A stretch of 64,000 bases of DNA from a virus (lineage: Duplodnaviria > Caudoviricetes), in IMG/VR virus record IMGVR_UViG_3300020048_000088, positions 17,314 to 81,313 of that record; one strand, given 5' to 3'. Below the pieces are notes generated by a model, which searched no databases, was not told where the DNA came from, and worked only from the letters and a program-made list of their open reading frames with translations. This document shows, in pieces, positions 1 to 64,000 of this stretch (the first letter of the stretch is position 1; the number at the start of each line of letters is the position of its first letter). The position numbers and the translations under genes are program-made.

Positions 1-7329: not shown

Positions 7330-10300
7330 CTAATTGCCGAAGATTTCTTGAAGGGCCTCCTTGATCTTTGTTTCGTCGAACTTCTCGCCAATCTCAATCA
7401 GGTCACCGAAGTTTTTTCCGATGTCGATGGATGACACGATTGGAATCTTCACCCCGGCAAACGGCTGTGTCATGCAGGCGTGAAACTCACGGGTGAACTC
7501 CAGAGCGTGGTCTTTGTGCACCGAAGCTACACACTCGTCGTGGACAGGGAATAGGAACCTCGCGTCGTACTTGCCACCCGCGAACAGACCCTTGCGCCAC
7601 ATCGACGACATGGCCAGCAGCGACTGGCAGGCTGCCGACCCCTGGATGGCGTAGTTGGAAGCCTGCCGCGCGGCCTTGGCCGCTTCCCACTTGTTTTCTG
7701 ACATCATCGCCTGGGCAAGGTGCCGGCGCATGCCCGTCAGGTCCAGGGCGTAGCCTTGCTTCGCTGCAAGTTCTTCGAACTCTGCCTTCCACGCCTCGAT
7801 CCGAGGGAACGCCTTGTCCTTGGCGTCCAGGAACTGCTGGGCTGTCGCATCATCAACGAAAAGCTGCTGGGCGATCTTGGGGGCCTGGGCGCCGAACTGG
7901 CTGGCGAACACCACTGTCTTGGCCTGCCCTCGCAGCGCCTTGGCACGCTTCTTGACCTCAGGGTCTGGTGAGTTCATCATCTCCATGAACTGCTCGTAGG
8001 TTACTGTCTCGCCCCACAGGTAGATTGCCGCCTGCACGGCGGTCAGGCTGTGCACATCCAGAAGCCTGTCCCCCACGTAGCAGGCTGTCAGCGCCTCGTC
8101 TCCACACTGCTCGGCCATCCCGCGCAGTTCCTGCCCGCTGAAGTCACAGGACACGATGACAGCGTCTTTGTGGTGCGGGCGGATGATCGTGCGAAACTTG
8201 GCGCCGTCGCCCTTCGAGGGGAGCTGCTGGACGTTGGGGTTAGAGGACGAGTAGCGACGGGTCGCCGCTTCCGCCTGATTCAGAGAGCTGTGGACCCTGC
8301 CATCCCGCCAGTGCGGCACAGCCTTCCAGGTCTTGTAGAACAGGTTGCGTCGCGTGGTCACTTCCTTGATGGAGGTGTAAGCCTCCAGCACCTGCCGCTG
8401 CTTGCCGGTGGGGTTGTCGAAGTGCAGCGAGGTCTCCACCGCGCTGTCGTCTGTGGACGCCTTGGAGATGAGCGCCTCGCGCTCCTCCCCTGTGTACTCG
8501 ACTTCCTTTCCGTCCTTGGCTTGGCGCATCTTCTTGAAGGCAGACTTGAACACCGCAAGCTCGCGCTGCTTCTCGGTCAGCGGGTTGAAGATGCGCGGGG
8601 TCATGCCCATCACGTTGTAGAACAGGTGTTGCAGCTGCTTGGGCGAACCGAAATTGAGCTTGGGTTCTCCGGTGAAGCTCTGCTTGAGAAGCCCGTTGAG
8701 CGCCTCCACATCGTTGCGTTCCACGATGGTGGCCAGCAGGTCGGCGCGCTCATTGTCGGGGAACTGCTCACGGATGTCGAAAGCGATCCCGATCAGCTTG
8801 CGCTTCTTGGTGCTGAAATCACCATCCAGCAGCAGGGGCAGGGCCAGCTTCACGTCGCTGGGCTCGATGTCGCCCTCGAACTCGGGGCAGGCTGTGCCCT
8901 CCCAACCCTTCTCCATCAGGAACTCTCTGAGCACCCGCCACGCGCTGTCGTACCGGGCGTCGTCCTCGCGCTCCATCTCGGCAAGCTCGGGCAGACCTAC
9001 CTCGCAGCCTTGCACAAAGGCCAACGACGTCAGGTACTCCGGCAGCTGGTGGACTTCAAGGTATGCGTCCCAGGTGTGTTCGAGCTCCATCACGAACTGG
9101 TAGTGGGAGTGCAGGGCGGCGGTGCAGATGGTGTCGTCTGCGCCGTAGCTCAGAACCTCTTTACCTGTCAGCTCGCGCATCTTGTACTGGCGGGTTTCCC
9201 ACATCTCGATCGTTGGTGGGGTCACCAGCTCCTGCGTGATCTGCTCGGACTTGCTTTGGTGAATCTCGCCGTTGTCGTCGACCCACTCGTCATCGATCTC
9301 GATGATGACTTCTTTGTAGACTGCGGGCACGACTTCCTTCTTGAACTCCTTGAGCTTCTGACCGCCGGCGAGGGTGCCCAGAGGGCCCGACCTGCAGGTT
9401 GTCTGCTCATAGGTTTCCTGGGTGTAGCCAAGGTGGTGCAGGCTGCGCGCCTTCAGGCCCTTGGGCAGGTTCTCGTCCACCACCGAGGCACCAACCTTGG
9501 TGTCAAGGGCGTTGGGGACCATGCCGTGCCAGCCGTTGTCCAGCCACTTGTCGCCCCAGGTGCGGTACAGCACCGAGAATTCAAACTGGCGGTTCTGGAT
9601 GATGGTGTGCAGGCTCTGAGGGATCAGCTCCACCATCGCACGGCACTGGTCGACCGTGATGTTGTCGGTGTCCTTGTGGTCCACCGACATGTAGAACGTG
9701 TGCTGGGTGTTGGCGCCGAAGGTGAGCGACATGCCTGTCAGCTCGTGACCCAGCACGTCGATCTTGTTGCCCTTCGTCTTTTCGGAAATGGCGTTGACCC
9801 GCTCGATCCACTCGTCGGAGTCTTCCGAGGATGAGGTCTCAATGTCCAGCGCCACGAAGGGTGACTCAATGACCCGTTGCTGGAACGCGTTGAATACGCG
9901 CTCGTAGTTGGCGGCCGTCACCAGCGTCTTGGTGCCGTAAGAGCTGCGCAGGTCGTGCACCCGCATCTCGTCAGGCAGTTCGTCCCACTGCGCCACCATG
10001 CCGGCACGCAGGTCCCAGGGTTTGCGCATGGTGTTGACCTGGTCGACCATCAACCCGGCCACACGCCAACTGGTGGCGACCATGTCCTTGGCGTCGATGA
10101 TCTTCTGGAGGGGTTTGAAGTCGGCGACGTCCTCGGCAAGTCTCGCGATCTGGCTGTTCTCGATCAGCTCCATCATCATGTCCAGCCCGTCAAGTCCGAA
10201 GGTGCGAACCAGGTCGACCCAGGCGGCGTCACCGAAGCCCTTGGCGCCGGGAATCTTGTCGCTGGTATCACCCACCAGAGACTTGTACAGCCTGATGTAC

Positions 10301-10830
10301 TTGTGGGGGAAGGGGCCGCAGGGGTTCTTGTCAAGCTCCCCAAGTCTCCAGACCGACGTGTTGTCGTCCACCAGCACGCTCAAGTCCCCGTCCGATGTGC
10401 AAATGACATTGCGCTCGTGGCGCAGGTGCTTGACGAGGTAGGCCAGCACGTCGTCCGCCTCGTAAGATGCTTGCTGGATCACCCGCATGCCGAGGTGCAG
10501 CGCCATCTGGGTGACGCGGTCACGCGCAATGTTGAGCTGGTCGCTGACCTCCTGCGCCTTGTCCCGGCCCTCTTTGTACTGGGGCAGGAACGTGCGCCGG
10601 GTCTGCTTCGAATTTGCTCCGTCCCACACCAGGCTGACCTGGCGGGGCGCCACGGCGAACGTGTCGAGGTCCTTGGCAACCTTCTCCCAGAAGCCCTCGA
10701 CACCGTAGTCGGCGGAGTTGACTTGGGTCTGCTTGCCGTCTTCACCGGTGATCACCCGGCCACCGTCGTGATCGACGCCCCTGAGGAGCGCCATGTTGAG
10801 GTACGAGTTTCCGTCTATGAGCAGTTTCAT
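7330..10830 (-). CDS. polA: Family A DNA polymerase with fused 5'-3' exonuclease and 3'-5' exonuclease (Pol I architecture)
   Basis: LLIDGN..EADD..SDGD..GDTSDKIPG (5' nuclease); ALDIETS (Exo I); CDFSGQELR (motif A); RGQAKTVVFASQFG (B); VHDE (C). Confidence 0.95.
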   Translation of the reverse strand: MKLLIDGNSYLNMALLRGVDHDGGRVITGEDGKQTQVNSADYGVEGFWEKVAKDLDTFAVAPRQVSLVWDGANSKQTRRTFLPQYKEGRDKAQEVSDQLNIARDRVTQMALHLGMRVIQQASYEADDVLAYLVKHLRHERNVICTSDGDLSVLVDDNTSVWRLGELDKNPCGPFPHKYIRLYKSLVGDTSDKIPGAKGFGDAAWVDLVRTFGLDGLDMMMELIENSQIARLAEDVADFKPLQKIIDAKDMVATSWRVAGLMVDQVNTMRKPWDLRAGMVAQWDELPDEMRVHDLRSSYGTKTLVTAANYERVFNAFQQRVIESPFVALDIETSSSEDSDEWIERVNAISEKTKGNKIDVLGHELTGMSLTFGANTQHTFYMSVDHKDTDNITVDQCRAMVELIPQSLHTIIQNRQFEFSVLYRTWGDKWLDNGWHGMVPNALDTKVGASVVDENLPKGLKARSLHHLGYTQETYEQTTCRSGPLGTLAGGQKLKEFKKEVVPAVYKEVIIEIDDEWVDDNGEIHQSKSEQITQELVTPPTIEMWETRQYKMRELTGKEVLSYGADDTICTAALHSHYQFVMELEHTWDAYLEVHQLPEYLTSLAFVQGCEVGLPELAEMEREDDARYDSAWRVLREFLMEKGWEGTACPEFEGDIEPSDVKLALPLLLDGDFSTKKRKLIGIAFDIREQFPDNERADLLATIVERNDVEALNGLLKQSFTGEPKLNFGSPKQLQHLFYNVMGMTPRIFNPLTEKQRELAVFKSAFKKMRQAKDGKEVEYTGEEREALISKASTDDSAVETSLHFDNPTGKQRQVLEAYTSIKEVTTRRNLFYKTWKAVPHWRDGRVHSSLNQAEAATRRYSSSNPNVQQLPSKGDGAKFRTIIRPHHKDAVIVSCDFSGQELRGMAEQCGDEALTACYVGDRLLDVHSLTAVQAAIYLWGETVTYEQFMEMMNSPDPEVKKRAKALRGQAKTVVFASQFGAQAPKIAQQLFVDDATAQQFLDAKDKAFPRIEAWKAEFEELAAKQGYALDLTGMRRHLAQAMMSENKWEAAKAARQASNYAIQGSAACQSLLAMSSMWRKGLFAGGKYDARFLFPVHDECVASVHKDHALEFTREFHACMTQPFAGVKIPIVSSIDIGKNFGDLIEIGEKFDETKIKEALQEIFGN

Positions 10831-11198
10831 TTACTGCCTTTCTTCTTTGAGGTTCTGGGCTCCGGGATTTGGAGCCCGTCAATAAACACCTTGCGCTCAC
10901 TGACGTGAGGCAGGGCGCGAGGGTCCAGCCACGAGGGAAACCCGCTCAAGGCGGGGTTCTCCAGGATGGCGTGACCCTTGATTTGGTAGGTGACGACGTT
11001 GCTGCTCTTGAGCTTGACGACGCCTCCTGACACCACCTGATTGGTAAGCCATCCAAAGACAAACCTCTTCGATATGTCCCTGGAGGTCACAGCCGCTACG
11101 AGCCCGTTGCGGGTCTTGGGTGACCGCAGCAGTCGGGTCAGCACAAGCTCCGCTCTGCGTACCTGCGACGCCCTGGAGTTTGGGTCTATCTGCGCCAT
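10827..11198 (-). CDS. Hypothetical protein, possibly winged-helix DNA binding
   Basis: 123 aa, basic; ATGA overlap with polA start. Confidence 0.55.
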   Translation of the reverse strand: MAQIDPNSRASQVRRAELVLTRLLRSPKTRNGLVAAVTSRDISKRFVFGWLTNQVVSGGVVKLKSSNVVTYQIKGHAILENPALSGFPSWLDPRALPHVSERKVFIDGLQIPEPRTSKKKGSK

Positions 11199-11428
11199 TT
11201 GGCAGTCCTCTCGAGCATGTTCTGGCAATCAAAGCAGCGGATGCGCCCCAGCCTGAGGCGGGCCTCGGGGATAAGCTCCCCACACTCGCACTCGGGGTTG
11301 GGCCAGCTTCCGTCAGGGCTTTGAACCTGCTGTGGGGCAGCCGCGCGCTGCGCCTCCTCCACAGCTGCATCAGCGAGTTGCTGGGTCAGCGTGGCCGCGC
11401 GGTCGAGATCGTCTGCCTCATGCGTCAT
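11186..11428 (-). CDS. traR: TraR/DksA-family C4 zinc-finger protein
   Basis: N-terminal ADDLDRA acidic tip; ECECGELIPEARL..RCFDCQ zinc finger. Confidence 0.85.
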   Translation of the reverse strand: MTHEADDLDRAATLTQQLADAAVEEAQRAAAPQQVQSPDGSWPNPECECGELIPEARLRLGRIRCFDCQNMLERTAKWRR

Positions 11429-11430
11429 GG

Positions 11431-11874
11431 TTACACCCCGGCTTTCGCTCGTTCGCGCAACTCGATGATGGCGATCAGATTCCAAGCCATGTGGTCAAGG
11501 TGTGGCAGCAGGCTGTCGGGGTCAAGCTCCTCGTGCCGAGCCTTGAGCAGGTGACGCCACATCGCGTCGAAGTACCGGGTCTCGCCGTCAGGCACTGTCT
11601 GCCAGCCCCCTCGGGTGTACTTTTTGGCGCCCATGTCCCCCACGTTGGCCACAGCCTGCAGGGCGAGGGCGAAGTCATGAAGCACTCCTGCCACACACTT
11701 GCCTGCATCCGCCTTGGCGCCCGGAGTGTTGAGTGGAACGCCGTTGGGGTCAGACTCGACCTTTGCGCAGACCGTCACTGACGGCGGCCCGCCGTACGGC
11801 TTTATCTCCTGGCCCTCAGGCCTTGGGCCTACTGCCGTCCCCTTGATTACAGGGTACCCATTCATTGTTTCCAT
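11431..11874 (-). CDS. dATP/dGTP diphosphohydrolase-domain protein (DUF5664-like)
   Basis: KADAGK..GAKKY..W..RYFDAMWRHL..DPDSLLPHLDHMAWN pattern. Confidence 0.8.
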   Translation of the reverse strand: METMNGYPVIKGTAVGPRPEGQEIKPYGGPPSVTVCAKVESDPNGVPLNTPGAKADAGKCVAGVLHDFALALQAVANVGDMGAKKYTRGGWQTVPDGETRYFDAMWRHLLKARHEELDPDSLLPHLDHMAWNLIAIIELRERAKAGV

Positions 11875-12106
11875 AACTTTTCTTCTTGTTGTTTTTGTGT
11901 GAAAAGTGATTGAAGGCCCGGCGCCACGCGTAAGAGCGTGCCAGGCTTACGGCGGTGAATAACACCGTTATTTGCAGGTTCTCTGCAAAATTCGTTTCTA
12001 TTTTCCAGATGGGCTTCACAATAAACTCCCAGACACAGAGCGAGATCAGGAATCCTGACCCGATGTTCAGGAGCTGCTCGATCAGCGATTGGGTCTTAGA
12101 CTGCAT
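11816..12106 (-). CDS. Small two-TM membrane protein of a conserved phage family (DUF7220-like)
   Basis: MQSKTQSLIEQLLNIGSGF...TVLFTAVSLARSYAWRRAFN pattern; two hydrophobic segments. Confidence 0.65.
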   Translation of the reverse strand: MQSKTQSLIEQLLNIGSGFLISLCVWEFIVKPIWKIETNFAENLQITVLFTAVSLARSYAWRRAFNHFSHKNNKKKSYGNNEWVPCNQGDGSRPKA

Positions 12107-12683
12107 GGGCCTCAAGCACCGCACGCTCTGCGGGTAGGTCGCGGTTCACTGCACGCTCTGCGTTGAACGCCATGCCGTTGTAGCGCTTGAGCAGCTTATC
12201 GACGTTGGCCACCATGACGACCTCCATTTCGACGTCAGCTGCGGCACCCCGGTCAATGACAAGGCTCACCAGCGCGGCGGCCTCTGCCATGAGCTGGGTC
12301 GGCGACATGGTCGGAGCCTTGCCGTAACCGATCCAACGCTTGGCCAGGTCAAGCCACTCGACGAATTCGCCCATGATCTGGAAGTCTTCGGCGCCCATGC
12401 GCTCACACGCCTCGTCAGTCAGCTTGTCGAATGCGACTTCGTCGTAAGGGCCCACGTCGTCCAGCACTTGCTTGAGCGCTGCCAGGTAGAAGCACAGGTC
12501 GCCGGCTTCTTCGATGGCGTTGATGGGGTCGGTCGCCGTCAGGTATTCGTGGCACTCGGTGACGAGGCCAAGGACTGCGTGGCTGAAGTCCTTGGACAGG
12601 TCCCCGGTGCGGTTGTACAGGGCTTTCACGAAGCCTTCGTAGCCGACCGTGGTCAGCACTTCAATTGCGGTTTTGGGTGTCAT
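12096..12683 (-). CDS. mazG: MazG-like nucleotide pyrophosphohydrolase
   Basis: HAVLGLVTE..IEEAGDLCFYL and C-terminal ANVDKLLKRY. Confidence 0.8.
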   Translation of the reverse strand: MTPKTAIEVLTTVGYEGFVKALYNRTGDLSKDFSHAVLGLVTECHEYLTATDPINAIEEAGDLCFYLAALKQVLDDVGPYDEVAFDKLTDEACERMGAEDFQIMGEFVEWLDLAKRWIGYGKAPTMSPTQLMAEAAALVSLVIDRGAAADVEMEVVMVANVDKLLKRYNGMAFNAERAVNRDLPAERAVLEAHAV

Positions 12684-13396
12684 TTTTGTTTCCTTGGGTT
12701 GAGTTGCTGTTCTACGGTGAACTTCAGGTCGATGTCGAGTGCCAGGTTCTCCACCATCCAGCGCAGGTAAGGTGCGGGAATTTCGTCAAAGCGCTTGCCT
12801 TTGTGCTTGCCAAAGCTCATGGTCTTCATCAGCATGGGCTCAAACGAAGCCTCGGCGAGTTGGCGCAGGGTCAGCCCGGTGCGCTCACAGATGTGCTTGG
12901 CAAGGTGCAGGCTGGTCACCACGTCACTGAGCACCCGGTGTGCGTCGGTGGCGCGCGGCAGGCCCAGCTCGAACACCAGCGTCTGGAGCTGGTGGTTATC
13001 GGCCTCCGGGTACAGGCGCCGCGCCCAGCGCAACGAACAAACTTCCTGCACCACGTTGGTGATGTAGGGCTTGACAAAACGGTGGTCGAACGCGATGTTG
13101 TGCCCGCACAGGACGACTGGATCGTCGATGACCCGGCCGTAGCAGGATTCGTCGTCAACGCTGAAGAACTCCTGGATGGTGGGCGAGTCCTGCAGGTCTG
13201 CCAGGACAAGGCCGTGCACCGCGCTGGCGGCCGATGCGATGCTGCGCTGAGGGTCGATCAGGGACTCGACTTCAGCGATGAAGTTGAAGTCTTCGTCCAC
13301 CTCCAGCCACCCGAGCTCGACCACTGCGTCGTCGTGATTTACACCGGTGGTCTCGGTGTCGAGAAACAGGTATCTGACTTTTTCTGGTAAGGGCAT
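12680..13396 (-). CDS. DEDDh 3'-5' exonuclease (DnaQ/ExoX-like) with C-terminal FGKHKG domain
   Basis: LDTETTG, GHNIAFD, HRVLSD; C-terminal MSFGKHKGKRFDEIPAPYLRWM. Confidence 0.9.
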   Translation of the reverse strand: MPLPEKVRYLFLDTETTGVNHDDAVVELGWLEVDEDFNFIAEVESLIDPQRSIASAASAVHGLVLADLQDSPTIQEFFSVDDESCYGRVIDDPVVLCGHNIAFDHRFVKPYITNVVQEVCSLRWARRLYPEADNHQLQTLVFELGLPRATDAHRVLSDVVTSLHLAKHICERTGLTLRQLAEASFEPMLMKTMSFGKHKGKRFDEIPAPYLRWMVENLALDIDLKFTVEQQLNPRKQK

Positions 13397-13412
13397 GAAT
13401 GCTCCTGTAAGT

Positions 13413-13432
13413 GGGAGCCCCGAAGGGCTCCC
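13413..13432 (-). terminator. GC-rich stem-loop with UUCG tetraloop (terminator or mRNA-stabilising hairpin)
   Basis: Minus strand GGGAGCCC-TTCG-GGGCTCCC in the intergenic gap; no clear U-tract. Confidence 0.5.
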
Positions 13433-13438
13433 GTTACA

Positions 13439-14287
13439 TCAGATTTTCGCGGGCAGAGTCGCCACGATCTTGCCCTTGGTCCAAGTGTTGGTGCCCTTGG
13501 ACGCTGCCTCTCGCAGGAAGTAGAACTCAAACGGGTCCGCTGGGAGTGCGTACCCTTTGAGGCCCATCGCCACGCACTTGGCAGTCGCCTCGAGGTCCGA
13601 CTGGTACTTGCGGAATGCGGGGATCGACGACGAACTCAGGGTGATCTGCACCACCTCGCGGAAGTCAGGCTCGTCCTCACTGCCCATCACGGCGACTTCA
13701 CAGTCGATGAAGTCGCGCTTGCCGGCCTTATCGAACTCCTCCTCCGTGCGGAGGTACTCGACGTACTCATCCACAGGCTTGCCGATCCAGGACTTGAGCT
13801 CCTCCCCGATGATCGAGTCAATGACCTTGCCGTCATTGCTGTAGGCGACGAACTGACCACTGTCCTTACCCTGCTCGCCGGGGGAGACTTGGTAGCTCGT
13901 GTCCCACGCCAGCAGGCGAACCTTCGCCCAGCGGCCCAGCACAAGCTTGTCGCCCGACATTTCCTTGATCACACCGTTATCGAACTTGAACACGCGGTGA
14001 GAGCCGTAGCCGAAGTCCGCTGCACCCTTCATCTCGGCCACCTCGGCCTTGAATCGCTTTGCTGCATTGGCAGCGTCGTTGGTGGTCAGGCTTGAGCCAG
14101 CCGCCTTGGCCAGGGCCACTGTGGATTCAACCTTGGCCGCAGCCATGGGCTCGGGTGCAGGGCTCTGCGCAGGCGTCGCCGGGGCGGTTGCTTCCTTCTG
14201 GGGAGTTTCCCGCTCGGCGACGGCTGTGTCAGCAACGCCGGTGGGTTCTTGTTCAAAAGCTGCTTGGTTGGTCTTTTTAAGTGCCAT
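13439..14287 (-). CDS. Hypothetical replication protein, candidate ssDNA-binding protein
   Basis: 282 aa with Ala/Pro-rich N-terminus; next to primase-helicase. SSB call is positional only. Confidence 0.45.
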   Translation of the reverse strand: MALKKTNQAAFEQEPTGVADTAVAERETPQKEATAPATPAQSPAPEPMAAAKVESTVALAKAAGSSLTTNDAANAAKRFKAEVAEMKGAADFGYGSHRVFKFDNGVIKEMSGDKLVLGRWAKVRLLAWDTSYQVSPGEQGKDSGQFVAYSNDGKVIDSIIGEELKSWIGKPVDEYVEYLRTEEEFDKAGKRDFIDCEVAVMGSEDEPDFREVVQITLSSSSIPAFRKYQSDLEATAKCVAMGLKGYALPADPFEFYFLREAASKGTNTWTKGKIVATLPAKI

Positions 14288-14354
14288 GATTTTCTTTCAG
14301 TTACAGTTAACAAACGCCGTGACTACTTAGGTTTCGTCACAACGGCTCCCACAC

Positions 14355-17246
14355 CTATTTGGTGCGGAAGTCTTCCACTCCCTCCGCTGTCAGCTTTTCA
14401 AGGCTGAAGCGAAAGACTCTCGACTGGCCCGTCGCCTTCAGCGGCGAACCAGCGCATACCTTGTCCATGGTGGGTGGGAACTTGCCCATGGCCACGATGA
14501 ACGCCTCACCCGATGTGTAGTACGGCTCCATGCCGGTACGCCTGCACCAGGTGAAATACTTCACAAACATTTCGCGCATCCGCAGCTCGATGTAGCCATC
14601 CTTGATGATGTAGTCGCGACCCTCCTGCATGTGGCAGTCGGACTCCGACGGCTCCGAGCGGGAGATCAGCGACAGGTCGTTGAACATCTTTCCCGCTTCT
14701 GACTGGGCGGCGGCGCTCAGCTCGACCTTGTGCTCATGGATGGCGCGCTTGAGCACCGCGATCGGCTCATTGAACTCGTCACCGAATACAGAGGTCAGGA
14801 CGCCGTCAAGGTAGTTCAGACCTTCCAGCACGATGGCGAGGTTGTAGACCTGTCGGTCGTGCACCGAGCGCGGGAACGAGGCTCGCAAGGCGTCGCGGAT
14901 TGGCTCCAACGCCGCTCTGCGGGTCTCGATCGTCTCGGAGAACGCGAACTTCAGGATCAGTCGTCCCAGCGAGCCCATGTAGTCCTGACCCTTCAGGGCC
15001 AGGTCCCATGCCTCTTTGCGCTCCACCGTGTCGGCGATGTTGAACGCGACCGGCAGGCTGCGCTGCACGATTGCGGTCTGCATCTCCTGGGCTTCTGCCA
15101 GGTACACGATGGGGGTGCTGAAACTGAACTCGGTGATGTCCTTGAACGACGACGACGCGCTCGAGTTGCCCATGGCGCCAGAGGCGCCCTTGCCCTGGTT
15201 GTAGGCAAGCCTGAACGCCTGCAGCAGGAAGTCTGTGCGGACTGGCCCCATCTCGGCGGGCTTGTACTCGTCGAGGATCAGCGGGATGCTGCAGGAGCCT
15301 GTGAGCGAGGACTTCAGGGCATACGCCGTGGTGACCGTGCCGCATGACTGCAGCTTGGGCTCCCGGGTGAACGTGTGCATGCGGCCCAACAACTGCGACG
15401 TCAGGGTCTTGCCGCTGCCGGCCGGGCCATTCGGGTGCAGCAACGGGAACTGGCTGAACGCCTGGTGGTAGAACTGCTTGTGAAAGCAGCTCACAAACCA
15501 CCCGAGCATTTGCGCCATCGTTGTTGGGGAGTTGATCGTGAGCAGGGCGTGTACCCAGGCTCTCGTCTCCGGCGTGTCCTGCAGGGGCTCGGCCCGGTGC
15601 AGGTCCGAGTCGAAGATGGCGTTGGTTGTCATCAGCGGCTGGTAGGTGTATTCAGTGGAGCAGGTCTTGTAAATCTGCCCCGGCGTCACCCAAACAACGT
15701 CCTTCTTGATGCTGTCGACTTCCTCTGGGTCCTGGAGAACCTCAAGGCCCTCTTTGTGAATTGCGTAGATCACTCTTTCCTCCTTGTTTGCCCGACGTGT
15801 CAGGATGAGCTTGACTGCTCCCGCCTGGGTATCGGAGCCTGAAAAAATACCCCCGTAGGCTGAGCAGTACTGCGTCAGCGTGCTACGGGAGACGAACGCC
15901 TTGTCGGCGACTGTGTGGCGGCCCCGGGGCCTGCCATCGCTGAAGATGTTGACGACCAGACCAAGGTTGGTGTTGTTGCCACCCCCGTCCCTGTGCGCCT
16001 CCTTCAGATTGGCTGGCACCGTCCAACCCACGTTGCTGATGGACTTGGGGCCTTCCTGCGAGGGCTTGATCACACCCTCCTTACGCACCTTCAGGCCTTC
16101 CTCAAGCGCCTTGTTCGCAAACGAGAGGCTTTCGGACTCCTCTTTGGTCAGCGGCGCGTCGTCTTCAGCCTCTTCCATTGAGTCACCGCCGGTGAGCGGG
16201 CCGCCCTTGGTGTCAAGGTCTGGCGTGGTTTGCTCGGGGTCGAGCAGAGACCGGACGCCCCCTGGCGAGAACGTGTAGCAGGGGTTGCCGTGGGTGTAGT
16301 CCAGCATCCTGCGCAGTTCCTCCTTGCGCTTGCGAGGTGAGCCGTACCGGGATGAGTCCCCCGAATGGGTTTTGCAAAGGCCCTCACAGGCTTTGACAAA
16401 CTCGTCGGCGTCCTTGCCCAGCGCATTGGCCGTGATGGCCAGCTGCATGGCGATTTTCTGGAAGCCCATTCCCGGCAGAATCCCCTCGCCGCGCATGATC
16501 ATTTCCACCGATGGGGGCAGGGCGCCGTTGAACTTGCGCAACAGCTCCTCGTCGGCGACTGCCGACTTGGCTCTGCGCGCCAACTGCTCCTTGACCTTCT
16601 CGGAGTACTTCATGAACATGGCGGCCAGATCGGTGCTGATCGCCGGGGCTGTCGTCGTGACTGGCGCGCGGGGTGCGCTGCACAGCTCGTCGAACAGCTC
16701 TGGCGTCATGCTGCGCGCCTCGTCCAGGGTGATGGGCACCTTGTACTTGTCGTTGCTGCGCTTGACGCCACAGGTTCTCCACATGCGCCCCTTGCGCCCC
16801 GTGTAGATGCGCAGGTCCATCGTGTCGACAGCCATTTCCATGGCCATCTCACGGTAGATGTAAGGGAGCCCGATGATGCCGTCTTTGGGGACCTTGCTCA
16901 TCATGACTTCCTGTGGGACTTCGATGTGAAAGCCTCGGCCCCCCGTCGCGAAAAGTCTCAGGCAACCCATGGGGACGCCTTTTTCTTCAAGGGTCTCCAG
17001 GAGCTTCTGAAATTCAGGGATGGTGGTGCCGACGCTCTCGGCGTCGAAGTCGAAGTACATACTTCCTCTGTACTTCATCTTGGTGTATTCGTCGCTGCCC
17101 CAGTCATCTGAGGGCACCGAATCAGCGTCGAGCACGGTCACGAATGCGGGGTTGCGCTCTTTCAGAATCAGGTCGCGGTGCTCGGACAGGCCCTCGCGCC
17201 AGGCGTCATCACCCCCTACCTGCTGGTACCAAAAGTAAAAGGACAT
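14355..17246 (-). CDS. Primase-helicase fusion (AEP primase + C-terminal P-loop NTPase)
   Basis: YFDFD and TGGRGFH (AEP motifs I/II); GPAGSGKT Walker A; LILDE Walker B; start set at ATG 17246. Confidence 0.85.
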   Translation of the reverse strand: MSFYFWYQQVGGDDAWREGLSEHRDLILKERNPAFVTVLDADSVPSDDWGSDEYTKMKYRGSMYFDFDAESVGTTIPEFQKLLETLEEKGVPMGCLRLFATGGRGFHIEVPQEVMMSKVPKDGIIGLPYIYREMAMEMAVDTMDLRIYTGRKGRMWRTCGVKRSNDKYKVPITLDEARSMTPELFDELCSAPRAPVTTTAPAISTDLAAMFMKYSEKVKEQLARRAKSAVADEELLRKFNGALPPSVEMIMRGEGILPGMGFQKIAMQLAITANALGKDADEFVKACEGLCKTHSGDSSRYGSPRKRKEELRRMLDYTHGNPCYTFSPGGVRSLLDPEQTTPDLDTKGGPLTGGDSMEEAEDDAPLTKEESESLSFANKALEEGLKVRKEGVIKPSQEGPKSISNVGWTVPANLKEAHRDGGGNNTNLGLVVNIFSDGRPRGRHTVADKAFVSRSTLTQYCSAYGGIFSGSDTQAGAVKLILTRRANKEERVIYAIHKEGLEVLQDPEEVDSIKKDVVWVTPGQIYKTCSTEYTYQPLMTTNAIFDSDLHRAEPLQDTPETRAWVHALLTINSPTTMAQMLGWFVSCFHKQFYHQAFSQFPLLHPNGPAGSGKTLTSQLLGRMHTFTREPKLQSCGTVTTAYALKSSLTGSCSIPLILDEYKPAEMGPVRTDFLLQAFRLAYNQGKGASGAMGNSSASSSFKDITEFSFSTPIVYLAEAQEMQTAIVQRSLPVAFNIADTVERKEAWDLALKGQDYMGSLGRLILKFAFSETIETRRAALEPIRDALRASFPRSVHDRQVYNLAIVLEGLNYLDGVLTSVFGDEFNEPIAVLKRAIHEHKVELSAAAQSEAGKMFNDLSLISRSEPSESDCHMQEGRDYIIKDGYIELRMREMFVKYFTWCRRTGMEPYYTSGEAFIVAMGKFPPTMDKVCAGSPLKATGQSRVFRFSLEKLTAEGVEDFRTK

Positions 17247-17415
17247 TTGAATGCCCTTAATTGGTATCAGGTGTGGGTGTGTGAGGCTGAAACGCCCGTA
17301 GCAAAGCCCCCTGCTGGGGGCCGTTGGAACTATCAAGAGCGCCGGTGGCGCCCTGGTTTTGGTTTGTCATAAAAGCCCAATATTCTTATTATTGTTAGGG
17401 CTCAGAGGGGATCGA

Positions 17416-17925
17416 TCAGTACCGTATCGGCACTCCCGGAAACCTCGCTCTGAAGTCATTAAGTGTCTCACAATATGTGTGAGACTCAATTTGCTCATCG
17501 ACCCGACTTCGGGCTTTGATGAGGATCGCGTAATGGGAAGCGAATTCTACGCCTCGCGGACCGGTCTTGCCCTTCCACTTGAAAATAAATTCCAGAGGCA
17601 GTTGCAGGAACAGGTCTCGGCCTCGCCATTTGGTTGGGACCATGCCAATGGGGTACTCGCCCTGGCCCTCTGACGCGGCGTAGGCAAGCGGGCCACTTTC
17701 TTGCCCGATCGTCAGGCAGCTCAGCGTGATCATGTCGATGTGCACTGGTCTCAGACCCTCGAGCGTGTACACCACCAGCACCCTGCCTGGAAACGCCGCC
17801 TCCTTGCCGACGAACCTGTAAGACTGGTACTCTTCGCGTAACGCCGGGAGCATCTGATCGATCAGCGCTTTTCGACTCGCTGAGTCATCCAGAAACTTGT
17901 CGAATCTCTCCTTAGTCGTCACCAT
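17416..17925 (-). CDS. Hypothetical protein
   Basis: 169-aa ORF overlapping the helicase stop. Confidence 0.6.
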   Translation of the reverse strand: MVTTKERFDKFLDDSASRKALIDQMLPALREEYQSYRFVGKEAAFPGRVLVVYTLEGLRPVHIDMITLSCLTIGQESGPLAYAASEGQGEYPIGMVPTKWRGRDLFLQLPLEFIFKWKGKTGPRGVEFASHYAILIKARSRVDEQIESHTYCETLNDFRARFPGVPIRY

Positions 17926-19324
17926 AAACTGAGCTCCTTAAATTCTTGTAACCCCCCTGCACACTGTTGGCCAGCTCATCGTTGTCCAGCAGGCTGCGAA
18001 ACATGCCCACCTGCACCGTCCCGGCGGCAATAGCCACCCGAATGTGCACCTCACTATTTTGTCCATCCCTGTCTAGCCGCGCCACGACCTGCTGGAAGGG
18101 CGTTGGCGTGGTGGGGGCTTCCACCACCAGCATGTCGGAGCATACGTGTTGCAGCCCGTCCACGCCGAATCCGGCGCTAGATGGTTGCACCAAAATGACC
18201 CGGCAGGTCGGATTCTCGATAAATGTGCGGATCGCACGTTGCTTTTCTGGCTTGGAGACTTCACCGTAGACGGCAACGGCGCCGTATTTTGCCAGTTCTT
18301 TGTGCAGAAATCTGTTTGTACGAATGAAGTGGGCCGCGATGACAAGCTTGCGCTCCCCGATCTCCTCCAGCACCTCTTCGATCATGTCGAGGATGGCCGG
18401 CCGGCGATCCGCGTTGTCGTCGAACTCGCCCCAGTTAATGACCACTTGCTGAAGCGCTGATCTTAGCGCACTGGCGGAAATGGCGTCGATCTCCTTGCCG
18501 CCCTCGAATTCGACCAGGCGCTCCTCGGCGATGCGTCGGTACAGCTTCATGTGGGCAGGGTCAAGTTTGTAGGGTCTGGGCGTGAACAGGGGCTCGGCCA
18601 TGTCCTTGCGGGCGTCCCGCAGCAGGAGCCGGCCCGAATGGATTTTCATGTTCTCGGCCAGCACGTCAAGGTTGCACCACTTCTCCACGTTGCCGTAGTC
18701 GTCAGTCTCCTCCACATGCAGGCGGTCGAACTGGCGGCGGTTGCGGTAAACCCCCGGGGCGATCAGCTTGATGTAAGCGTAGGCGTCGCCGGGCTTGTTG
18801 ATGGGCGTTCCCGTCAGGGGCAGGAACGGGCGGTTCTCGGCGATCAGGGCCACCGCCTTGTGGGTATCGCTGGCGGTGTTCTTGATCGCGGTGGCTTCGT
18901 CAGCCATGACCCCCATCGTGCGGCGCTCGAAGTGTGCGTGAATCCGCTCGAAGTCGTTCTTGAGCAGGCCGTAGCTTGTCAGAATGAAGTCAGTATTCAG
19001 GCTCAACTCTTGGCGCTGTTTGGGGGTGCCGGCGTAGACCGTGGTCGTCAGTGGCTTGCCGGTGCTCAGGTCGGTGACGCTGCGCAGCCACCTGTCCCAC
19101 TGCTCAAGCAGGATCGGCGGCATCAGGATCAGCCACTGCCTGATCTCGTGACTCGATTTGTACAGCAGCGCCTGGTGGGTGGCCATGGAGGTCTTTCCAG
19201 TGCCTGCCTCACAGTAGTAGCCTGCACGGGGGTACTGGCTCAGGTCATTGACGATGTCGACCTGAAGCGGTCTCAATTCAAACGGGAACGCATAGCGCTC
19301 CCTCACGATTTCGTAAGGTGTCAT
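17912..19324 (-). CDS. SNF2-like superfamily 2 helicase
   Basis: EAGTGKT, MADEAT, LTGTP, motif VI QVVARLDRDGQ. Confidence 0.88.
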   Translation of the reverse strand: MTPYEIVRERYAFPFELRPLQVDIVNDLSQYPRAGYYCEAGTGKTSMATHQALLYKSSHEIRQWLILMPPILLEQWDRWLRSVTDLSTGKPLTTTVYAGTPKQRQELSLNTDFILTSYGLLKNDFERIHAHFERRTMGVMADEATAIKNTASDTHKAVALIAENRPFLPLTGTPINKPGDAYAYIKLIAPGVYRNRRQFDRLHVEETDDYGNVEKWCNLDVLAENMKIHSGRLLLRDARKDMAEPLFTPRPYKLDPAHMKLYRRIAEERLVEFEGGKEIDAISASALRSALQQVVINWGEFDDNADRRPAILDMIEEVLEEIGERKLVIAAHFIRTNRFLHKELAKYGAVAVYGEVSKPEKQRAIRTFIENPTCRVILVQPSSAGFGVDGLQHVCSDMLVVEAPTTPTPFQQVVARLDRDGQNSEVHIRVAIAAGTVQVGMFRSLLDNDELANSVQGGYKNLRSSVYGDD

Positions 19325-19379
19325 AGGGGCTCCGTATGCGGACAGTTGCCGCGGGGTTTTACTTCGGGAGCCTCAGGGG

Positions 19380-19826
19380 TCAGCGTATTTTGGCGATGAC
19401 CTCTGTGGCTTGGGTGAGGGCGCCGACTTCAAAGTCGTACGCCTTGTCGTAGGGCTCCCGGTACAGGTGGGAACGGGCTTCAAGGGCTGAGAGCCACGCC
19501 TCGCCGTACATCCGATACATCTGGGTCTCTTTCACCAGGGGCATATCGATGATGAGCTTGACAGCGTAGGGTGCTGCGTGTCGCATGAAGCCTCGCACCT
19601 TCAGGCCGTCCGGCAGCTCGCCCGTCAGGTCTAGGCTCCCGTCCCGGATCACAAACTGCAGCGTGCGTCGGATGTTGACGCTGAGCTGCACGTCTGGGGG
19701 CCGGGCATGGTTCTCGAAGTCCCAAGACAGCCATGCAAGGTCCCAGGCTACCGGGTCATCCCTCAGCATGGCGTAGGGGGCGGCGCGGGGGTAGGCGTCG
19801 ATGGGGTTGGGTGAGTATCTTGTCAT
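19380..19826 (-). CDS. Hypothetical protein
   Basis: 148 aa, ATGA overlap with upstream ORF. Confidence 0.6.
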   Translation of the reverse strand: MTRYSPNPIDAYPRAAPYAMLRDDPVAWDLAWLSWDFENHARPPDVQLSVNIRRTLQFVIRDGSLDLTGELPDGLKVRGFMRHAAPYAVKLIIDMPLVKETQMYRMYGEAWLSALEARSHLYREPYDKAYDFEVGALTQATEVIAKIR

Positions 19827-20056
19827 TTTTCTCCTAGTTTACGTTGCCAGTGGATGCACCCGAACTTGGGGCCAACGTAGACAGGCACGTCATAGTCGTC
19901 ACACTCCCCAGAGCCGCAGTCATCGAGTGCAGCGGGCCCGCCCTGCCAGGTCCCCATCCGGGAGCAACCCCCGGCGTTGACCCAGTAAATGCTGTCGCCA
20001 CCCATGTTCACGGGGGGCGCGTAGTTCTCGCATTGATCACATGTATGATTTTTCAT
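19823..20056 (-). CDS. Small Cys-rich hypothetical protein
   Basis: CDQC..C..C..FGCIHW pattern. Confidence 0.55.
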   Translation of the reverse strand: MKNHTCDQCENYAPPVNMGGDSIYWVNAGGCSRMGTWQGGPAALDDCGSGECDDYDVPVYVGPKFGCIHWQRKLGEK

Positions 20057-20065
20057 CGGCCTCCT

Positions 20066-21415
20066 TCAGGCAATTGCCGCCTCAAATTGTGCCTTAACAG
20101 CGTCAAGGCTGTCAGCCTCGTATTTGTCGTCGCGCAGCTCGATGAAGCGGGGGTGGAACAGGCTGTGCTTGGGGTTGGACTCCGAGGGGTGGGCGATGGC
20201 GTTGGCCCTCACACACATGACCTTGCCCAGCACCGAGTCACGATTCTCGTGCAGGTACTGCTCCATCTCCCGCTTGAACCCCGACACGTCGACCTCGAGC
20301 ATGCCGTCGATGGACTGGACCTTGACGGAGCCGAACGTCGCCTCAGTGCGCTTGCCGGGCTCACCGGGGTTGAACCCGATGATCTCCAGATCAAGGTCGA
20401 CCTCCAGCTTTAGTTTCACACAGTCTTTCGATGTGTTGTCAGCCCACTCTCCAAGAGGGTTCTTCAGGATCACACCCTCCAAACCCCGCGCCAGGATGCC
20501 ACGGTAAATCCGCATGGCTTCGTCTTTACTGTGCACGACCTGGCCCTCGATCAGCATGATGCTGGACTTGCCAGCCTCCACCACCTGATCCTTGAGCAGG
20601 GCGTAGCGCAGGGTGTAGGGCGTCTTGACCTTGCCCTTGGGCACTGCGAACTCCAGCGGAATCTGGTCCCAGCAGTCGAACCGAATCTCTGCACCGGGAG
20701 GCAAATCCCCTCCATTCTGGAGTGAATTTAGCATGCCGTTGCCCACGGTACGCGGCTGGAGCTCGCCATTGATCCAGATGGTGAGCTCGCCGTGGGTCTC
20801 GGTGTTGGGCTTGAAGCACCACATGGCGTCTTCGGTGAGCTTGTGCAGGGCAGGGATGCTGGGGTAGGTGTTGCCTTGGCGGGTGGTGATCAGCACTCCC
20901 CCGTGCACTTCCCGGGACACCCGGGCAAAGCTTCCATCCGCCTTGAGCTGGCAGTAGACGCCGTTGTCCCAGTTCCATTTGTCGATGTTGCTGTCCTTGG
21001 GGAGAGAGCAGCGCTGGTACGGAAAATCTGGGATGGTGCCGGGAAATGCGGTGTTGACCGTGTTGGCGCCGATGCCGGCACGCAGGTCTTTCAGGATGAT
21101 GCGGCGCAGCACCTCGCCGTCGTCGGGGTGCAGGTCGTGGAGCGAGAAGCCAACGGCCTCCAGTGCGGCGTTGCCCGTGAGGTCCCGGTTGGCAAGGTTT
21201 TCCAACAGGTCGTACTCCATCTGATCCATCTCATCCAACCCTGTCTTTGTTGGGGCCTCCAGCTTGGCGATGTAGTAGCTGATGGTGGGGTCGAGCGCAG
21301 CCTTGGCCAGTGCCAAGTCAAGTTTGTCGAACGTCTGGACGATTGCCAGCTTGTCCTTCTTGCCGGGGGTTGCTGCCAGTGCGTTGAGCTTGGCCAGAAA
21401 TGTTTTTGCTGTCAT
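20066..21415 (-). CDS. lig: ATP-dependent DNA ligase
   Basis: QLKADG (motif I Lys), FDCW, EGVILK, KLK, C-terminal OB fold; ATG 21415 behind TTTGGAG SD. Confidence 0.93.
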   Translation of the reverse strand: MTAKTFLAKLNALAATPGKKDKLAIVQTFDKLDLALAKAALDPTISYYIAKLEAPTKTGLDEMDQMEYDLLENLANRDLTGNAALEAVGFSLHDLHPDDGEVLRRIILKDLRAGIGANTVNTAFPGTIPDFPYQRCSLPKDSNIDKWNWDNGVYCQLKADGSFARVSREVHGGVLITTRQGNTYPSIPALHKLTEDAMWCFKPNTETHGELTIWINGELQPRTVGNGMLNSLQNGGDLPPGAEIRFDCWDQIPLEFAVPKGKVKTPYTLRYALLKDQVVEAGKSSIMLIEGQVVHSKDEAMRIYRGILARGLEGVILKNPLGEWADNTSKDCVKLKLEVDLDLEIIGFNPGEPGKRTEATFGSVKVQSIDGMLEVDVSGFKREMEQYLHENRDSVLGKVMCVRANAIAHPSESNPKHSLFHPRFIELRDDKYEADSLDAVKAQFEAAIA

Positions 21416-21447
21416 AGTGAACTCCAAATGTGTGCCAATGGCACGGG

Positions 21448-21777
21448 TTAATGCATCCCACCCTCGACGTGAAGTCGAAGGTGTTCCATAAAGTCATCAA
21501 AGTCAAGGTCCTCGGATGGCCTCCATTTGGTGGAGACCATGTCAAGGTACCTCGACGCGTCGTCGCACAGCGACTCAGCGCTTTTGAGGGCGCTGTGCTG
21601 GGGCACAAGGAACTTGCGCCACATTACGGGCTCCTTGCCCGTCCACTGCTCGTAAGCAAACAACATCAGGCTTTCGTCCGGGAGCGTCATGTAACCCAGG
21701 ACGATCTTCAGGGCGAACGCCTGTTGAGTGAACCCCGTCACCATGCTGGTCGGCGGGGCGCTGGTTTCGTCGGTCAC
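21448..21777 (-). CDS. Hypothetical protein
   Basis: 109 aa, GTG start. Confidence 0.55.
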   Translation of the reverse strand: MTDETSAPPTSMVTGFTQQAFALKIVLGYMTLPDESLMLFAYEQWTGKEPVMWRKFLVPQHSALKSAESLCDDASRYLDMVSTKWRPSEDLDFDDFMEHLRLHVEGGMH

Positions 21778-22097
21778 ATAGCACCTCCTGTAATGGTTCC
21801 TGACTGTGTCAAATTCATGCGAATCGCTCTCACCCCCTTGGGTGAGATGGCCTGCCCTCTAAATTGCGCACCCACTCCGAGGAGTTTGAGGCTCGCGTTG
21901 TCGAGTTGGCTGGCGACTTCCTGGTCGAGTCCATAAACGGAGACGATGTAGCCCTCGGCCCAGCCCTTGCCATGGCGTGTGACACGCATGACAAGAGCGT
22001 CGGCCTTGATGCCCACCTCAGCAGTATTCCCGAGCTCCTTGAGCTTCCAGGTTGTACCGTTCCAACTGGCTCTGACTTCTAGGTATTCGTTCTTCAC
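21774..22097 (-). CDS. Hypothetical protein
   Basis: 107 aa, GTG start, overlaps next start. Confidence 0.55.
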   Translation of the reverse strand: MKNEYLEVRASWNGTTWKLKELGNTAEVGIKADALVMRVTRHGKGWAEGYIVSVYGLDQEVASQLDNASLKLLGVGAQFRGQAISPKGVRAIRMNLTQSGTITGGAM

Positions 22098-22158
22098 GAT
22101 TTTGATTCCTGTTGCTTGGGGGTGGGCTAGTTCCCCGGTTGGCCCTAACGGTGACGGA

Positions 22159-22866
22159 TCAGGCTTTCGCCATGAAGAAAACTGCCTGTGCCTTTGCCTT
22201 GCCTGAGCCGTGGGCGGGGAAGCCGATGATGAATCTCCGGTCAGGGTTGGCGCAGATGGCGCAGATGGCGCAGGTTGTGTTACCTACAGTTGCCGGGCAC
22301 ACCATGACGGTGTTGCCAGCCGGCGTTTTCACTGTGGTGGTCTGGTCGATCGGCAAGATGACCACCACAGGCGCAATGCCGAGGGCGAAGAACGCGTCTG
22401 CCTCGTCCAGCGTTTCAGCGCTGAGGTTGACAGTGAATCCTTGCTCGTTGGCTTTTTGGAGAACCTCGGCGTTCTCCGGGATGAACGGGTCGTAATGGCA
22501 GAACGTGAACCCGTGTCGGCCTCGGTTGGCCTGCACAATCTTGTTCACAGACGCTGCGTCAAGGTAGACACGGTCACCTGGCAGGTCGCCGGCTTGGTCG
22601 TGGCGCCAGAGCTGGAACTTGGGCAGCGCCGCGATTTGCTCGCAGAACTCCTCCAGCGAGACACCCCTATCCCCCTCAGAGATCAGCCTCCAATGGAGCG
22701 CCAGGGGACCTTGCTCTCCGTAGCAGCCAGAGTCGTACAGGCTGCACCTTGTAGGGCACGTCGACCTTGACGTTGTGGACGCGGGAATGCCTCCGAGTTT
22801 TTTGTTGGCAGACACCCGCGTCAAGTGGTACCGGTGCTCCGGAATTGATCGCTTTAGCTTAAACAT
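22159..22866 (-). CDS. Cys-motif protein resembling gp88/DUF7227-like families
   Basis: TCPTRC..SGCY three-Cys motif, WRHDQAGDL, FTFCHY, GFTVNLSAE, C-terminal CPA..C..C..C; ATG 22866 with TTTTGGAG SD. Confidence 0.55.
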   Translation of the reverse strand: MFKLKRSIPEHRYHLTRVSANKKLGGIPASTTSRSTCPTRCSLYDSGCYGEQGPLALHWRLISEGDRGVSLEEFCEQIAALPKFQLWRHDQAGDLPGDRVYLDAASVNKIVQANRGRHGFTFCHYDPFIPENAEVLQKANEQGFTVNLSAETLDEADAFFALGIAPVVVILPIDQTTTVKTPAGNTVMVCPATVGNTTCAICAICANPDRRFIIGFPAHGSGKAKAQAVFFMAKA

Positions 22867-22904
22867 TCTTACTCCAAAATTTGCCCAAAACAGGGCGGGG
22901 TGGT

Positions 22905-23177
22905 TTAACGCTTGGCGAAGCGTGGTGCGAAGCAGTCCTTCAGCTGCCCGGTTTCGCGGTTCATGTGGGTACGGATGCCTGCCACGTCGTGGCAGAAGTC
23001 GAGCTCGGGCGCCATCAGCAGCGCCTGCAGATCGAGCTTGGCGCCGTTTCTGTGGCAGGCGGTGACGTCCATCTCGGTCTCGAGCAGGTTGCGCCGCTGG
23101 TTGGTGATGCTGGCCCATCGCAGCACGATCTGGTTGATGAGGCGGGCGTCGCCGTTGGGGACTTCAAACTTAACCAT
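22905..23177 (-). CDS. DUF6874-like protein
   Basis: MDVTACH.NG..LDLQALL..DFCHDVAGI..HMNRETG.L..CF.PRFA pattern. Confidence 0.6.
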   Translation of the reverse strand: MVKFEVPNGDARLINQIVLRWASITNQRRNLLETEMDVTACHRNGAKLDLQALLMAPELDFCHDVAGIRTHMNRETGQLKDCFAPRFAKR

Positions 23178-24995
23178 TGGAGGCCTCCGGCGGACGTTTA
23201 AACAACTCGTAGCCGGCGCTGTACAGGGCCGCAGCGACACACTTGGGGCCGGTGTCCCGCCAGTAGACATCCTCCAGGCTCTCAAGGGCCTCCTCAAGGG
23301 TTTCAAGGGTTTCCTGCTTCTCCGCTTCGTGTATCGTGGCGCACACGGTTCCAGCTTTCGTCTCCCACCGGGTTACTTCACGCATTGGCGACCTCCGTGA
23401 ACTTGGTCAGGCGCTCCACACGCTGGGCGTGGTACCCAAGCATGGCTTGGGAGTACTCCACCGCTGAGTGGGCCTCAAGCAGTGCCCGGCGGGCGTCCTC
23501 CAATTCGAGCTTGGCCAACGCGTCGGTGTCCTTCGGCCATGCGATTTCAGTCAGCTTTTTGAACATGGTGTTCTCCTTTGATCTTGTCGATGACGTCCAG
23601 GTAGTCATACCCGAACGATGAATGGCCGGTAGCCTTGCACAGGGCGCGCAAGGCGTCGGCAACTGGCTTTTGGGTGTAGTGGTTTTTGGATCGGTACGCC
23701 TGACCTTTGGTCACGTACACGACCATGCCGACAAGGGCATCGATCAGTTCTTGGGTCACTTGAGGTCTTTCACGAGGTCAAGTATTTGGAGATGTTTGGC
23801 ACCCTGGTCCGTCAGCGCCCTGTAACCGCTTCTCGCCCAGTCGCCTATGTGTTGGGCTCTCATACTTACGGGGCCCAGAAGCTCTTTACCCTCCGCGTCC
23901 AGGGCTTTCACACGATTCGCCAGGTGGTCAAAGTACAGCATCGCATTCAGCATTTCGTGCGCCCTGTCTTCGGCGCCCTCGGCGTACTGCTGCAGCTCCT
24001 TCAGTTTCTCTGCGCGCTGGGCTGCTTTTTCGATGATGTCTTCGTAGTTAATGTTCATGCTGAACTCCAAGTTGTGTCTCAAATCGAGACGGTTAAGGAA
24101 GGTGCCCGGTTGCGTGATTAACTGCCGGGCGCAGCCTAACGAGGGAGACTCTCAAATCTCCGACAGTGTTGGGGGCGATCACGCACAGCCAACGACCGCC
24201 AATTGGTCAACTCCGGAATTTGGGGAACGCCTGGTAATGGTCGAAGAACTTTTCGTGGCTGCCGAGGTTTCCATCGGTGGCGCGGCCCGCCGCCTTGTTG
24301 ATCAGCAGCAGGCGCACACCCAGTGGTGCGTGTGCGTCGATCGGCAACCAGAACACATCCTGCGCCACGGCTACGGTTCCAGCCACGTTGACCTTGATGT
24401 TTGGGGCGTCGCGCTTCTCAGCCACCTCGATGGCGTCCTGCAGCACTTTGATTGCCTCCCTCCACTCATACTCACAGCCACAGCAGTCGGGTGCTACTGG
24501 GCCAAGTAGCTGGATAGCTTGTTTCATTGCTTCAATCATGATTTGCTCCTTTGATTCCGTGTGCGGCTTCGATAATGTGAACCCATTGCTTGACAGTTTC
24601 AAATACCCACGGCTCTTTGCACATGGATTTGATCTGCTCGTCTGTCAGAGGCTGCTGCGCTGGTGCTGTTGGTGCTGCATAAAGCGGCTCCCATTCACCG
24701 CCACTACGTTGCTTTGGGCGGTGGGGTTGTAGCAACGGGTACACCGCTCTTGGGTGAGTCCAAGCCCCAGGCTCCACCTTCCCAGCCTGCTCGATTGCTT
24801 GGCGCAGGGCTGTGATAGCCTTTTCGATCTGGGTAACTTTGTTTGACCTAAACCAGCCACGCACATATTTGCAGACTGCTTGCCTATCGAACATTGACGG
24901 TTCGTGCATCAGTGCATTTCCAATCATGGTTCCGTTGAGTCTTGTCGAGTCTTCAAGCGCCTCAAGCGCCTGTTTCATCACATTAATGCTCATTT

Positions 24996-25217
24996 TTAAA
25001 ACCCGGCGTAAGTGCCGGTTCCGTTAAGTGCGTGCCAGACCACTTGGCGCGACACGTTGAATTTGTAGGCGATGGTCTTGCACAGCGCCCCCTCGACCCG
25101 CATCGTGCGGGCCTCCAGCACTTGGTCGATGTTGAGTGCGGGTTTGTTGTGGCTGCGGCGCGCGCCCCCGTTGCCGGCCCACAGCCCTGGCGTTCTGAGG
25201 TAGACGCCACTTGGCAT
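24996..25217 (-). CDS. Small helix-turn-helix protein
   Basis: MPSGVY...LCKTIAYKFNVSRQVVWHALNG; TGATG overlap with upstream ORF. Confidence 0.6.
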   Translation of the reverse strand: MPSGVYLRTPGLWAGNGGARRSHNKPALNIDQVLEARTMRVEGALCKTIAYKFNVSRQVVWHALNGTGTYAGF

Positions 25218-25810
25218 CACAGCTCCGACGCAATCCAGAGTGCACAGGACGCAAGCGTCATCAGCGCAAGCACCCGCCCGCCCCAGATGCAGAGGTCGTC
25301 GATGTAGTTCTGTCGAATATCGCGGCGCGAGGCGCCTCGGGTGTAGTCTTCGTTTCGTTTCATGCTCGCTCCAAAATTTCAGTTTCAATTCTTTGCCGAT
25401 CGCCATCGGTCATCTTTGCCTCCAGCCACGGCGCAGGGCGGCCGCGCCGGTCGCAGACGTCGAACTCGATTTCGCCGCCACGCTCGGGCTCCCAGTTGTC
25501 AGGATGGCCCCTGAGGTGGGCACGGGTGTAGGGTTCGATGTGCACAACATCGATCTGGCAGGGGATTCCTGCAATCCTTGATTCCATCGTCACCCTCCCA
25601 TCAGTTGGTTGTACGGGTTGCACTCGTCAAGCTCCGCCTGGTACAGCATGATTTCCGTGTGCACAAAGTTCCAGTAGCCAAGATTTGTTTGGTAGTCCCT
25701 CACCGCGCGGCGCCAGTCAGCCAGTCGAACCACCGGGTGCTGCTCGGCCTCGTCGTACTTCTTCGCAAGCTCTCCCGCGGTGAGGCCGAAATCTTTGATC
25801 AGGTGGTGGC

Positions 25811-26329
25811 TCAAAGTAAATCCCCCACCTTTGCGCTGCTCAACTGCCTGGCGTTCATGCGGAACCTGCAGCCGTCATCCAGACGTGTGACGCTCCAACC
25901 CTTGCGGGGAGCCCATGGGGATTCCAGTCGATACTGGTGGCCGCCGTATTCGACGACCAGCCCTGGGGCCAAGGTTTTCTTCGGGAGCTTGGCGGCGTGA
26001 TACTTCCGCACATCTTCGCGCCACTTGGCGGCAGACTCGTTGATCGGGTCTGACGCGGCGTCGATCAGACTCAGGGGGCAGTCGTAGTAGTACGGCCCCA
26101 TGTCCTCACTCATCCCCTTGTAGCCCCAGCCGCCGTTGCGGTCCTTGGCGATCAGATCAAGTGTGATGAACGTGCGGTTTGCGGACTCCTGCCGCACAAG
26201 CTGCCAGATGTGGTTTCCGACTGCTCGGCCCTTGATCGGCGTGAAGTCTGGGCCGAAGTGTTTTGCAGACATGATCTCTGCGACGTGCGCCTTGCGGCCC
26301 ACGTCAGCGTAAGCGAATGACCATCCCAT
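25811..26329 (-). CDS. DUF6927-like protein
   Basis: WGYKGMSEDMGPYYYDCP..SAAKWRE pattern. Confidence 0.6.
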   Translation of the reverse strand: MGWSFAYADVGRKAHVAEIMSAKHFGPDFTPIKGRAVGNHIWQLVRQESANRTFITLDLIAKDRNGGWGYKGMSEDMGPYYYDCPLSLIDAASDPINESAAKWREDVRKYHAAKLPKKTLAPGLVVEYGGHQYRLESPWAPRKGWSVTRLDDGCRFRMNARQLSSAKVGDLL

Positions 26330-26530
26330 GGTGAACTCCAAATGTGACCCAAAATTGGGTCGGGTTAAAAAATCAGTCGTTAGGGTCGAAACTGCTGAGG
26401 AGCTTGTCCGTATAGGCCTCTCGAACCCGTGCTGCGCGCTTCGCCTTCAGCGCATTCTGGCGCTCAAGCATGAGCATCCTGACCATGCCTTCCAGGAGTT
26501 TGACTCGCGCCTCCAGATCGTTGGGCTCCA

Positions 26531-26899
26531 TCAGTTTTCTTCCGGCAAAATCATGGCGAAGCGCTCGCCCTCGTTGACGATGTAGAACATCCAGGTGCCG
26601 TCCGGGCAGTCTGTGTGGATGTCCTTGCGCTGCCACACTGGTGGCACGTCGTCCTGCAGCTCCATGCTCAGGTCGGCCATGCCATCCTCGGCGCGGATGA
26701 AGACGATGCCCATGTCGCCGTAGGGAATCAGCTGCGGCAATTCCGTTGCGCAGATGTCTAAAAACCATCCGAGACCTGTGGCCGCGCAGGCTTCAACCCC
26801 GTCGCTGTACTGGAATTTGCGAGCCGCCCAGTGGCGCACGAAGTGGTTGGCGCCGCTGCGGCTCTCGTGGTAGATGCGTTTGAATTCTTCAGATTTCAT
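26531..26899 (-). CDS. DUF6876-like protein
   Basis: FQYSDGVE..GWFLDI..HTDCPDG pattern. Confidence 0.55.
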   Translation of the reverse strand: MKSEEFKRIYHESRSGANHFVRHWAARKFQYSDGVEACAATGLGWFLDICATELPQLIPYGDMGIVFIRAEDGMADLSMELQDDVPPVWQRKDIHTDCPDGTWMFYIVNEGERFAMILPEEN

Positions 26900-26911
26900 T
26901 TCAATCCTTGG

Positions 26912-29900
26912 TTACGCCTCTAGGGCGGAATAAATGTCGACGTCGAAGTTCTCGCGAACGTCGACGCAGTACCAGTCTGTGTCGTAGCTGCCCTGCACCC
27001 CCAGAAAGTTGTTCCGAGCTTCCTCGGAGTCATGCCCCTCCTGCGAGTTGATCTGCCCATCGGAGATTTCGAGAGTGAAGCGCCGTACGACGCCGTATTT
27101 GTGGATCATTCGGCTTCTCCTTCGGCTTCAGTTTCAATCGGCACCCAGACCCAAGCCGACACCCAGACGCCCTCGTCGGCGACGCTGAAGAACGGGTCGT
27201 CGTCGATCTCGATGTCGGCACAGGAGTGCATGGTGTAGTTGTTGCGCGCCGCCTCAATGGTCAGCTCGTGGGCAAGTCTGTCCGTTGTGAGCTCGTCCAG
27301 TTGGCCCTGAAGCTCAACCATGGTCCCCGTGGGCCAGGCGGCTTCTGCGCAAACCTTGCGCGCCAATCGTTCGATGTTGTTCATGCTGGCTCCTGGTTGT
27401 GGGGGTCGTCGATCTGGCGCCGTGTGGCCACCTGCAGCAGGCTGATGTCAATCCAGCGAGCGCCGCCCCTGCCGTTGACCGGGGTGACGTAGAGACTGAT
27501 CTTGGACTTGGCCTTGACCCGGTAAACCGTAGCGTCCTTGTCGTTGTTGAGGGCCACCAAGTCGTCCTCCTGGACGGAGTTCATGAGTGAGAGTTTCACT
27601 TCGACTCCTTCAGGATGTATGGGTTGACCCCCCAATAGAGCGGGTTGAAGATAGACCCATCCAGGTCGGGTTGGCCCTCTGGGAGGTGCTCATCGTCTTC
27701 GTTTCTCCAGCCGGCCAACTGGTTGAGGGCGTTGCTGCCCCCCACCACCTCGCGCTGCCAGCCCTCAAGGGCTTTCTCTGCGGCTTTCACGCAGGCTCTG
27801 GCGGTGCGCTTGTAACTGGGCTTGCCCAGCTTGCGGGTCAGCACCCACGGCACTTTGACCGTCTCCTGGGCTGTCAGGCCCCACGAATCTCCGTCCCACT
27901 CACCGGCGCTGCCGATGCCCCAGACGATCTCTTGGGCCTGCTCAAGGTACAGGTCGAGCGCCCGATCACAATCCGCCTCGCTCATGCCCTTCGGCTCGTT
28001 CAGGCAAACATCGTTGCCCGCCTCGGTCTTGTAACCGTGGACTTCCAGCACCACGCCGTTGTCGTCCGCACTGACGATCCTGAACCCCTGCTGGCCCCAA
28101 GGCTCGAGGTCTGCGTCCTTGCCCGTCAGGCAGACGTCGATCTTGTCCCACTCCCAGCGCCCGGTGTCCCAGCCCTCCAGCGCCTTCTTCAGGGCGTCGA
28201 TGTCGAGACCCCAGTCCTCCGGCTCCTCGCCGGGCAGTATGCCGCACCCTGGCGGCAGACTCCATCCAAATTTGCTCATGTCGACTCCTTGATTGGGGTT
28301 TCAGATTCGTAAATGCCGTTGATGAACACGTCTTCGCCGTTGGCCTCCGCAAGTCTCCGCACCTCTGCCTTCTGCGCTGCGGAGTCCGTGGAGTCGTTGA
28401 AGAACACCTCCCACATGTCTTCCACGTAGATGTTCACCGCATCGTGGCGGTTCTCCGCTTCAACGCAGAGTCCGCAGTCTTCGTCGTCGCCGCACATGCG
28501 GCCCATCACAAGGTAGTGCTTCATGTTGGCTCCGTTTGGTAAGCAGTAATGAGTTCGCTTGCGAACCCGTATTCGTCTTTGAGAATGTTGCAGCGCACCG
28601 TCGCCATCAGGGCGTCGAGCGGCTCCGCCTGAGATGCCACGAGACGCGCTGCCTGAGCTACGGTCTCGAACTCCATGTCGGGGTCGAACACCTTTTTGGG
28701 TCGGTGCTTCTCGATCAGCGCCAACACCTGGGGGCGCATGGCAGCGTAGGCCCGCAGCACCACGCCAGGTACAGGCCCTGTCGGGTCTCCGAAATCCCCA
28801 TGGGGCTCATCCGCAGACTGAGGCCACACGCCGACTACCTGATCAGTCTCGAGGTCGAGCGACGTGCGCAGCCACCACTCGGTGGCGCCTACGGTGAAGA
28901 AGACATCAACGTCGATGTAGCCTGGGTTCCCGGTCTCGACCTCAAGTTTGCTGACCTTCATGTCAGCTCCTTGTTGATGTGCTCCCGCATTTCCTGCAGC
29001 CCCTGCCGGGTAAAGACCCAGTGGGTGTTTCCAGGGGCTTTCTCGAATGCTTCGTCGTAGCTCTCGCATATGCCAAGTGGTTTAAGCTCCATGGTGTCGA
29101 GCCAGGCCCAGAAGTCTTGGGGCATGTCGGAGACGTTCGGTTCGGTGCTCACAGCGTGACCCTCCCCGCAAGGGCTTCGCTGATCTCGTCGTTGCGACGC
29201 ATCATGTCGACGAAGTCCACGAAGGCGACTCGAACGTCGGTGGGGTACGAGTTCTGGGGCGTCTTGCCGCGGCGTTTGAACTGCGGGTGGTTTTCCCAAA
29301 AGTAGACGCGAATCGCTTTCTGGGTGGTGACTGAATGTTTCATACGGTTCTCCATGCCTTGCAGGCTCTGGTTGACAGGTAATGGTGGGCCGTGGGGTCC
29401 GCCATGCGGTACTCTCTGAGCATGGCCACGGCCTCGCGCCGGGTCTCAAACTCATCGACGGTTTCAAGGTAGCCGTCACCTTTGCGTTGGACGTAAATCA
29501 CTTTGGTTCTCCGGTTGTCCGGAACCATGCGGCCCCGATGTAGTTGACCCAGTCATGCTGGGACCATAGGTTATGGGGCACTGGCGGCACCCCGAAGTAG
29601 TAGTCCCACCCCGTGGGTTCCCCAGAGAGCGCCCGAAGCTTGGTCTCGAGATCAGGCTGATCGTCTTTGTTGATGCGGTGCATCACATGCTCCAGGGTGC
29701 AGCGTCGTAGCCCGCCAGGCGGCGAATCGCCTCCGACTTGATCGACTCGACGATCTCGTGGGCGATGCTGCTCTCCCACTCGGGATGCTCACAGCTCTGG
29801 TAGTCAAGGCTTGAGGCGAGCTTGATCGCTTCCACAGGGGAGATGCGTTTGGCGTTGGGGTTGTAAACGCACCCCGTGGTGGGCTCCTGCTCGTGGTGGC

Positions 29901-31740
29901 TGTAGCGGTAGTTGACGCTCGTGACGTTCTCCGCATAGAGAATGTCGACGATCTCCTGCTCGTTGCCGGCGCCCAGACTGCGGCTGGGGTTGCCGACGTA
30001 GAACGTCACTTTGTTGACACAGGCGAATCGCACGAGGGCGGAGATGTGATCGGGGGAACAGATGAATGCTGACATGGTGAACTCCAAAGGTGGGGCAAAG
30101 CGCCCCGGGTTTCAGGTGCTGGCTAATTCTTCGTCGTAGTTGGGGTTGCCGTCTTCGTCTTCCGTCAGAATCGTTACGCTGATAGGGCGTTTCGAGTCGA
30201 CGGTTTCAGCGGCAGACCAGTCGGTGTTCAAGTCCAACTCCATCCACTCATCCTCCCCCTTAAACGCGAAGTGCAGGGTGTCCCACTTGATGAACCACTC
30301 GGCTATGTCCGCCCAGACTCTCCCCTCAGGCAGGGTGACACGGGATAGGGTGCCACAGTAATAGGTGGCCTCGATAAACACAGAGACTTGTTTTGACATG
30401 GTTTACTCCTTAAATTTGAAACGGGCAGGGGTCGTGGCGTGGGCCGCCGGGCTGATTCAAGGCACAGCGGTCCATGTAGGCGGCCGACAGGTCGTCGTAG
30501 TCCACACCGTAGACGTCGCACACTGCGTCAGCCGCATTGGGGTACTCCTGGCCCCGCTCGATGCGGTTGATGAGGTTGTCCAGCGCCCGTTCAAGGACTT
30601 GTTCTCTGTGCGTCATGCCATCACCTCTTCGCGTTTGGCACGGGTCTCAAGGTACTCGTGCACCTTGGTCAGTCGCGCCATCTCGGGACAGTTGTCGAAC
30701 AGGATTTCGTCAAATAAGCCGTTGCCGCGGTCACTCTCCATCAGCTCAACCTCTCGGTACTGGTCGAACTCGCCGGCGGTTTCCAGATGGGCGTGGGCTT
30801 CGATCAGGGTGGCGATCTGGTTGTGGTCCCAGGAGTGGAAGTCACCCCACTCGTCGAGGTCGTTGGAGTAGAAGCTGCAGAACCCGTCGCGGGAGGTGTG
30901 GTTGGCACGCACCATGAGGCGCAGGGCAGGGGTGTCGACAGCGTCGAACACCTTCTGCAGCGACTCGGGGGTGATCCAGCAGAAGCATCTATCTCCGGTG
31001 AAGTTGTATTCACGAGGCGAGACCAGCTCATCGAACGTCAACTCGAGGGCGAAGTTGTCGGCGAAGTTCTCGCAGTACGCCTTGGCGTAAGCCGTGTGAA
31101 CAGCGTGCCAATTCATCGAACTCCACGCTCGCATGACGAGGTCGCCGTTGACTTCCCACCCGGTGTCGCGGTCGGAGAAGATGCTGTCGAGGGCGCTGTC
31201 GAGCGCGCCGTCGTGAAAGCTGTTGTAGAACCCGCTGAAGGGGATCACGCATAAGTGTTTCATTTTGGACTCCAAAGTTTGGGCAAAATCGCCCGGGGTT
31301 TGCCAGGGGTTACTGGACTTCTCTCAACTCAAGCTCCGTGTTTCCATGCTTGGTGGCGTTGGTCTCCCACACTTCAAGGTTGAAGTACTTGAGCAGGATG
31401 CGGATGGTTTCCTCGATCTGAGCTTTTGTGGCATCGTTGCTCCCCGGCTGGAATAGCTCCGTCTCTACGACAGGCTCGTCGTTTTGGTTTACGAAGGTCA
31501 TAGCTGCGGGCCTTCCACGTCCTGAGCATGCTGAGCAAGCGCTCGCATGAAGCCCGAGAACTCCCTCGCGCTCAGGAACTGGAACGGCTCCCACTCGATC
31601 AGGTTTTGATCTCGCATGTAGCCCACCGGGCTGTCAGTCGCCGTGATCGCATCAAAGTGCTTCACAGCTTCCTCTTCAGTCACTTCCGCGTTGATCATCT
31701 GGCGGAAGGCGAACACCTTCCATTTGTCAAGCAGCTTCAT
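26912..31740 (-). other. Cluster of small early hypothetical ORFs
   Basis: ORFs 26912-27109, 27106-27384, 27381-27599, 27596-28279, 28276-28524, 28521-28961, 28958-29152, 29149-29343, 29340-29501, 29498-29683, 29683-30075, 30112-30399, 30410-30616, 31310-31501, 31498-31740; mostly ATGA/GTGA/TGATG coupled. Confidence 0.6.
30613..31263 (-). CDS. Acidic conserved-type phage protein (IPFSGFY..SPREYNF motif)
   Basis: 216 aa, Asp/Glu rich; motif recalled from phage early regions; function unknown. Confidence 0.55.
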   Translation of the reverse strand: MKHLCVIPFSGFYNSFHDGALDSALDSIFSDRDTGWEVNGDLVMRAWSSMNWHAVHTAYAKAYCENFADNFALELTFDELVSPREYNFTGDRCFCWITPESLQKVFDAVDTPALRLMVRANHTSRDGFCSFYSNDLDEWGDFHSWDHNQIATLIEAHAHLETAGEFDQYREVELMESDRGNGLFDEILFDNCPEMARLTKVHEYLETRAKREEVMA

Positions 31741-32011
31741 ACTCTCTCCAGTCATAGGTTGGCAGCTCGTCAACGACGTCTGCGTCTGCATCGAATCGAA
31801 GCCAGTTGGCCTCGTCACCATAGAGGTCACGCAGCCAGGTCAGGATCGGGATCGTCCACACATCATCCACGGGGTCGTCCGGCAGGTACACGAACCCGCC
31901 CCCTGGGTAGGTCGCTGCCAGACCCTCGAAGGAGACCAGCGAGTGTGTGCTGGGCATGTGCTGGGTGCTGATGACCGGGATGGTCATCACCCACATTGGT
32001 TTGGTGTTCAT
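31727..32011 (-). CDS. DUF5983-like protein
   Basis: ISTQHM..WLRFDADA..LPTYDW pattern. Confidence 0.5.
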   Translation of the reverse strand: MNTKPMWVMTIPVISTQHMPSTHSLVSFEGLAATYPGGGFVYLPDDPVDDVWTIPILTWLRDLYGDEANWLRFDADADVVDELPTYDWREYEAA

Positions 32012-35000
32012 GATTTCTCCTTAGTAGCTTGCGTCAGTCGGTATCACGCCAAACGCTGCCTTGGCCAAGTCGTAGATGTCGTTCAGACTCACCCGGACCG
32101 CGGGCTTGTCGGTGTTGTCGAAGGCCACCGCCCACCCGCTGATGTAGCGCAGCTTCTCGGCGCCGGCCTCCATCAGCACGCAGACCTCGCCGTCGGCGAG
32201 GTGCTCACTGATGTCGGATATGAGGTCGATGTCGATGCTCTCGTCGGTAGCCTCATCGTAGTAATACGCTGGGAAGCACCCTTCATCGGGGTCGTCGCTG
32301 TAGATCATTTGCATATCCCCTGCGGGGCTGCTCACCAGACCGGGTACGCTTTCGACCCAGGCGTCGAACGCCGCAATGTCCTTCACCTTGAAATAATTGC
32401 TGCGCGCGGTTCCGTTGAAATTTGCCATGTTGAACTCCTTGGTTATTTGTCCGTTTGCGACTCAATGAACGACTGGGCGTCGGCGGCGTGCCGAAAATCG
32501 GCAAGCCAGATTTGCACCAGCTCGCGCTTTTTGGCGTAGCAGCAGTAGACGCTGCTGACTTCCATATTGGTCTTCTGTTCGGTCTTGATTACGAGTTTCA
32601 TGTGATCTCCAGTTGGATGTCTTTGGTGTGTTCGGCAAGTTCGTAGTCGAACACGCTCTTGGCCTTGAGGGCAGCCATGAACTCATTTGAGGTGAGCTGT
32701 CGGCGGTCCGTTTCGGCATCGCGCAGGATGTTGTAGCAGCGCTGGTATTCGAGCAGTGTCTTGAGTTTCATATCGTTTCTCCTTCGTAGTCGTACTTGGC
32801 CATGGGTTCGCCGTCTTGGAGGATGACGACAGGCTCACCAGCGCAGCGGCCGTACCTGGCCTTGCTTTGGCGTTTGTACTCACCGTACTGGCGCAGCGCC
32901 TCGTGGTAGTCGTCGCCGGTGTAGGTGGTGCCGATGTTGCCGACAATCACTTGGTATTTCATGTTCGTACGCACTTGAGTGCGCCTCTTTTGGTGAGTGA
33001 AAGAACGTAGTCGGGGTACTCGTGGATAAACTCCTCCGACTTGGCGATGTGCAGGCTGGCCTCGGAGTTCTGGCCATAGCGCTCAAGGTCCATGGCCGAC
33101 TCAAAGAACGACGCCTTGGCGGTTTTCAGGCTTGGGTGCGGCTCGAACTCCGGGTACAGCGTCCCGGCGTAGCAGAGATAGCATTTCATTGCAGTCTCTC
33201 CCATCTACGTTGGGCGTCAGCACAGATCATGACCAGCGCCTCGCTCACCGGTGCATAGGTATCCATGACGCTGATGCCGTGGTACTGAACCGTGCGCTTG
33301 ATTCCAAGCAGGTCGCACAGGTTCATCAGGTAGAACGGCAGCGTGGCGACTGTCAACTTGTACCCGTCAGTGGCGAGGCTCATGCGCTTGTTGGCCCACT
33401 CCAGACACTTGACCAGATGCTTGAGCTGGTCGATTCCGGCACTGTGAACGTCGTGCGCCTTGAGCTCGATCTGAACCTGACCGTCTTTGAAGACTGCCAG
33501 GCGCATACCGAGGTCCTGCCAGCACTGGGTGTGGTACTGGGGCATGTACCCCTCAGCTGCCTGCTGGGCGCGGAAACTGACCCGGGTGCTGTCCACAGAA
33601 CAGACGCTCGGGCCATAGTCGGCGCTGCCGATGCGCTCGCAGGTCGAAGACTTGCCAGGCCACGTCGGGATGAAGACTTCGACGCCTTTCATACTGTCAC
33701 CCCCTGCGCATACCAAGGGGTTGTGGCTTCTGGTTTGTGCTCGGCCTGATCCGCAAGGTTCCACAGGTGTTCGGCCAGCGCCTTGGCCTGTTCGGGGCGC
33801 ATGGTGTGGGTGAAGTTCAGCCCACCAGCGTAGGCGCTAAGGCTGATCAGGGCTTTGCCATCAAGTGCGTTGTTGGGCAGGACGCTGAGCTCGTAGCCGG
33901 GGTCTGTCCAGTCGAGCCAATTGGAAAATTTCATGGGAACTCCTAAGGGTGGCGCAAATCGCGCCGTTGTTGTGGGGCATGATTGCCCCGGGGTTACTCA
34001 GCCAGGTGGCTGAGGTCTTTCAGGTGGCCCCTGCACAAGAGCAGGACGTGGTAGTCCTGCGGGTCCACCCAGTCGTCGTCGCCGGGGTCGAGGCTCCAGC
34101 CGTCCGAAGTCTTGGCTTCGTCTCTTGCAAGGCTCACAGCATGTTTTAGGCAGCAGGACTCCACATAGGCCAGGTAAGTGTCCTTGCCGAACTCGCTGGC
34201 GATGTAATCGGGCCGCAAAAGCAGTACGGTGTAGTTCATGACAGGTCCGTCTCAAGGCACCGCAGCTGCAGGATTGCTCTCTCAAGCATTTCCTTGAACT
34301 CCCCCGCGGACTCGGCGTCGTGGGCTTCGTCCATCAGGAACCTGAACAGTCCGTCGCCGCAGGTTTTGAGCTCCGCCTTGGTGTTGACGTACAGGAGTTC
34401 GCCACCACAGTAGTGGGCACGGACGAGGATTTGGTTGGGGTTGAGTTTCATGTTGTCATCCCCACCAGCGATTCAAGGTCCAGCGCCGCGGTGAATGGGA
34501 CAAGCCCACTCTCTTGGCCCGACATGTCAAGGATGACGCCCTCGTTGGTCACAATCACATGGAGGTCGAGAATCTCATCGTCATCCTCCCCAGCCTCACG
34601 GAAAATGAACCGGATTGGGTTGTCAAGGTCGATCCACGTCATGCCGTCGTCGATTGAGAATTGGTTGAGTTTCATGATCGGACTCCGTCCAAAATGGTCA
34701 GGTTGTTGGTGAAGCCTTCCTCGCTGGTGTGCTTCAGGCTGAACAGGACGATGAAGGTCGCGTCGTCGTAGATGCGCAGGGTCGACCCGCCGATCCGGTA
34801 CTCCGGCTCGAACACGGCCAGCGTCGCCGGGTAATCCTCAGCGTCCTCGTCCTCGGTGAACAGCTGGTAGCCGGCTGCGTAGTGGATGTTTCCGCTGTGC
34901 ACGCCCATCTCCTTGAGCCGGGTTGCGATTGCCGGAATGCGCTCCAGCCACTCGTCGCCAAGGTAGACCTCGACGTGCGTCGGGTTCTCGGCCCACTCGA

Positions 35001-35275
35001 CGTTGCATTGATACTCAGACTTGAATGTGATCACGATATGAACTCCCCTGTGGGTACCAGGCTCACCATGTGGCGCAGTCGCGCTGGCAAGCCGAATTTG
35101 CGCGCAGCCATGAAGCGCGCTTCATGGTCGGTTCTGGCCCACACGTCAACCGACGCGCCAGCCCATGTTCCGAAATACTTTCTCATTCTGAACTCCAAAA
35201 CCTGTGCACAAAAGCATGCATCAGGAAAGCGAAACGCTTCGGATTGGGCGGCATGCCACCCAATGTGAAACGAAC

Positions 35276-36190
35276 TCAGTCTTCGTTGTCAAGCCATTCG
35301 CCGTGCGGCCCTTGAACCTTGCCTGTCATCTTGGCCAGCTCGTTGGCGGCCTCCGCAAATTCAGGGTCGCCAAGCTGTTGGAACGCCGCGTTGCAGGCTA
35401 CCTGGATTTTGAGCAGGTTGATGGTGGTGCCGTCCTCCATGGTCAGGATGCCACCGCTGATGGAGCAGGGGATGGTGCGGGGTTCTGGCTTGGTAGCGTT
35501 GATGAGGTCCAGGCAGTGTCCACAAGGGTCGTCGTCGAACTCATAGACCTCCTGAATGCGCCGGCGCATCTCAACGCACTCCGCCGGGGTGAACAGCGGA
35601 CCGCCGTCAGCTCCCACGATGGACTCCGGCGAGTCCTCCGGGTGGAACAGCAACCCGTCAGCGTTCAGCTGGTCGAAAAACGCGTGGGCACCCGCCTTGG
35701 ACGTGATCGGCGTCTTGAAGTAGGGCTTCATTTCGGTCTCGTCAAGCTCCCAGCACCAAGCCCCGGCACCAACGTCGAACACGTCCACCCAACCCTCGCC
35801 CTCGACCCAAATGGTGTGGAGCTTCCAAGTCTCCAGCTCATCCACACCCTCGACCCTTGCCGTCCACGTTTTGAACTCGGGGTCGTACTCAAACTCCCCA
35901 TAGGTGTTGGTGTTGGCGTTCGCCATTCTCTGCATCTCGCAGGGGGTGAAGCTCGGCATCGCCCAGCCATTCCAGCGGCTCCCGTCGCTGTAAGCGCGGT
36001 AGGGCGCGCCTCCGTCAATCGACACCAGCACTGGCCCATAGGGCCGGACCTCGATGCAGGGCTTGAACTTCTTGAAGAAGTCTTCGGCGCTTGTTTCAAT
36101 ACGAAACCCCCCTCCCGATGCCCAGAACGCGATTGGGGTGTCTGGGTCAATTTGGACCCGAACCCCGTCTTCGTCTTCAAATTCAATCAT
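35276..36190 (-). CDS. Acidic multi-domain hypothetical protein (DGSRWNGWAMP motif)
   Basis: 304 aa; looks like a fusion of several small phage domains. Confidence 0.55.
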   Translation of the reverse strand: MIEFEDEDGVRVQIDPDTPIAFWASGGGFRIETSAEDFFKKFKPCIEVRPYGPVLVSIDGGAPYRAYSDGSRWNGWAMPSFTPCEMQRMANANTNTYGEFEYDPEFKTWTARVEGVDELETWKLHTIWVEGEGWVDVFDVGAGAWCWELDETEMKPYFKTPITSKAGAHAFFDQLNADGLLFHPEDSPESIVGADGGPLFTPAECVEMRRRIQEVYEFDDDPCGHCLDLINATKPEPRTIPCSISGGILTMEDGTTINLLKIQVACNAAFQQLGDPEFAEAANELAKMTGKVQGPHGEWLDNED

Positions 36191-36462
36191 TTTATTTCTC
36201 CTTCGTCTTCGTCGCAAAAGTCGCACTGGGATTTCCAAAAGGGAACCCGAATCTGCTTGCACTCCGGGCACAGGTGGTCGAAGCGTCGCATGAATTTCTT
36301 AAGCCAGTTCATTCGACCTCCAACTCGGTCGTGAACAGTCGCCCTTCGGCGTAGGCATCAAGCAGCATGATTGCCAACTGGCAGTTATTCTCAAAGTAAT
36401 CCCTGTCGCTCTCCATGTAGCCTGGGTAGCGTCCTTCTTCGTAAGTGCGACGGGGCTTGTGT

Positions 36463-36846
36463 TCAGGAAAGCTCATCAGGCACCTCCACTGCGTCACCCA
36501 ACTTACTTGCCACATAGCAGCGCATGGCTGCTACCAATGGGGTTGAGCCCTTGTACCGTGGTGCTGGCATCGCTCTATCGTCCCACGCCTCCCACACGCC
36601 CCACCCGCAGAAATCCATGCCGACGTGCTCACGCTCAATGATCGGGCCACCTTGTGCCCAATCGGTTGAAGGTGAAAATCGCTTACCAACGTAATGAGCA
36701 ACAGCACAACCAACTCTTTTCTCTGGGCATGGCACCAGATTCCTTTCAACCACCGCTCCGTTTCTGATACGGTGGTTAATGCCCTGTATTTCAGCCACAG
36801 CCCAGTCAAGGGTCGCGCCCGTCAGTTCGCTTGTTTTGATCTTCAT
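36463..36846 (-). CDS. NinX/DUF2591-family protein
   Basis: KTSELTG..LDWAVA..FSPSTDWAQGGPIIERE..TPLVAAMRCYVASKLG..VEVP. Confidence 0.8.
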   Translation of the reverse strand: MKIKTSELTGATLDWAVAEIQGINHRIRNGAVVERNLVPCPEKRVGCAVAHYVGKRFSPSTDWAQGGPIIEREHVGMDFCGWGVWEAWDDRAMPAPRYKGSTPLVAAMRCYVASKLGDAVEVPDELS

Positions 36847-37752
36847 TCGACCTCCGCATAGATTTCGCCCGGGAATCTCCCCCACGGGCGGGGTGCCTTG
36901 TGAATGGCGGCGCCGTAAGTCATGGCACGCACCGTCGCGATTTGGCGCCCCTCTGGCGCCCAGAACAGTTTCCAGGTTTTCATGTCAGTCTCCTCTGATT
37001 CCGGTAAGCACTTCGGCGGCAGCACGCTGCCACATCATCGTGTGGGTGCCCTTGGTGCCGTCGTTGGCCAGCAGCACAAGGTCGTACAGCTTTGGGGCTG
37101 CCTTGATCAGTCTGGCGTTGGCATCAGCGTTGGCCCCGATGACCCTTGCAAGGTCTCGCCCGGAGCTGCCAGCGTAAATCTCATACTCCGGGGCGTAGTC
37201 GGGCGTGCCAAGTCTGCTGACGTACCACGGGCCTTGGGTGTGATTGCTCATTTCAGAATCCTCCTGTGAGTTTGACGCTCAGGCCGTCATGGTTGGCGGA
37301 AAATGTGAGACCCTTGCGCACGAGGGACTCAATCACGTCCATGAATCGATCGTGATTGGGGCAGACAATTACCATCCCGCCCATTGGGACGGGGCCACTC
37401 CCAATGGGCGGGCTGGGGCTGTCGGTGCTGCAGCGGTTGAGGGGTTTCATACCAGCACCTCCACTGGCGCCTTGCGCAGCATCGCCGGCAACACCCCCAT
37501 GTAGGCCTTGCCAAACCCGCGGTCTTCAAAGAAGACTTGGCGCTCATCACCCACATCCCGAAACACCTTCAGCACCAGATGCGGACCCACACCAAACTTG
37601 ATGCAGGTGTCCTTGGTGAGGTTGACCCGTTCCCGATCGATCTCGAGCGTGGTGACCAACTCGTGATCCCTCACCCGCAGGGTGATGGTGGGGTTGTAGC
37701 TGGTGGGGCAGTTTGCGTACTCCACGTAGAAAGAGTTTTCCATGTTGTCTCC

Positions 37753-37980
37753 TTAAGTCCAAGCCAAACCCATGGCGACCAACTGCTCGCCGCCGTAAAC
37801 CTTGAGCTCGCCGCAGTTGGGGCACTTGTACTTCTGGGCATCCGGCTCCACGCCGCCGGCGATTTCGCCGCAGGCAAGGCAGAAGCCATCGTCACCCATT
37901 TCCATCGCCAGCTCGAAGCTCGGCTTGTACTGAAGCTTGCCGCTTCCTGCGCGGTACTCGCGCACCTGATCTTTAATCAT
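37753..37980 (-). CDS. Zinc-ribbon protein
   Basis: GFCLACG..VEPDA..YKCPNCG. Confidence 0.65.
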   Translation of the reverse strand: MIKDQVREYRAGSGKLQYKPSFELAMEMGDDGFCLACGEIAGGVEPDAQKYKCPNCGELKVYGGEQLVAMGLAWT

Positions 37981-38070
37981 GTTTGGACTCCAAAACCGAT
38001 ATAGAAAAGCCTATATCGGAAAGCTTTCGCTTCGTGATATGGGGCACGCCCCACATCCGGAAACGGCTTA
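37978..38070 (-). repeat. Structured intergenic element, copy A
   Basis: About 95 nt; three hairpins plus SD; near-identical 3' half to copy B. Confidence 0.8.
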
Positions 38071-38585
38071 CAGTGGCGGGAACCCGCTGCGGTACTCGGA
38101 CTCATCCACCCCGTACCGGTACCCCACCCACCGGTAAGCCCCGTTGGGCTGCCTCCCACACTTGTAGAAAAACCCGATTGGGTCTTCCACCAGCGACAGG
38201 GCTGCGTGCCTTGCGAACTCCGGGTTGGCATAGGCAAGGTCGATCACCTCCTTGGCTGTCAGGCGAACGCTGTCGGGATGCGCCACGAGCTGGGCTTCCC
38301 AAAGGTCGACCCGAGCGCGCTCAATTTGCTCCTCCGCGAGGGCGAGGTTGACGATGTTGGGGTTCATTTCGCCCCCTCCAGCAAGTCGCGCAGGCACAAG
38401 TTCACCCCTGACCAGATTTCGTGACCCTCCGGCGTGCGGAACCACTCGAACATGCCGATGATCAGATGGTCTTCGGGCTTGCGCTCCAGACGCGCCAACT
38501 CACAGATGTCAGCACGCTGCGCTGCGATCACAGCGATTTCCCGGGGCACGCCCAGCTCGACAAGGCGCTCGATGTATTTGAGTTT

Positions 38586-38675
38586 CATTTGGACTCCAAA
38601 ACCGATATAGAAAATCCTATATCGGGCAGCTTTCGCTTCGGATTACCCAGCACGCTGGGCAATGTGAAACGGAAT
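38586..38675 (-). repeat. Structured intergenic element, copy B
   Basis: Shares CGAAGCGAAAGCT..CCGATATAGG(C/A)TTTTCTATATCGGTTTTGGAGTCCAAA with copy A. Confidence 0.8.
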
Positions 38676-39194
38676 CAGGCGAGCAGGGCGGCCACCACGA
38701 GAATCTCCACGAGCAGCATCAGGGCGCCGGCAGCCCAGAACTTGACACGCGCGGCAGCGCTCCCCACCCTGCGGGAGGCAAGCGGGACGTTGAGTCCCGA
38801 CGTCATGTTGGGCGTCCAAGGTGTGTCAAGCTTGCGCATAGCGAAGGGCACATCGTGCCACATCCAGGTTTCGTTGTAACGGTCTTGTTTGCCCCATCCC
38901 CAATGATCTGTTGGCCACATATTGAACTCCAGTTAGGCACGGATGCCGTGTTTGTCGAACCAGTTGTGAACGTGGCGGGAATACTCGCCACGCTCCGAGA
39001 GCAGGGTGCCGATGGAACCCTTGAGGAGGCTCTCGTAGTCCTCCTCGGGTGCGTCCCGGTCAGCGATCGTCTGGGTGGCGTTGTTGTCGCCACTCATGAT
39101 CAGGGACTCAATCGCATTGCGATGCGAGAAGCCGCGGATTGCCTTGGCGGACGCCAGCAGCATGACGTATTTGGAGTCGTTGATCATTTCAGCC

Positions 39195-39635
39195 TCACTC
39201 CGCCCAGGTGCGAATCGTGTCGACGATGGTGCGAGAGGTATCGCAGTCCAGCCGGTACTGGTCGGCGAAGAACCGGTGAATCTGAACGACTGAGATGCTG
39301 AACTCATCGGAGTCACGAGCCAGTCGGAACTCAGCAGCCGTGACCTGCAGCTCTACCTCCCGCTGGGGGAAGCTCACGATCACGCAGCGGTCGTCGTCTT
39401 CTGACACCGGGCAGCGAACACCCGTGAGAATCGTGTCAACCACACGCATGGCCTCGAACAGGCCGACGCCGTGCTGCTCACGGATGAACTTGATACTGGA
39501 GACGCGCTGTCCGTCAGCCTTGCTGCATCGGCTGATCAAGGTGTGCTCGGCATTTGTGATTTGCAGGGTACCCACGGTGCTCGGGTACGACACAACGTAG
39601 GTGCTGGCGTCAGAGTTGGGGGAAACTGAGGGCAT
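39195..39635 (-). CDS. Protein with tandem ribosomal protein bL12 (L7/L12) C-terminal-like modules
   Basis: RVSSIKFIREQHGVGLFEAMRVVD resembles bL12 CTD; a degenerate second repeat follows. Confidence 0.5.
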   Translation of the reverse strand: MPSVSPNSDASTYVVSYPSTVGTLQITNAEHTLISRCSKADGQRVSSIKFIREQHGVGLFEAMRVVDTILTGVRCPVSEDDDRCVIVSFPQREVELQVTAAEFRLARDSDEFSISVVQIHRFFADQYRLDCDTSRTIVDTIRTWAE

Positions 39636-39730
39636 GATTGGACTCCAAAATGTGTGCAAAACCGCACAATCAAGCGTCCTAAAAGCAGGGCGCTTGAGTG
39701 TGGGCCCCCCGCAGGGTGCCACTTTGAGTT

Positions 39731-40033
39731 TCAACTCCCCTTTGGGATTCGGCGCACGAACACACCGACGTACTCGCACCCATGCTGGGCGGTGTACAGC
39801 CACTCGTCCATCTGGCTCTCCGTCAAGTCGGTGTCGACGTGGATTTGAGAATAGCTCTCATCTTCGTGGTATGGGCCACCGTCCCGCACAGCTTGTGTGG
39901 TGAACTGCCAGCGCAATTTGTGGCGCAGCTTGGCAGCGTCTTTCGTTTTCACGTCGATGCCCAGGTGGTGAATTTGTGGAGCTGTGCAAGGCTCCGAAGT
40001 CGGCACGGGGTTGGGGTGGGTACCAGATTTCAT
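39731..40033 (-). CDS. Hypothetical protein
   Basis: ATG 40033 behind hairpin + TTTTGGAG leader. Confidence 0.6.
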   Translation of the reverse strand: MKSGTHPNPVPTSEPCTAPQIHHLGIDVKTKDAAKLRHKLRWQFTTQAVRDGGPYHEDESYSQIHVDTDLTESQMDEWLYTAQHGCEYVGVFVRRIPKGS

Positions 40034-40158
40034 ATCGAACTCCAAAATTAGCCTCAAAACAGAGGCGGCCTCAGTGTATGTGCGCTGGCACACGGTTTAA
40101 GTAATCCCCCCCCCATTTGGGGGGGGCTAGGGGTCTCTATTTTTGTTTATGCTTCGCG

Positions 40159-40176
40159 GGTTGACCTAGGTCAACC
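40159..40176. repeat. Perfect 18-bp palindrome GGTTGACCTAGGTCAACC plus a partial repeat at 40182-40193
   Basis: Read directly from sequence. Confidence 0.85.
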
Positions 40177-40189
40177 TGAAAGGGTTGAC

Positions 40190-40939
40190 CTAGACCAGGG
40201 TTTTCAGGTCGAAATCCCGCGCAATTCGCTCGTACCGCTTGAATCGACGGGTCTCATACTGCCTCGAATTCAGCGCCGACTTGGTTTCTTTAACCAGCCG
40301 CTGGTACTCAACGACTGTTTCGGGGTCATCTGGGCCACTCACGGCAAGGGCCGCCCGGGTATCTAAGCGCAGTTGAACCACGCGCCGCCCAGCTATCTCG
40401 ACAATGTCCTGCTGCCTCTCCACCAGCGTCCACGGCTCTTCCTCAAGCAGGCGCTTTTGCTCCCTCAGGTAAGGGTCCCGGTTCGCCTTTCGGTCTGCGA
40501 TCTCAGCTTTCCTTTGAGCCCACAGGTAAGCGCGCTCCTGCCTCGCTGCAGCGTCATCGAGACGTTTGGCTCTGGTAGCTACCCGCTGGGCACGGGCGGC
40601 CCGCCTTGCCTCGATTTGAGCCAGGCGTGAGGCTCTGGCCTCGCGCTTTGCCTCACGCAGGGCTTCGAGTTCGACTTTCGCTTGGGCTCGGGATTCGCGT
40701 TTGGCTTCGAGTTCGACTTTCGCTTTGGCTCGGGATTCGCGTTTGGCTTTGGCTTGGGCTTGTGCCTGGGCTCTGGCCAATCGATCAGATCGTCTTGCAG
40801 CCCTCGCCACGACAAGGCTCAGTTGAGCGTTGGCCTTGGCGTTGGTGGGGTCGACTGTGAGGACTGCCGCCAGTCGGGCAAGCCTTTTCAGTTCGGTTGC
40901 CGGTGGCGGTTTTGGGGTCTTGAGGGGGCGCCCCATCAT
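40190..40939 (-). CDS. Basic Arg/Ala-rich coiled-coil protein with a 14-aa tandem duplication
   Basis: 249 aa; 42-bp unit twice at 40661-40744. Confidence 0.6.
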   Translation of the reverse strand: MMGRPLKTPKPPPATELKRLARLAAVLTVDPTNAKANAQLSLVVARAARRSDRLARAQAQAQAKAKRESRAKAKVELEAKRESRAQAKVELEALREAKREARASRLAQIEARRAARAQRVATRAKRLDDAAARQERAYLWAQRKAEIADRKANRDPYLREQKRLLEEEPWTLVERQQDIVEIAGRRVVQLRLDTRAALAVSGPDDPETVVEYQRLVKETKSALNSRQYETRRFKRYERIARDFDLKTLV

Positions 40940-41289
40940 TCATTGCGCCGGCGTTGGGCATCCCGGTCGACTTCGCGATGGCGCTCAGCCTTGGCCTCAG
41001 TCGCCGCGATCTGGGCATTGAGGGCAAGCTCTGCACCTGCTAGGGACGAGCGGCATCGAACCTGCTTCACAATCCGGCGCCCATGCTGCTCGAACGCGGT
41101 TCTGGCCTCGGTCAGCTTGGCAACAAGCAGTCCGTACTCAGGCTCGGGGCAAACCCTGATTCGGGACTGTGCCTCAAGCATTGCTTTGTACAGGGCGTCG
41201 TGATTGGCCTCGAAATCGGGTTCGGCGGCTATCTGCAAGGCCCGGATTTCGCGGGCCTCATCGCTCTGAGGTAGTCGTTGTGCGCTCAT
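40936..41289 (-). CDS. Hypothetical helical protein
   Basis: 117 aa, ATGA overlap with the downstream ORF. Confidence 0.55.
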   Translation of the reverse strand: MSAQRLPQSDEAREIRALQIAAEPDFEANHDALYKAMLEAQSRIRVCPEPEYGLLVAKLTEARTAFEQHGRRIVKQVRCRSSLAGAELALNAQIAATEAKAERHREVDRDAQRRRNE

Positions 41290-41776
41290 ATTGAGTCTTC
41301 TCCAATGAAAATGCCTAAGTCGAACCCCTCAAGCGCTCTTGCAAGCGCAGGTTGGCAGACGCTTCACTCAGCGCAGGGGTTCGGCTTAGGCACAGTGAAA
41401 GTCCCTGCCAAGGGACGGAAATCCAAAGATAGCACTATTCCGAATTGGATTCGGAATCGCTGAGGCAAGTGAGTCTCAAGGGTAGGCCCAAAAATGCAAA
41501 TGCACCTAAGTAAGAAAAGGATAGTTATATTTAAATAATTAACTATTCTTACCTTATTGGGTTTCTCTAGCATCACTTTGGGGGAGGGGGGGTGTAGAGG
41601 TGCTTCTGCACTGATTTGAAGAAATCCTTGAAATCCTCAGGATTCCTACTGAAACTCAAAGTGAATTCCAAAATCACCTCTACAGGAGGGGTGGTATAAA
41701 TCGCACTAGAGAACCTTGATTTGCCCCTAAACCTCAAAAACGCCCTAAAAAGTGCCCTTTTCGCCCAAAAGTGCAA

Positions 41777-42025
41777 TCACGCCTTGAAGACTTGCGCAAA
41801 ATTGCGTTTTGCACGGTACTCGGCCCGTCCAAGGCTTGGTTCGGGAGCTGGTTCGACTGTGAAGTCAGACAGGCATTCGTACGTGCTGAGGTCGATCACG
41901 CGGCCTGACTTGCGACGGGCTGCCCGGTCGGCGGTGTACAGGTTCTTGGTGGGCGCGCCAGATCGGGTGAATGTGCGGTTGCCATAGTCGTCAGCGACTG
42001 GCTCCATGACTGCGTAGAGACTCAT
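41777..42025 (-). CDS. Hypothetical protein
   Basis: ATG 42025 behind hairpin + TTTGGAG leader. Confidence 0.6.
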   Translation of the reverse strand: MSLYAVMEPVADDYGNRTFTRSGAPTKNLYTADRAARRKSGRVIDLSTYECLSDFTVEPAPEPSLGRAEYRAKRNFAQVFKA

Positions 42026-42093
42026 CTCGTACTCCAAATTCACTGCGAAATTGCAGTCCGAATCCCACTTGAGAATGGGATTCAGACTCGAAT

Positions 42094-42282
42094 TTAGCGG
42101 TCGAACTCGTCTGCCAAGGTGGCGGCGGCGTAGCCCAGAGCGGTCAGAAGTCCCACACCGATGGCGCTGAGGGCGGGGTGCAAACCCTGACCCGAGCCGT
42201 AGACGTAGTCAATGCCGAGCCAGGCCATTGGAAACATGCCCAAGAGGGCAACGAGGGCAGTTGCCCACATAAGTATTTTCAT
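42094..42282 (-). CDS. Small two-TM membrane protein
   Basis: 62 aa; two hydrophobic helices; leader cassette upstream. Confidence 0.65.
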   Translation of the reverse strand: MKILMWATALVALLGMFPMAWLGIDYVYGSGQGLHPALSAIGVGLLTALGYAAATLADEFDR

Positions 42283-42429
42283 TTTGAACTCCGAATTGAT
42301 CCCAGATTGGGATCGGGTTTGTGCTTAAAATTTAAGCAAAAATTTCAAATTAGGGCCGTTTTTGGGAAACTTTTCAGTATTATGTTAAGTTAAATATCGA
42401 ATCAGCCCTGGCCCCAACAAGGTCGGCGC

Positions 42430-42957
42430 TTAGGTCATGGCCAACTTTTCAACCCCAACAACGACAGCGAACTCGCCATGGTTCTCGACTGCGAACCGGT
42501 TGTAGGCATCCCCAGCGTCCTTGATTGAGTCGAAAAACCCAATGTGAACCGTAACGTTGTTGAGGCTGGCACTGGCCCGCCATTTACCATGGGCGGGGGA
42601 CCAGAAAACACCCTTGACACCGGACTTACTCCTGCGTGAAACACCTTGGTTACGGCGGTTCTCCTGCCTTGTGGCCTCAACAAGGTTAAGCAAAGCGTTG
42701 TTGGACTTGATTCTGTCCTTGTGATCGAGTTCCAGTTTCGGCCACACGCCATGAACGTAGAACCAGGCCAACCTGTGCGCTTTGTATTTGACTCTGCCAA
42801 TGTTTATCACGACGTACCCTTTCGGGTCAGTGAAGCCAGCCACATCTCCAGCTTTAACTCGGTAACTGCGTGGAGCAATCCACGTGAAAACTCCGCTGGT
42901 TTCGTTGTAATGCAGGAGTTGCTTTAGCAACTCGTTTGTAAGCTCATATCTGGTCAT
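42430..42957 (-). CDS. HNH homing endonuclease with AP2 domain
   Basis: YKAHRLAWFYVHG..LDHKDRIKSNN..NL (HNH_3 type); SGVKGVFW..GKWRA (AP2). Confidence 0.92.
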   Translation of the reverse strand: MTRYELTNELLKQLLHYNETSGVFTWIAPRSYRVKAGDVAGFTDPKGYVVINIGRVKYKAHRLAWFYVHGVWPKLELDHKDRIKSNNALLNLVEATRQENRRNQGVSRRSKSGVKGVFWSPAHGKWRASASLNNVTVHIGFFDSIKDAGDAYNRFAVENHGEFAVVVGVEKLAMT

Positions 42958-42983
42958 TTTTGACTCTCCTTATGGGTGCAATT

Positions 42984-43050
42984 CACCCCCAATACTGACA
43001 GGGTCTAATGTCCGTGGTCAATCGCCAGGGAGCTATCAGTATTGGGGGTG
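42984..43050. repeat. 15-bp perfect inverted repeat
   Basis: CACCCCCAATACTGA (42984-42998) / TCAGTATTGGGGGTG (43036-43050). Confidence 0.85.
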
Positions 43051-43700
43051 GCCCGCTTGCGCAGGCCGGTGCTGGTTACGTCGATCCAGCTTCATGTCGA
43101 ACGTGGTGTCCGAATGGTTACGGACTTGACAATGAATTGCTCGGGCAATCGAACCCGCCAACATTCAGGACGTGGTCTATCCTGCTGCGATCCTTGAAGC
43201 AGCTATCACCCCCAACATTGACGTTGTTGGGGCTTACGTGGTGCGATAACGGGCGCACCCCCGACAAGTTATTGAGCCGCTTACCCGAACGATTTACCAG
43301 CGTCCCCACTGTGCACACAGACCTATGGCAGGTTACGACCAGCTGTGGAGGGAAGGGGGATAGATATGGAACGTGATTGCTCACGGGCATCCTTGCGGAT
43401 GCTTTAGTTGTCGTTGGGATAGTAGACACTCGCCAGCCCCGGCAGTTAGCCGGAACGGGGGTCTCGAACTTGTACGATTGGCCACCCAGCACGCGGAATC
43501 CCGGCGTACTCAATGGCCCCGTTTTGGCAAAATGCTATAGGAACACCCCACTCACGGCGGTGTTTATGGCGCACTGTGCCAAATACGGTTACACCCAAGC
43601 CGCCAGGCGCGATCACCGTGATTAGACGGAGTTATGGCGTGAGGCTTGAGTGAGAATTTAAATTGTGGAATTGACTACCGCCCCAAAAACGGTTACGCCG

Positions 43701-43920
43701 CCGCGCCGACTATCGGCGGGGCGCTTATGCGTGAAACCCGCGCCGACTATCGGCGGGGGTTACAGTTGCGGGGGTTTCGTTGCCGCGCCGACAGTGTATC
43801 GGCGGCGGGTAAAATGCCGCGCCGCGCCGCCAGTGTATCGGCGGGGGCGGCGGCAAAATCAAAGCGGATAAATGAAATTTCAAGGGATAGCGCGAAACCC
43901 GCACCGACTATCGGCGGGGG
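43701..43920. repeat. Array of five palindromic units CCGC(G/A)CCG(A/C)C-TA/AGTGTA-TCGGCGG
   Basis: Copies at 43701, 43738, 43783, 43822, 43899. Confidence 0.85.
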
Positions 43921-44005
43921 TTTTAGCGTATCCGTTGCCCCATGTAATCACGGGGCGGCGGCGGCTTTTGCGGCGGCGGCGGGGGCGGCCATGTTGCAGC
44001 AAAGC

Positions 44006-44043
44006 GGCGGCATTTATAAGGGTTATCCCTTATAAATGCCGCC
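44006..44043. repeat. 17-bp perfect inverted repeat with 4-nt loop
   Basis: GGCGGCATTTATAAGGG-TTAT-CCCTTATAAATGCCGCC. Confidence 0.9.
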
Positions 44044-44069
44044 CCATAACGGGGCGGCGGGGGCGGGGG

Positions 44070-45044
44070 TTAAACCGTTGCGGCGGCTTTTGCGGCGGCT
44101 TTTGCTTTTGCCGCTTTGCTTATCACGTTACGGGCGGCGGCTTTTGCTTCGGCGGCATATGCGGCGGCTTCGGTATCGGTAACCGTTGCGGCGGCTTCGG
44201 TACGGGCGGCGGCGGCTTCGGCGGCTTCGGCTTCGGCTTTTGCTTTATCGGTTACCCGTTGCCCTTGCATAATGGCGGCGGCGGCAATGACCCCCGCCAC
44301 AATAGCGGGGTTACGCTCAAAAGCGGCGGCAAGCATATCTGCAACGGCGGCGGCGGCTTCGGCGGGGGCGGGGGCGGCGGCGGCTACTTCGGCGGCGGCT
44401 TTTGCAAGGGCGGCAACGGCGGCGGCAACGGGGGATAACCCGCCCGTTGCGGCTTCGGCGGCTTCGGCTTCGCTGGCGGGGGCGGCTTCGGCGGCTTCGG
44501 CTTCGGCTTTTGCGGCTTTTGCTTCGGCGGCTTTTGCCTTACGCTCAAGGGCGGCGGCTTCGGCGGCGGCGGCTTCGGTAACCGTTGCAACGGCGGCGGC
44601 TTCGCAAAATGCCGCAATGGCGGCGGCTTCGGCGGCGGCGGCTTCGGTTTTGCCGCCCCGCTTTGCGATACCCTTACGAGTATCCGATACCCGCCCCGCA
44701 TAGTATGCAAGGGCGGGGGCGGCGGCAATGGCGGCGGCAAAAGCGGCGGCAACGATACGGGCGGCGGCGGCTTGTTTCCCCGTTGCAGGGAAACCATGTA
44801 CGGCGGCGGCGGCTATTTCAAGCGGCGGCATATTGCCGCTTTCAATGGCAAGATATACCCCGCGCCCCGTTGCAAGGGCGGCGGCTTCGGTACGGGCGGC
44901 GGCATTACCCGCCATTGTCTCAAGGGCGGCGGCAATGAAGCGTTTAGGGGCGGCTTCGGTACGGGCGGCGGCTTTTGCGGCTTCGGCGGCGGCAATGGCG
45001 GCGGGGGTTGCAAGGGCAACGGCGGGGGCGGCGGGGGTTTTCAT
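44070..45044 (-). CDS. Extremely Ala-rich (about half Ala) helical protein of unknown function
   Basis: 324 aa from ATG 45044 with AGGAAA SD; recurring AAARTEAA and ATVT motifs; distinct codon usage. Confidence 0.65.
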   Translation of the reverse strand: MKTPAAPAVALATPAAIAAAEAAKAAARTEAAPKRFIAAALETMAGNAAARTEAAALATGRGVYLAIESGNMPPLEIAAAAVHGFPATGKQAAAARIVAAAFAAAIAAAPALAYYAGRVSDTRKGIAKRGGKTEAAAAEAAAIAAFCEAAAVATVTEAAAAEAAALERKAKAAEAKAAKAEAEAAEAAPASEAEAAEAATGGLSPVAAAVAALAKAAAEVAAAAPAPAEAAAAVADMLAAAFERNPAIVAGVIAAAAIMQGQRVTDKAKAEAEAAEAAAARTEAAATVTDTEAAAYAAEAKAAARNVISKAAKAKAAAKAAATV

Positions 45045-45326
45045 GGCAGTGTTTCCTATATGTTCTATCACCTACGCAAAACGCGCACCCATAACGCGAG
45101 AAGCCGCGCAAAGGGGGGAAGGGGAAATTTTGAACATAAGATAATGTAGCATAGTTATTTAATGAACTATTGCGTTAGATCAACAAAATAAAAGTTATTT
45201 AACTTTATTTTATGTCAAAACTATGTTAGTAAAATTGACGTATACCCATTTTCCGAAGGAATTTTTTGACCTGGGTTCCAGGTAGCCCCAAACAAAATTC
45301 AAATTTTCAAAACTTTTCTATCACTG

Positions 45327-45335
45327 TGTTATACT
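45327..45335 (+). promoter_or_regulatory. Extended -10 promoter TGnTATACT, probably yielding a leaderless mRNA
   Basis: TGTTATACT followed by 6 nt then ATG 45342; AT-rich upstream. Confidence 0.6.
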
Positions 45336-45341
45336 AAAGGT

Positions 45342-45812
45342 ATGAAACTTAACACAGCTATTACAAAAGTCCTCACCAAGGAGTTGGTTGAGCCCCACGT
45401 CGACGATCTCCGCGAGGGCCGGGTCACCCAGCGAGCACTGGCAGAGAGGTTCGGGGTCAGTCAGGGCGCTCTCAGCCTGTTCCTGAGCCGGCACAATTAC
45501 CTCGAGGGGTTCACTCACGGTAGAGGCGGACGGCACCCCACCAGCACTCCCGAAATGGCCAAGGCTGTTGAGCTGGCCTCCCAGCCCAACGCGAACATTG
45601 CCAAGATCGCGCGTGATCACGGGCTGGACTATCTGGCAGTGCAGCGCAGAGTTAAGAAGCGGGAGGTCAAGGCCGCGCGGGAGGCCAAACCAACGCCTGC
45701 AGCGCCGCCACCTACACCTGCAAACCTCGATGAAACGCTGCTGCTGTGCATCATCGCGGAGCCCCATCGGTTGGCCCGAGCCGCAGCCGTACTGAGGGCA
45801 GCTGGCATCTAA
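45342..45812 (+). CDS. Tandem helix-turn-helix DNA-binding protein
   Basis: TQRALAERFGVSQGALSLFLSR and NIAKIARDHGLDYLAVQRRVKK. Confidence 0.75.
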   Translation: MKLNTAITKVLTKELVEPHVDDLREGRVTQRALAERFGVSQGALSLFLSRHNYLEGFTHGRGGRHPTSTPEMAKAVELASQPNANIAKIARDHGLDYLAVQRRVKKREVKAAREAKPTPAAPPPTPANLDETLLLCIIAEPHRLARAAAVLRAAGI

Positions 45813-45848
45813 ACCCAAACAACAACAAGACTCCGGAAAGGGGCGCAA

Positions 45849-46193
45849 ATGGGAACAAGAAACAAGGTCTACAGAGCCACGAGGATCACCTCAACACCGT
45901 CGTGGTCCGACGAGACCGCCATCGCCAAGGTCTACGCCACCGCCAGCCGCATCAAGCTGCAGGCAGGCATCAACGTCGCCGTAGACCATGTGTACCCGCT
46001 GGGCGGTGACACAGTCAGCGGGCTGCACGTCCCGGGCAATCTCCAGATACTCACCATTCGTGAGAACTGCCGCAAGGGGCGCCGGCTGCCCGGCAGCCGC
46101 AAGGCCGAACTGTGGGACACGACAACGGCGTGGGTGCCCACGACCGAGCGAGACCCGAACGAGATGATCCTGAGAGGAATGCTCAACACTTGA
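45849..46193 (+). CDS. Short HNH endonuclease next to the terminase genes
   Basis: TPSW..VDHVYPL.G..VSGLHVPGNLQIL..REN.RK. Confidence 0.8.
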   Translation: MGTRNKVYRATRITSTPSWSDETAIAKVYATASRIKLQAGINVAVDHVYPLGGDTVSGLHVPGNLQILTIRENCRKGRRLPGSRKAELWDTTTAWVPTTERDPNEMILRGMLNT

Positions 46194-46254
46194 CCCCCGC
46201 ACCCCTATGTAGCTATCCTTGTCGCCCATAACTAGAGTCGTAAAGACCACCCCT

Positions 46255-46545
46255 ATGAAACACAAATTCCAAGACCCATACTTCGAGCAGCTCGCCAAGA
46301 GACTTGTCACGCTCGACACTGCGGCCAAGCCGCGCCCCAAGTTCCAGACGATCAAGGCGTTCTTCGGAGACAACGGCATAGACCTTGACAAGTCGGCCCG
46401 AGAAATCCTTGTGGACCTCGCGCACCGCGAGGCAACGCGCCGTGGCCTGCCGGAAGCCACCAACGGCAAGAAGGTTGTCTTTCACCCAGTGGTTCTGAAG
46501 CAACTGCTGAGCTTGGTGACGCCTGAGCGCAGCGCTCGTGTTTAA
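46255..46545 (+). CDS. Hypothetical protein
   Basis: 96 aa, overlaps terS start. Confidence 0.55.
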   Translation: MKHKFQDPYFEQLAKRLVTLDTAAKPRPKFQTIKAFFGDNGIDLDKSAREILVDLAHREATRRGLPEATNGKKVVFHPVVLKQLLSLVTPERSARV

Positions 46546-46978
46546 TCCCAACGTCGAGGACGTCTTCGCCAAAGACAAGGCGAAGCCCGCACCAACGCCA
46601 CAAGGCTCACTTGAAAACATGCCTGTGGATCAGCTGCTGGAGTTGAGGCGCCAGATCGAGGCGCTGCTGCCGGTCAAGGACATCAAGGACCTGAACCTGT
46701 CGCGTGAGCTGGTGCTGCAGGTGCAGACCTTGCAGGCGCTACAGCAGCGCGTGCTGTCGGACACCGAAATACCTGCCAACCAGCAGTCCCAGTGCGCCAA
46801 CAGCCTGTCGGCCGCACTGGTCAACCTCGTCAAGCTGCAGACCGACGTCTACACGTCCGAGCGCATGAAGATCATCGAGTCCATCCTGGTGGACTGCATC
46901 AGAGACTTGCCCATGGAAGTTCAGGAGGAGTTTCTGGAGCGGTACGAGACTGCGCTGGGGAAAGCCGATGGCTCTTAA
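46538..46978 (+). CDS. terS: Probable terminase small subunit
   Basis: 146-aa helical protein immediately upstream of and overlapping terL; positional call. Confidence 0.6.
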   Translation: MFNPNVEDVFAKDKAKPAPTPQGSLENMPVDQLLELRRQIEALLPVKDIKDLNLSRELVLQVQTLQALQQRVLSDTEIPANQQSQCANSLSAALVNLVKLQTDVYTSERMKIIESILVDCIRDLPMEVQEEFLERYETALGKADGS

Positions 46979-48677
46979 CGACACCCAAAAGCACCACCTC
47001 GCGCGAATCAGGGCTGCCACAACCAACAAGTTGAACCGGACAGACCTTGCCAAGTGGATTGAGGAGAACACCTTCATCAATGGCCGGCCCTTCAGCTTCA
47101 ACAAGCACGAGTACCAGCACAGGATTCTGACGGACAGCTCGCCGGAGCTTGTGATACGCAAGTCGGCGCAGACGGGTATCTCGGAGATGTCGATGCGGAT
47201 GGCTCTGGCGCTGATCATGGTGATGCCGGGGGCGTTTCGCATCGGGTACACGTTCCCAAGCGCCGGGTTCGCGTCGAACTACGCCAAGACCCGTCTGAAC
47301 CCCATCATTTTGGATTCACCGGCGCTGCGCGCGGCCATCAGCACCGCCGACATCGACTCCAGCGAGATCAAGACGTTCGGGCGCGGCAAGGAGCTGTACT
47401 TCAAGGGAGCGGCAGTAGGAAACGCCGCGATTTCCACGACGCTTGACTTGCTGGTGCATGACGAATTGAGCTTCTCCGACCCCGAGATCATCGGCGACTA
47501 CTGGTCGCGCGTGCTGCATTCGGATTACAAGTGGCGCATCTCCCTCAGCACCCCCACGTTCATTGGCGATGCCATCGACCAGTCGTTCACCAACAGCCGC
47601 AGGCACTGGAATTTCTGCAAGTGCGAGCACTGCAACCACCAGTTTGTGCCGGACTACTACAAGAATGTCCAGATTCCGGGCTACTTGGGAGAGCTTGACC
47701 AGATCACCAAGAGCAATCTGCACACCGTGAGGTACAAGGAGGCGCAGTTCTTGTGCCCGAAGTGCTGGCAGCCGACTTCTCTGCTACCTGAGCACCGGGA
47801 GTGGGTGTGTGAGAACCCCACCGAGAATCACGTCGCTGCCGGGTACCAGGTGCAGCCGTTTGACGCGCCGCAGATCGTTTCGACACCAAGTTTGGTGGAT
47901 GCGTCGACGAAATACGCTTCCAAGGCCAAATTCAAGCAGTTTTCGCTCGGATTGCCTGCAACGGACAGCGAAAGTGGCTTCACAGAGGAAGAAATCGACG
48001 GAATTGGCATAGAAATGGCCCAAAGTCCCTTCCATTCGCACGTTTTGGGGGTCGATTTGGGCATGTATTGCCACTTTGCAGTGGGCGGAATGGCTATGGA
48101 TGGCACCCTGGTGGTGGTGCATTACGAGCGCGTGGCGTTGAAGGACTTCAGGGTGCGCTACGCGGCGCTTGTGGCGCAGTACCGGATCACCGTCAAGGTC
48201 AGCGATATTCAGCCCTACACCGAGCTGATCATGTCACTCAGCGAGACGGACCCGCGGCTTTTTGCTGCGCGTTACGTGACGCGCAACGGACTTGAGGTCT
48301 ACGACTTGAAGCAGCAGGAGGCGGACGTCGAAAACGCCATTGAAGGTGTGCGCGAGGTGAGCGTGAACCGAAACGGCTTGTTCGACAAGCTGCTGTCGGT
48401 GATCCGGCCTGCGGAGGGCGACGAGTCAGGCATCAGGATTCGCAAGTGCGGCGACTGGGCGCTTCTGAAGCAGCACATGCTGGCGATGCGCAGGGGGCAG
48501 GGCCAGTTGCGCAACGGCGAGTTCTCCAGTTTCTGGACGAAGCCACCGGACGGCCAAGACCACTACTTCCACGCGCTGGGGTATTTGTGGGTGGCTTCGC
48601 AGATGCGCGGCGTGGCGTTTGCCGGCGGCGCCATTGCGCCGGCGATCCGTAAATTCAAGGTGAAGGCAAAAACATGA
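46968..48677 (+). CDS. terL: Terminase large subunit, lambda gpA-like
   Basis: KSAQTGISE Walker A, VHDE Walker B, LSTPT coupling motif, CEHC/CPKC, nuclease GVDLG..DHYFHA. Confidence 0.9.
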   Translation: MALNDTQKHHLARIRAATTNKLNRTDLAKWIEENTFINGRPFSFNKHEYQHRILTDSSPELVIRKSAQTGISEMSMRMALALIMVMPGAFRIGYTFPSAGFASNYAKTRLNPIILDSPALRAAISTADIDSSEIKTFGRGKELYFKGAAVGNAAISTTLDLLVHDELSFSDPEIIGDYWSRVLHSDYKWRISLSTPTFIGDAIDQSFTNSRRHWNFCKCEHCNHQFVPDYYKNVQIPGYLGELDQITKSNLHTVRYKEAQFLCPKCWQPTSLLPEHREWVCENPTENHVAAGYQVQPFDAPQIVSTPSLVDASTKYASKAKFKQFSLGLPATDSESGFTEEEIDGIGIEMAQSPFHSHVLGVDLGMYCHFAVGGMAMDGTLVVVHYERVALKDFRVRYAALVAQYRITVKVSDIQPYTELIMSLSETDPRLFAARYVTRNGLEVYDLKQQEADVENAIEGVREVSVNRNGLFDKLLSVIRPAEGDESGIRIRKCGDWALLKQHMLAMRRGQGQLRNGEFSSFWTKPPDGQDHYFHALGYLWVASQMRGVAFAGGAIAPAIRKFKVKAKT

Positions 48678-48763
48678 TTGCACTGCAAATAATCAACTCG
48701 GTCGTTTTGGTAGTCCTGATCGTCAAGCTCTACGGGATGCTGAAGGACGATTTAGGCAAATAA
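48674..48763 (+). CDS. 29-aa single-TM peptide (not in ORF track)
   Basis: MIALQIINSVVLVVLIVKLYGMLKDDLGK; ATGA-coupled to terL stop. Confidence 0.55.
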   Translation: MIALQIINSVVLVVLIVKLYGMLKDDLGK

Positions 48764-48810
48764 CCCCGGGGATTTACTTTTTCCAAAGCCTTGCCCAGTA
48801 TCGCCCGCAT
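48761..48810 (+). promoter_or_regulatory. Putative late promoter, copy 1 (portal)
   Basis: TAACCCCGGGGA-TTTACT-N17-CAGTAT. Confidence 0.7.
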
Positions 48811-50341
48811 GCTGGACAAACTCAAATCCTTTTTCGTCAAAGCCGACCGTCAGGCAGCCGCTGCGCTGCCTGACATCGTCGACCCCAAGGTTCCCAATAA
48901 GCCGCAGACGAAGCAGTCGTTCAGCAGACGAACTGCGACGACCACCGGTGACGTCAAGCTCACCAGTACGGACCGCCGCACAGCGAACCTTGACATTTTG
49001 TCTCTTCGCAACGGCACGTCCACCAAATCGACGATCCATGATCTAGCGCAAGTCAGCCCCGACTTGAGCGCATCGGTTTACGCGTACCAGCGCCTGGTGG
49101 TGACGCGCGAGTTTCGGGCAGTGGCACACAATCTGGATGGCACGATCAGCCCCGAGGGCACGAAGCTGGTGCAGGCGCTGCTGGCCCGGATGAATTACCT
49201 GACGGACTACGTCGACGGCTTCAGCGGCGTCACCGGCATTCACGCGCTTTCGGAGCAGTTGTGCATGGAGTTGCGCCTGTACGGAGCCTGCTCGATGGAG
49301 CTGGTGCTGGACAAGGCCCGCGTGCCGAACCGGTTGCAGCCGATCAGCACCACGCAGATTGAGTTCGTGGAGGACAACACGGGCTATGCGTACCCTGTGC
49401 AGCGACTCAACGGCACCGAGATCAACCTTGACTTCCCGACGTTCTTTTACGAGAGCTTGGATCAGGACCTTTTGAGCGCCTACTCGAGCAGCCCGATGGA
49501 GGCTGCGCTGCAGTCGACGCTGGCGGACACCGAGTTCACCAACGATGTGCGGCGCACCATCAAGCGCGCGCTGCACCCGCGCCTGAACGTCTCCATCGAC
49601 TCCGACAAGTTCCGCAAGTCCATGCCGATCGACGTCATGGGCGACCCCGACAAGATGAAGGAGTTCCAGGAGAACTTCATTGGCGATCTCGACAGCACAG
49701 TCAACGGACTCGAGGTCGACGACGCCCTCGTCAGCTTCGACAGCGTCATGTTCACCTACCTGCAAAACGGCAACTCGAGCCTGAACGCCGAGTGGGAGAC
49801 GCTGCAGACGATGATCAATTCCAAGACGGCCACCGGCACCAAGGCGCCAAGCTTTGTGCTGGGGCACGGCTCCGGCAGCCAGAACGTGGCATCGAGCGAG
49901 AGCTTGCTGTTCCTCAAGTACTGCGAGGGCGTGCAGCTCAAGATCAACAGCATCATCTCGCGCGCGCTGACGCTGGCGACGCGCCTGCTTGGGCAGGATG
50001 TTTACGTCAAGTTCAGCTTCGACGCGATTGACCTGCGGCCCAAGGCGGAGCTCACCACCTTCAAGGTGATGGAGCAGAGCCGGGTTCTGCAGTTGCTGAG
50101 CATTGGCATGCTGTCGGACGAGGAGGCCTCGGTCATGCTGACGGGAGGCTTGGCGCCTGCAGGCTCGCCCAAACTCAGTGGCACGTTCTTTATGCCGGGC
50201 GCTGCCGACCCCAACGCGGTCGATGTTGCATCCGCCCAGTCAAACACGGGTGCCACCAACCAGACGCTCAACTCCGATTCCCCGCAGGCACCCAAGGGGC
50301 CAGCGAAGAACGATCCCAAAAACCTTCAAAGGGTCAAATAA
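48809..50341 (+). CDS. Portal protein
   Basis: 510 aa between terL and the protease; helical; start set at ATG 48809. Confidence 0.8.
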   Translation: MLDKLKSFFVKADRQAAAALPDIVDPKVPNKPQTKQSFSRRTATTTGDVKLTSTDRRTANLDILSLRNGTSTKSTIHDLAQVSPDLSASVYAYQRLVVTREFRAVAHNLDGTISPEGTKLVQALLARMNYLTDYVDGFSGVTGIHALSEQLCMELRLYGACSMELVLDKARVPNRLQPISTTQIEFVEDNTGYAYPVQRLNGTEINLDFPTFFYESLDQDLLSAYSSSPMEAALQSTLADTEFTNDVRRTIKRALHPRLNVSIDSDKFRKSMPIDVMGDPDKMKEFQENFIGDLDSTVNGLEVDDALVSFDSVMFTYLQNGNSSLNAEWETLQTMINSKTATGTKAPSFVLGHGSGSQNVASSESLLFLKYCEGVQLKINSIISRALTLATRLLGQDVYVKFSFDAIDLRPKAELTTFKVMEQSRVLQLLSIGMLSDEEASVMLTGGLAPAGSPKLSGTFFMPGAADPNAVDVASAQSNTGATNQTLNSDSPQAPKGPAKNDPKNLQRVK

Positions 50342-51723
50342 TGCTCAACATCCCAAAATACTGGGCCGGCACACCGGAATCCCTCCACGCCTACCTTGAC
50401 GCCGTCGCCAAGGTCATGGAGTCGGACCTGCCCGCCAAGCGCGCCGACTACCTTGACCCGGATGACGACGAAGGCAAGCCGCACCTGCTCGAGATGCAGG
50501 GTGACGTTGCCGTCATCAGCATCAAGGGTCCGCTGACGAACTCCGACAGCTGGATGAACATGTTCACCGGTGCCGTGAGCTACTCGTCCATCCGCGCTGC
50601 GCTCATCTGGGCGGTGAACAACGATCAGGTGAAGGCCATTGCGCTGGACATCCAGTCGGGTGGCGGCGCTGTGAGCGGGCTGGCCGACACGGCGGACCTG
50701 ATCAAGACCATCGACTCCAAGGTGAAGCCTGTGTACGCCTACGGCGACTCGCTGATCGCCAGCGCGGCTTACCGCCTGGGCATCAGCGCGCGCTCGCTGC
50801 AGATCGGCCGCGAGACCGAGGCAGGCAGCATCGGCGTCGTGATGGTGCATCGCGAGATGACCAAGATGATGGAGAACGACGGCATCACCGCCACCGTGAT
50901 CCGCTCCGGCAAATGGAAGATGCTTGGTTCGCCCTACGAGAAGCTGTCGGAGCTTGCCGAGTCCACCATGCAGGAGCAAGTGGACCAGCTCAACAGCCTG
51001 TTCGTCGAGTACGTGGCCGAATGCCTTGACAAAACGCCGGGGCAGGTGGAGGCGCAAATGGGGCAGGGCCGCATCTTCATCGGGCAGTCCGCGGTGGACG
51101 TTGGTCTGGTGTCTGGCACCATCAATTTCGACTCGTTTATGTCCGAGATTACCCGGGGGATTGCTATTTCTGAAACGCGTCCCCAGTATGGCGCAATTCT
51201 CACCAAAGGAGCCACAGTGGCAACAGCACTCACAGAACAACAGATCGCAGAAGTGGCAGCTCTCAAAGCCGCCGCTGACGCCGCTGCCGCTGCGGCAGCC
51301 ATCGCCTCAACCGAGCCTGCGGCATCCACCGTGCCGGTAGCACCATCCGCAAACCCAGACGTTGTGGCTCTGCTGCAGGGTCAGTTGGCCACTGCGCAAG
51401 CACAAGTGCTGGCCCTCAGCATCGACGTGCAGACGCTCAAGGCGTCGAGTGCCACGCTCGAAGCTCAGGCTGAGAAGTTGCGGCCCGCAGTGCGCGCCGC
51501 AGTGAGCAATTTACGCGTCGCCATGGGTGGTGTTGCCACCGGTGTCGAGGCATTGAACGACGACGGACTGATGGCGGCACACGCCGACCTGTCCGCCCAG
51601 TTCACGAGCAAGTTCCCAGCAGGTGGCGTGGCGGCGGTTTCGTCGACTGCCGATGCAGGAAAGCCGGGCGACCTGGGTGATCCAGTGCGCAAGGCTCGTT
51701 TGGCAGCCACCCGCCTATCTTAA
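50341..51723 (+). CDS. S49 (SppA-like) capsid maturation protease with C-terminal scaffold region
   Basis: LDIQSGGG, ASAAY (Ser), GSIGV, SGKWK (Lys); Ala-rich C-terminal third. Confidence 0.9.
   Translation: MLNIPKYWAGTPESLHAYLDAVAKVMESDLPAKRADYLDPDDDEGKPHLLEMQGDVAVISIKGPLTNSDSWMNMFTGAVSYSSIRAALIWAVNNDQVKAIALDIQSGGGAVSGLADTADLIKTIDSKVKPVYAYGDSLIASAAYRLGISARSLQIGRETEAGSIGVVMVHREMTKMMENDGITATVIRSGKWKMLGSPYEKLSELAESTMQEQVDQLNSLFVEYVAECLDKTPGQVEAQMGQGRIFIGQSAVDVGLVSGTINFDSFMSEITRGIAISETRPQYGAILTKGATVATALTEQQIAEVAALKAAADAAAAAAAIASTEPAASTVPVAPSANPDVVALLQGQLATAQAQVLALSIDVQTLKASSATLEAQAEKLRPAVRAAVSNLRVAMGGVATGVEALNDDGLMAAHADLSAQFTSKFPAGGVAAVSSTADAGKPGDLGDPVRKARLAATRLS
51151..51189 (+). promoter_or_regulatory. 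Putative late promoter, copy 2 (inside protease gene)
   Basis: ACCCGGGGGA-TTGCTA-N17-CAGTAT. Confidence 0.65.
51217..51723 (+). CDS. Nested in-frame scaffolding protein (lambda Nu3-like arrangement)
   Basis: AAAGGAG-ccaca-GTG at 51217, in frame with the protease, downstream of the internal promoter. Confidence 0.7.
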   Translation: MATALTEQQIAEVAALKAAADAAAAAAAIASTEPAASTVPVAPSANPDVVALLQGQLATAQAQVLALSIDVQTLKASSATLEAQAEKLRPAVRAAVSNLRVAMGGVATGVEALNDDGLMAAHADLSAQFTSKFPAGGVAAVSSTADAGKPGDLGDPVRKARLAATRLS

Positions 51724-51737
51724 TTTAAGGAGCAATC

Positions 51738-52217
51738 ATGGCGAAATTCAAATTTGGGGTCATCCTCAACCAGTCCACTATGGACACCGCACGCCTGGGT
51801 GACAGCACTACCCCGGCAACCAGCCTGCTCAACGACGCTGACGTTGGCAAGTTTCTCAAGCTGATCGGCGAGAGCCAGTACGGCTTGTGCGCAGTCGGTA
51901 ACGAGATCGAAGGCGTGATGAACTCGGTCAACACTGCGACTGTCGAGGGCTATGCCATCGGCGGTTTGCAGAAAGACGGCCGCGTTTCTGTCACTCTGGA
52001 CGGCTTGCAAGCCACTCCAGGTACAGGCGTCATCGCAGTCGGCGACTTCGTCGTGGCTGGCACACCTGTGGCCCGCAGCACTGCTCTCGGCGGTGCCAAG
52101 CCCAAGGTCTGCAAGGCTACTGCCGCTGGCGGTGCCCTGATTCACAAGTGGCGTGTCGTCTCTCTGGACGGTACCACTGCTGTGGGTCAGACCGGTCTGA
52201 TCGAACGCGTCGCCTAA
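51738..52217 (+). CDS. Head decoration/cement protein
   Basis: 159 aa, Gly/Val-rich, between scaffold and major capsid; AAGGAG SD. Confidence 0.65.
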   Translation: MAKFKFGVILNQSTMDTARLGDSTTPATSLLNDADVGKFLKLIGESQYGLCAVGNEIEGVMNSVNTATVEGYAIGGLQKDGRVSVTLDGLQATPGTGVIAVGDFVVAGTPVARSTALGGAKPKVCKATAAGGALIHKWRVVSLDGTTAVGQTGLIERVA

Positions 52218-52250
52218 CCCACCAACCCAGAATAAGAAGGAGTAAATCCC

Positions 52251-53432
52251 ATGTCTGAACAAGCAATCTACGTCGACGCCAAGGGCGACAAACAGGCCAT
52301 CGACCTTTCGGTTGGCATGTACGCCGAGGCGGCCGAGAAGAACATGTCCCTGAAGCAATTCATGGCCGTGAAATATCCCACCGACGCTGAGAAGCACGGC
52401 TCTGCTTACGAGCAGGTGCTGGAGCAGGCCGGCGTGTTCGTGCGAGGCGACAAGGAGTTTGGTATCCGCGCCTCCACCGTGGGTGAAGTGCTGGCGCCCA
52501 AAAACGCCGCCACCATCACCCGCGAGGGCATCCCTGCGTCTCGTCTCCTGTTCCCCGCCATCATGCTTGACGTGATCGAGGACAAGATGACCCGTGACTA
52601 CGCCACCAACCCCGCAGGCCTCACCGCCTTGCTGGCCTTGGATGATGGCATTCAGGGTGAGCGTTTTGAGCGCCCGGTGTTGAACTTCAGCAAGCCTGAA
52701 GCCGCCCGCAGCGCGACTGTGGCTCAGTTGGCTCTGCCCAACTCGATCCTGTCGATCACTGCCAGCGACAAGTCCATGCGTATCCCGACCTGGGGCATTG
52801 GCCTGGAGATTTCCGAGCAAGCTCAGAAGTCCACCACGCTTGACCTGGTTGGTTTGGCTGTGGCCCGTCAGGCAATGGTTGAGACCAACGAGCGCGCCAA
52901 CGGCTACATCCTCAGCTTGCTGCAGGGTGACATCGACACCGGCATGGTTGCTCTGAGCGCCATCTCTGGCAAGGTCGTCAAGGCCAACGTGTACGACGCG
53001 ACCATCGTCGCCAACGGCACGCTGACCAAGAAGGCCTGGATGAAGTGGCTGACCGCCAACGCCAACTATCGGACCATCACCCATGTGGTGACGGACTTCG
53101 ACACGGCGATGGTGCTTGACCAGCTGCTGAACGGTACCAACGCGTCCACCATGGGCCCGATGGCCACCATCACCAGCAAGGTGTCGGTGATGAACACCAA
53201 CTGGCCGACCAACGTCCAAATCTTCGTGACGAACGACCCCAGCTGGCCGGCCAACACGATCATGGGCCTGGACAAGTCTGCCGGTGTGCACCGCATCTCC
53301 AGCCTGACCGCCCAGTACAGCGCCATCGAGCAGTTCGCCATGAAGCGCTCCACGATGATGCGCTTTGACAAGGGTGACATGGTCTACCGCTTGTTTGACG
53401 AGGCCTTCGAGGTCCTGTCGCTGGTCGTCTAA
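52251..53432 (+). CDS. Major capsid protein
   Basis: 393 aa, strong codon bias, AAGAAGGAG SD, canonical position. Confidence 0.85.
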   Translation: MSEQAIYVDAKGDKQAIDLSVGMYAEAAEKNMSLKQFMAVKYPTDAEKHGSAYEQVLEQAGVFVRGDKEFGIRASTVGEVLAPKNAATITREGIPASRLLFPAIMLDVIEDKMTRDYATNPAGLTALLALDDGIQGERFERPVLNFSKPEAARSATVAQLALPNSILSITASDKSMRIPTWGIGLEISEQAQKSTTLDLVGLAVARQAMVETNERANGYILSLLQGDIDTGMVALSAISGKVVKANVYDATIVANGTLTKKAWMKWLTANANYRTITHVVTDFDTAMVLDQLLNGTNASTMGPMATITSKVSVMNTNWPTNVQIFVTNDPSWPANTIMGLDKSAGVHRISSLTAQYSAIEQFAMKRSTMMRFDKGDMVYRLFDEAFEVLSLVV

Positions 53433-53455
53433 ACGGTGATCAGGTAGCAAGGGGG

Positions 53456-53482
53456 GGGGCGAGTCCAAAAGATTCGCCCCTT
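53456..53482 (+). terminator. Stem-loop after the major capsid gene
   Basis: GGGGCGAGTC-CAAAA-GATTCGCCCC-TT. Confidence 0.55.
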
Positions 53483-53506
53483 CGTCACAACAATCGGAGA
53501 AGCCTC

Positions 53507-53686
53507 ATGGCAAAAGAAGATACCAAAGTTGCGCAGCCAAAAGCTGTGTTCGTGCGGGCAGTTCATGGCGAGATGCGCCACCTGTTCACCAACGTCGTGT
53601 TTACCTCCGACCCCAAAAAGGTCGAGGTTGATGGGTTTTTGCAGGCTCAGATTGACGCCGGCAAGCTCGAAGTTGTCCAGCCCTAA
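53507..53686 (+). CDS. 59-aa virion-associated protein (not in ORF track)
   Basis: MAKEDTKVAQPKAVFVRAVHGEMRHLFTNVVFTSDPKKVEVDGFLQAQIDAGKLEVVQP; GGAG SD. Confidence 0.65.
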   Translation: MAKEDTKVAQPKAVFVRAVHGEMRHLFTNVVFTSDPKKVEVDGFLQAQIDAGKLEVVQP

Positions 53687-53703
53687 GTTTCGGGGTTTAC
53701 CGC

Positions 53704-54210
53704 ATGTCATTGACCACTTACTGTGATTTCAGCGAAGTTCGTTCAGCCCTCGGGGTGAACAGCGTGGAGCTGTCTGATGGGGTGCTTGGCCTTCCCGTTT
53801 ACGAGATGGGCCTGATCCGGGAGCTGAATCGGCTCTCGACGTCTTTGAATGCGGCTTTTTTGGTCATCTACCTGAAGACGCCGTCAGCCCGGACCACCGA
53901 GGAGGCTGAGTTACACGATTCTGTCCGCCTCTTCAGCGTCTACGCCGCAGCCAAGCAGGTCGGTGTGTCACTGGCAAACTTCGCCCCAAAGGACGTCGGG
54001 GACGGCAAGGCGACCATCTCCAGATACTCCGGCGAGCCCTTTGAGAAGGTGCTCGCGGGGATCGACGATTACTACAGCGCGCTGCGCGGCGAGCTGCGCG
54101 CGCTCTACGAGACGTTCTCGAGCAGCACCTCGACGACCACAGCGTCCACCAAGCCCAGCACATTCTTCGTGGCCTCCCGGCGTGGCTACGACCCAGTGAC
54201 GGGAGCTTAA
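53704..54210 (+). CDS. Head-tail adaptor candidate
   Basis: 168 aa; first neck gene position. Confidence 0.6.
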   Translation: MSLTTYCDFSEVRSALGVNSVELSDGVLGLPVYEMGLIRELNRLSTSLNAAFLVIYLKTPSARTTEEAELHDSVRLFSVYAAAKQVGVSLANFAPKDVGDGKATISRYSGEPFEKVLAGIDDYYSALRGELRALYETFSSSTSTTTASTKPSTFFVASRRGYDPVTGA

Positions 54211-55041
54211 ATGCTCACCCTTGCTGACGCGTCAAGTTATTTTGACCGCACCCCCATTCTGGACGCCTACACGGGCGCCACCCTGTTTTACGGTCAGGTT
54301 GACCCCTATCAGGATGCAATCCGCGACAGCGCCACGGCGTACCGGCGCATTCTGTCGGTCAAGCCCGGCACAGCAATCCCGACCAAGCGCGCGGTAAAGG
54401 TTCTGGGCGTACCCTGGCTCGTGGGCTCCTCGGAACTTGACGGCCATGCCACGGCGCACCGGGAAAAGTACGTGCTGCACCCAGCACCCGCGACCCTTGC
54501 CGTGACCAGCCTGCCGGGCTACGTGGCAGGTGCTGCGTCCGTGAACAACCTCGGCGACATGATCTGGCTGAAGGACACCAAGGAGGACGCCTCGTCCTCG
54601 CGCGCGGTTCCGATGCTGACTGCCTACCTGTCCTCCACAGCCGCGCTGGCGGAGTACGACGTGATCACTGTGGGCACCCAGAGCTACCTGGCGTTCCCTC
54701 CGCACCTGCAGGCTTCTGGCGTGCAGGCAGCGACCTGCTCCCGGCTCGAGTTCGCACCAGCCGACGCCACCCTGGCGACGCGCACCTATGACCCCGTGCA
54801 GGGCAAGTACACCGCGACCGTCAACACCACCGTGAAGTGCCTGCGCGTGCGCTGGCAGACCCTGTTCATCTACGGCTCGCAGGGCGACGCCAAGTACCAG
54901 GAGGGCGACTGCTCTCTGGTGCTGCCGGCCGGCACGGCGGCCGCCACCAAAGACACCCTGACGCTTGCAGGTCAGCCGTGGAACATCCTCGCTGTGGAGA
55001 GCCTTGGCGGCGCTGTCGTTGCGCACGCACGGCGTGCCTGA
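54211..55041 (+). CDS. Head-closure/neck protein candidate
   Basis: 276 aa, beta-rich; neck module position. Confidence 0.55.
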   Translation: MLTLADASSYFDRTPILDAYTGATLFYGQVDPYQDAIRDSATAYRRILSVKPGTAIPTKRAVKVLGVPWLVGSSELDGHATAHREKYVLHPAPATLAVTSLPGYVAGAASVNNLGDMIWLKDTKEDASSSRAVPMLTAYLSSTAALAEYDVITVGTQSYLAFPPHLQASGVQAATCSRLEFAPADATLATRTYDPVQGKYTATVNTTVKCLRVRWQTLFIYGSQGDAKYQEGDCSLVLPAGTAAATKDTLTLAGQPWNILAVESLGGAVVAHARRA

Positions 55042-55592
55042 TGGCCAGCGAATCGCTCTACCGCTTCCAGCAGGGCGTGGACGTCTGGTTGAAGCAGGTT
55101 AAGACCATGTCGCAGGATCAGTACCAGAAGATTGTCTGGTCGCTGTTTCAGCGCATCCTCAAGGCCACCCCGCAGTGGTCTGGCAAGGCGGTGGCCAACT
55201 GGAACCTCAGTGTGGGTTCTCCTGACATGAACGTCTACGTGGACGAGGCTGAAGCGGTGGACTCCGTGACTGGCAACCCCCTACAGAAGGGGGACACCAA
55301 GTGGATGAAGGTGGCGCGAGACCGTAACCGGGCCACGCTGAAGGCCATCAAGTACACGGACAAGGTCTACATATCCAACGGCGTCACCGGTGACGACAAG
55401 TGGGGCGACGGCCACAGCACTTTTGCGTACATGCAGGCGTTTCAGAACCCAGCCGAGTGGGCCGCGCGCCTGCGCGAGGAGAACAAGCCCTACGAAACCG
55501 TCAGCGAGTCTGTCCTCATCGTGGCGACCAACTTTATCAAGCAGGGCCTAGGCCTTTCGGGGACAGGCGGCAACTACAGGGACTACGAATGA
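55041..55592 (+). CDS. Tail completion/neck protein (HK97 gp10-like)
   Basis: TPQWSG..VANWNLS..VYISNG pattern; TGATG overlap. Confidence 0.6.
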   Translation: MASESLYRFQQGVDVWLKQVKTMSQDQYQKIVWSLFQRILKATPQWSGKAVANWNLSVGSPDMNVYVDEAEAVDSVTGNPLQKGDTKWMKVARDRNRATLKAIKYTDKVYISNGVTGDDKWGDGHSTFAYMQAFQNPAEWAARLREENKPYETVSESVLIVATNFIKQGLGLSGTGGNYRDYE

Positions 55593-55990
55593 CACCCAAA
55601 GAATTCAGAGCCGCCGTATTCGGCGAAGTACAGGCCTGGGCGGCCGCCAGCTTCCCAACGCTGCCTGTGCTCTACGAGAACGGGCCCACGCCCGACGAAG
55701 ACAAGATTGGCACCATCTGGCTCGACGTGGAGCTGCGGTGGTACGGCGGCATTGTGGCGTCCATCGGAACACCCGTACGCACGCGCAAGACCGGGGCCGT
55801 CGCGGCCATGTGCTACTACCGTACGGGTGAGGGCACCGACGCGCCAGACAGTGTCATTGACTCCCTTGGCGAGTACCTGCAGGCGCGCAGGCTGGGCGCA
55901 GGGGTGCTTGAAGCACCGCAACCTACCGTGCCCACCAACATCAGGGGCTGGCACAAGACAGGCATCTTTATCCCCTTCACGCTTGGATAA
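55589..55990 (+). CDS. Tail terminator candidate
   Basis: 133 aa immediately before the tail tube gene. Confidence 0.6.
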   Translation: MTPKEFRAAVFGEVQAWAAASFPTLPVLYENGPTPDEDKIGTIWLDVELRWYGGIVASIGTPVRTRKTGAVAAMCYYRTGEGTDAPDSVIDSLGEYLQARRLGAGVLEAPQPTVPTNIRGWHKTGIFIPFTLG

Positions 55991-56037
55991 CCCCGGGGAT
56001 TTACTTTTCGGAAATCTTCCCCCAGTATCACGCGCAT
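55988..56037 (+). promoter_or_regulatory. Putative late promoter, copy 3 (tail tube)
   Basis: TAACCCCGGGGA-TTTACT-N17-CAGTAT. Confidence 0.7.
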
Positions 56038-56071
56038 CCTTTCCATAACAAGAAGAACATAAGGAAATTCC

Positions 56072-57292
56072 ATGCCATACGCATCCAACGCCTTCGGGCA
56101 ACTCCGCTACGTTCCCGAAGTCACGCCGGGTGTGATTCCCGGCTCAGGTGGCATCAACCTGCGCCAGACTGGCCCCACCATGAAGGCGGCCATCTCTTCT
56201 GTCAAATCCGAAGAAATCCGCCAGGACCGCCTGTCCACCGGCTCCACCAACACCGACCTGAACATTGACGGCGGTTTCAACTTTGAGCTGAGTGGTAAAG
56301 AGTACGACCCGTTCCTTGCCAACATGCTGGGCCAGACCGGATTCACCCACTTCGGTACGCTGGGCCTGAGCGCGATCATCCCAACGTCCTGCACGACCAC
56401 CGCGAACACCATCACGGCGGGCGCCGCCACCACGGGTGTGGACATTTTCACCGCGCTCGCCATTGGTTCCTGGTTCAAGGTGATCGCGCCTGCGGCTGCC
56501 TCGACCGCCATCAAGGACTACTTTGCGGACAAGTGGTTCAAGGTTCTGAGCACCACCGCCACCGCGATCACGCTGGACGCCAGCACCCCGATCGCTGCGC
56601 CTGGTATCGGCACCCTCGGCGTCGGCTACAAGATCAGCCAGTCTTCCATCTCGAACGGTGCCACCTTCAGCACCTTCGCGCTGGAGTATGCGCTGACCGA
56701 CATCACCCAGTTCCTGACGTTCACCGGCATGCAGGTCAACACGTTTGACCTGAACCTGGACGTGGGCGCGATCGCCAAGGGCTCATTCGGCTTCATCGGC
56801 CGCGGCCACACCATGCAAAACTCGGCCCGGGTCATCGGCGCGGCAGCCTCTCAGTCTCTGGAAGTGATGAACAGCGTGTCCGACCTCGGCGCGATCTACG
56901 AGAACGGCACCAGCATCCTGGGCGCCACATCGTTCATCAAGAGTCTGAAGCTCAACATCAACAACAACGCCCGTGCGCAAAAAGCCCTGGGCGTGTTCGG
57001 CACGGTGGGCGTGGGCCTGGGCGAGCTGGGGCTGAGCGGCACGATGGAGGTTTACCTCGAAGACGCGGCCTACTACCAGAAGTGGCTTGCCGGCACCAAC
57101 ACCAGCCTCTCGGTGGGCATGGCGGACGGCGCGGGCAACGGCTATATGTTCGACTTTCCGAAGATCAAGTTCAAGGACGGCGGCCTGAACATGTCTGGCC
57201 GTGACGACGTGATGTTGTCGCTGCCCTTCGACGCTTTCTACGACGCGACCTCCAACCGCGGCATCCGCATCACACGCTCCATTGCAGCGTAA
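56072..57292 (+). CDS. Major tail tube protein
   Basis: 406 aa; LRYVPEVTPG..P N-terminus; Gly/Thr-rich with inserted domain; followed by chaperone and TMP genes. Confidence 0.82.
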   Translation: MPYASNAFGQLRYVPEVTPGVIPGSGGINLRQTGPTMKAAISSVKSEEIRQDRLSTGSTNTDLNIDGGFNFELSGKEYDPFLANMLGQTGFTHFGTLGLSAIIPTSCTTTANTITAGAATTGVDIFTALAIGSWFKVIAPAAASTAIKDYFADKWFKVLSTTATAITLDASTPIAAPGIGTLGVGYKISQSSISNGATFSTFALEYALTDITQFLTFTGMQVNTFDLNLDVGAIAKGSFGFIGRGHTMQNSARVIGAAASQSLEVMNSVSDLGAIYENGTSILGATSFIKSLKLNINNNARAQKALGVFGTVGVGLGELGLSGTMEVYLEDAAYYQKWLAGTNTSLSVGMADGAGNGYMFDFPKIKFKDGGLNMSGRDDVMLSLPFDAFYDATSNRGIRITRSIAA

Positions 57293-57379
57293 CAAATCTG
57301 ATCGGGAGGGGTGACCCTCCCGAGAAGTAAGAGGGCCCAAAGAGGCCCATTTCAACCCCTGAAAGAAAAGAAGAACCCC

Positions 57380-57775
57380 ATGGACATTTTTGAGCAATAC
57401 GCCACCGACGAAACCGCTGAAGTCGAGGGTCGCTGGTTCCCGCTGGACAAGAAGACCAAGGTGTTGGTTGCGCGCACCGGCAACCCAAACTACCTCAAGG
57501 CCATGCGTCAGCGCATGAAGGACGCCCAGATCGACACAGAAGACCAGAGCGATGAGAACGAAAAGCTCGTCACCGATCTGGTCATCGAGACCATGGCCGA
57601 GACCATCCTGCTGGGCTGGAAGGGTCTGAGCCTGAAGAAGGAAGAGCTTACCTACTCCAAGGCCAACGCCATGAAGGTGCTGACGGTCAAGGGCTTCCGT
57701 GAGCGCATCTCGGGCATCGCGGGCAAGCTTGAGTCCTTCCGCGTGAAGGAAGAGGAAGAGCAGGGAAACGCCTAA
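57380..57775 (+). CDS. Tail assembly chaperone (gpG-like)
   Basis: 131 aa between tail tube and TMP; ends at slippery G GGA AAC. Confidence 0.8.
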   Translation: MDIFEQYATDETAEVEGRWFPLDKKTKVLVARTGNPNYLKAMRQRMKDAQIDTEDQSDENEKLVTDLVIETMAETILLGWKGLSLKKEELTYSKANAMKVLTVKGFRERISGIAGKLESFRVKEEEEQGNA

Positions 57776-58113
57776 GCGCCGACCTGCTGTGGAACCTCAA
57801 ATGGGGTTCCTCAGTCAAGGCATTCAAGGCGCGCGAGGCAAAGACTGGCATCAAAGCCAGACCAATGCTTGAGCGACCGACCCTGAAGAGGGAAGACCTC
57901 CCCTACAGGGAGGCCTTTTTCATTCTGAACGGCGCCAGAACCTATGGCATGAGTGCTGCCAACCCGCTGGCGATTTCCGAGATTCTGAGCCTTTTGGTTA
58001 TGGGGGGGATTGCGTATATCGGCCCGAAGCCCAAGTATCTGCGTCTGATGCAGATACTTGATCGCACCTACCTCAACTACCAGTCCGATAACGCAGCGAA
58101 ATCTACGACATGA
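57763..58113 (+). CDS. -1 frameshift extension (gpGT-like)
   Basis: GGGAAAC at 57763-57769; -1 frame is open (GKRLSADLLWNLKWG...PMLERP...) to TGA 58113. Confidence 0.8.
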   Translation, partial: GKRLSADLLWNLKWGSSVKAFKAREAKTGIKARPMLERPTLKREDLPYREAFFILNGARTYGMSAANPLAISEILSLLVMGGIAYIGPKPKYLRLMQILDRTYLNYQSDNAAKSTT

Positions 58114-61100
58114 GCGAACCACTCTTAAGCCCAGGCGTTGACCCCAAGGACGTAGTCTCTGGGGTGAAGGTCATCGAGGAGCAGGCCAACAAGATGGTCG
58201 GCGCCGCAGGGAAGATGTCGAAGGCGTTCGACGACTTCGGCGCAGGGCTTGGCAAGAAGGCTCGCCCAGGGCTGGACGCGCTGAAGGCCTCGATGGTCGG
58301 CACCGTGTCGGAGTTGGTGAATCAGGTTCAGCACCTGGCGACAGAGAATGACAAGCTGGCGAGGGAACTTGCAAGGAGCACCCTGGAGGTGGAGAAGCTG
58401 GTGAAAGCTCGTGTCGCGCATACCAAGAAAGCGTCAGCGGACATAGTTTCTGTGGTTGAGGGTGAGGCTCTCGCGCTCAGAAAAATCTACACAGAGATGC
58501 AGACGGATCAGGCAGGGTTTGCAACAGGGTCGTCGGCCACATGGGCGGGGCTCGTCGCGAACCAGCGTTCAGCCAGCGCTGCCTATTTAGTGGAGGTCAA
58601 TCGTCTGAGAGTGGCGGTGAAGGCCGAGTACATGGCGATGGAGCTAGACGCTGCACAGGTCCGATTGGCGGCGCCAGCGCGCGCGGGTGCACTCAGGGAA
58701 ACTTCGGGGGGCTCGCTGTCGCAGGCTGTGGGTGCGGGCGGCAACAAGGCGTTCATTGACTCCCTCATCGCCGAGAGCGAGATGATCAAGTACGGCTACG
58801 AGAAGGCGTTCTTCGCGACCAAGGAGGGGTCAGCTCTGGTGCTGTCGGCGATGAACGCTTATTACACCCAGATGGATATGGATGTCCGGCTGAATACGAC
58901 AAAGCTTGTTGAGTCTGTTATGGGGTCCGCAGCGAAGATGGCTGAGGCTGAGAAGCTCCGGCTCCAGAACTTCATGCTCCGGGCTGCCGAAGCCAAGACG
59001 GCTTACGACATGGACATGGCCGCCCTGCGCACTTACTTCAAGGAGAAGGAGGCATCTGCACTCGCACATGCAGCGAAGATGGCTGAGGCTGAGAAGCTCC
59101 GGCTCCAGAACTTCATGCTCCGGGCTGCCGAAGCCAAGACGGCTTACGACATGGACATGGCCGCCCTGCGCACTTACTTCAAGGAGAAGGAGGCATCTGC
59201 ACTCGCACATGCAGCGAAGATGGCTGAGGCTGAGAAGCTCCGGCTCCAGAACTTCATGCTCCGGGCTGCCGAAGCCAAGACGGCTTACGACATGGACATG
59301 GCCGCCCTGCGCACTTACTTCAAGGAGAAGGAGGCATCTGCACTCGCACATGCAGCGAAGATGGCTGAGGCTGAGAAGCTCCGGCTCCAGAACTTCATGC
59401 TCCGGGCTGCCGAAGCCAAGACGGCTTACGACATGGACATGGCCGCCCTGCGCACTTACTTCAAGGAGAAGGAGGCATCTGCACTCGCACATGCAGCGAA
59501 GATGGCAGAGGCTGAGAAGCTCCGGCTCAGCAACTTCATGTTACGCAAGGCGGAGGCCAAGACAGCTTACGACATGGATATGGCTGCCATGCGGACCTAC
59601 TATACGGAGCAGGAGTCCACGGCCCTCGCATCTACCAAGGCTCTTGGTAGCACCCATGTGGACGGTGTCGCTAAAGCTGACAAGTTCCGCAAGGCGAACT
59701 CGGAACTGAACGCGACCATGCGGGACGGCCACTCGGCCGCGCGAGGCTTAGCTTCAGGGTTCAACGCGATGTGGCTGACATGGGGCAATATCATCCCCCT
59801 GATGGCCGGCGCGGCAGTCTCCAACGCCCTTGTGAAATCCGTGAAGGCCGGCGCCGAGTTCGAGAACACCCTGCGCACTCTAGGGGAACTCAGCGAGGCA
59901 ACAGCCGCTGACCTGCAGATGCTTACCAAGGAGGCTCTGAGCGTCGGTTCCGTGGGCCGCTTCGGGCCGCAGGAGGTTGCAGAAGCCCTGAAGACCCTTG
60001 CCCTGGCGGGCCTGGATGCGCGGGAGCAGATGACAGCGCTTAAACCTGTGCTGAACTTCTCGGTTGTGGGGGAGATGAACCTCAAGGACGCCGCCGAGGG
60101 GCTCACCGCCATCTCCACGGCCTTCGGCTACACCTCCACCGGGTTCAGCACAGTCGGCGACGTTGTCGCGAAGGCGGCCGCGGTGTCCATGTCCTCCGTG
60201 ACGGACATGACGCAGGCGTTCCGCCTCGCCTCCACGGTAGCCCAGCAATTTGGCGTGTCCATCACGGACGCATCGACCACTCTGGCCCTGTTGGCACAAG
60301 TGGGTATCCGCGGCTCGGCGGCCGGTACGGCCATGCGCCAGATGTACAACGAGCTGATCGGGTCGTCTGAGAGGGCCAAGAAGGTAATCCGGGAGACCCT
60401 GGATGTCTCGATCATCGACAACCAGACCAGGTCGGTCAAAACCCTGAGCGTGATTCTTGGGGAGCTCTCCGGGGCCTTGTCCAAATACACCTACGAGGCC
60501 CAGCTGAACATCCTTCAAGCCATGGGCAACGAGCGCGGCACCAAGGCGCTGTCTGCTGGCCTGACGGCGATGGTCACCAAAGCCCGGGAGACCGGTGGCG
60601 ACCTCAAGACGATTTTCCAGGACATCCAGGAGCAACTCGCGGACGCGCCTGGGTTCGTGGCGATGGCTTCCATCGGCATGGCCCTGACCGCGCAAAACCA
60701 GATCAAGTCAGTCGGCAACGCCATGCAGGCAGCGCTGATCGAGGCGTTCCAGGCGGCGCAGCCTTCGATACTGCTTGTGACTTCGGCTCTTCGCGATGCG
60801 CTCAACTCAGATGAGTTCAAGGGCGCCCTGAAGTCATTGGTGGAGGGTCTGGCGGACTTCGTCGGGTTCATTACCAGAAACATCGGTGTGATCTCCAGCA
60901 TTGCGACTGGCCTGGCCGTGGGCACTGGGGCTATGGCCGTGTTCAGGATCGCCGTGGCAGCCGCGACGGTTGTGCTGCCACCCCTGGGCGTGGCGATTGG
61001 CGCACTGGCTGCGGGGTCGCTCCCAAGCCTCGCAGCAGTAGCCGCTGCCTTCTGGCCAATCACTTTGGCAGCCGCAGCTGTGGGCGCTGCGATGTGGCTG

Positions 61101-64000
61101 ATGAGCGACGACACGGCGAAGGCGAGCCAAAAGGCACAGGAAGCCCGACAGGAGGCTTTCGACGCCACGATGAAGGGTCTAGACGCGGAGGCGAAGAGGC
61201 TTGAGGAGCAGATGCGCCAGCGACGGGATGGAACGACTGAGGAGACCCTGGCCGCGGCTACCCGCATGGCCCTGGCCCGTCAAGACCTGATGACCATGCA
61301 CCAGCTGAGCCGAGCCAACATGCAGCTTGGCAAGGATCGGATTCTGTCGGCCCGGGCAGCGCTCGGGACCTCGGGCGCTGACGTGGCGCAAGCTGCGTAC
61401 CTGGACAAAAAGTTGGCGGAGCTGCGCGGGCGCGTGGCTGACACGGTGATTGACCAGGTCAGGGTGGAGGCTGAGTTTGAGGAAAATGTTCGCAGGGTGA
61501 AGAACCTTGCTGTCAAGGATGCGTTGGAGGCGGCAGCCGCGGCGAAAGCTTCCAGGGACTTGCTTACAGGGGGGCAGAAGTTCGATGATGCGGGGGCGAA
61601 GGCTGCTGCCGAAGCCGCAGCCCTTGGACTCAAAGAGAGCACCAATGGGCTTACCAGCGAGATCAAGCTCCTCAAGATCGAGCAGGACAATGCCGACAAG
61701 TCGTTTGCCAACACCGACGCGATCAACAAGCGTAATTCGGGCGTTCGCGGGTTTGCCACGGAACTGGAGTCGGCGGCCACCAAAGTGGCGGCACTCGCCA
61801 AAGCTGAGTCTCAGTACCTCATTGACGTCAAGACCGCAGAGCGGGACGCATTCAGGATCACTGGCGACGCTAAGTCCACGCCTCAGGCGATCAGTCAGGC
61901 GAAGGAGGACTTGGAGGATGCCAAGAAGGCCCTCGGGGTCAAGCGCGACACTGCGAAGGCTGCTGCGGAAATCGGTGAGGCTGACGCCTACCGGGTACGC
62001 GTCGGAAAAATTGCGTTGGACATCGCCAACTCCGAGAAGGCTGCGCGCACCGAAGAAGAAGCGGCCTACCAAGACATCGTGAAGCTGAACGAGGCGCGTA
62101 ACGACCTCGCCAATATCGGTCGGAACATTTCGGTGGAGCAGGCAGCGCAGGCCCGCAAGACGGCGGAGATCACGGCGGCCGATCATGAGTACACACTGGC
62201 GGTGCAGGAAGCCCAAATTGCCAACCAGCTTGAGATAAACAGATTGCTGGCGAGTGGCAGCACAGACCTCAGCTACGGGTGGGATCAGTCGTTTAAAAAG
62301 TACGACGAGGCCGTAGCTGTTGCACTTCGCAAGCGCAACACAGCTATGGCGACCGCCGACGTCAAGGCGGCCACCACAACCAAAAACGAATTCCAGAGGG
62401 TGTTCGATGCTACCAGCAGCGTGCTGGCCGACGCCTTGATGACCGGCGGCTCCGAGGGCGCAAAAAAGGTCGGTGACTACCTGCGCGAGGAGCTGCTGCG
62501 TAAACCCTTCCGCGTGATCATTCAGGCGGTCATGAGCCCGATCACTGGCGCCATCACCGACATGATTCAGGGAGTGGGTGGCGCTGCCGGTGGCGGCGGA
62601 GGCAACCTGATGGGTGTGGCTTCGTCGCTCAGCAACCTCTACAACATGGTGTCTGGTGGACTTAACGCTGGCCTCCAGGGCGGAGCTCAGCTGGCGAAAC
62701 TTGTGGGGGAGGGCGCCATTTTCGCAGGCAACTCCACCGTGGCAGGGTTTGCGGGCGGCATGATGAGCACCTCATCAATGGCTTCTGCCACAGCTGCGGC
62801 ACAGGCTGGCGGCGCGCAGGCGGCAGGCTTGATCGCGGGGACCTTCGGCAACGCCATGGCGGGGTACACCCTGTCCAAAATGATCTCCGGCGGGTACCAG
62901 GTGAACTCGACCATGAACAAGATCGGCGCCATCGCCAGCATGATCCCGGGCGTCGGGCCAATCGCAGGGGTGATCACAGGCTTGATCAATCGCGCCTTTG
63001 GCCGTGGCCCTACACAGCTTACATCCAGTGGGACACGGGGCACCTTCAGCGGTGAAGAGTTTGCGGGCAGCAATTACGCAAATTACAAGAAAGAGGGCGG
63101 CTGGCTCCGCTCTGACAAGAATTGGACGGACATCACCGCCATGAACGCAGACGTGCAAAAGGCATGGTCTGGTGCGTTTGCGGGAGTTAAGGGCAGCGTA
63201 GCCAGCATGGCGGAGTCTCTGGGCCTGTCCACTGACAAAATACTCAGCTACAGCAAATACGTTGACATCGCCGCCGGCACCACCGAAGAGCAGCTGACCG
63301 CCATCTTCACGGGCATGGCCGACGAAATGGCCCGCACGGTGCTGGGCACCACCCAGACCGTGACTACCACCACCAAGAGCGCTTTAGGCGCGTTGTTCGC
63401 ATCGCTCAGCGCCGGGGCGTCGACGGCGGCGGCGGGGCTTTTGGGGTCTTTGTTTAAAGCGCTTGGTGACAAAACCACCACCACAACCACTTTCGCGCCC
63501 AGCGCGTTTATCCGCGAGGGTGAAACCGCCATCGCCGCGCTTGAGCGTCTGAGCAGCAGCCTGCAAGCCGCTAACTTCTGGATGGGCGTGCTCAGCCAAA
63601 CCGCATTCGACGTCAGCTTGGTGGGCGGTGACGCTGCCAGCAAACTGGCCGATGCCTTTGGCGGTCTCGAGAACATGGCCAACGCCAGCAAGGCGTATTA
63701 CGACCTGTTCTGGACGGACGCAGAGCGCCTGGAAGACACCGCCGTCAACGTGGCCAAGGGTCTGGCGCTGGTGGGCGTGGCCATGCCCACTACCAAGGAC
63801 GCATTCCGCGACGTGGTAAGCGCCCTCGACCTCACCACCGACGCGGGCAGGAACGCTTACGCCGTGATGCTCGCGCTCGCACCGGAGTTTGCGACAGTCG
63901 CAGATGCGGCTGCAGCTTCGGCCAACAGCTTTTTTGATACCCTCACCAAGCGGTTTGACGACCTGCAGAAAAGCATTGCCAGCGAGCGCGATGCCGTGGC
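58110..64000 (+). CDS. Tail tape measure protein (runs off window)
   Basis: ATG 58110; TP901-type core near 59.85-60.65 kb (LALAGLDA..GIRGSAAGTAMRQM); absent from the ORF track because no stop in window. Confidence 0.9.
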   Translation, partial: MSEPLLSPGVDPKDVVSGVKVIEEQANKMVGAAGKMSKAFDDFGAGLGKKARPGLDALKASMVGTVSELVNQVQHLATENDKLARELARSTLEVEKLVKARVAHTKKASADIVSVVEGEALALRKIYTEMQTDQAGFATGSSATWAGLVANQRSASAAYLVEVNRLRVAVKAEYMAMELDAAQVRLAAPARAGALRETSGGSLSQAVGAGGNKAFIDSLIAESEMIKYGYEKAFFATKEGSALVLSAMNAYYTQMDMDVRLNTTKLVESVMGSAAKMAEAEKLRLQNFMLRAAEAKTAYDMDMAALRTYFKEKEASALAHAAKMAEAEKLRLQNFMLRAAEAKTAYDMDMAALRTYFKEKEASALAHAAKMAEAEKLRLQNFMLRAAEAKTAYDMDMAALRTYFKEKEASALAHAAKMAEAEKLRLQNFMLRAAEAKTAYDMDMAALRTYFKEKEASALAHAAKMAEAEKLRLSNFMLRKAEAKTAYDMDMAAMRTYYTEQESTALASTKALGSTHVDGVAKADKFRKANSELNATMRDGHSAARGLASGFNAMWLTWGNIIPLMAGAAVSNALVKSVKAGAEFENTLRTLGELSEATAADLQMLTKEALSVGSVGRFGPQEVAEALKTLALAGLDAREQMTALKPVLNFSVVGEMNLKDAAEGLTAISTAFGYTSTGFSTVGDVVAKAAAVSMSSVTDMTQAFRLASTVAQQFGVSITDASTTLALLAQVGIRGSAAGTAMRQMYNELIGSSERAKKVIRETLDVSIIDNQTRSVKTLSVILGELSGALSKYTYEAQLNILQAMGNERGTKALSAGLTAMVTKARETGGDLKTIFQDIQEQLADAPGFVAMASIGMALTAQNQIKSVGNAMQAALIEAFQAAQPSILLVTSALRDALNSDEFKGALKSLVEGLADFVGFITRNIGVISSIATGLAVGTGAMAVFRIAVAAATVVLPPLGVAIGALAAGSLPSLAAVAAAFWPITLAAAAVGAAMWLMSDDTAKASQKAQEARQEAFDATMKGLDAEAKRLEEQMRQRRDGTTEETLAAATRMALARQDLMTMHQLSRANMQLGKDRILSARAALGTSGADVAQAAYLDKKLAELRGRVADTVIDQVRVEAEFEENVRRVKNLAVKDALEAAAAAKASRDLLTGGQKFDDAGAKAAAEAAALGLKESTNGLTSEIKLLKIEQDNADKSFANTDAINKRNSGVRGFATELESAATKVAALAKAESQYLIDVKTAERDAFRITGDAKSTPQAISQAKEDLEDAKKALGVKRDTAKAAAEIGEADAYRVRVGKIALDIANSEKAARTEEEAAYQDIVKLNEARNDLANIGRNISVEQAAQARKTAEITAADHEYTLAVQEAQIANQLEINRLLASGSTDLSYGWDQSFKKYDEAVAVALRKRNTAMATADVKAATTTKNEFQRVFDATSSVLADALMTGGSEGAKKVGDYLREELLRKPFRVIIQAVMSPITGAITDMIQGVGGAAGGGGGNLMGVASSLSNLYNMVSGGLNAGLQGGAQLAKLVGEGAIFAGNSTVAGFAGGMMSTSSMASATAAAQAGGAQAAGLIAGTFGNAMAGYTLSKMISGGYQVNSTMNKIGAIASMIPGVGPIAGVITGLINRAFGRGPTQLTSSGTRGTFSGEEFAGSNYANYKKEGGWLRSDKNWTDITAMNADVQKAWSGAFAGVKGSVASMAESLGLSTDKILSYSKYVDIAAGTTEEQLTAIFTGMADEMARTVLGTTQTVTTTTKSALGALFASLSAGASTAAAGLLGSLFKALGDKTTTTTTFAPSAFIREGETAIAALERLSSSLQAANFWMGVLSQTAFDVSLVGGDAASKLADAFGGLENMANASKAYYDLFWTDAERLEDTAVNVAKGLALVGVAMPTTKDAFRDVVSALDLTTDAGRNAYAVMLALAPEFATVADAAAASANSFFDTLTKRFDDLQKSIASERDAV
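58929..59633 (+). repeat. 141-bp (47-aa) tandem repeat: four identical copies plus one diverged copy
   Basis: Units start at 58929, 59070, 59211, 59352, 59493; peptide AAKMAEAEKLRLQNFMLRAAEAKTAYDMDMAALRTYFKEKEASALAH. Confidence 0.95.

Follow-up and report, generated by a model that had tools for sequence, protein, structure and literature searches.

A hairpin-bearing leader cassette, repeated 15 times, punctuates the early region of an uncultivated long-tailed phage whose 81-kb genome is known only from metagenomes. The cassette is a real control element confined to one clade of uncultivated, G+C-rich long-tailed phages, and it resembles known phage 'start cassettes'; its role is putative. 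In the 64,000-nucleotide stretch of the genome analyzed here (the window), all 15 copies are on the minus strand, from 21.4 to 42.3 kb; each lies directly 5' of an ATG, where a further block of small, translationally coupled genes begins (Table 1). The order of elements is a stop codon, an A/C-rich run ending in AACC(C), a G+C hairpin of 4–9 bp, an unpaired A(C/A)N-UUU linker, the Shine–Dalgarno (SD) region GGAGU(U/C)CA, and the ATG. Genes within a block are coupled by ATGA overlaps, with the cassettes occupying the gaps between ATGA-coupled runs. This anatomy, along with the strand and region specificity, the conservation with compensatory stem changes and the block-boundary position, is established. 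A preliminary description had proposed about 15 minus-strand copies; on reading, a hairpin, spacer, GGAGT and ATG were present in 15 of 15, and all of the stems that it quoted were correct.

Table 1 Cassette copies in the window, with their stems and matches to covariance models R1 and R2.
Feature	Position	Strand	Stem	Model match	Remarks
Cassette before ATP-dependent DNA ligase gene	21413..21450	-	GTGCC/GGCAC	R2 E=1.2e-9	
Cassette before DUF7227 gene	22864..22902	-	GCCC/GGGC	R2 E=5.6e-7	Conserved in L035, L051 and L056
Cassette	24056..24096	-	GTCTC/GAGAC	R2 E=2e-8	Octamer variant CTTGGAGT
Cassette	26327..26367	-	GACCCA/TGGGTC	R2 E=1.7e-9	
Cassette	30073..30112	-	GGGGC/GCCCC	R2 E=1.3e-12 (top match)	Begins 5 nt past upstream TGA
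Cassette	31261..31300	-	GGGC/GCCC	R2 E=1.1e-10	Orthologue in L056 precedes homologous 216-aa gene
Cassette	33932..33971	-	GGCGC/GCGCC	R2 E=5.9e-10	Variant TTAGGAGT; second hairpin immediately upstream
Cassette	35184..35226	-	TGCA(T)/(G)TGCA	R1 E=0.0025	Third hairpin in three-hairpin leader
Cassette	37978..38025	-	9 bp, A/T-rich, then UUUU directly	11 bits	Excluded from covariance model; belongs to three-hairpin leader
Near-duplicate of 37978 copy	38586..38631	-			27-nt exact run in common with 37978
Weakest copy	38918..38956	-	CACGG/CCGTG	R1 E=0.004; missed by R2	No T-run (CTGGAGT)
Cassette	39633..39674	-	TGTGC/GCACA	R2 E=5e-4	Bigger hairpin upstream
Cassette	40031..40072	-	GCCTC/GAGGC	R2 E=0.099	
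Cassette	42023..42063	-	ACTGC/GCAGT	R1 E=0.007	14-bp hairpin upstream
First cassette of the array	42280..42320	-	GATCCCA/TGGGATC	R2 E=6.7e-6	Variant TTCGGAGT

The sequence that follows the hairpin is strongly over-represented. The window has 12 occurrences of the octamer TTTGGAGT where 1.6 would be expected, and none of 100 shuffles reaches that count; 11 of the 12 occurrences are on the minus strand, and all 11 lie 5–8 nt 5' of an ATG. The consensus in this clade is (A/C)(A/C)N-TTTGGAGT(T/C)CA, with the octamer departing by one or two bases in four of the 15 copies (24056, 33932, 38918 and 42280). Geometry was compiled over 46 copies from the window and its relatives: stems measure 4–9 bp (mode 5), loops 3–8 nt, the spacer between stem and T-run 0–6 nt (mode 3) and the distance from GGAG to the start 5–8 nt, while 5–10 nt separate the hairpin end from GGAG. 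The stem flanks hardly vary, being C on the 5' side and A on the 3' side in 37/46 copies. Hairpins of -5 kcal/mol or better, ending 9–24 nt before the start, accompany 12/15 cassette genes versus 31/202 other candidate starts (Fisher p = 3e-7), which is not the similar frequency before non-cassette genes that the preliminary description had named as counting against the element. Its further statement that late genes use AAGGAG leaders instead did not hold, as AAGGAG precedes 12 ATGs in the early region and only two in the late block.

The same cassette grammar is present in eight related metagenomic phages, and L051–L057 share the block and cassette architecture of the window. As had been suggested, covariation was measured and covariance models were run against this genome and related ones. 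Stem cells are paired in 82.9% of cases versus 60.8% in shuffles (0/500 shuffles reach the observed value; slid controls stay at or below 52%), the covariation score is 0.537 versus 0.179, and all four Watson–Crick pair types are found at two stem positions. Model R2, which was built from the relatives only, recovers nine of the 15 cassettes of the window (E<=5e-4) with no other match in 81 kb, and the covariance model returned no additional significant copy on either strand of the genome. Matches of the cassette model in the relatives all fall on the coding strand (36/36); distant A+T-rich phages with the same ligase gave no cassette-model match. At the ligase site, orthologues in six relatives (L001, L002, L036, L051, L054 and L056) keep the pairing and the conserved flanks, with a stem that differs from that of the window in five of the six; L054 retains the window stem. 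These observations indicate that selection maintains the structure, in its sense (mRNA) orientation, as a mark of early-block boundaries across the clade. A G-U strand test of the active strand is by itself ambiguous: inner G..U combinations favor the sense strand (25 vs 2), while the outer conserved C..A would be a wobble pair if antisense (37/46). The modules of the cassette are separable, as L055 retains the hairpin and a ..CTTTG linker with GGAG lost, and L035 retains the T-run and SD with the hairpin cleanly lost; the latter implies that single copies are dispensable.

What might such an element do? The complete genome gave no family match for an RNA polymerase or sigma factor, T7-type polymerase and the sigma-70 family included, although for PF00940 the negative is weak, as the control genomes were also without match; the giant 2467-aa protein is a tape measure and not a virion polymerase. 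As the phages of this clade apparently have no RNA polymerase of their own, the host enzyme most likely transcribes the ~21-kb array of small early genes as long polycistronic messages. We tentatively favor a model (probability of roughly 0.4) in which the cassette is an RNA-level mark of punctuation that ends one unit of decay and translation and starts the next. It would act post-transcriptionally. The hairpin would close the upstream block as a barrier against 3'-to-5' decay, and may also be a weak pause; the single-stranded A/U linker would keep the ribosome site open, offer a likely entry point for a host RNase E-type endonuclease and possibly present a U-rich binding site to ribosomal protein S1. 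Every block would so gain a strong de novo initiation site and a decay unit of its own, and, as a by-product, the repeated core of 11–36 nt could provide microhomology for gain and loss of gene blocks.

Of the functions put forward in the preliminary description, shared RNA processing or stabilization is the most economical, as judged from sequence. Hairpins begin no more than 12 nt past the upstream stop in 22/46 copies, as would be expected if the element terminates translated blocks. In 33/46 copies, versus 6/56 control leaders, the linker contains RN|WUU, the core motif of RNase E sites (PMC5222698); the match is one of sequence only and, being due mostly to the conserved UUU, does not count as independent evidence. 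Against the punctuation model, a hairpin of 5 bp would hinder exonucleases only modestly, and in-silico folding found that the hairpin made no difference to the ribosome site, whose accessibility is 0.472 in the native leader, 0.477 after deletion of the hairpin and 0.470 after its disruption. Two classes of intercistronic hairpin invite comparison: the REP elements of malE-malF, which are stabilizer hairpins built on ~35-nt palindromes with conserved sequence, and the T7 R-sites, irregular duplexes of ~20 bp between early genes that are cut by RNase III. In both, the upstream segment keeps a hairpin as its 3' terminus, and this hairpin sets the stability of the individual segment. The cassettes likewise place a hairpin between the cistrons of a polycistronic message; they differ in fusing a stem of ~5 bp to a fixed ribosome-binding site. 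The T7 early RNase III analogy of the preliminary description, and with it membership of that class, is rejected, since stems of 4–9 bp (mode 5) are far too short against a ~20-bp duplex. An Rfam scan of 20–46 kb returned no curated family, its lone sub-threshold chance match being PhotoRC-I (21.5 bits; gathering score, 45).

Loops are alike within a genome (GAAYT in all seven L053 copies; GNUUU in the window, L051 and L056), a likeness that a pure barrier would not need and that may point to a recognizing factor. Such a factor, be it an RNA or a protein of phage or host, might read the hairpin loop and the UUUGGAGU region and impose a global, early-to-middle-like switch of translation or decay on all early blocks together, which we consider unlikely. 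Such an operator would account for loops that are lineage-specific over variable stems, for the near-invariant stem flanks and for the conservation of the UUU that precedes GGAG and the U(U/C)CA that follows, which goes beyond what 16S pairing needs; the start-associated sequences of Cluster K mycobacteriophages have prompted the same argument (PMC3203893). Yet copying between cassettes could also produce the within-genome likeness, loops of 3 to 8 nt coexist in one genome, and no candidate factor emerged: the genome search gave no match to the RegA or RegB families, and among the early proteins the ten largest showed no above-threshold Pfam domain and matched only PHROGs of unknown function. 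For T4 RegB cleavage, the second analogy of the preliminary description, no homologue of the enzyme was found (PF10715 in the complete genome), a weak negative given that the control genomes are equally without match; the early SD sites do contain GGAG.

Rather improbable is a reading of the hairpins as weak intrinsic terminators or pauses, with stepwise read-through attenuation setting an expression gradient or delay along the array. UUU does follow the G+C hairpin within 2–4 nt, copies 37978 and 38586 carry UUUU straight after a 9-bp stem, and one copy passes a simple terminator scan. A G at -10/-11 with a terminal U followed by G also resembles what we take to be the consensus elemental pause. 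The canonical intrinsic terminator is nevertheless rejected, as there is no U-tract against the stem: the first three post-stem bases lack U in 31/46 copies, at least five U in eight occur in 1/46 only, and the base after the stem is the conserved A. Canonical terminators of the same genome (L058 14025-14050 and 11617-11630) carry five U immediately 3' of the stem, and the scan found no excess in the region (22 versus 19.4 expected). The stem-loop of the promoter-early stem-loop (PeSL) cassettes of T4-type phages (Arbiol 2010, PMC2839356; Comeau 2014, PMC4122927) has been interpreted as a terminator (PMC4122927), which speaks for this reading.

It is very unlikely that the cassette is mainly a DNA-level recombination joint, PeSL-like, whose repeated core serves block exchange, insertion and deletion with expression effects secondary. 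The proposed check of breakpoints gave one clean example of gene-content change at cassettes and a weak enrichment, which are suggestive of a role as a joint. The clean cassette-bounded indel lies before the ligase gene, where an additional unit, a cassette with a 67-aa gene, is present in L056, and a single cassette in the window; the hairpin of the window cassette matches the first L056 copy, the signature of exchange in the shared TTTGGAGTTCA core. Further, the 26327 hairpin follows the DUF6876 gene in both the window and L056 and is then succeeded by different downstream genes, and L052 has three copies identical across ~35 nt. Transitions in gene content fall at 5/6 cassette versus 10/27 other boundaries, a marginal enrichment (one-sided p = 0.053) that selection against disruption of coupled blocks predicts equally; many indels lie inside coupled blocks, distant from cassettes. 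Stretches of exact identity between copies in the window are short (median 8 nt, at most 16 nt except for one duplicated pair), and recombination alone leaves the pairing-preserving stem changes and the strict stop-to-SD placement unexplained.

Repeated motifs upstream of early genes are commonly promoters, and the ~11 nt from loop centre to T-run resembles what we take to be N4 hairpin promoter geometry, but it is highly improbable that the hairpin, or AACC plus linker, is read by a phage polymerase that escaped recognition, or by the host RNA polymerase aided by a phage factor, to start transcription just 5' of the SD: besides the polymerase and sigma-70 negatives above, no sigma-70-type hexamer pair was found at the cassettes (scans gave 2 hits versus 5.9 expected, none of them there), the unconserved stem sequence provides no fixed -10 element, and a start downstream of any -10-like position would remove the SD. 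An N4-type hairpin promoter is rejected on the absence of an RNA_pol family match and the tape-measure identity of the sole giant protein.

Among known phage start cassettes, PeSLs have several features in common with the present element, but the analogy drawn in the preliminary description is not supported. Both are repeated composites of stem-loop, SD and ATG before small, variable early ORFs, with a lineage-specific consensus. PeSLs are associated with insertions, deletions and replacements between relatives, an association that is suggestive for the cassettes. A PeSL, however, contains a sigma-70-type promoter (-35/-10) between stem-loop and SD (PMC4122927), whereas here the gap from hairpin to SD is ~10 nt; with no room for a promoter and none found, PeSL membership is rejected. 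PeSLs also share long homology, while window copies mostly share 8–16 nt. The start-associated sequences (SAS) of Cluster K mycobacteriophages and their extended counterparts (ESAS) (Pope et al. 2011, PMC3203893) occur in 11–19 copies per genome, in a single orientation and in the non-structural half only, before unrelated genes across subclusters, with many copies preceded by an inverted repeat (PMC3203893). The cassettes share with them the single orientation and non-structural location (here minus strand and early region, with none elsewhere in the genome) and an asymmetric SD-core motif placed 3–8 nt before a start that is mostly ATG (here GGAG at 5–8 nt, with ATG in 15/15). They differ in host phylum and phage lineage, and the 13-bp SAS consensus GGGATAGGAGCCC is unrelated to the TTTGGAGT(T/C)CA-type consensus found here. 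The ESAS have 17-bp conserved arms with no RNA-type compensation and were read as DNA-binding sites (PMC3203893), whereas the cassette arms are 4–9 bp, free in sequence and covarying.

The early-region cassette, which runs from a stop codon through an A/C-rich stretch ending in AACC(C), a hairpin, an A(C/A)N-UUU linker and GGAGU(U/C)CA to an ATG, was confirmed with the layout claimed for it in the preliminary description at 15 of 15 minus-strand sites between 21.4 and 42.3 kb, the octamer being variant in four. The window contains the sequence TTTGGAGT 12 times, where 1.6 occurrences are expected; 11 of the 12 lie on the minus strand, every one immediately 5′ of an ATG. On the gene map, gaps of 32–150 nt, carrying one cassette each, divide runs of genes with ATGA-type overlaps; each cassette therefore heads a block. 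Among the 46 hairpins pooled from the window and its relatives, 22 start at most 12 nt past the upstream stop codon. A stable hairpin lies just 5′ of the ribosome site at 12/15 cassette genes, as against 31/202 other candidate starts, which bears out an excess at the former, and a covariance model of all copies recovers these 15 sites and no others across the genome. The further claim that late genes use AAGGAG leaders as their alternative does not hold. Three leaders of the array are longer and carry three hairpins; the final one is the cassette hairpin in each, and two of the three leaders are near-duplicates.

The window covers bases 17314–81313 of an IMG/VR record, a complete virus of 81,313 bases and ~60% G+C, whose ends share a 55-base overlap. 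Its minus-strand block extends from ~42.96 kb to the window start, headed by an HNH endonuclease gene and continuing as far as 21.4 kb with ~70 small ORFan genes; beyond these lie the replication genes (ATP-dependent ligase, SNF2 helicase, primase, family A polymerase, SbcCD-like nuclease and thymidylate synthase). The plus-strand block from ~43.6 kb encodes terminase, portal, protease, major head protein, tail genes and a 2467-aa tape measure, the predicted length of which implies an unusually long tail. At the nucleotide level the early region matched none of the isolate phages searched, and no isolate is close; the nearest neighbors at the protein level are some Vibrio phages, with terminase and polymerase 25–29% identical. 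Two early ORFan proteins have no relatives in IMG/VR.

Features of the phage genome by position (window coordinates unless stated otherwise)
Feature	Position	Strand	Description
Leader of RNase T-like exonuclease gene	13397-13438	minus	8-bp G+C hairpin with TTCG loop, between stop codon and Shine-Dalgarno (SD) site
Leader of SNF2 helicase gene	19325-19379	minus	AAACC(C), GCGG/CCGC hairpin, then ACGGAG; no T-run
Long conserved leader	24059-24206	minus	~150 nt, non-coding, upstream of the 24056 cassette; conserved in related contigs L051 (3755-3910) and L056 (7448-7601)
Three-hairpin leader	35184-35275	minus	starts CGTTTC after stop codon
Three-hairpin leader	37978-38067	minus	starts CGTTTC after stop codon
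Three-hairpin leader	38586-38674	minus	starts CGTTTC after stop codon
Homopolymer hairpin	40106-40126	minus	C8, AAAT, G9, within the gap that precedes the 40031 cassette; adjoins three GTCAACC repeats
Gene-free stretch	41287-41776	minus (as read)	490 nt; repeated GGGC-N-TTTTT-like units at its start
Near-palindrome	41519-41550		A+T-rich, ~32 nt, mid-way in the gene-free stretch
HNH homing-type endonuclease gene	42430-42957	minus	heads the early array, immediately upstream of the first cassette
Tape measure gene	58110-64000	plus	runs on at the genome start; 2467 aa after removal of the 55-base end overlap
Small canonical terminator	11617-11647 of L058, the whole genome (bases before the window)	plus	5-bp stem and five T, straight into a GGGGAG ribosome site; precedes a 141-codon late-region ORF

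Pairing is what is kept at the cassette stems, whether by copying or by stepwise compensation. In a 43-sequence alignment, 82.9% of the cells of a 6-pair helix are paired, compared with 60.8% in shuffled versions (none of 500 attains the native value) and at most 52% in slid controls; all four Watson-Crick pair types appear at two stem positions. Six relatives keep a hairpin at the orthologous ligase position; five of them have a stem unlike the window's that nevertheless pairs, and the sixth (L054) has the stem of the window. Part of this variation may reflect copying between cassettes, and not stepwise compensation. A model built from relatives only retrieves nine window copies at E ≤ 5e-4 and a tenth at 0.1, with nothing else on either strand, and its matches in relatives are all on the coding strand (36/36). 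No model match was obtained in A+T-rich phages with a distant ligase, and no Rfam family matches the cassette. An exact 16-mer scan of viral contigs was uninformative, its 22 matches being scattered at seemingly chance level by a rough estimate made with no computed expectation.

The cassette before the ligase gene is kept in contigs with ligases 69–78% identical. Longer contigs (L051–L057), obtained via the neighboring DUF7227 protein at 60–75% identity, possess coupled blocks parted by 30–60 nt gaps that carry the same cassette grammar as the window, in lineage-specific flavors (TTTAGGAGTTCAC in L052, GAAYT loops in L053). The stem flanks are near-constant, with C on the 5′ and A on the 3′ side in 37/46 copies, and T-T-T follows two to four bases further on. 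The ligase leader of another relative, L035, has lost the hairpin and retains T-run and SD, and L055 has lost GGAG and retains hairpin and linker; the hairpin and SD halves can thus be separated.

The cassette most likely works at the level of the mRNA, or in concert with it; its orientation is strictly sense, it lies tightly between stop codon and ribosome site, and its pairing is conserved and its sequence not. The asymmetry of G-U versus A-C pairs, as an indicator of the active strand, was ambiguous. The most economical model, to which we assign a probability of roughly 40%, would be post-transcriptional punctuation: the 3′ hairpin would close the upstream block, the open A/U-rich linker would offer a candidate RNase E-type site, and the uniformly strong SD and ATG would permit de novo initiation of the next block. 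The RNase E core motif RN|WUU (PMC5222698) fits the linker sequence in 33/46 copies. The idea that the hairpin structurally insulates the ribosome site is not supported, since predicted accessibility is unchanged by it: partition-function folding of the 46 copies gave SD-to-start unpaired probabilities of 0.472 native, 0.477 with the hairpin deleted and 0.470 with it broken. Pairing that would sequester the SD, with the 5′ AACCC or between UUUGG and CCAAA, is not general, appearing in just 4–6 copies in minimum-free-energy folds.

The main rival to mRNA punctuation, in itself unlikely, is that a trans-acting factor reads loop and linker; it holds this place because the conservation of loops and flanks exceeds what a simple barrier would need. 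We likewise consider it doubtful that the hairpin and UUUGGAGU linker form the recognition site of a candidate phage-encoded RNA-binding or RNA-cutting factor timing or shutting off all early blocks at once. Such a factor would match T4 RegB or RegA in function while being unrelated to either in sequence, and the lineage-specific loop 'codes' would co-evolve with it. The suggested RegB analogy was left where it stood by searches, run without a positive control, that detected no RegB or RegA homologue. The parallel with T7-type RNase III sites is ruled out because the stems are only 4–9 bp long.

Attenuation at the cassettes is improbable. They do not resemble canonical terminators, as their U-tract is set apart from the stem and 31/46 copies lack any U in the three bases 3′ of it; genuine terminators in the same genome have five U directly after the stem. 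The small terminator of the late region has the look of a terminator-type equivalent to the early cassette.

A mainly recombinational role is decidedly improbable. Gene-content transitions fall at 5/6 cassette boundaries versus 10/27 others (p = 0.053), so that the proposed association of breakpoints with cassettes is suggestive only, and window copies share short stretches of exact homology. Compared with L056, the window is missing one unit ahead of the ligase, composed of a cassette and a 67-aa gene, and the hairpin of its single ligase cassette is the first of the L056 hairpins; exchange inside the shared core would fit this difference. In both the window and L056, the DUF6876 gene is followed by the same cassette, and the genes beyond it differ.

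A promoter is very improbable. Sigma-70, ECF or sigma-54-like promoters were rejected, there being no fixed −10 element and a resemblance by eye in single copies only. A T7-type RNA polymerase had no match in the genome, a weak negative because the PF00940 control genomes were likewise matchless; no sigma-70 domain was found in the genome. An N4-like hairpin promoter fails because the virion polymerase it requires was not found, the giant protein being the tape measure. The integron attC analogy was rejected by inspection on size, AAC/GTT core orientation and absence of an integrase.

Repeated 'start cassettes' of phage early regions are known from a few model groups, and their function is still unsettled. 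The nearest described systems are the promoter-early stem-loop cassettes (PeSLs) of T4-like phages and the start-associated sequences (SAS, or ESAS when extended) of Cluster K mycobacteriophages (PMC3203893), with which the cassette shares its logic and not its sequence. In PeSLs, a sigma-70 promoter lies between stem-loop and SD (PMC4122927); unlike them, the cassette has ~10 nt there and no promoter-like hexamers, and so fails one of their defining features. Unlike those of ESAS, which are conserved in sequence, its arms covary, and one defining feature fails here too. What the cassette adds is a structured part with clear pairing-preserving change, separable from the ribosome-binding site, and spanning a whole clade of uncultivated phages in which no own polymerase was found. 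At ~40 nt, the cassette is small and well defined enough for direct testing in a two-cistron reporter; it bears on how phages organize and time long accessory-gene arrays, and in metagenomic phages of this kind the motif is a useful marker of where genes start and where blocks meet.

The genome has other non-coding features as well. The gene-free stretch could be an origin or regulatory region. The long conserved leader contains several hairpins, one with an altered yet still paired stem in L056; its sole Rfam match is a sub-threshold PhotoRC-I (E = 0.15). The SNF2 helicase leader is related to the cassette and near-identical base for base in L051, L054, L055 and L056, and a hairpin comparable to that of the exonuclease leader occupies the same place in relatives.

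Follow-up and report, generated by a model that had tools for sequence, protein, structure and literature searches.

Why does a stretch of about 1.5 kb in a phage genome contain almost none of the short recognition sequences of restriction enzymes that abound in the rest of it? The window studied here is 64,000 nucleotides long and comes from a genome of 81,313 bp (IMG/VR record IMGVR_UViG_3300020048_000088, positions 17,314 to 81,313); the phage is known from metagenomes only. In a preliminary description the stretch was read as a leader purged of recognition sites, which lies just upstream of the terminase genes, enters the cell first and expresses a protective protein, acting together with the phage's own methyltransferase in a possibly undescribed staged-entry system. 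The desert is real and odd, and so is the codon usage of the gene that fills most of it, here called gene X. The staged-entry reading is unproven, and a side effect of an odd sequence style is more likely than a proven anti-restriction device. The features of the locus are collected in Table 1.

Table 1. Features of the desert and its surroundings (window coordinates)
Feature	Position	Strand	Basis or remark
3' array of GC-rich hairpins	43660..44069	-	repeat families D8, D12; RNA fold
Sole site of the eight-motif set within the desert, GGCC	43987..43990	.	motif counts
Perfect 17-bp inverted repeat with 4-nt loop, terminator-like	44006..44043	-	27 nt past gene X stop
Gene X, 324-aa orphan protein, 46% Ala	44070..45044	-	translation, composition
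Shine-Dalgarno-like AGGAAA	45052..45057	-	read from sequence; 7 nt before gene X ATG
AT-rich (35% GC) divergent intergenic region between gene X and rightward HTH gene	45072..45341	.	
Conserved intergenic motif, GGGTATACGTCA on minus strand	45236..45247	-	alignment A3
Rightward promoter-like site, TTCAAA-18-TATACT with TG	45306..45335	+	same layout in L003
Rightward HTH protein, 156 aa	45342..45812	+	weak HTH matches, Pfam and PHROGs
Probable small terminase subunit (terS)	46538..46978	+	position, conservation in L003; overlaps terL start
Large terminase subunit terL (GpA_ATPase)	46968..48677	+	family match

Site depletion and the small DNA vocabulary of the desert

From 43660 to 45150, GATC, TCGA, CCGG, AGCT, CCWGG, GANTC and GGNCC are all absent and GGCC occurs once, while scaling from the remaining window gives an expectation of 4-10 for each motif. 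With the eight motifs pooled, that GGCC is the single occurrence between 43612 and 45177, in a genome where the mean spacing of the set is 29 nt. The two largest motif gaps genome-wide are those on either side of it, 43987-45178 (1191 nt) and 43611-43987 (376 nt); the third largest measures 201 nt. Dinucleotide-preserving shuffles of the desert region give 60 ± 8 sites against one observed, and shuffles of the non-coding part (43660-44069) 20.6 against one. Gene X would carry 47 sites under the codon usage of the genome (minimum 28 in 2000 simulations) and 20 with its own codons permuted among synonymous positions (minimum 6); it carries none. Amino-acid composition therefore fails as a full explanation, and the depletion surpasses what composition and codon usage predict. 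Within the gene it is conspicuous for CCGG (0 observed, 7 expected), GGCC (0 against 9) and GCWGC (0 against 13), and it extends to the non-repetitive, conserved N-terminal domain, which has 0 sites against 9.4 under synonymous permutation and 15.3 under genome codon usage; in most relatives the same domain is depleted more mildly. The remaining genome shows no avoidance of CCGG, GATC, AGCT, TCGA or GGCC (observed/expected 1.00, 0.93, 1.08, 1.24 and 0.84, respectively).

Codon choice in gene X is equally unusual. Alanine is encoded by GCC in 80% of cases (41% in the genome), and the shares of GAA (89%, against 28%), AAA (84%, 24%), CTT (90%, 17%), GTT (53%, 18%) and CGT (62%, 11%) are similarly displaced; GAT is used at 4 of 4 positions, CAA at 3 of 3 and TAT at 3 of 4. 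Among ORFs of at least 200 codons in the whole genome none resembles gene X, and the three ORFs that pass the same two-ratio codon screen (70-88 codons) are likely spurious. In most of the preferred codons the third base copies the second (GCC, ACC, CCC, GTT, CTT, ATT, GAA, AAA, CAA). Such repetition is found at 62-72% of four-fold sites in gene X of the window and in its five closer homologues (L004-L008), at 48% in L009 and 15% in L010, and at 25-31% in terL, portal and PolA; the genome's maximum of homodinucleotides is the desert region. The alanine codon is set by the base that follows, as GCA before A, GCG before GG and GCC otherwise: GCA is found at 18 of 18 positions before AA or AC, GCG at 3 of 3 before GG, and GCC at 75 of 77 before GC. 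The window reads GCA AAA at no fewer than five orthologous Ala-Lys pairs that are GCC AAA in every close homologue; these replacements are parallel, directional synonymous changes.

The resulting vocabulary is small. Gene X contains 294 distinct 6-mers and 453 distinct 8-mers, against 438 ± 10 and 661, respectively, under synonymous permutation. The preliminary description spoke of a purge of recognition sites; the loss is not specific to them, since 34 of the 92 expected non-palindromic 4-mers (37%) are missing as well, with shortfalls such as CCAA (0 against 9.9), CAGC (1 against 14), AGGC (1 against 10.5) and CACC (0 against 5.6), while several palindromes are retained or enriched (TGCA 8 against 4, GTAC 4 against 2, ATAT 4 against 2, and TTGCAA four times). 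Palindromes are lost in 7 of 9 cases (Mann-Whitney p = 0.01 against the non-palindromic 4-mers, genome codon usage null). This is a general collapse of the vocabulary, in which palindromes are affected only somewhat more.

Gene X, its family and its surroundings

The reading frame starts with ATG at 45044-45042 and ends with TAA at 44072-44070. The predicted protein is all-helical, with an N-terminal helical domain that includes a β-hairpin (pLDDT 84 in the AF2 model), followed by long Ala/Glu/Lys helices. The dN/dS ratio among close homologues is 0.22-0.38, and on this evidence and the confident model of the N-terminal domain gene X is a real gene under purifying selection. ORFs on the opposite strand are open over gene X because of its composition, and their open lengths differ widely among homologues.

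The protein has no match in Pfam or PHROG, in the ESM Atlas no hit stood out from chance, tblastn against 50,697 phage records gave no match, and megablast of the phage collection found no similar DNA. Foldseek searches of PDB and BFVD, with the whole model and with the N-terminal domain, gave no match at E ≤ 0.001 and otherwise only generic helical structures, and the best rows of a wide VIA-align comparison are likewise generic helices (Z 6.6-7.5). Among the BFVD rows, a cluster of weak ones leads to uncharacterized proteins of Autographiviridae, and a single one to a chain of a cyanophage pre-ejectosome; both are too weak to use. Homologues of 31-71% identity exist, but a set of 1.8 billion proteins contains only 7 representatives. 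Further loci of the family were found neither in viral contigs by profile search nor in metagenome contigs by profile and single-protein searches, and none of the 52 matches in a scan of viral contigs for a 16-nt motif encoded a relative of gene X. The gene that takes the position of gene X in L003 was considered as a diverged homologue and rejected (BLASTP E = 0.07).

The members of the family form a gradient. The distant homologue in L010 has 22% Ala, of which 10% are GCC, and 24 sites/kb; L009 has 36%, 70% and 16 sites/kb; L004-L007 have about 38% and 79-85%, with 12 sites/kb in L004, the only one of these four counted; and gene X of the window has 46%, 80% and 0. The style is thus a heritable trait of the family that strengthens from distant to close relatives, with the window copy at the extreme. 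The arrangement of the locus persists in relatives with as little as 31% protein identity and consists of the intergenic motif, gene X, 1-1.7 kb of gene-free structured DNA (seen after the homologue in L004, L009 and L010) and small early ORFs; L010 retains position and architecture and lacks the style. Relatives of the same architecture are rich in sites (17 GGCC in L009; 12 TCGA and 31 GCGC in L010), and no common motif set was found depleted in their leading units. Given this weaker style and the retained sites, a leader free of sites does not count as a conserved feature. In-frame indels between relatives fall in the low-complexity parts (alignment A1); for the relative X4, a single contig of depth 5.8 shows an insertion of 6 nt, two deletions of 3 nt each and several indels of 1-2 nt that compensate one another. 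In L003, which is related at 93% in terL, an unrelated gene of 175 aa occupies the slot, which is a swappable cassette.

On its 3' side gene X is followed by a hairpin array of about 0.4 kb, which contains three CCGCCGATAGTCGGYGCGG-type and two GCCGATACACTGKCGGC-type copies of palindromes and terminates at a conserved AATTCCACAATTTAA. The array folds as RNA with -204 kcal/mol (z = -7.7) and is kept in L004, L005 and L007; most likely it terminates or insulates the gene X transcript. In the window, gene X is also followed by an HNH gene. A search of Rfam with 42300-45500 gave nothing meaningful, and the window has no tRNA genes. On the 5' side, relatives have TTTGGAGTTGCC before the ATG in place of AGGAAA, and their gene X homologues carry a hairpin and a TTTGGAGT leader, as the early genes of the window do. 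In the intergenic alignment CGTCA is the only invariant block. The conserved motif recurs in L008 and L009, and the L007 contig begins inside it; it is a candidate end, cos or operator site.

The promoter-like site to the right of the motif stops 6 nt before the ATG of the HTH gene, whose transcript is therefore probably leaderless; the HTH protein is more likely a regulator than a small terminase subunit. The probable terS has no family match in Pfam or PHROG, and terL is nearest to Vibrio and Herelleviridae-type terminases. The desert had been placed just upstream of terS and terL; they begin 1.5-1.9 kb away, two rightward genes intervene, and gene X diverges from these. Five independent assemblies of a distant lineage, each from its own run, share one terminal base that lies 163 nt before the gene X homologue, a hint of a physical end of the genome next to this gene in that lineage. 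Logan contigs of the window lineage cross 45072-45341 and break inside gene X at its repeats. Gene X heads the leftward early arm and is probably expressed early; we infer a genome end nearby. Its position hints at a role in host takeover or entry. The C5 methyltransferase of the phage belongs to the replication module, 37 kb from the desert; a link between the two was sought and not found, and the nearest solved enzymes, M.HhaI and M.HaeIII, match its catalytic core only.

Origin of the desert

We favour, with about even confidence, the explanation that the desert is mainly a by-product of sequence style, with slippage or conversion as the probable driver, and not a purge of recognition sites. 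Gene X and the hairpin array together form a single, compact transcription unit with which the leftward early arm begins, both parts written in the same unusually small vocabulary, in which short units recur often. Such a vocabulary cannot spell most 4-bp palindromes or a third of ordinary 4-mers, and the desert would follow from this. The most likely driver would be the evolution of cryptic simplicity through slippage and intragenic conversion among short GCC, GAA and AAA units, in a helical protein whose residues can be exchanged for alanine. Cryptically simple sequences, such as Ala/Glu/Lys helical linkers of the TolA domain II type, resemble gene X in composition, in codon homogeneity within runs, in strongly reduced k-mer diversity and in having in-frame indels between relatives; they differ in that the style here extends over a folded, conserved domain and into the non-coding 3' flank, obeys a next-base rule that is near-deterministic, and has increased in one direction within a single phage gene family. 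For GAT, TAT, CAA and ATT in the unique parts of the gene, slippage is no obvious explanation. Three further observations weigh against the by-product explanation and in favour of direct selection on the leader: the depletion beyond codon usage reaches the non-repetitive, folded N-terminal domain, loss is more frequent among palindromic 4-mers than among the others, and the parallel changes to GCA AAA in the window lineage are not explained by inheritance of duplicated units alone.

A leader selected to be poor in recognition sites at the first-entering end, with gene X protecting or piloting the rest of the genome, is a possibility that we consider rather unlikely. Entry and immediate transcription would proceed as in T5 and T7, and selection against Type II palindromes together with asymmetric Type I, IIS and III sites would have left a minimal vocabulary. 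More doubtful is the fuller proposal in which that vocabulary is a motif-agnostic escape, entry pauses at the array as in T5, and gene X protects or pulls in the genome. The desert begins near the putative end and stops where the hairpin array does, exactly as a staged-entry model predicts; gene X stands first in the early arm, relatives bear the early leader, and the contig ends of the distant lineage and of L007 lie close by. Precedents exist for the concept, which is thus not undescribed: the first-step-transfer DNA of T5 naturally lacks EcoRI sites, and a pre-early function protects the DNA that enters later (bioRxiv 10.1101/866236), while in Autographiviridae the absence of a restriction-modification motif from the first-entering region, when it is present elsewhere, decides sensitivity (PMC12455610). 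As in T5, a short leading segment at a putative genome end would hold the first-expressed genes, and 43660-44069, non-coding DNA rich in repeats, inverted repeats and palindromes, follows; with the HNH gene, the 1-1.7 kb of gene-free DNA resembles the T5 iss region (bioRxiv 10.1101/866236). The segment is 1.6 kb long here against 9.6 kb in T5, shows no clear DnaA boxes or demonstrated long terminal repeat, and lacks all common 4-mer sites rather than those of one enzyme; gene X, the only gene compared, has no homology to the pre-early genes A1, A2 and dmp. Autographiviridae (T7 with gene 0.3/Ocr; Murciavirus and the Type I system Mme2I) likewise have a variable first-entering region with the first expressed genes (PMC12455610). 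The Murciavirus-type pattern is seen here in that many 4-5-mers absent from the desert are present elsewhere, but ordinary words are absent too, and this phage, with about 81 kb, PolA and a GpA-type terminase, belongs to a different group.

Other evidence tells against such a leader. A third of ordinary 4-mers are gone with the palindromes, a GATC at 45178 lies between the putative end and gene X, and in relatives that share the architecture no common set of motifs is scarce in the leading units. The protein, with 28 E and 4 D against 19 K and 13 R, has a net charge of 0, unlike the strongly acidic DNA mimics Ocr and ArdA, and showed in the searches described above no detectable kinship in sequence or fold to Ocr, Ard or other anti-restriction families. 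The support for the leader reading is circumstantial (the head of the early arm, the conserved arrangement, the contig ends in a distant lineage); the specific purge, the protective protein and the pairing with the methyltransferase are not supported.

The style could instead serve the module at the level of DNA or RNA, with site loss incidental, for instance as a packaging, ejection or injection-stop signal, as a Rho or terminator insulator for a C-rich transcript, or through (GCC)n/(GGC)n DNA structure. The coding part and the non-coding 3' flank do share one vocabulary, the array is strongly structured and conserved, the transcript is C-rich and G-poor by base counts, and reverse-complement trinucleotides are co-depleted (r = 0.60 under synonymous permutation). 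This strand symmetry is mostly gone under the genome-codon null (r = 0.11), however, L010 has the position and architecture without the style, and the region matches no Rfam family and offers no specific signal that could be defined, which makes the explanation improbable. Very improbable is codon usage left by recent horizontal acquisition or shaped by translational optimisation of a highly expressed first gene, in spite of the swappable slot with its unrelated gene in L003. The style persists and intensifies across divergence to 42% identity, and is therefore maintained rather than ameliorating; GCC-rich alanine together with A- or T-ending codons elsewhere matches no simple donor composition. 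Highly expressed bacterial genes usually favour C-ending codons, whereas gene X has the T-ending GAT, TAT, AAT, CAT, ATT and TTT; translational optimisation was rejected on the general grounds of these two-fold codons, and the lack of tRNA genes in the window also speaks against it. On the side of optimisation, codon adaptation and not a depletion of motifs has been reported from plasmid leading regions (PMC13478746).

Should the desert be a by-product, the locus still defines an orphan protein family with a fixed place at the start of the early arm, in an uncultured group of phages of about 75-81 kb, documents an extreme, near-deterministic codon-context rule, and calls for caution in scans that equate site avoidance with anti-restriction. 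If the selected leader were true, staged entry of the T5/T7 kind would extend to a new phage group, and low-complexity coding would be a general route to restriction evasion.

Site depletion and sequence vocabulary

Over the whole phage genome (81,313 bp), the motifs GATC, TCGA, CCGG, AGCT, CCWGG, GANTC, GGNCC and GGCC, taken together, occur once per 29 nt on average. Within 43660-45150 the first seven are absent and GGCC is found once, at 43987; the two longest gaps of the genome are 43987-45178 and 43611-43987, and the third longest is only 201 nt. The restriction-site desert noticed in the preliminary description is therefore confirmed. Dinucleotide-preserving shuffles predict 60 +/- 8 sites for the region and 20.6 for its non-coding part alone (43660-44069), with one observed in each. 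Outside the region, the tested 4-mers show no avoidance (observed/expected 0.84-1.24). Three 6-bp palindromes are strongly under-represented genome-wide, namely CACGTG (2 vs 16), TTCGAA (2 vs 15) and AACGTT (1 vs 12), while 4-bp palindromes are not; these three are candidate host restriction specificities.

Gene X, which encodes an orphan alanine-rich protein, occupies most of the desert and contains none of the sites. Simulated genes that keep the protein but take their codons at genome frequencies are expected to carry 47 sites, and never had fewer than 28 in 2000 trials; shuffling the codons of gene X among synonymous positions predicts 20, with a minimum of 6. Even the conserved, non-repetitive N-domain is free of sites, where synonymous permutation predicts 9.4 and genome codon usage 15.3. 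Depletion in gene X thus goes beyond composition, as had been proposed, except that the absence of GATC, TCGA and AGCT is accounted for by codon usage under the synonymous-permutation null. What that null leaves over is the absence of CCGG (6.9 expected), GGCC (9.4), GCWGC (13.0) and CCSGG (4.3), and this is due to a near-deterministic rule by which the bases that follow select the Ala codon: GCA before AA or AC (18/18), GCG before GG (3/3), GCC before GC (75/77).

The loss is not confined to recognition sites. Gene X has 294 distinct 6-mers, compared to 438 +/- 10 expected under synonymous permutation, and 453 distinct 8-mers compared to 661. CAG/CTG (3 vs 21), CCA/TGG (9 vs 26) and CAC/GTG (2 vs 14) are depleted, and non-palindromic CCAA, CAGC, AGGC, CACC and CCAC are missing to the same degree as CCGG and GGCC. 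Among 4-mers for which genome codon usage predicts at least 2 occurrences, 34 of 92 non-palindromes and 7 of 9 palindromes are lost (Mann-Whitney p = 0.01); the palindromes TGCA, GTAC, ATAT and TTGCAA are present or enriched. Since ordinary 4-mers have disappeared alongside palindromes, the collapse of vocabulary is general, with a modest additional bias against palindromes.

The underlying style is one in which the third codon base repeats the second (GCC, ACC, CCC, GTT, CTT, ATT, GAA, AAA, CAA). This holds for 71% of four-fold sites in gene X, or 86% when the next base is also counted, compared to 25-31% in terL, portal and PolA; the genome maximum of homodinucleotide content falls in the desert region. 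Ala is encoded by GCC in 80% of cases, and GAA, AAA, CTT, GTT, CGT, GAT, CAA and TAT are used where the genome has GAG, AAG, CTG, GTC/GTG, CGC, GAC, CAG and TAC. The codon usage is indeed at odds with the rest of the phage: no ORF of at least 200 codons matches it, and a two-ratio screen was passed only by three short, likely spurious ORFs.

A rare family with a fading style

The product of gene X contains 148 Ala, 28 Glu, 19 Lys and 13 Arg, with a net charge of 0. AlphaFold2 predicts long helices behind a confident N-terminal helical domain with a β-hairpin (pLDDT 84 for the domain on its own); sequence-family and structure searches found neither a family nor a convincing structural neighbour. 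A profile search of 1.8 billion representatives yielded no more than seven members of the family, the most distant at about 31% identity, and metagenomic homologues include four at 66-71% and one at 42% identity. A dN/dS of 0.22-0.38 between closer members marks gene X as genuine, and its family is rare. Its ATG is preceded at 7 nt by a Shine-Dalgarno-like AGGAAA; close relatives instead have a hairpin and TTTGGAGT, as do early genes of the window. The latter sequence occurs 12 times in the window, where 1.6 would be expected; 11 copies are on the minus strand within 21421-42038, and it lies upstream of eleven small ORFs of the early-arm array; it is a ribosome-binding leader common to early-arm genes.

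Style weakens with distance from the window copy. In the five loci with closer homologues (L004-L008), the third base equals the second at 62-72% of four-fold sites; where about 15 GGCC would be expected, L004-L007 have 1-2, and L008 has 8 where 16 would be. L004-L006 are depleted in GCWGC as well. These homologues retain AGCT, CCGG, TCGA and GANTC sites. The distant homologue in L009 (41% identity, 36% Ala) has 70% of Ala as GCC and 16 sites per kb, and that in L010 (31% identity, 22% Ala) has 10% GCC, 24 sites per kb and ordinary codons. Over the unit that runs from the intergenic motif through the last hairpin, not one site motif is consistently missing family-wide; this unit has 17 GGCC in L009, and 12 TCGA and 31 GCGC in L010. 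Several orthologous Ala-Lys pairs are spelled GCC AAA in all four close homologues and GCA AAA in the window; the window lineage has thus gone further along one direction. Its protein has 28 more Ala than theirs, mostly replacing Ser, Asp, Leu and Met, and the repetitive parts differ between relatives by in-frame indels.

Genome setting and a possible genome end

Genes left of about 45071 point leftward, beginning with a long array of small ORFs and continuing with replication genes. Right of 45342 follow, rightward, an HTH protein, an endonuclease-VII-like protein, probable terS, terL, portal and onward. The HTH protein looks like a regulator rather than terS; a promoter-like site ends 6 nt before its ATG, so its transcript is probably leaderless. 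The closest cultured relatives by terL are ~83-kb Vibrio phages (29% identity), and then Herelleviridae.

Features around gene X and in the replication arm
Feature	Position	Strand	Remarks
993-aa ORF of replication arm	14355-17336	-	no Pfam match
Replication genes, leftward arm		-	ligase, SNF2 helicase, PolA, C5 methyltransferase, thymidylate synthase, SbcC-like ATPase
Homing-endonuclease-like gene	42430-42957	-	HNH_3 + AP2; lower-GC patch (0.51-0.53)
Non-coding stretch, ~650 nt	42984-43640		L004 6230-6940
Exchanged block	43240-46187		L003 330-3154
AGTCAATTCCACAATTTAA	43655-43675	-	closes hairpin array
Perfect 17-bp hairpin	44006-44043		3' of gene X stop
Gene X	ATG 45044, stop 44070	-	324 aa
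Conserved intergenic motif	45236-45247		192 nt before gene X ATG
Promoter-like TTCAAA-18-TATACT (with TG)	45306-45344	+	same layout in L003
Probable terS	46538-46978	+
terL (GpA_ATPase)	46968-48677	+

Even at 31% identity the layout is kept: one strand carries terL, terS, a handful of small genes and the HTH gene, and across a divergent intergenic region the opposite strand has gene X, followed by 1-1.7 kb of gene-free DNA and then small ORFs. L003, a relative with 93% terL identity, has an unrelated 175-aa gene in the slot of gene X, which makes the slot a cassette. The entire block is exchanged there: that gene, which points leftward, comes with an HTH gene unlike the window's and with an Ant-like anti-repressor, and the divergent promoter layout is retained; the block is a cassette-exchange hotspot.

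Past the stop of gene X, the perfect hairpin is joined by five more GC-rich palindromic hairpins, of two families; the 421-nt RNA of the array folds at -204 kcal/mol (z = -7.7). AGTCAATTCCACAATTTAA is kept in L004, L005 and L007, and its TTCCACA core has a loose likeness to a DnaA box (6/9 positions). In T5, DnaA boxes mark the injection-stop region. The non-coding stretch beyond, just before the homing-endonuclease-like gene, seems by eye to be conserved among the same three loci; searches for ORFs, tRNAs and Rfam families there gave nothing.

The IMG/VR record of which the window is bases 17314-81313 has a 55-nt terminal overlap that is an assembly overlap, so its ends are uninformative on virion ends. 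A possible cos-type end is suggested by contigs of relatives. CGTCA, within GTAT(A/C)C..CGTCA, is the sole invariant block of the intergenic alignment. All five Logan contigs (L010-L015) with the L010-type homologue P0011, from five different runs and with five different lengths and differing other ends, begin at one and the same base, ACCGAGACC..., which lies 163 nt ahead of the start codon; the close-clade contig L007 starts at ACCCGTCAC, inside the conserved motif. Both starts are compatible with a cut after TAT in TAT^AC. Judged from contig sequences, such common starts would fit a physical DNA end without terminal redundancy; alternatively, they may represent a graph branch at the border of the variable cassette. 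In the window's own lineage contigs, as distinct from reads, run across the intergenic region. If the genome end sits at the motif, the leading unit holds only two sites of the set, GATC 45178 and GGCC 43987.

Explanations of the desert

The desert may be one aspect of a heritable and cryptically simple style of sequence, extreme in its degree, that covers gene X and the 3' hairpins. We regard this as the most economical explanation, with about an even chance of being correct. The reading of the preliminary description, a site-purged leader that enters in a staged fashion, has perhaps one chance in four. Site depletion in the folded domain, excess loss of palindromes and parallel synonymous changes all favor it, as do the position of gene X at the head of the early arm, beside the possible genome end, and a stretch of non-coding repeats followed by an HNH gene, which resembles the T5 iss (bioRxiv 10.1101/866236). 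However, relatives do not keep site-poor leaders, many ordinary words are gone too, and the charge-neutral protein is unrelated to known anti-restriction proteins. The suggested pairing with the phage's own methyltransferase was looked for and not found. A role for the module at the DNA or RNA level is less likely than a staged-entry leader and in our view improbable; foreign origin or translational optimisation is less likely than that leader also, and the most doubtful of all.

The observation thus stands, and its interpretation is partly supported. Nor is the concept undescribed, since a motif-free first-entering region is already known in T5, T7 and Murciavirus (PMC12455610); leading regions of plasmids are codon-adapted and not motif-depleted (PMC13478746). 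The desert is a novel, extreme case within themes already known, those of leading-end early cassettes and of low-complexity coding. Behind it stand an unexplained codon-context rule and this orphan family, whose fixed position makes gene X a good experimental target.
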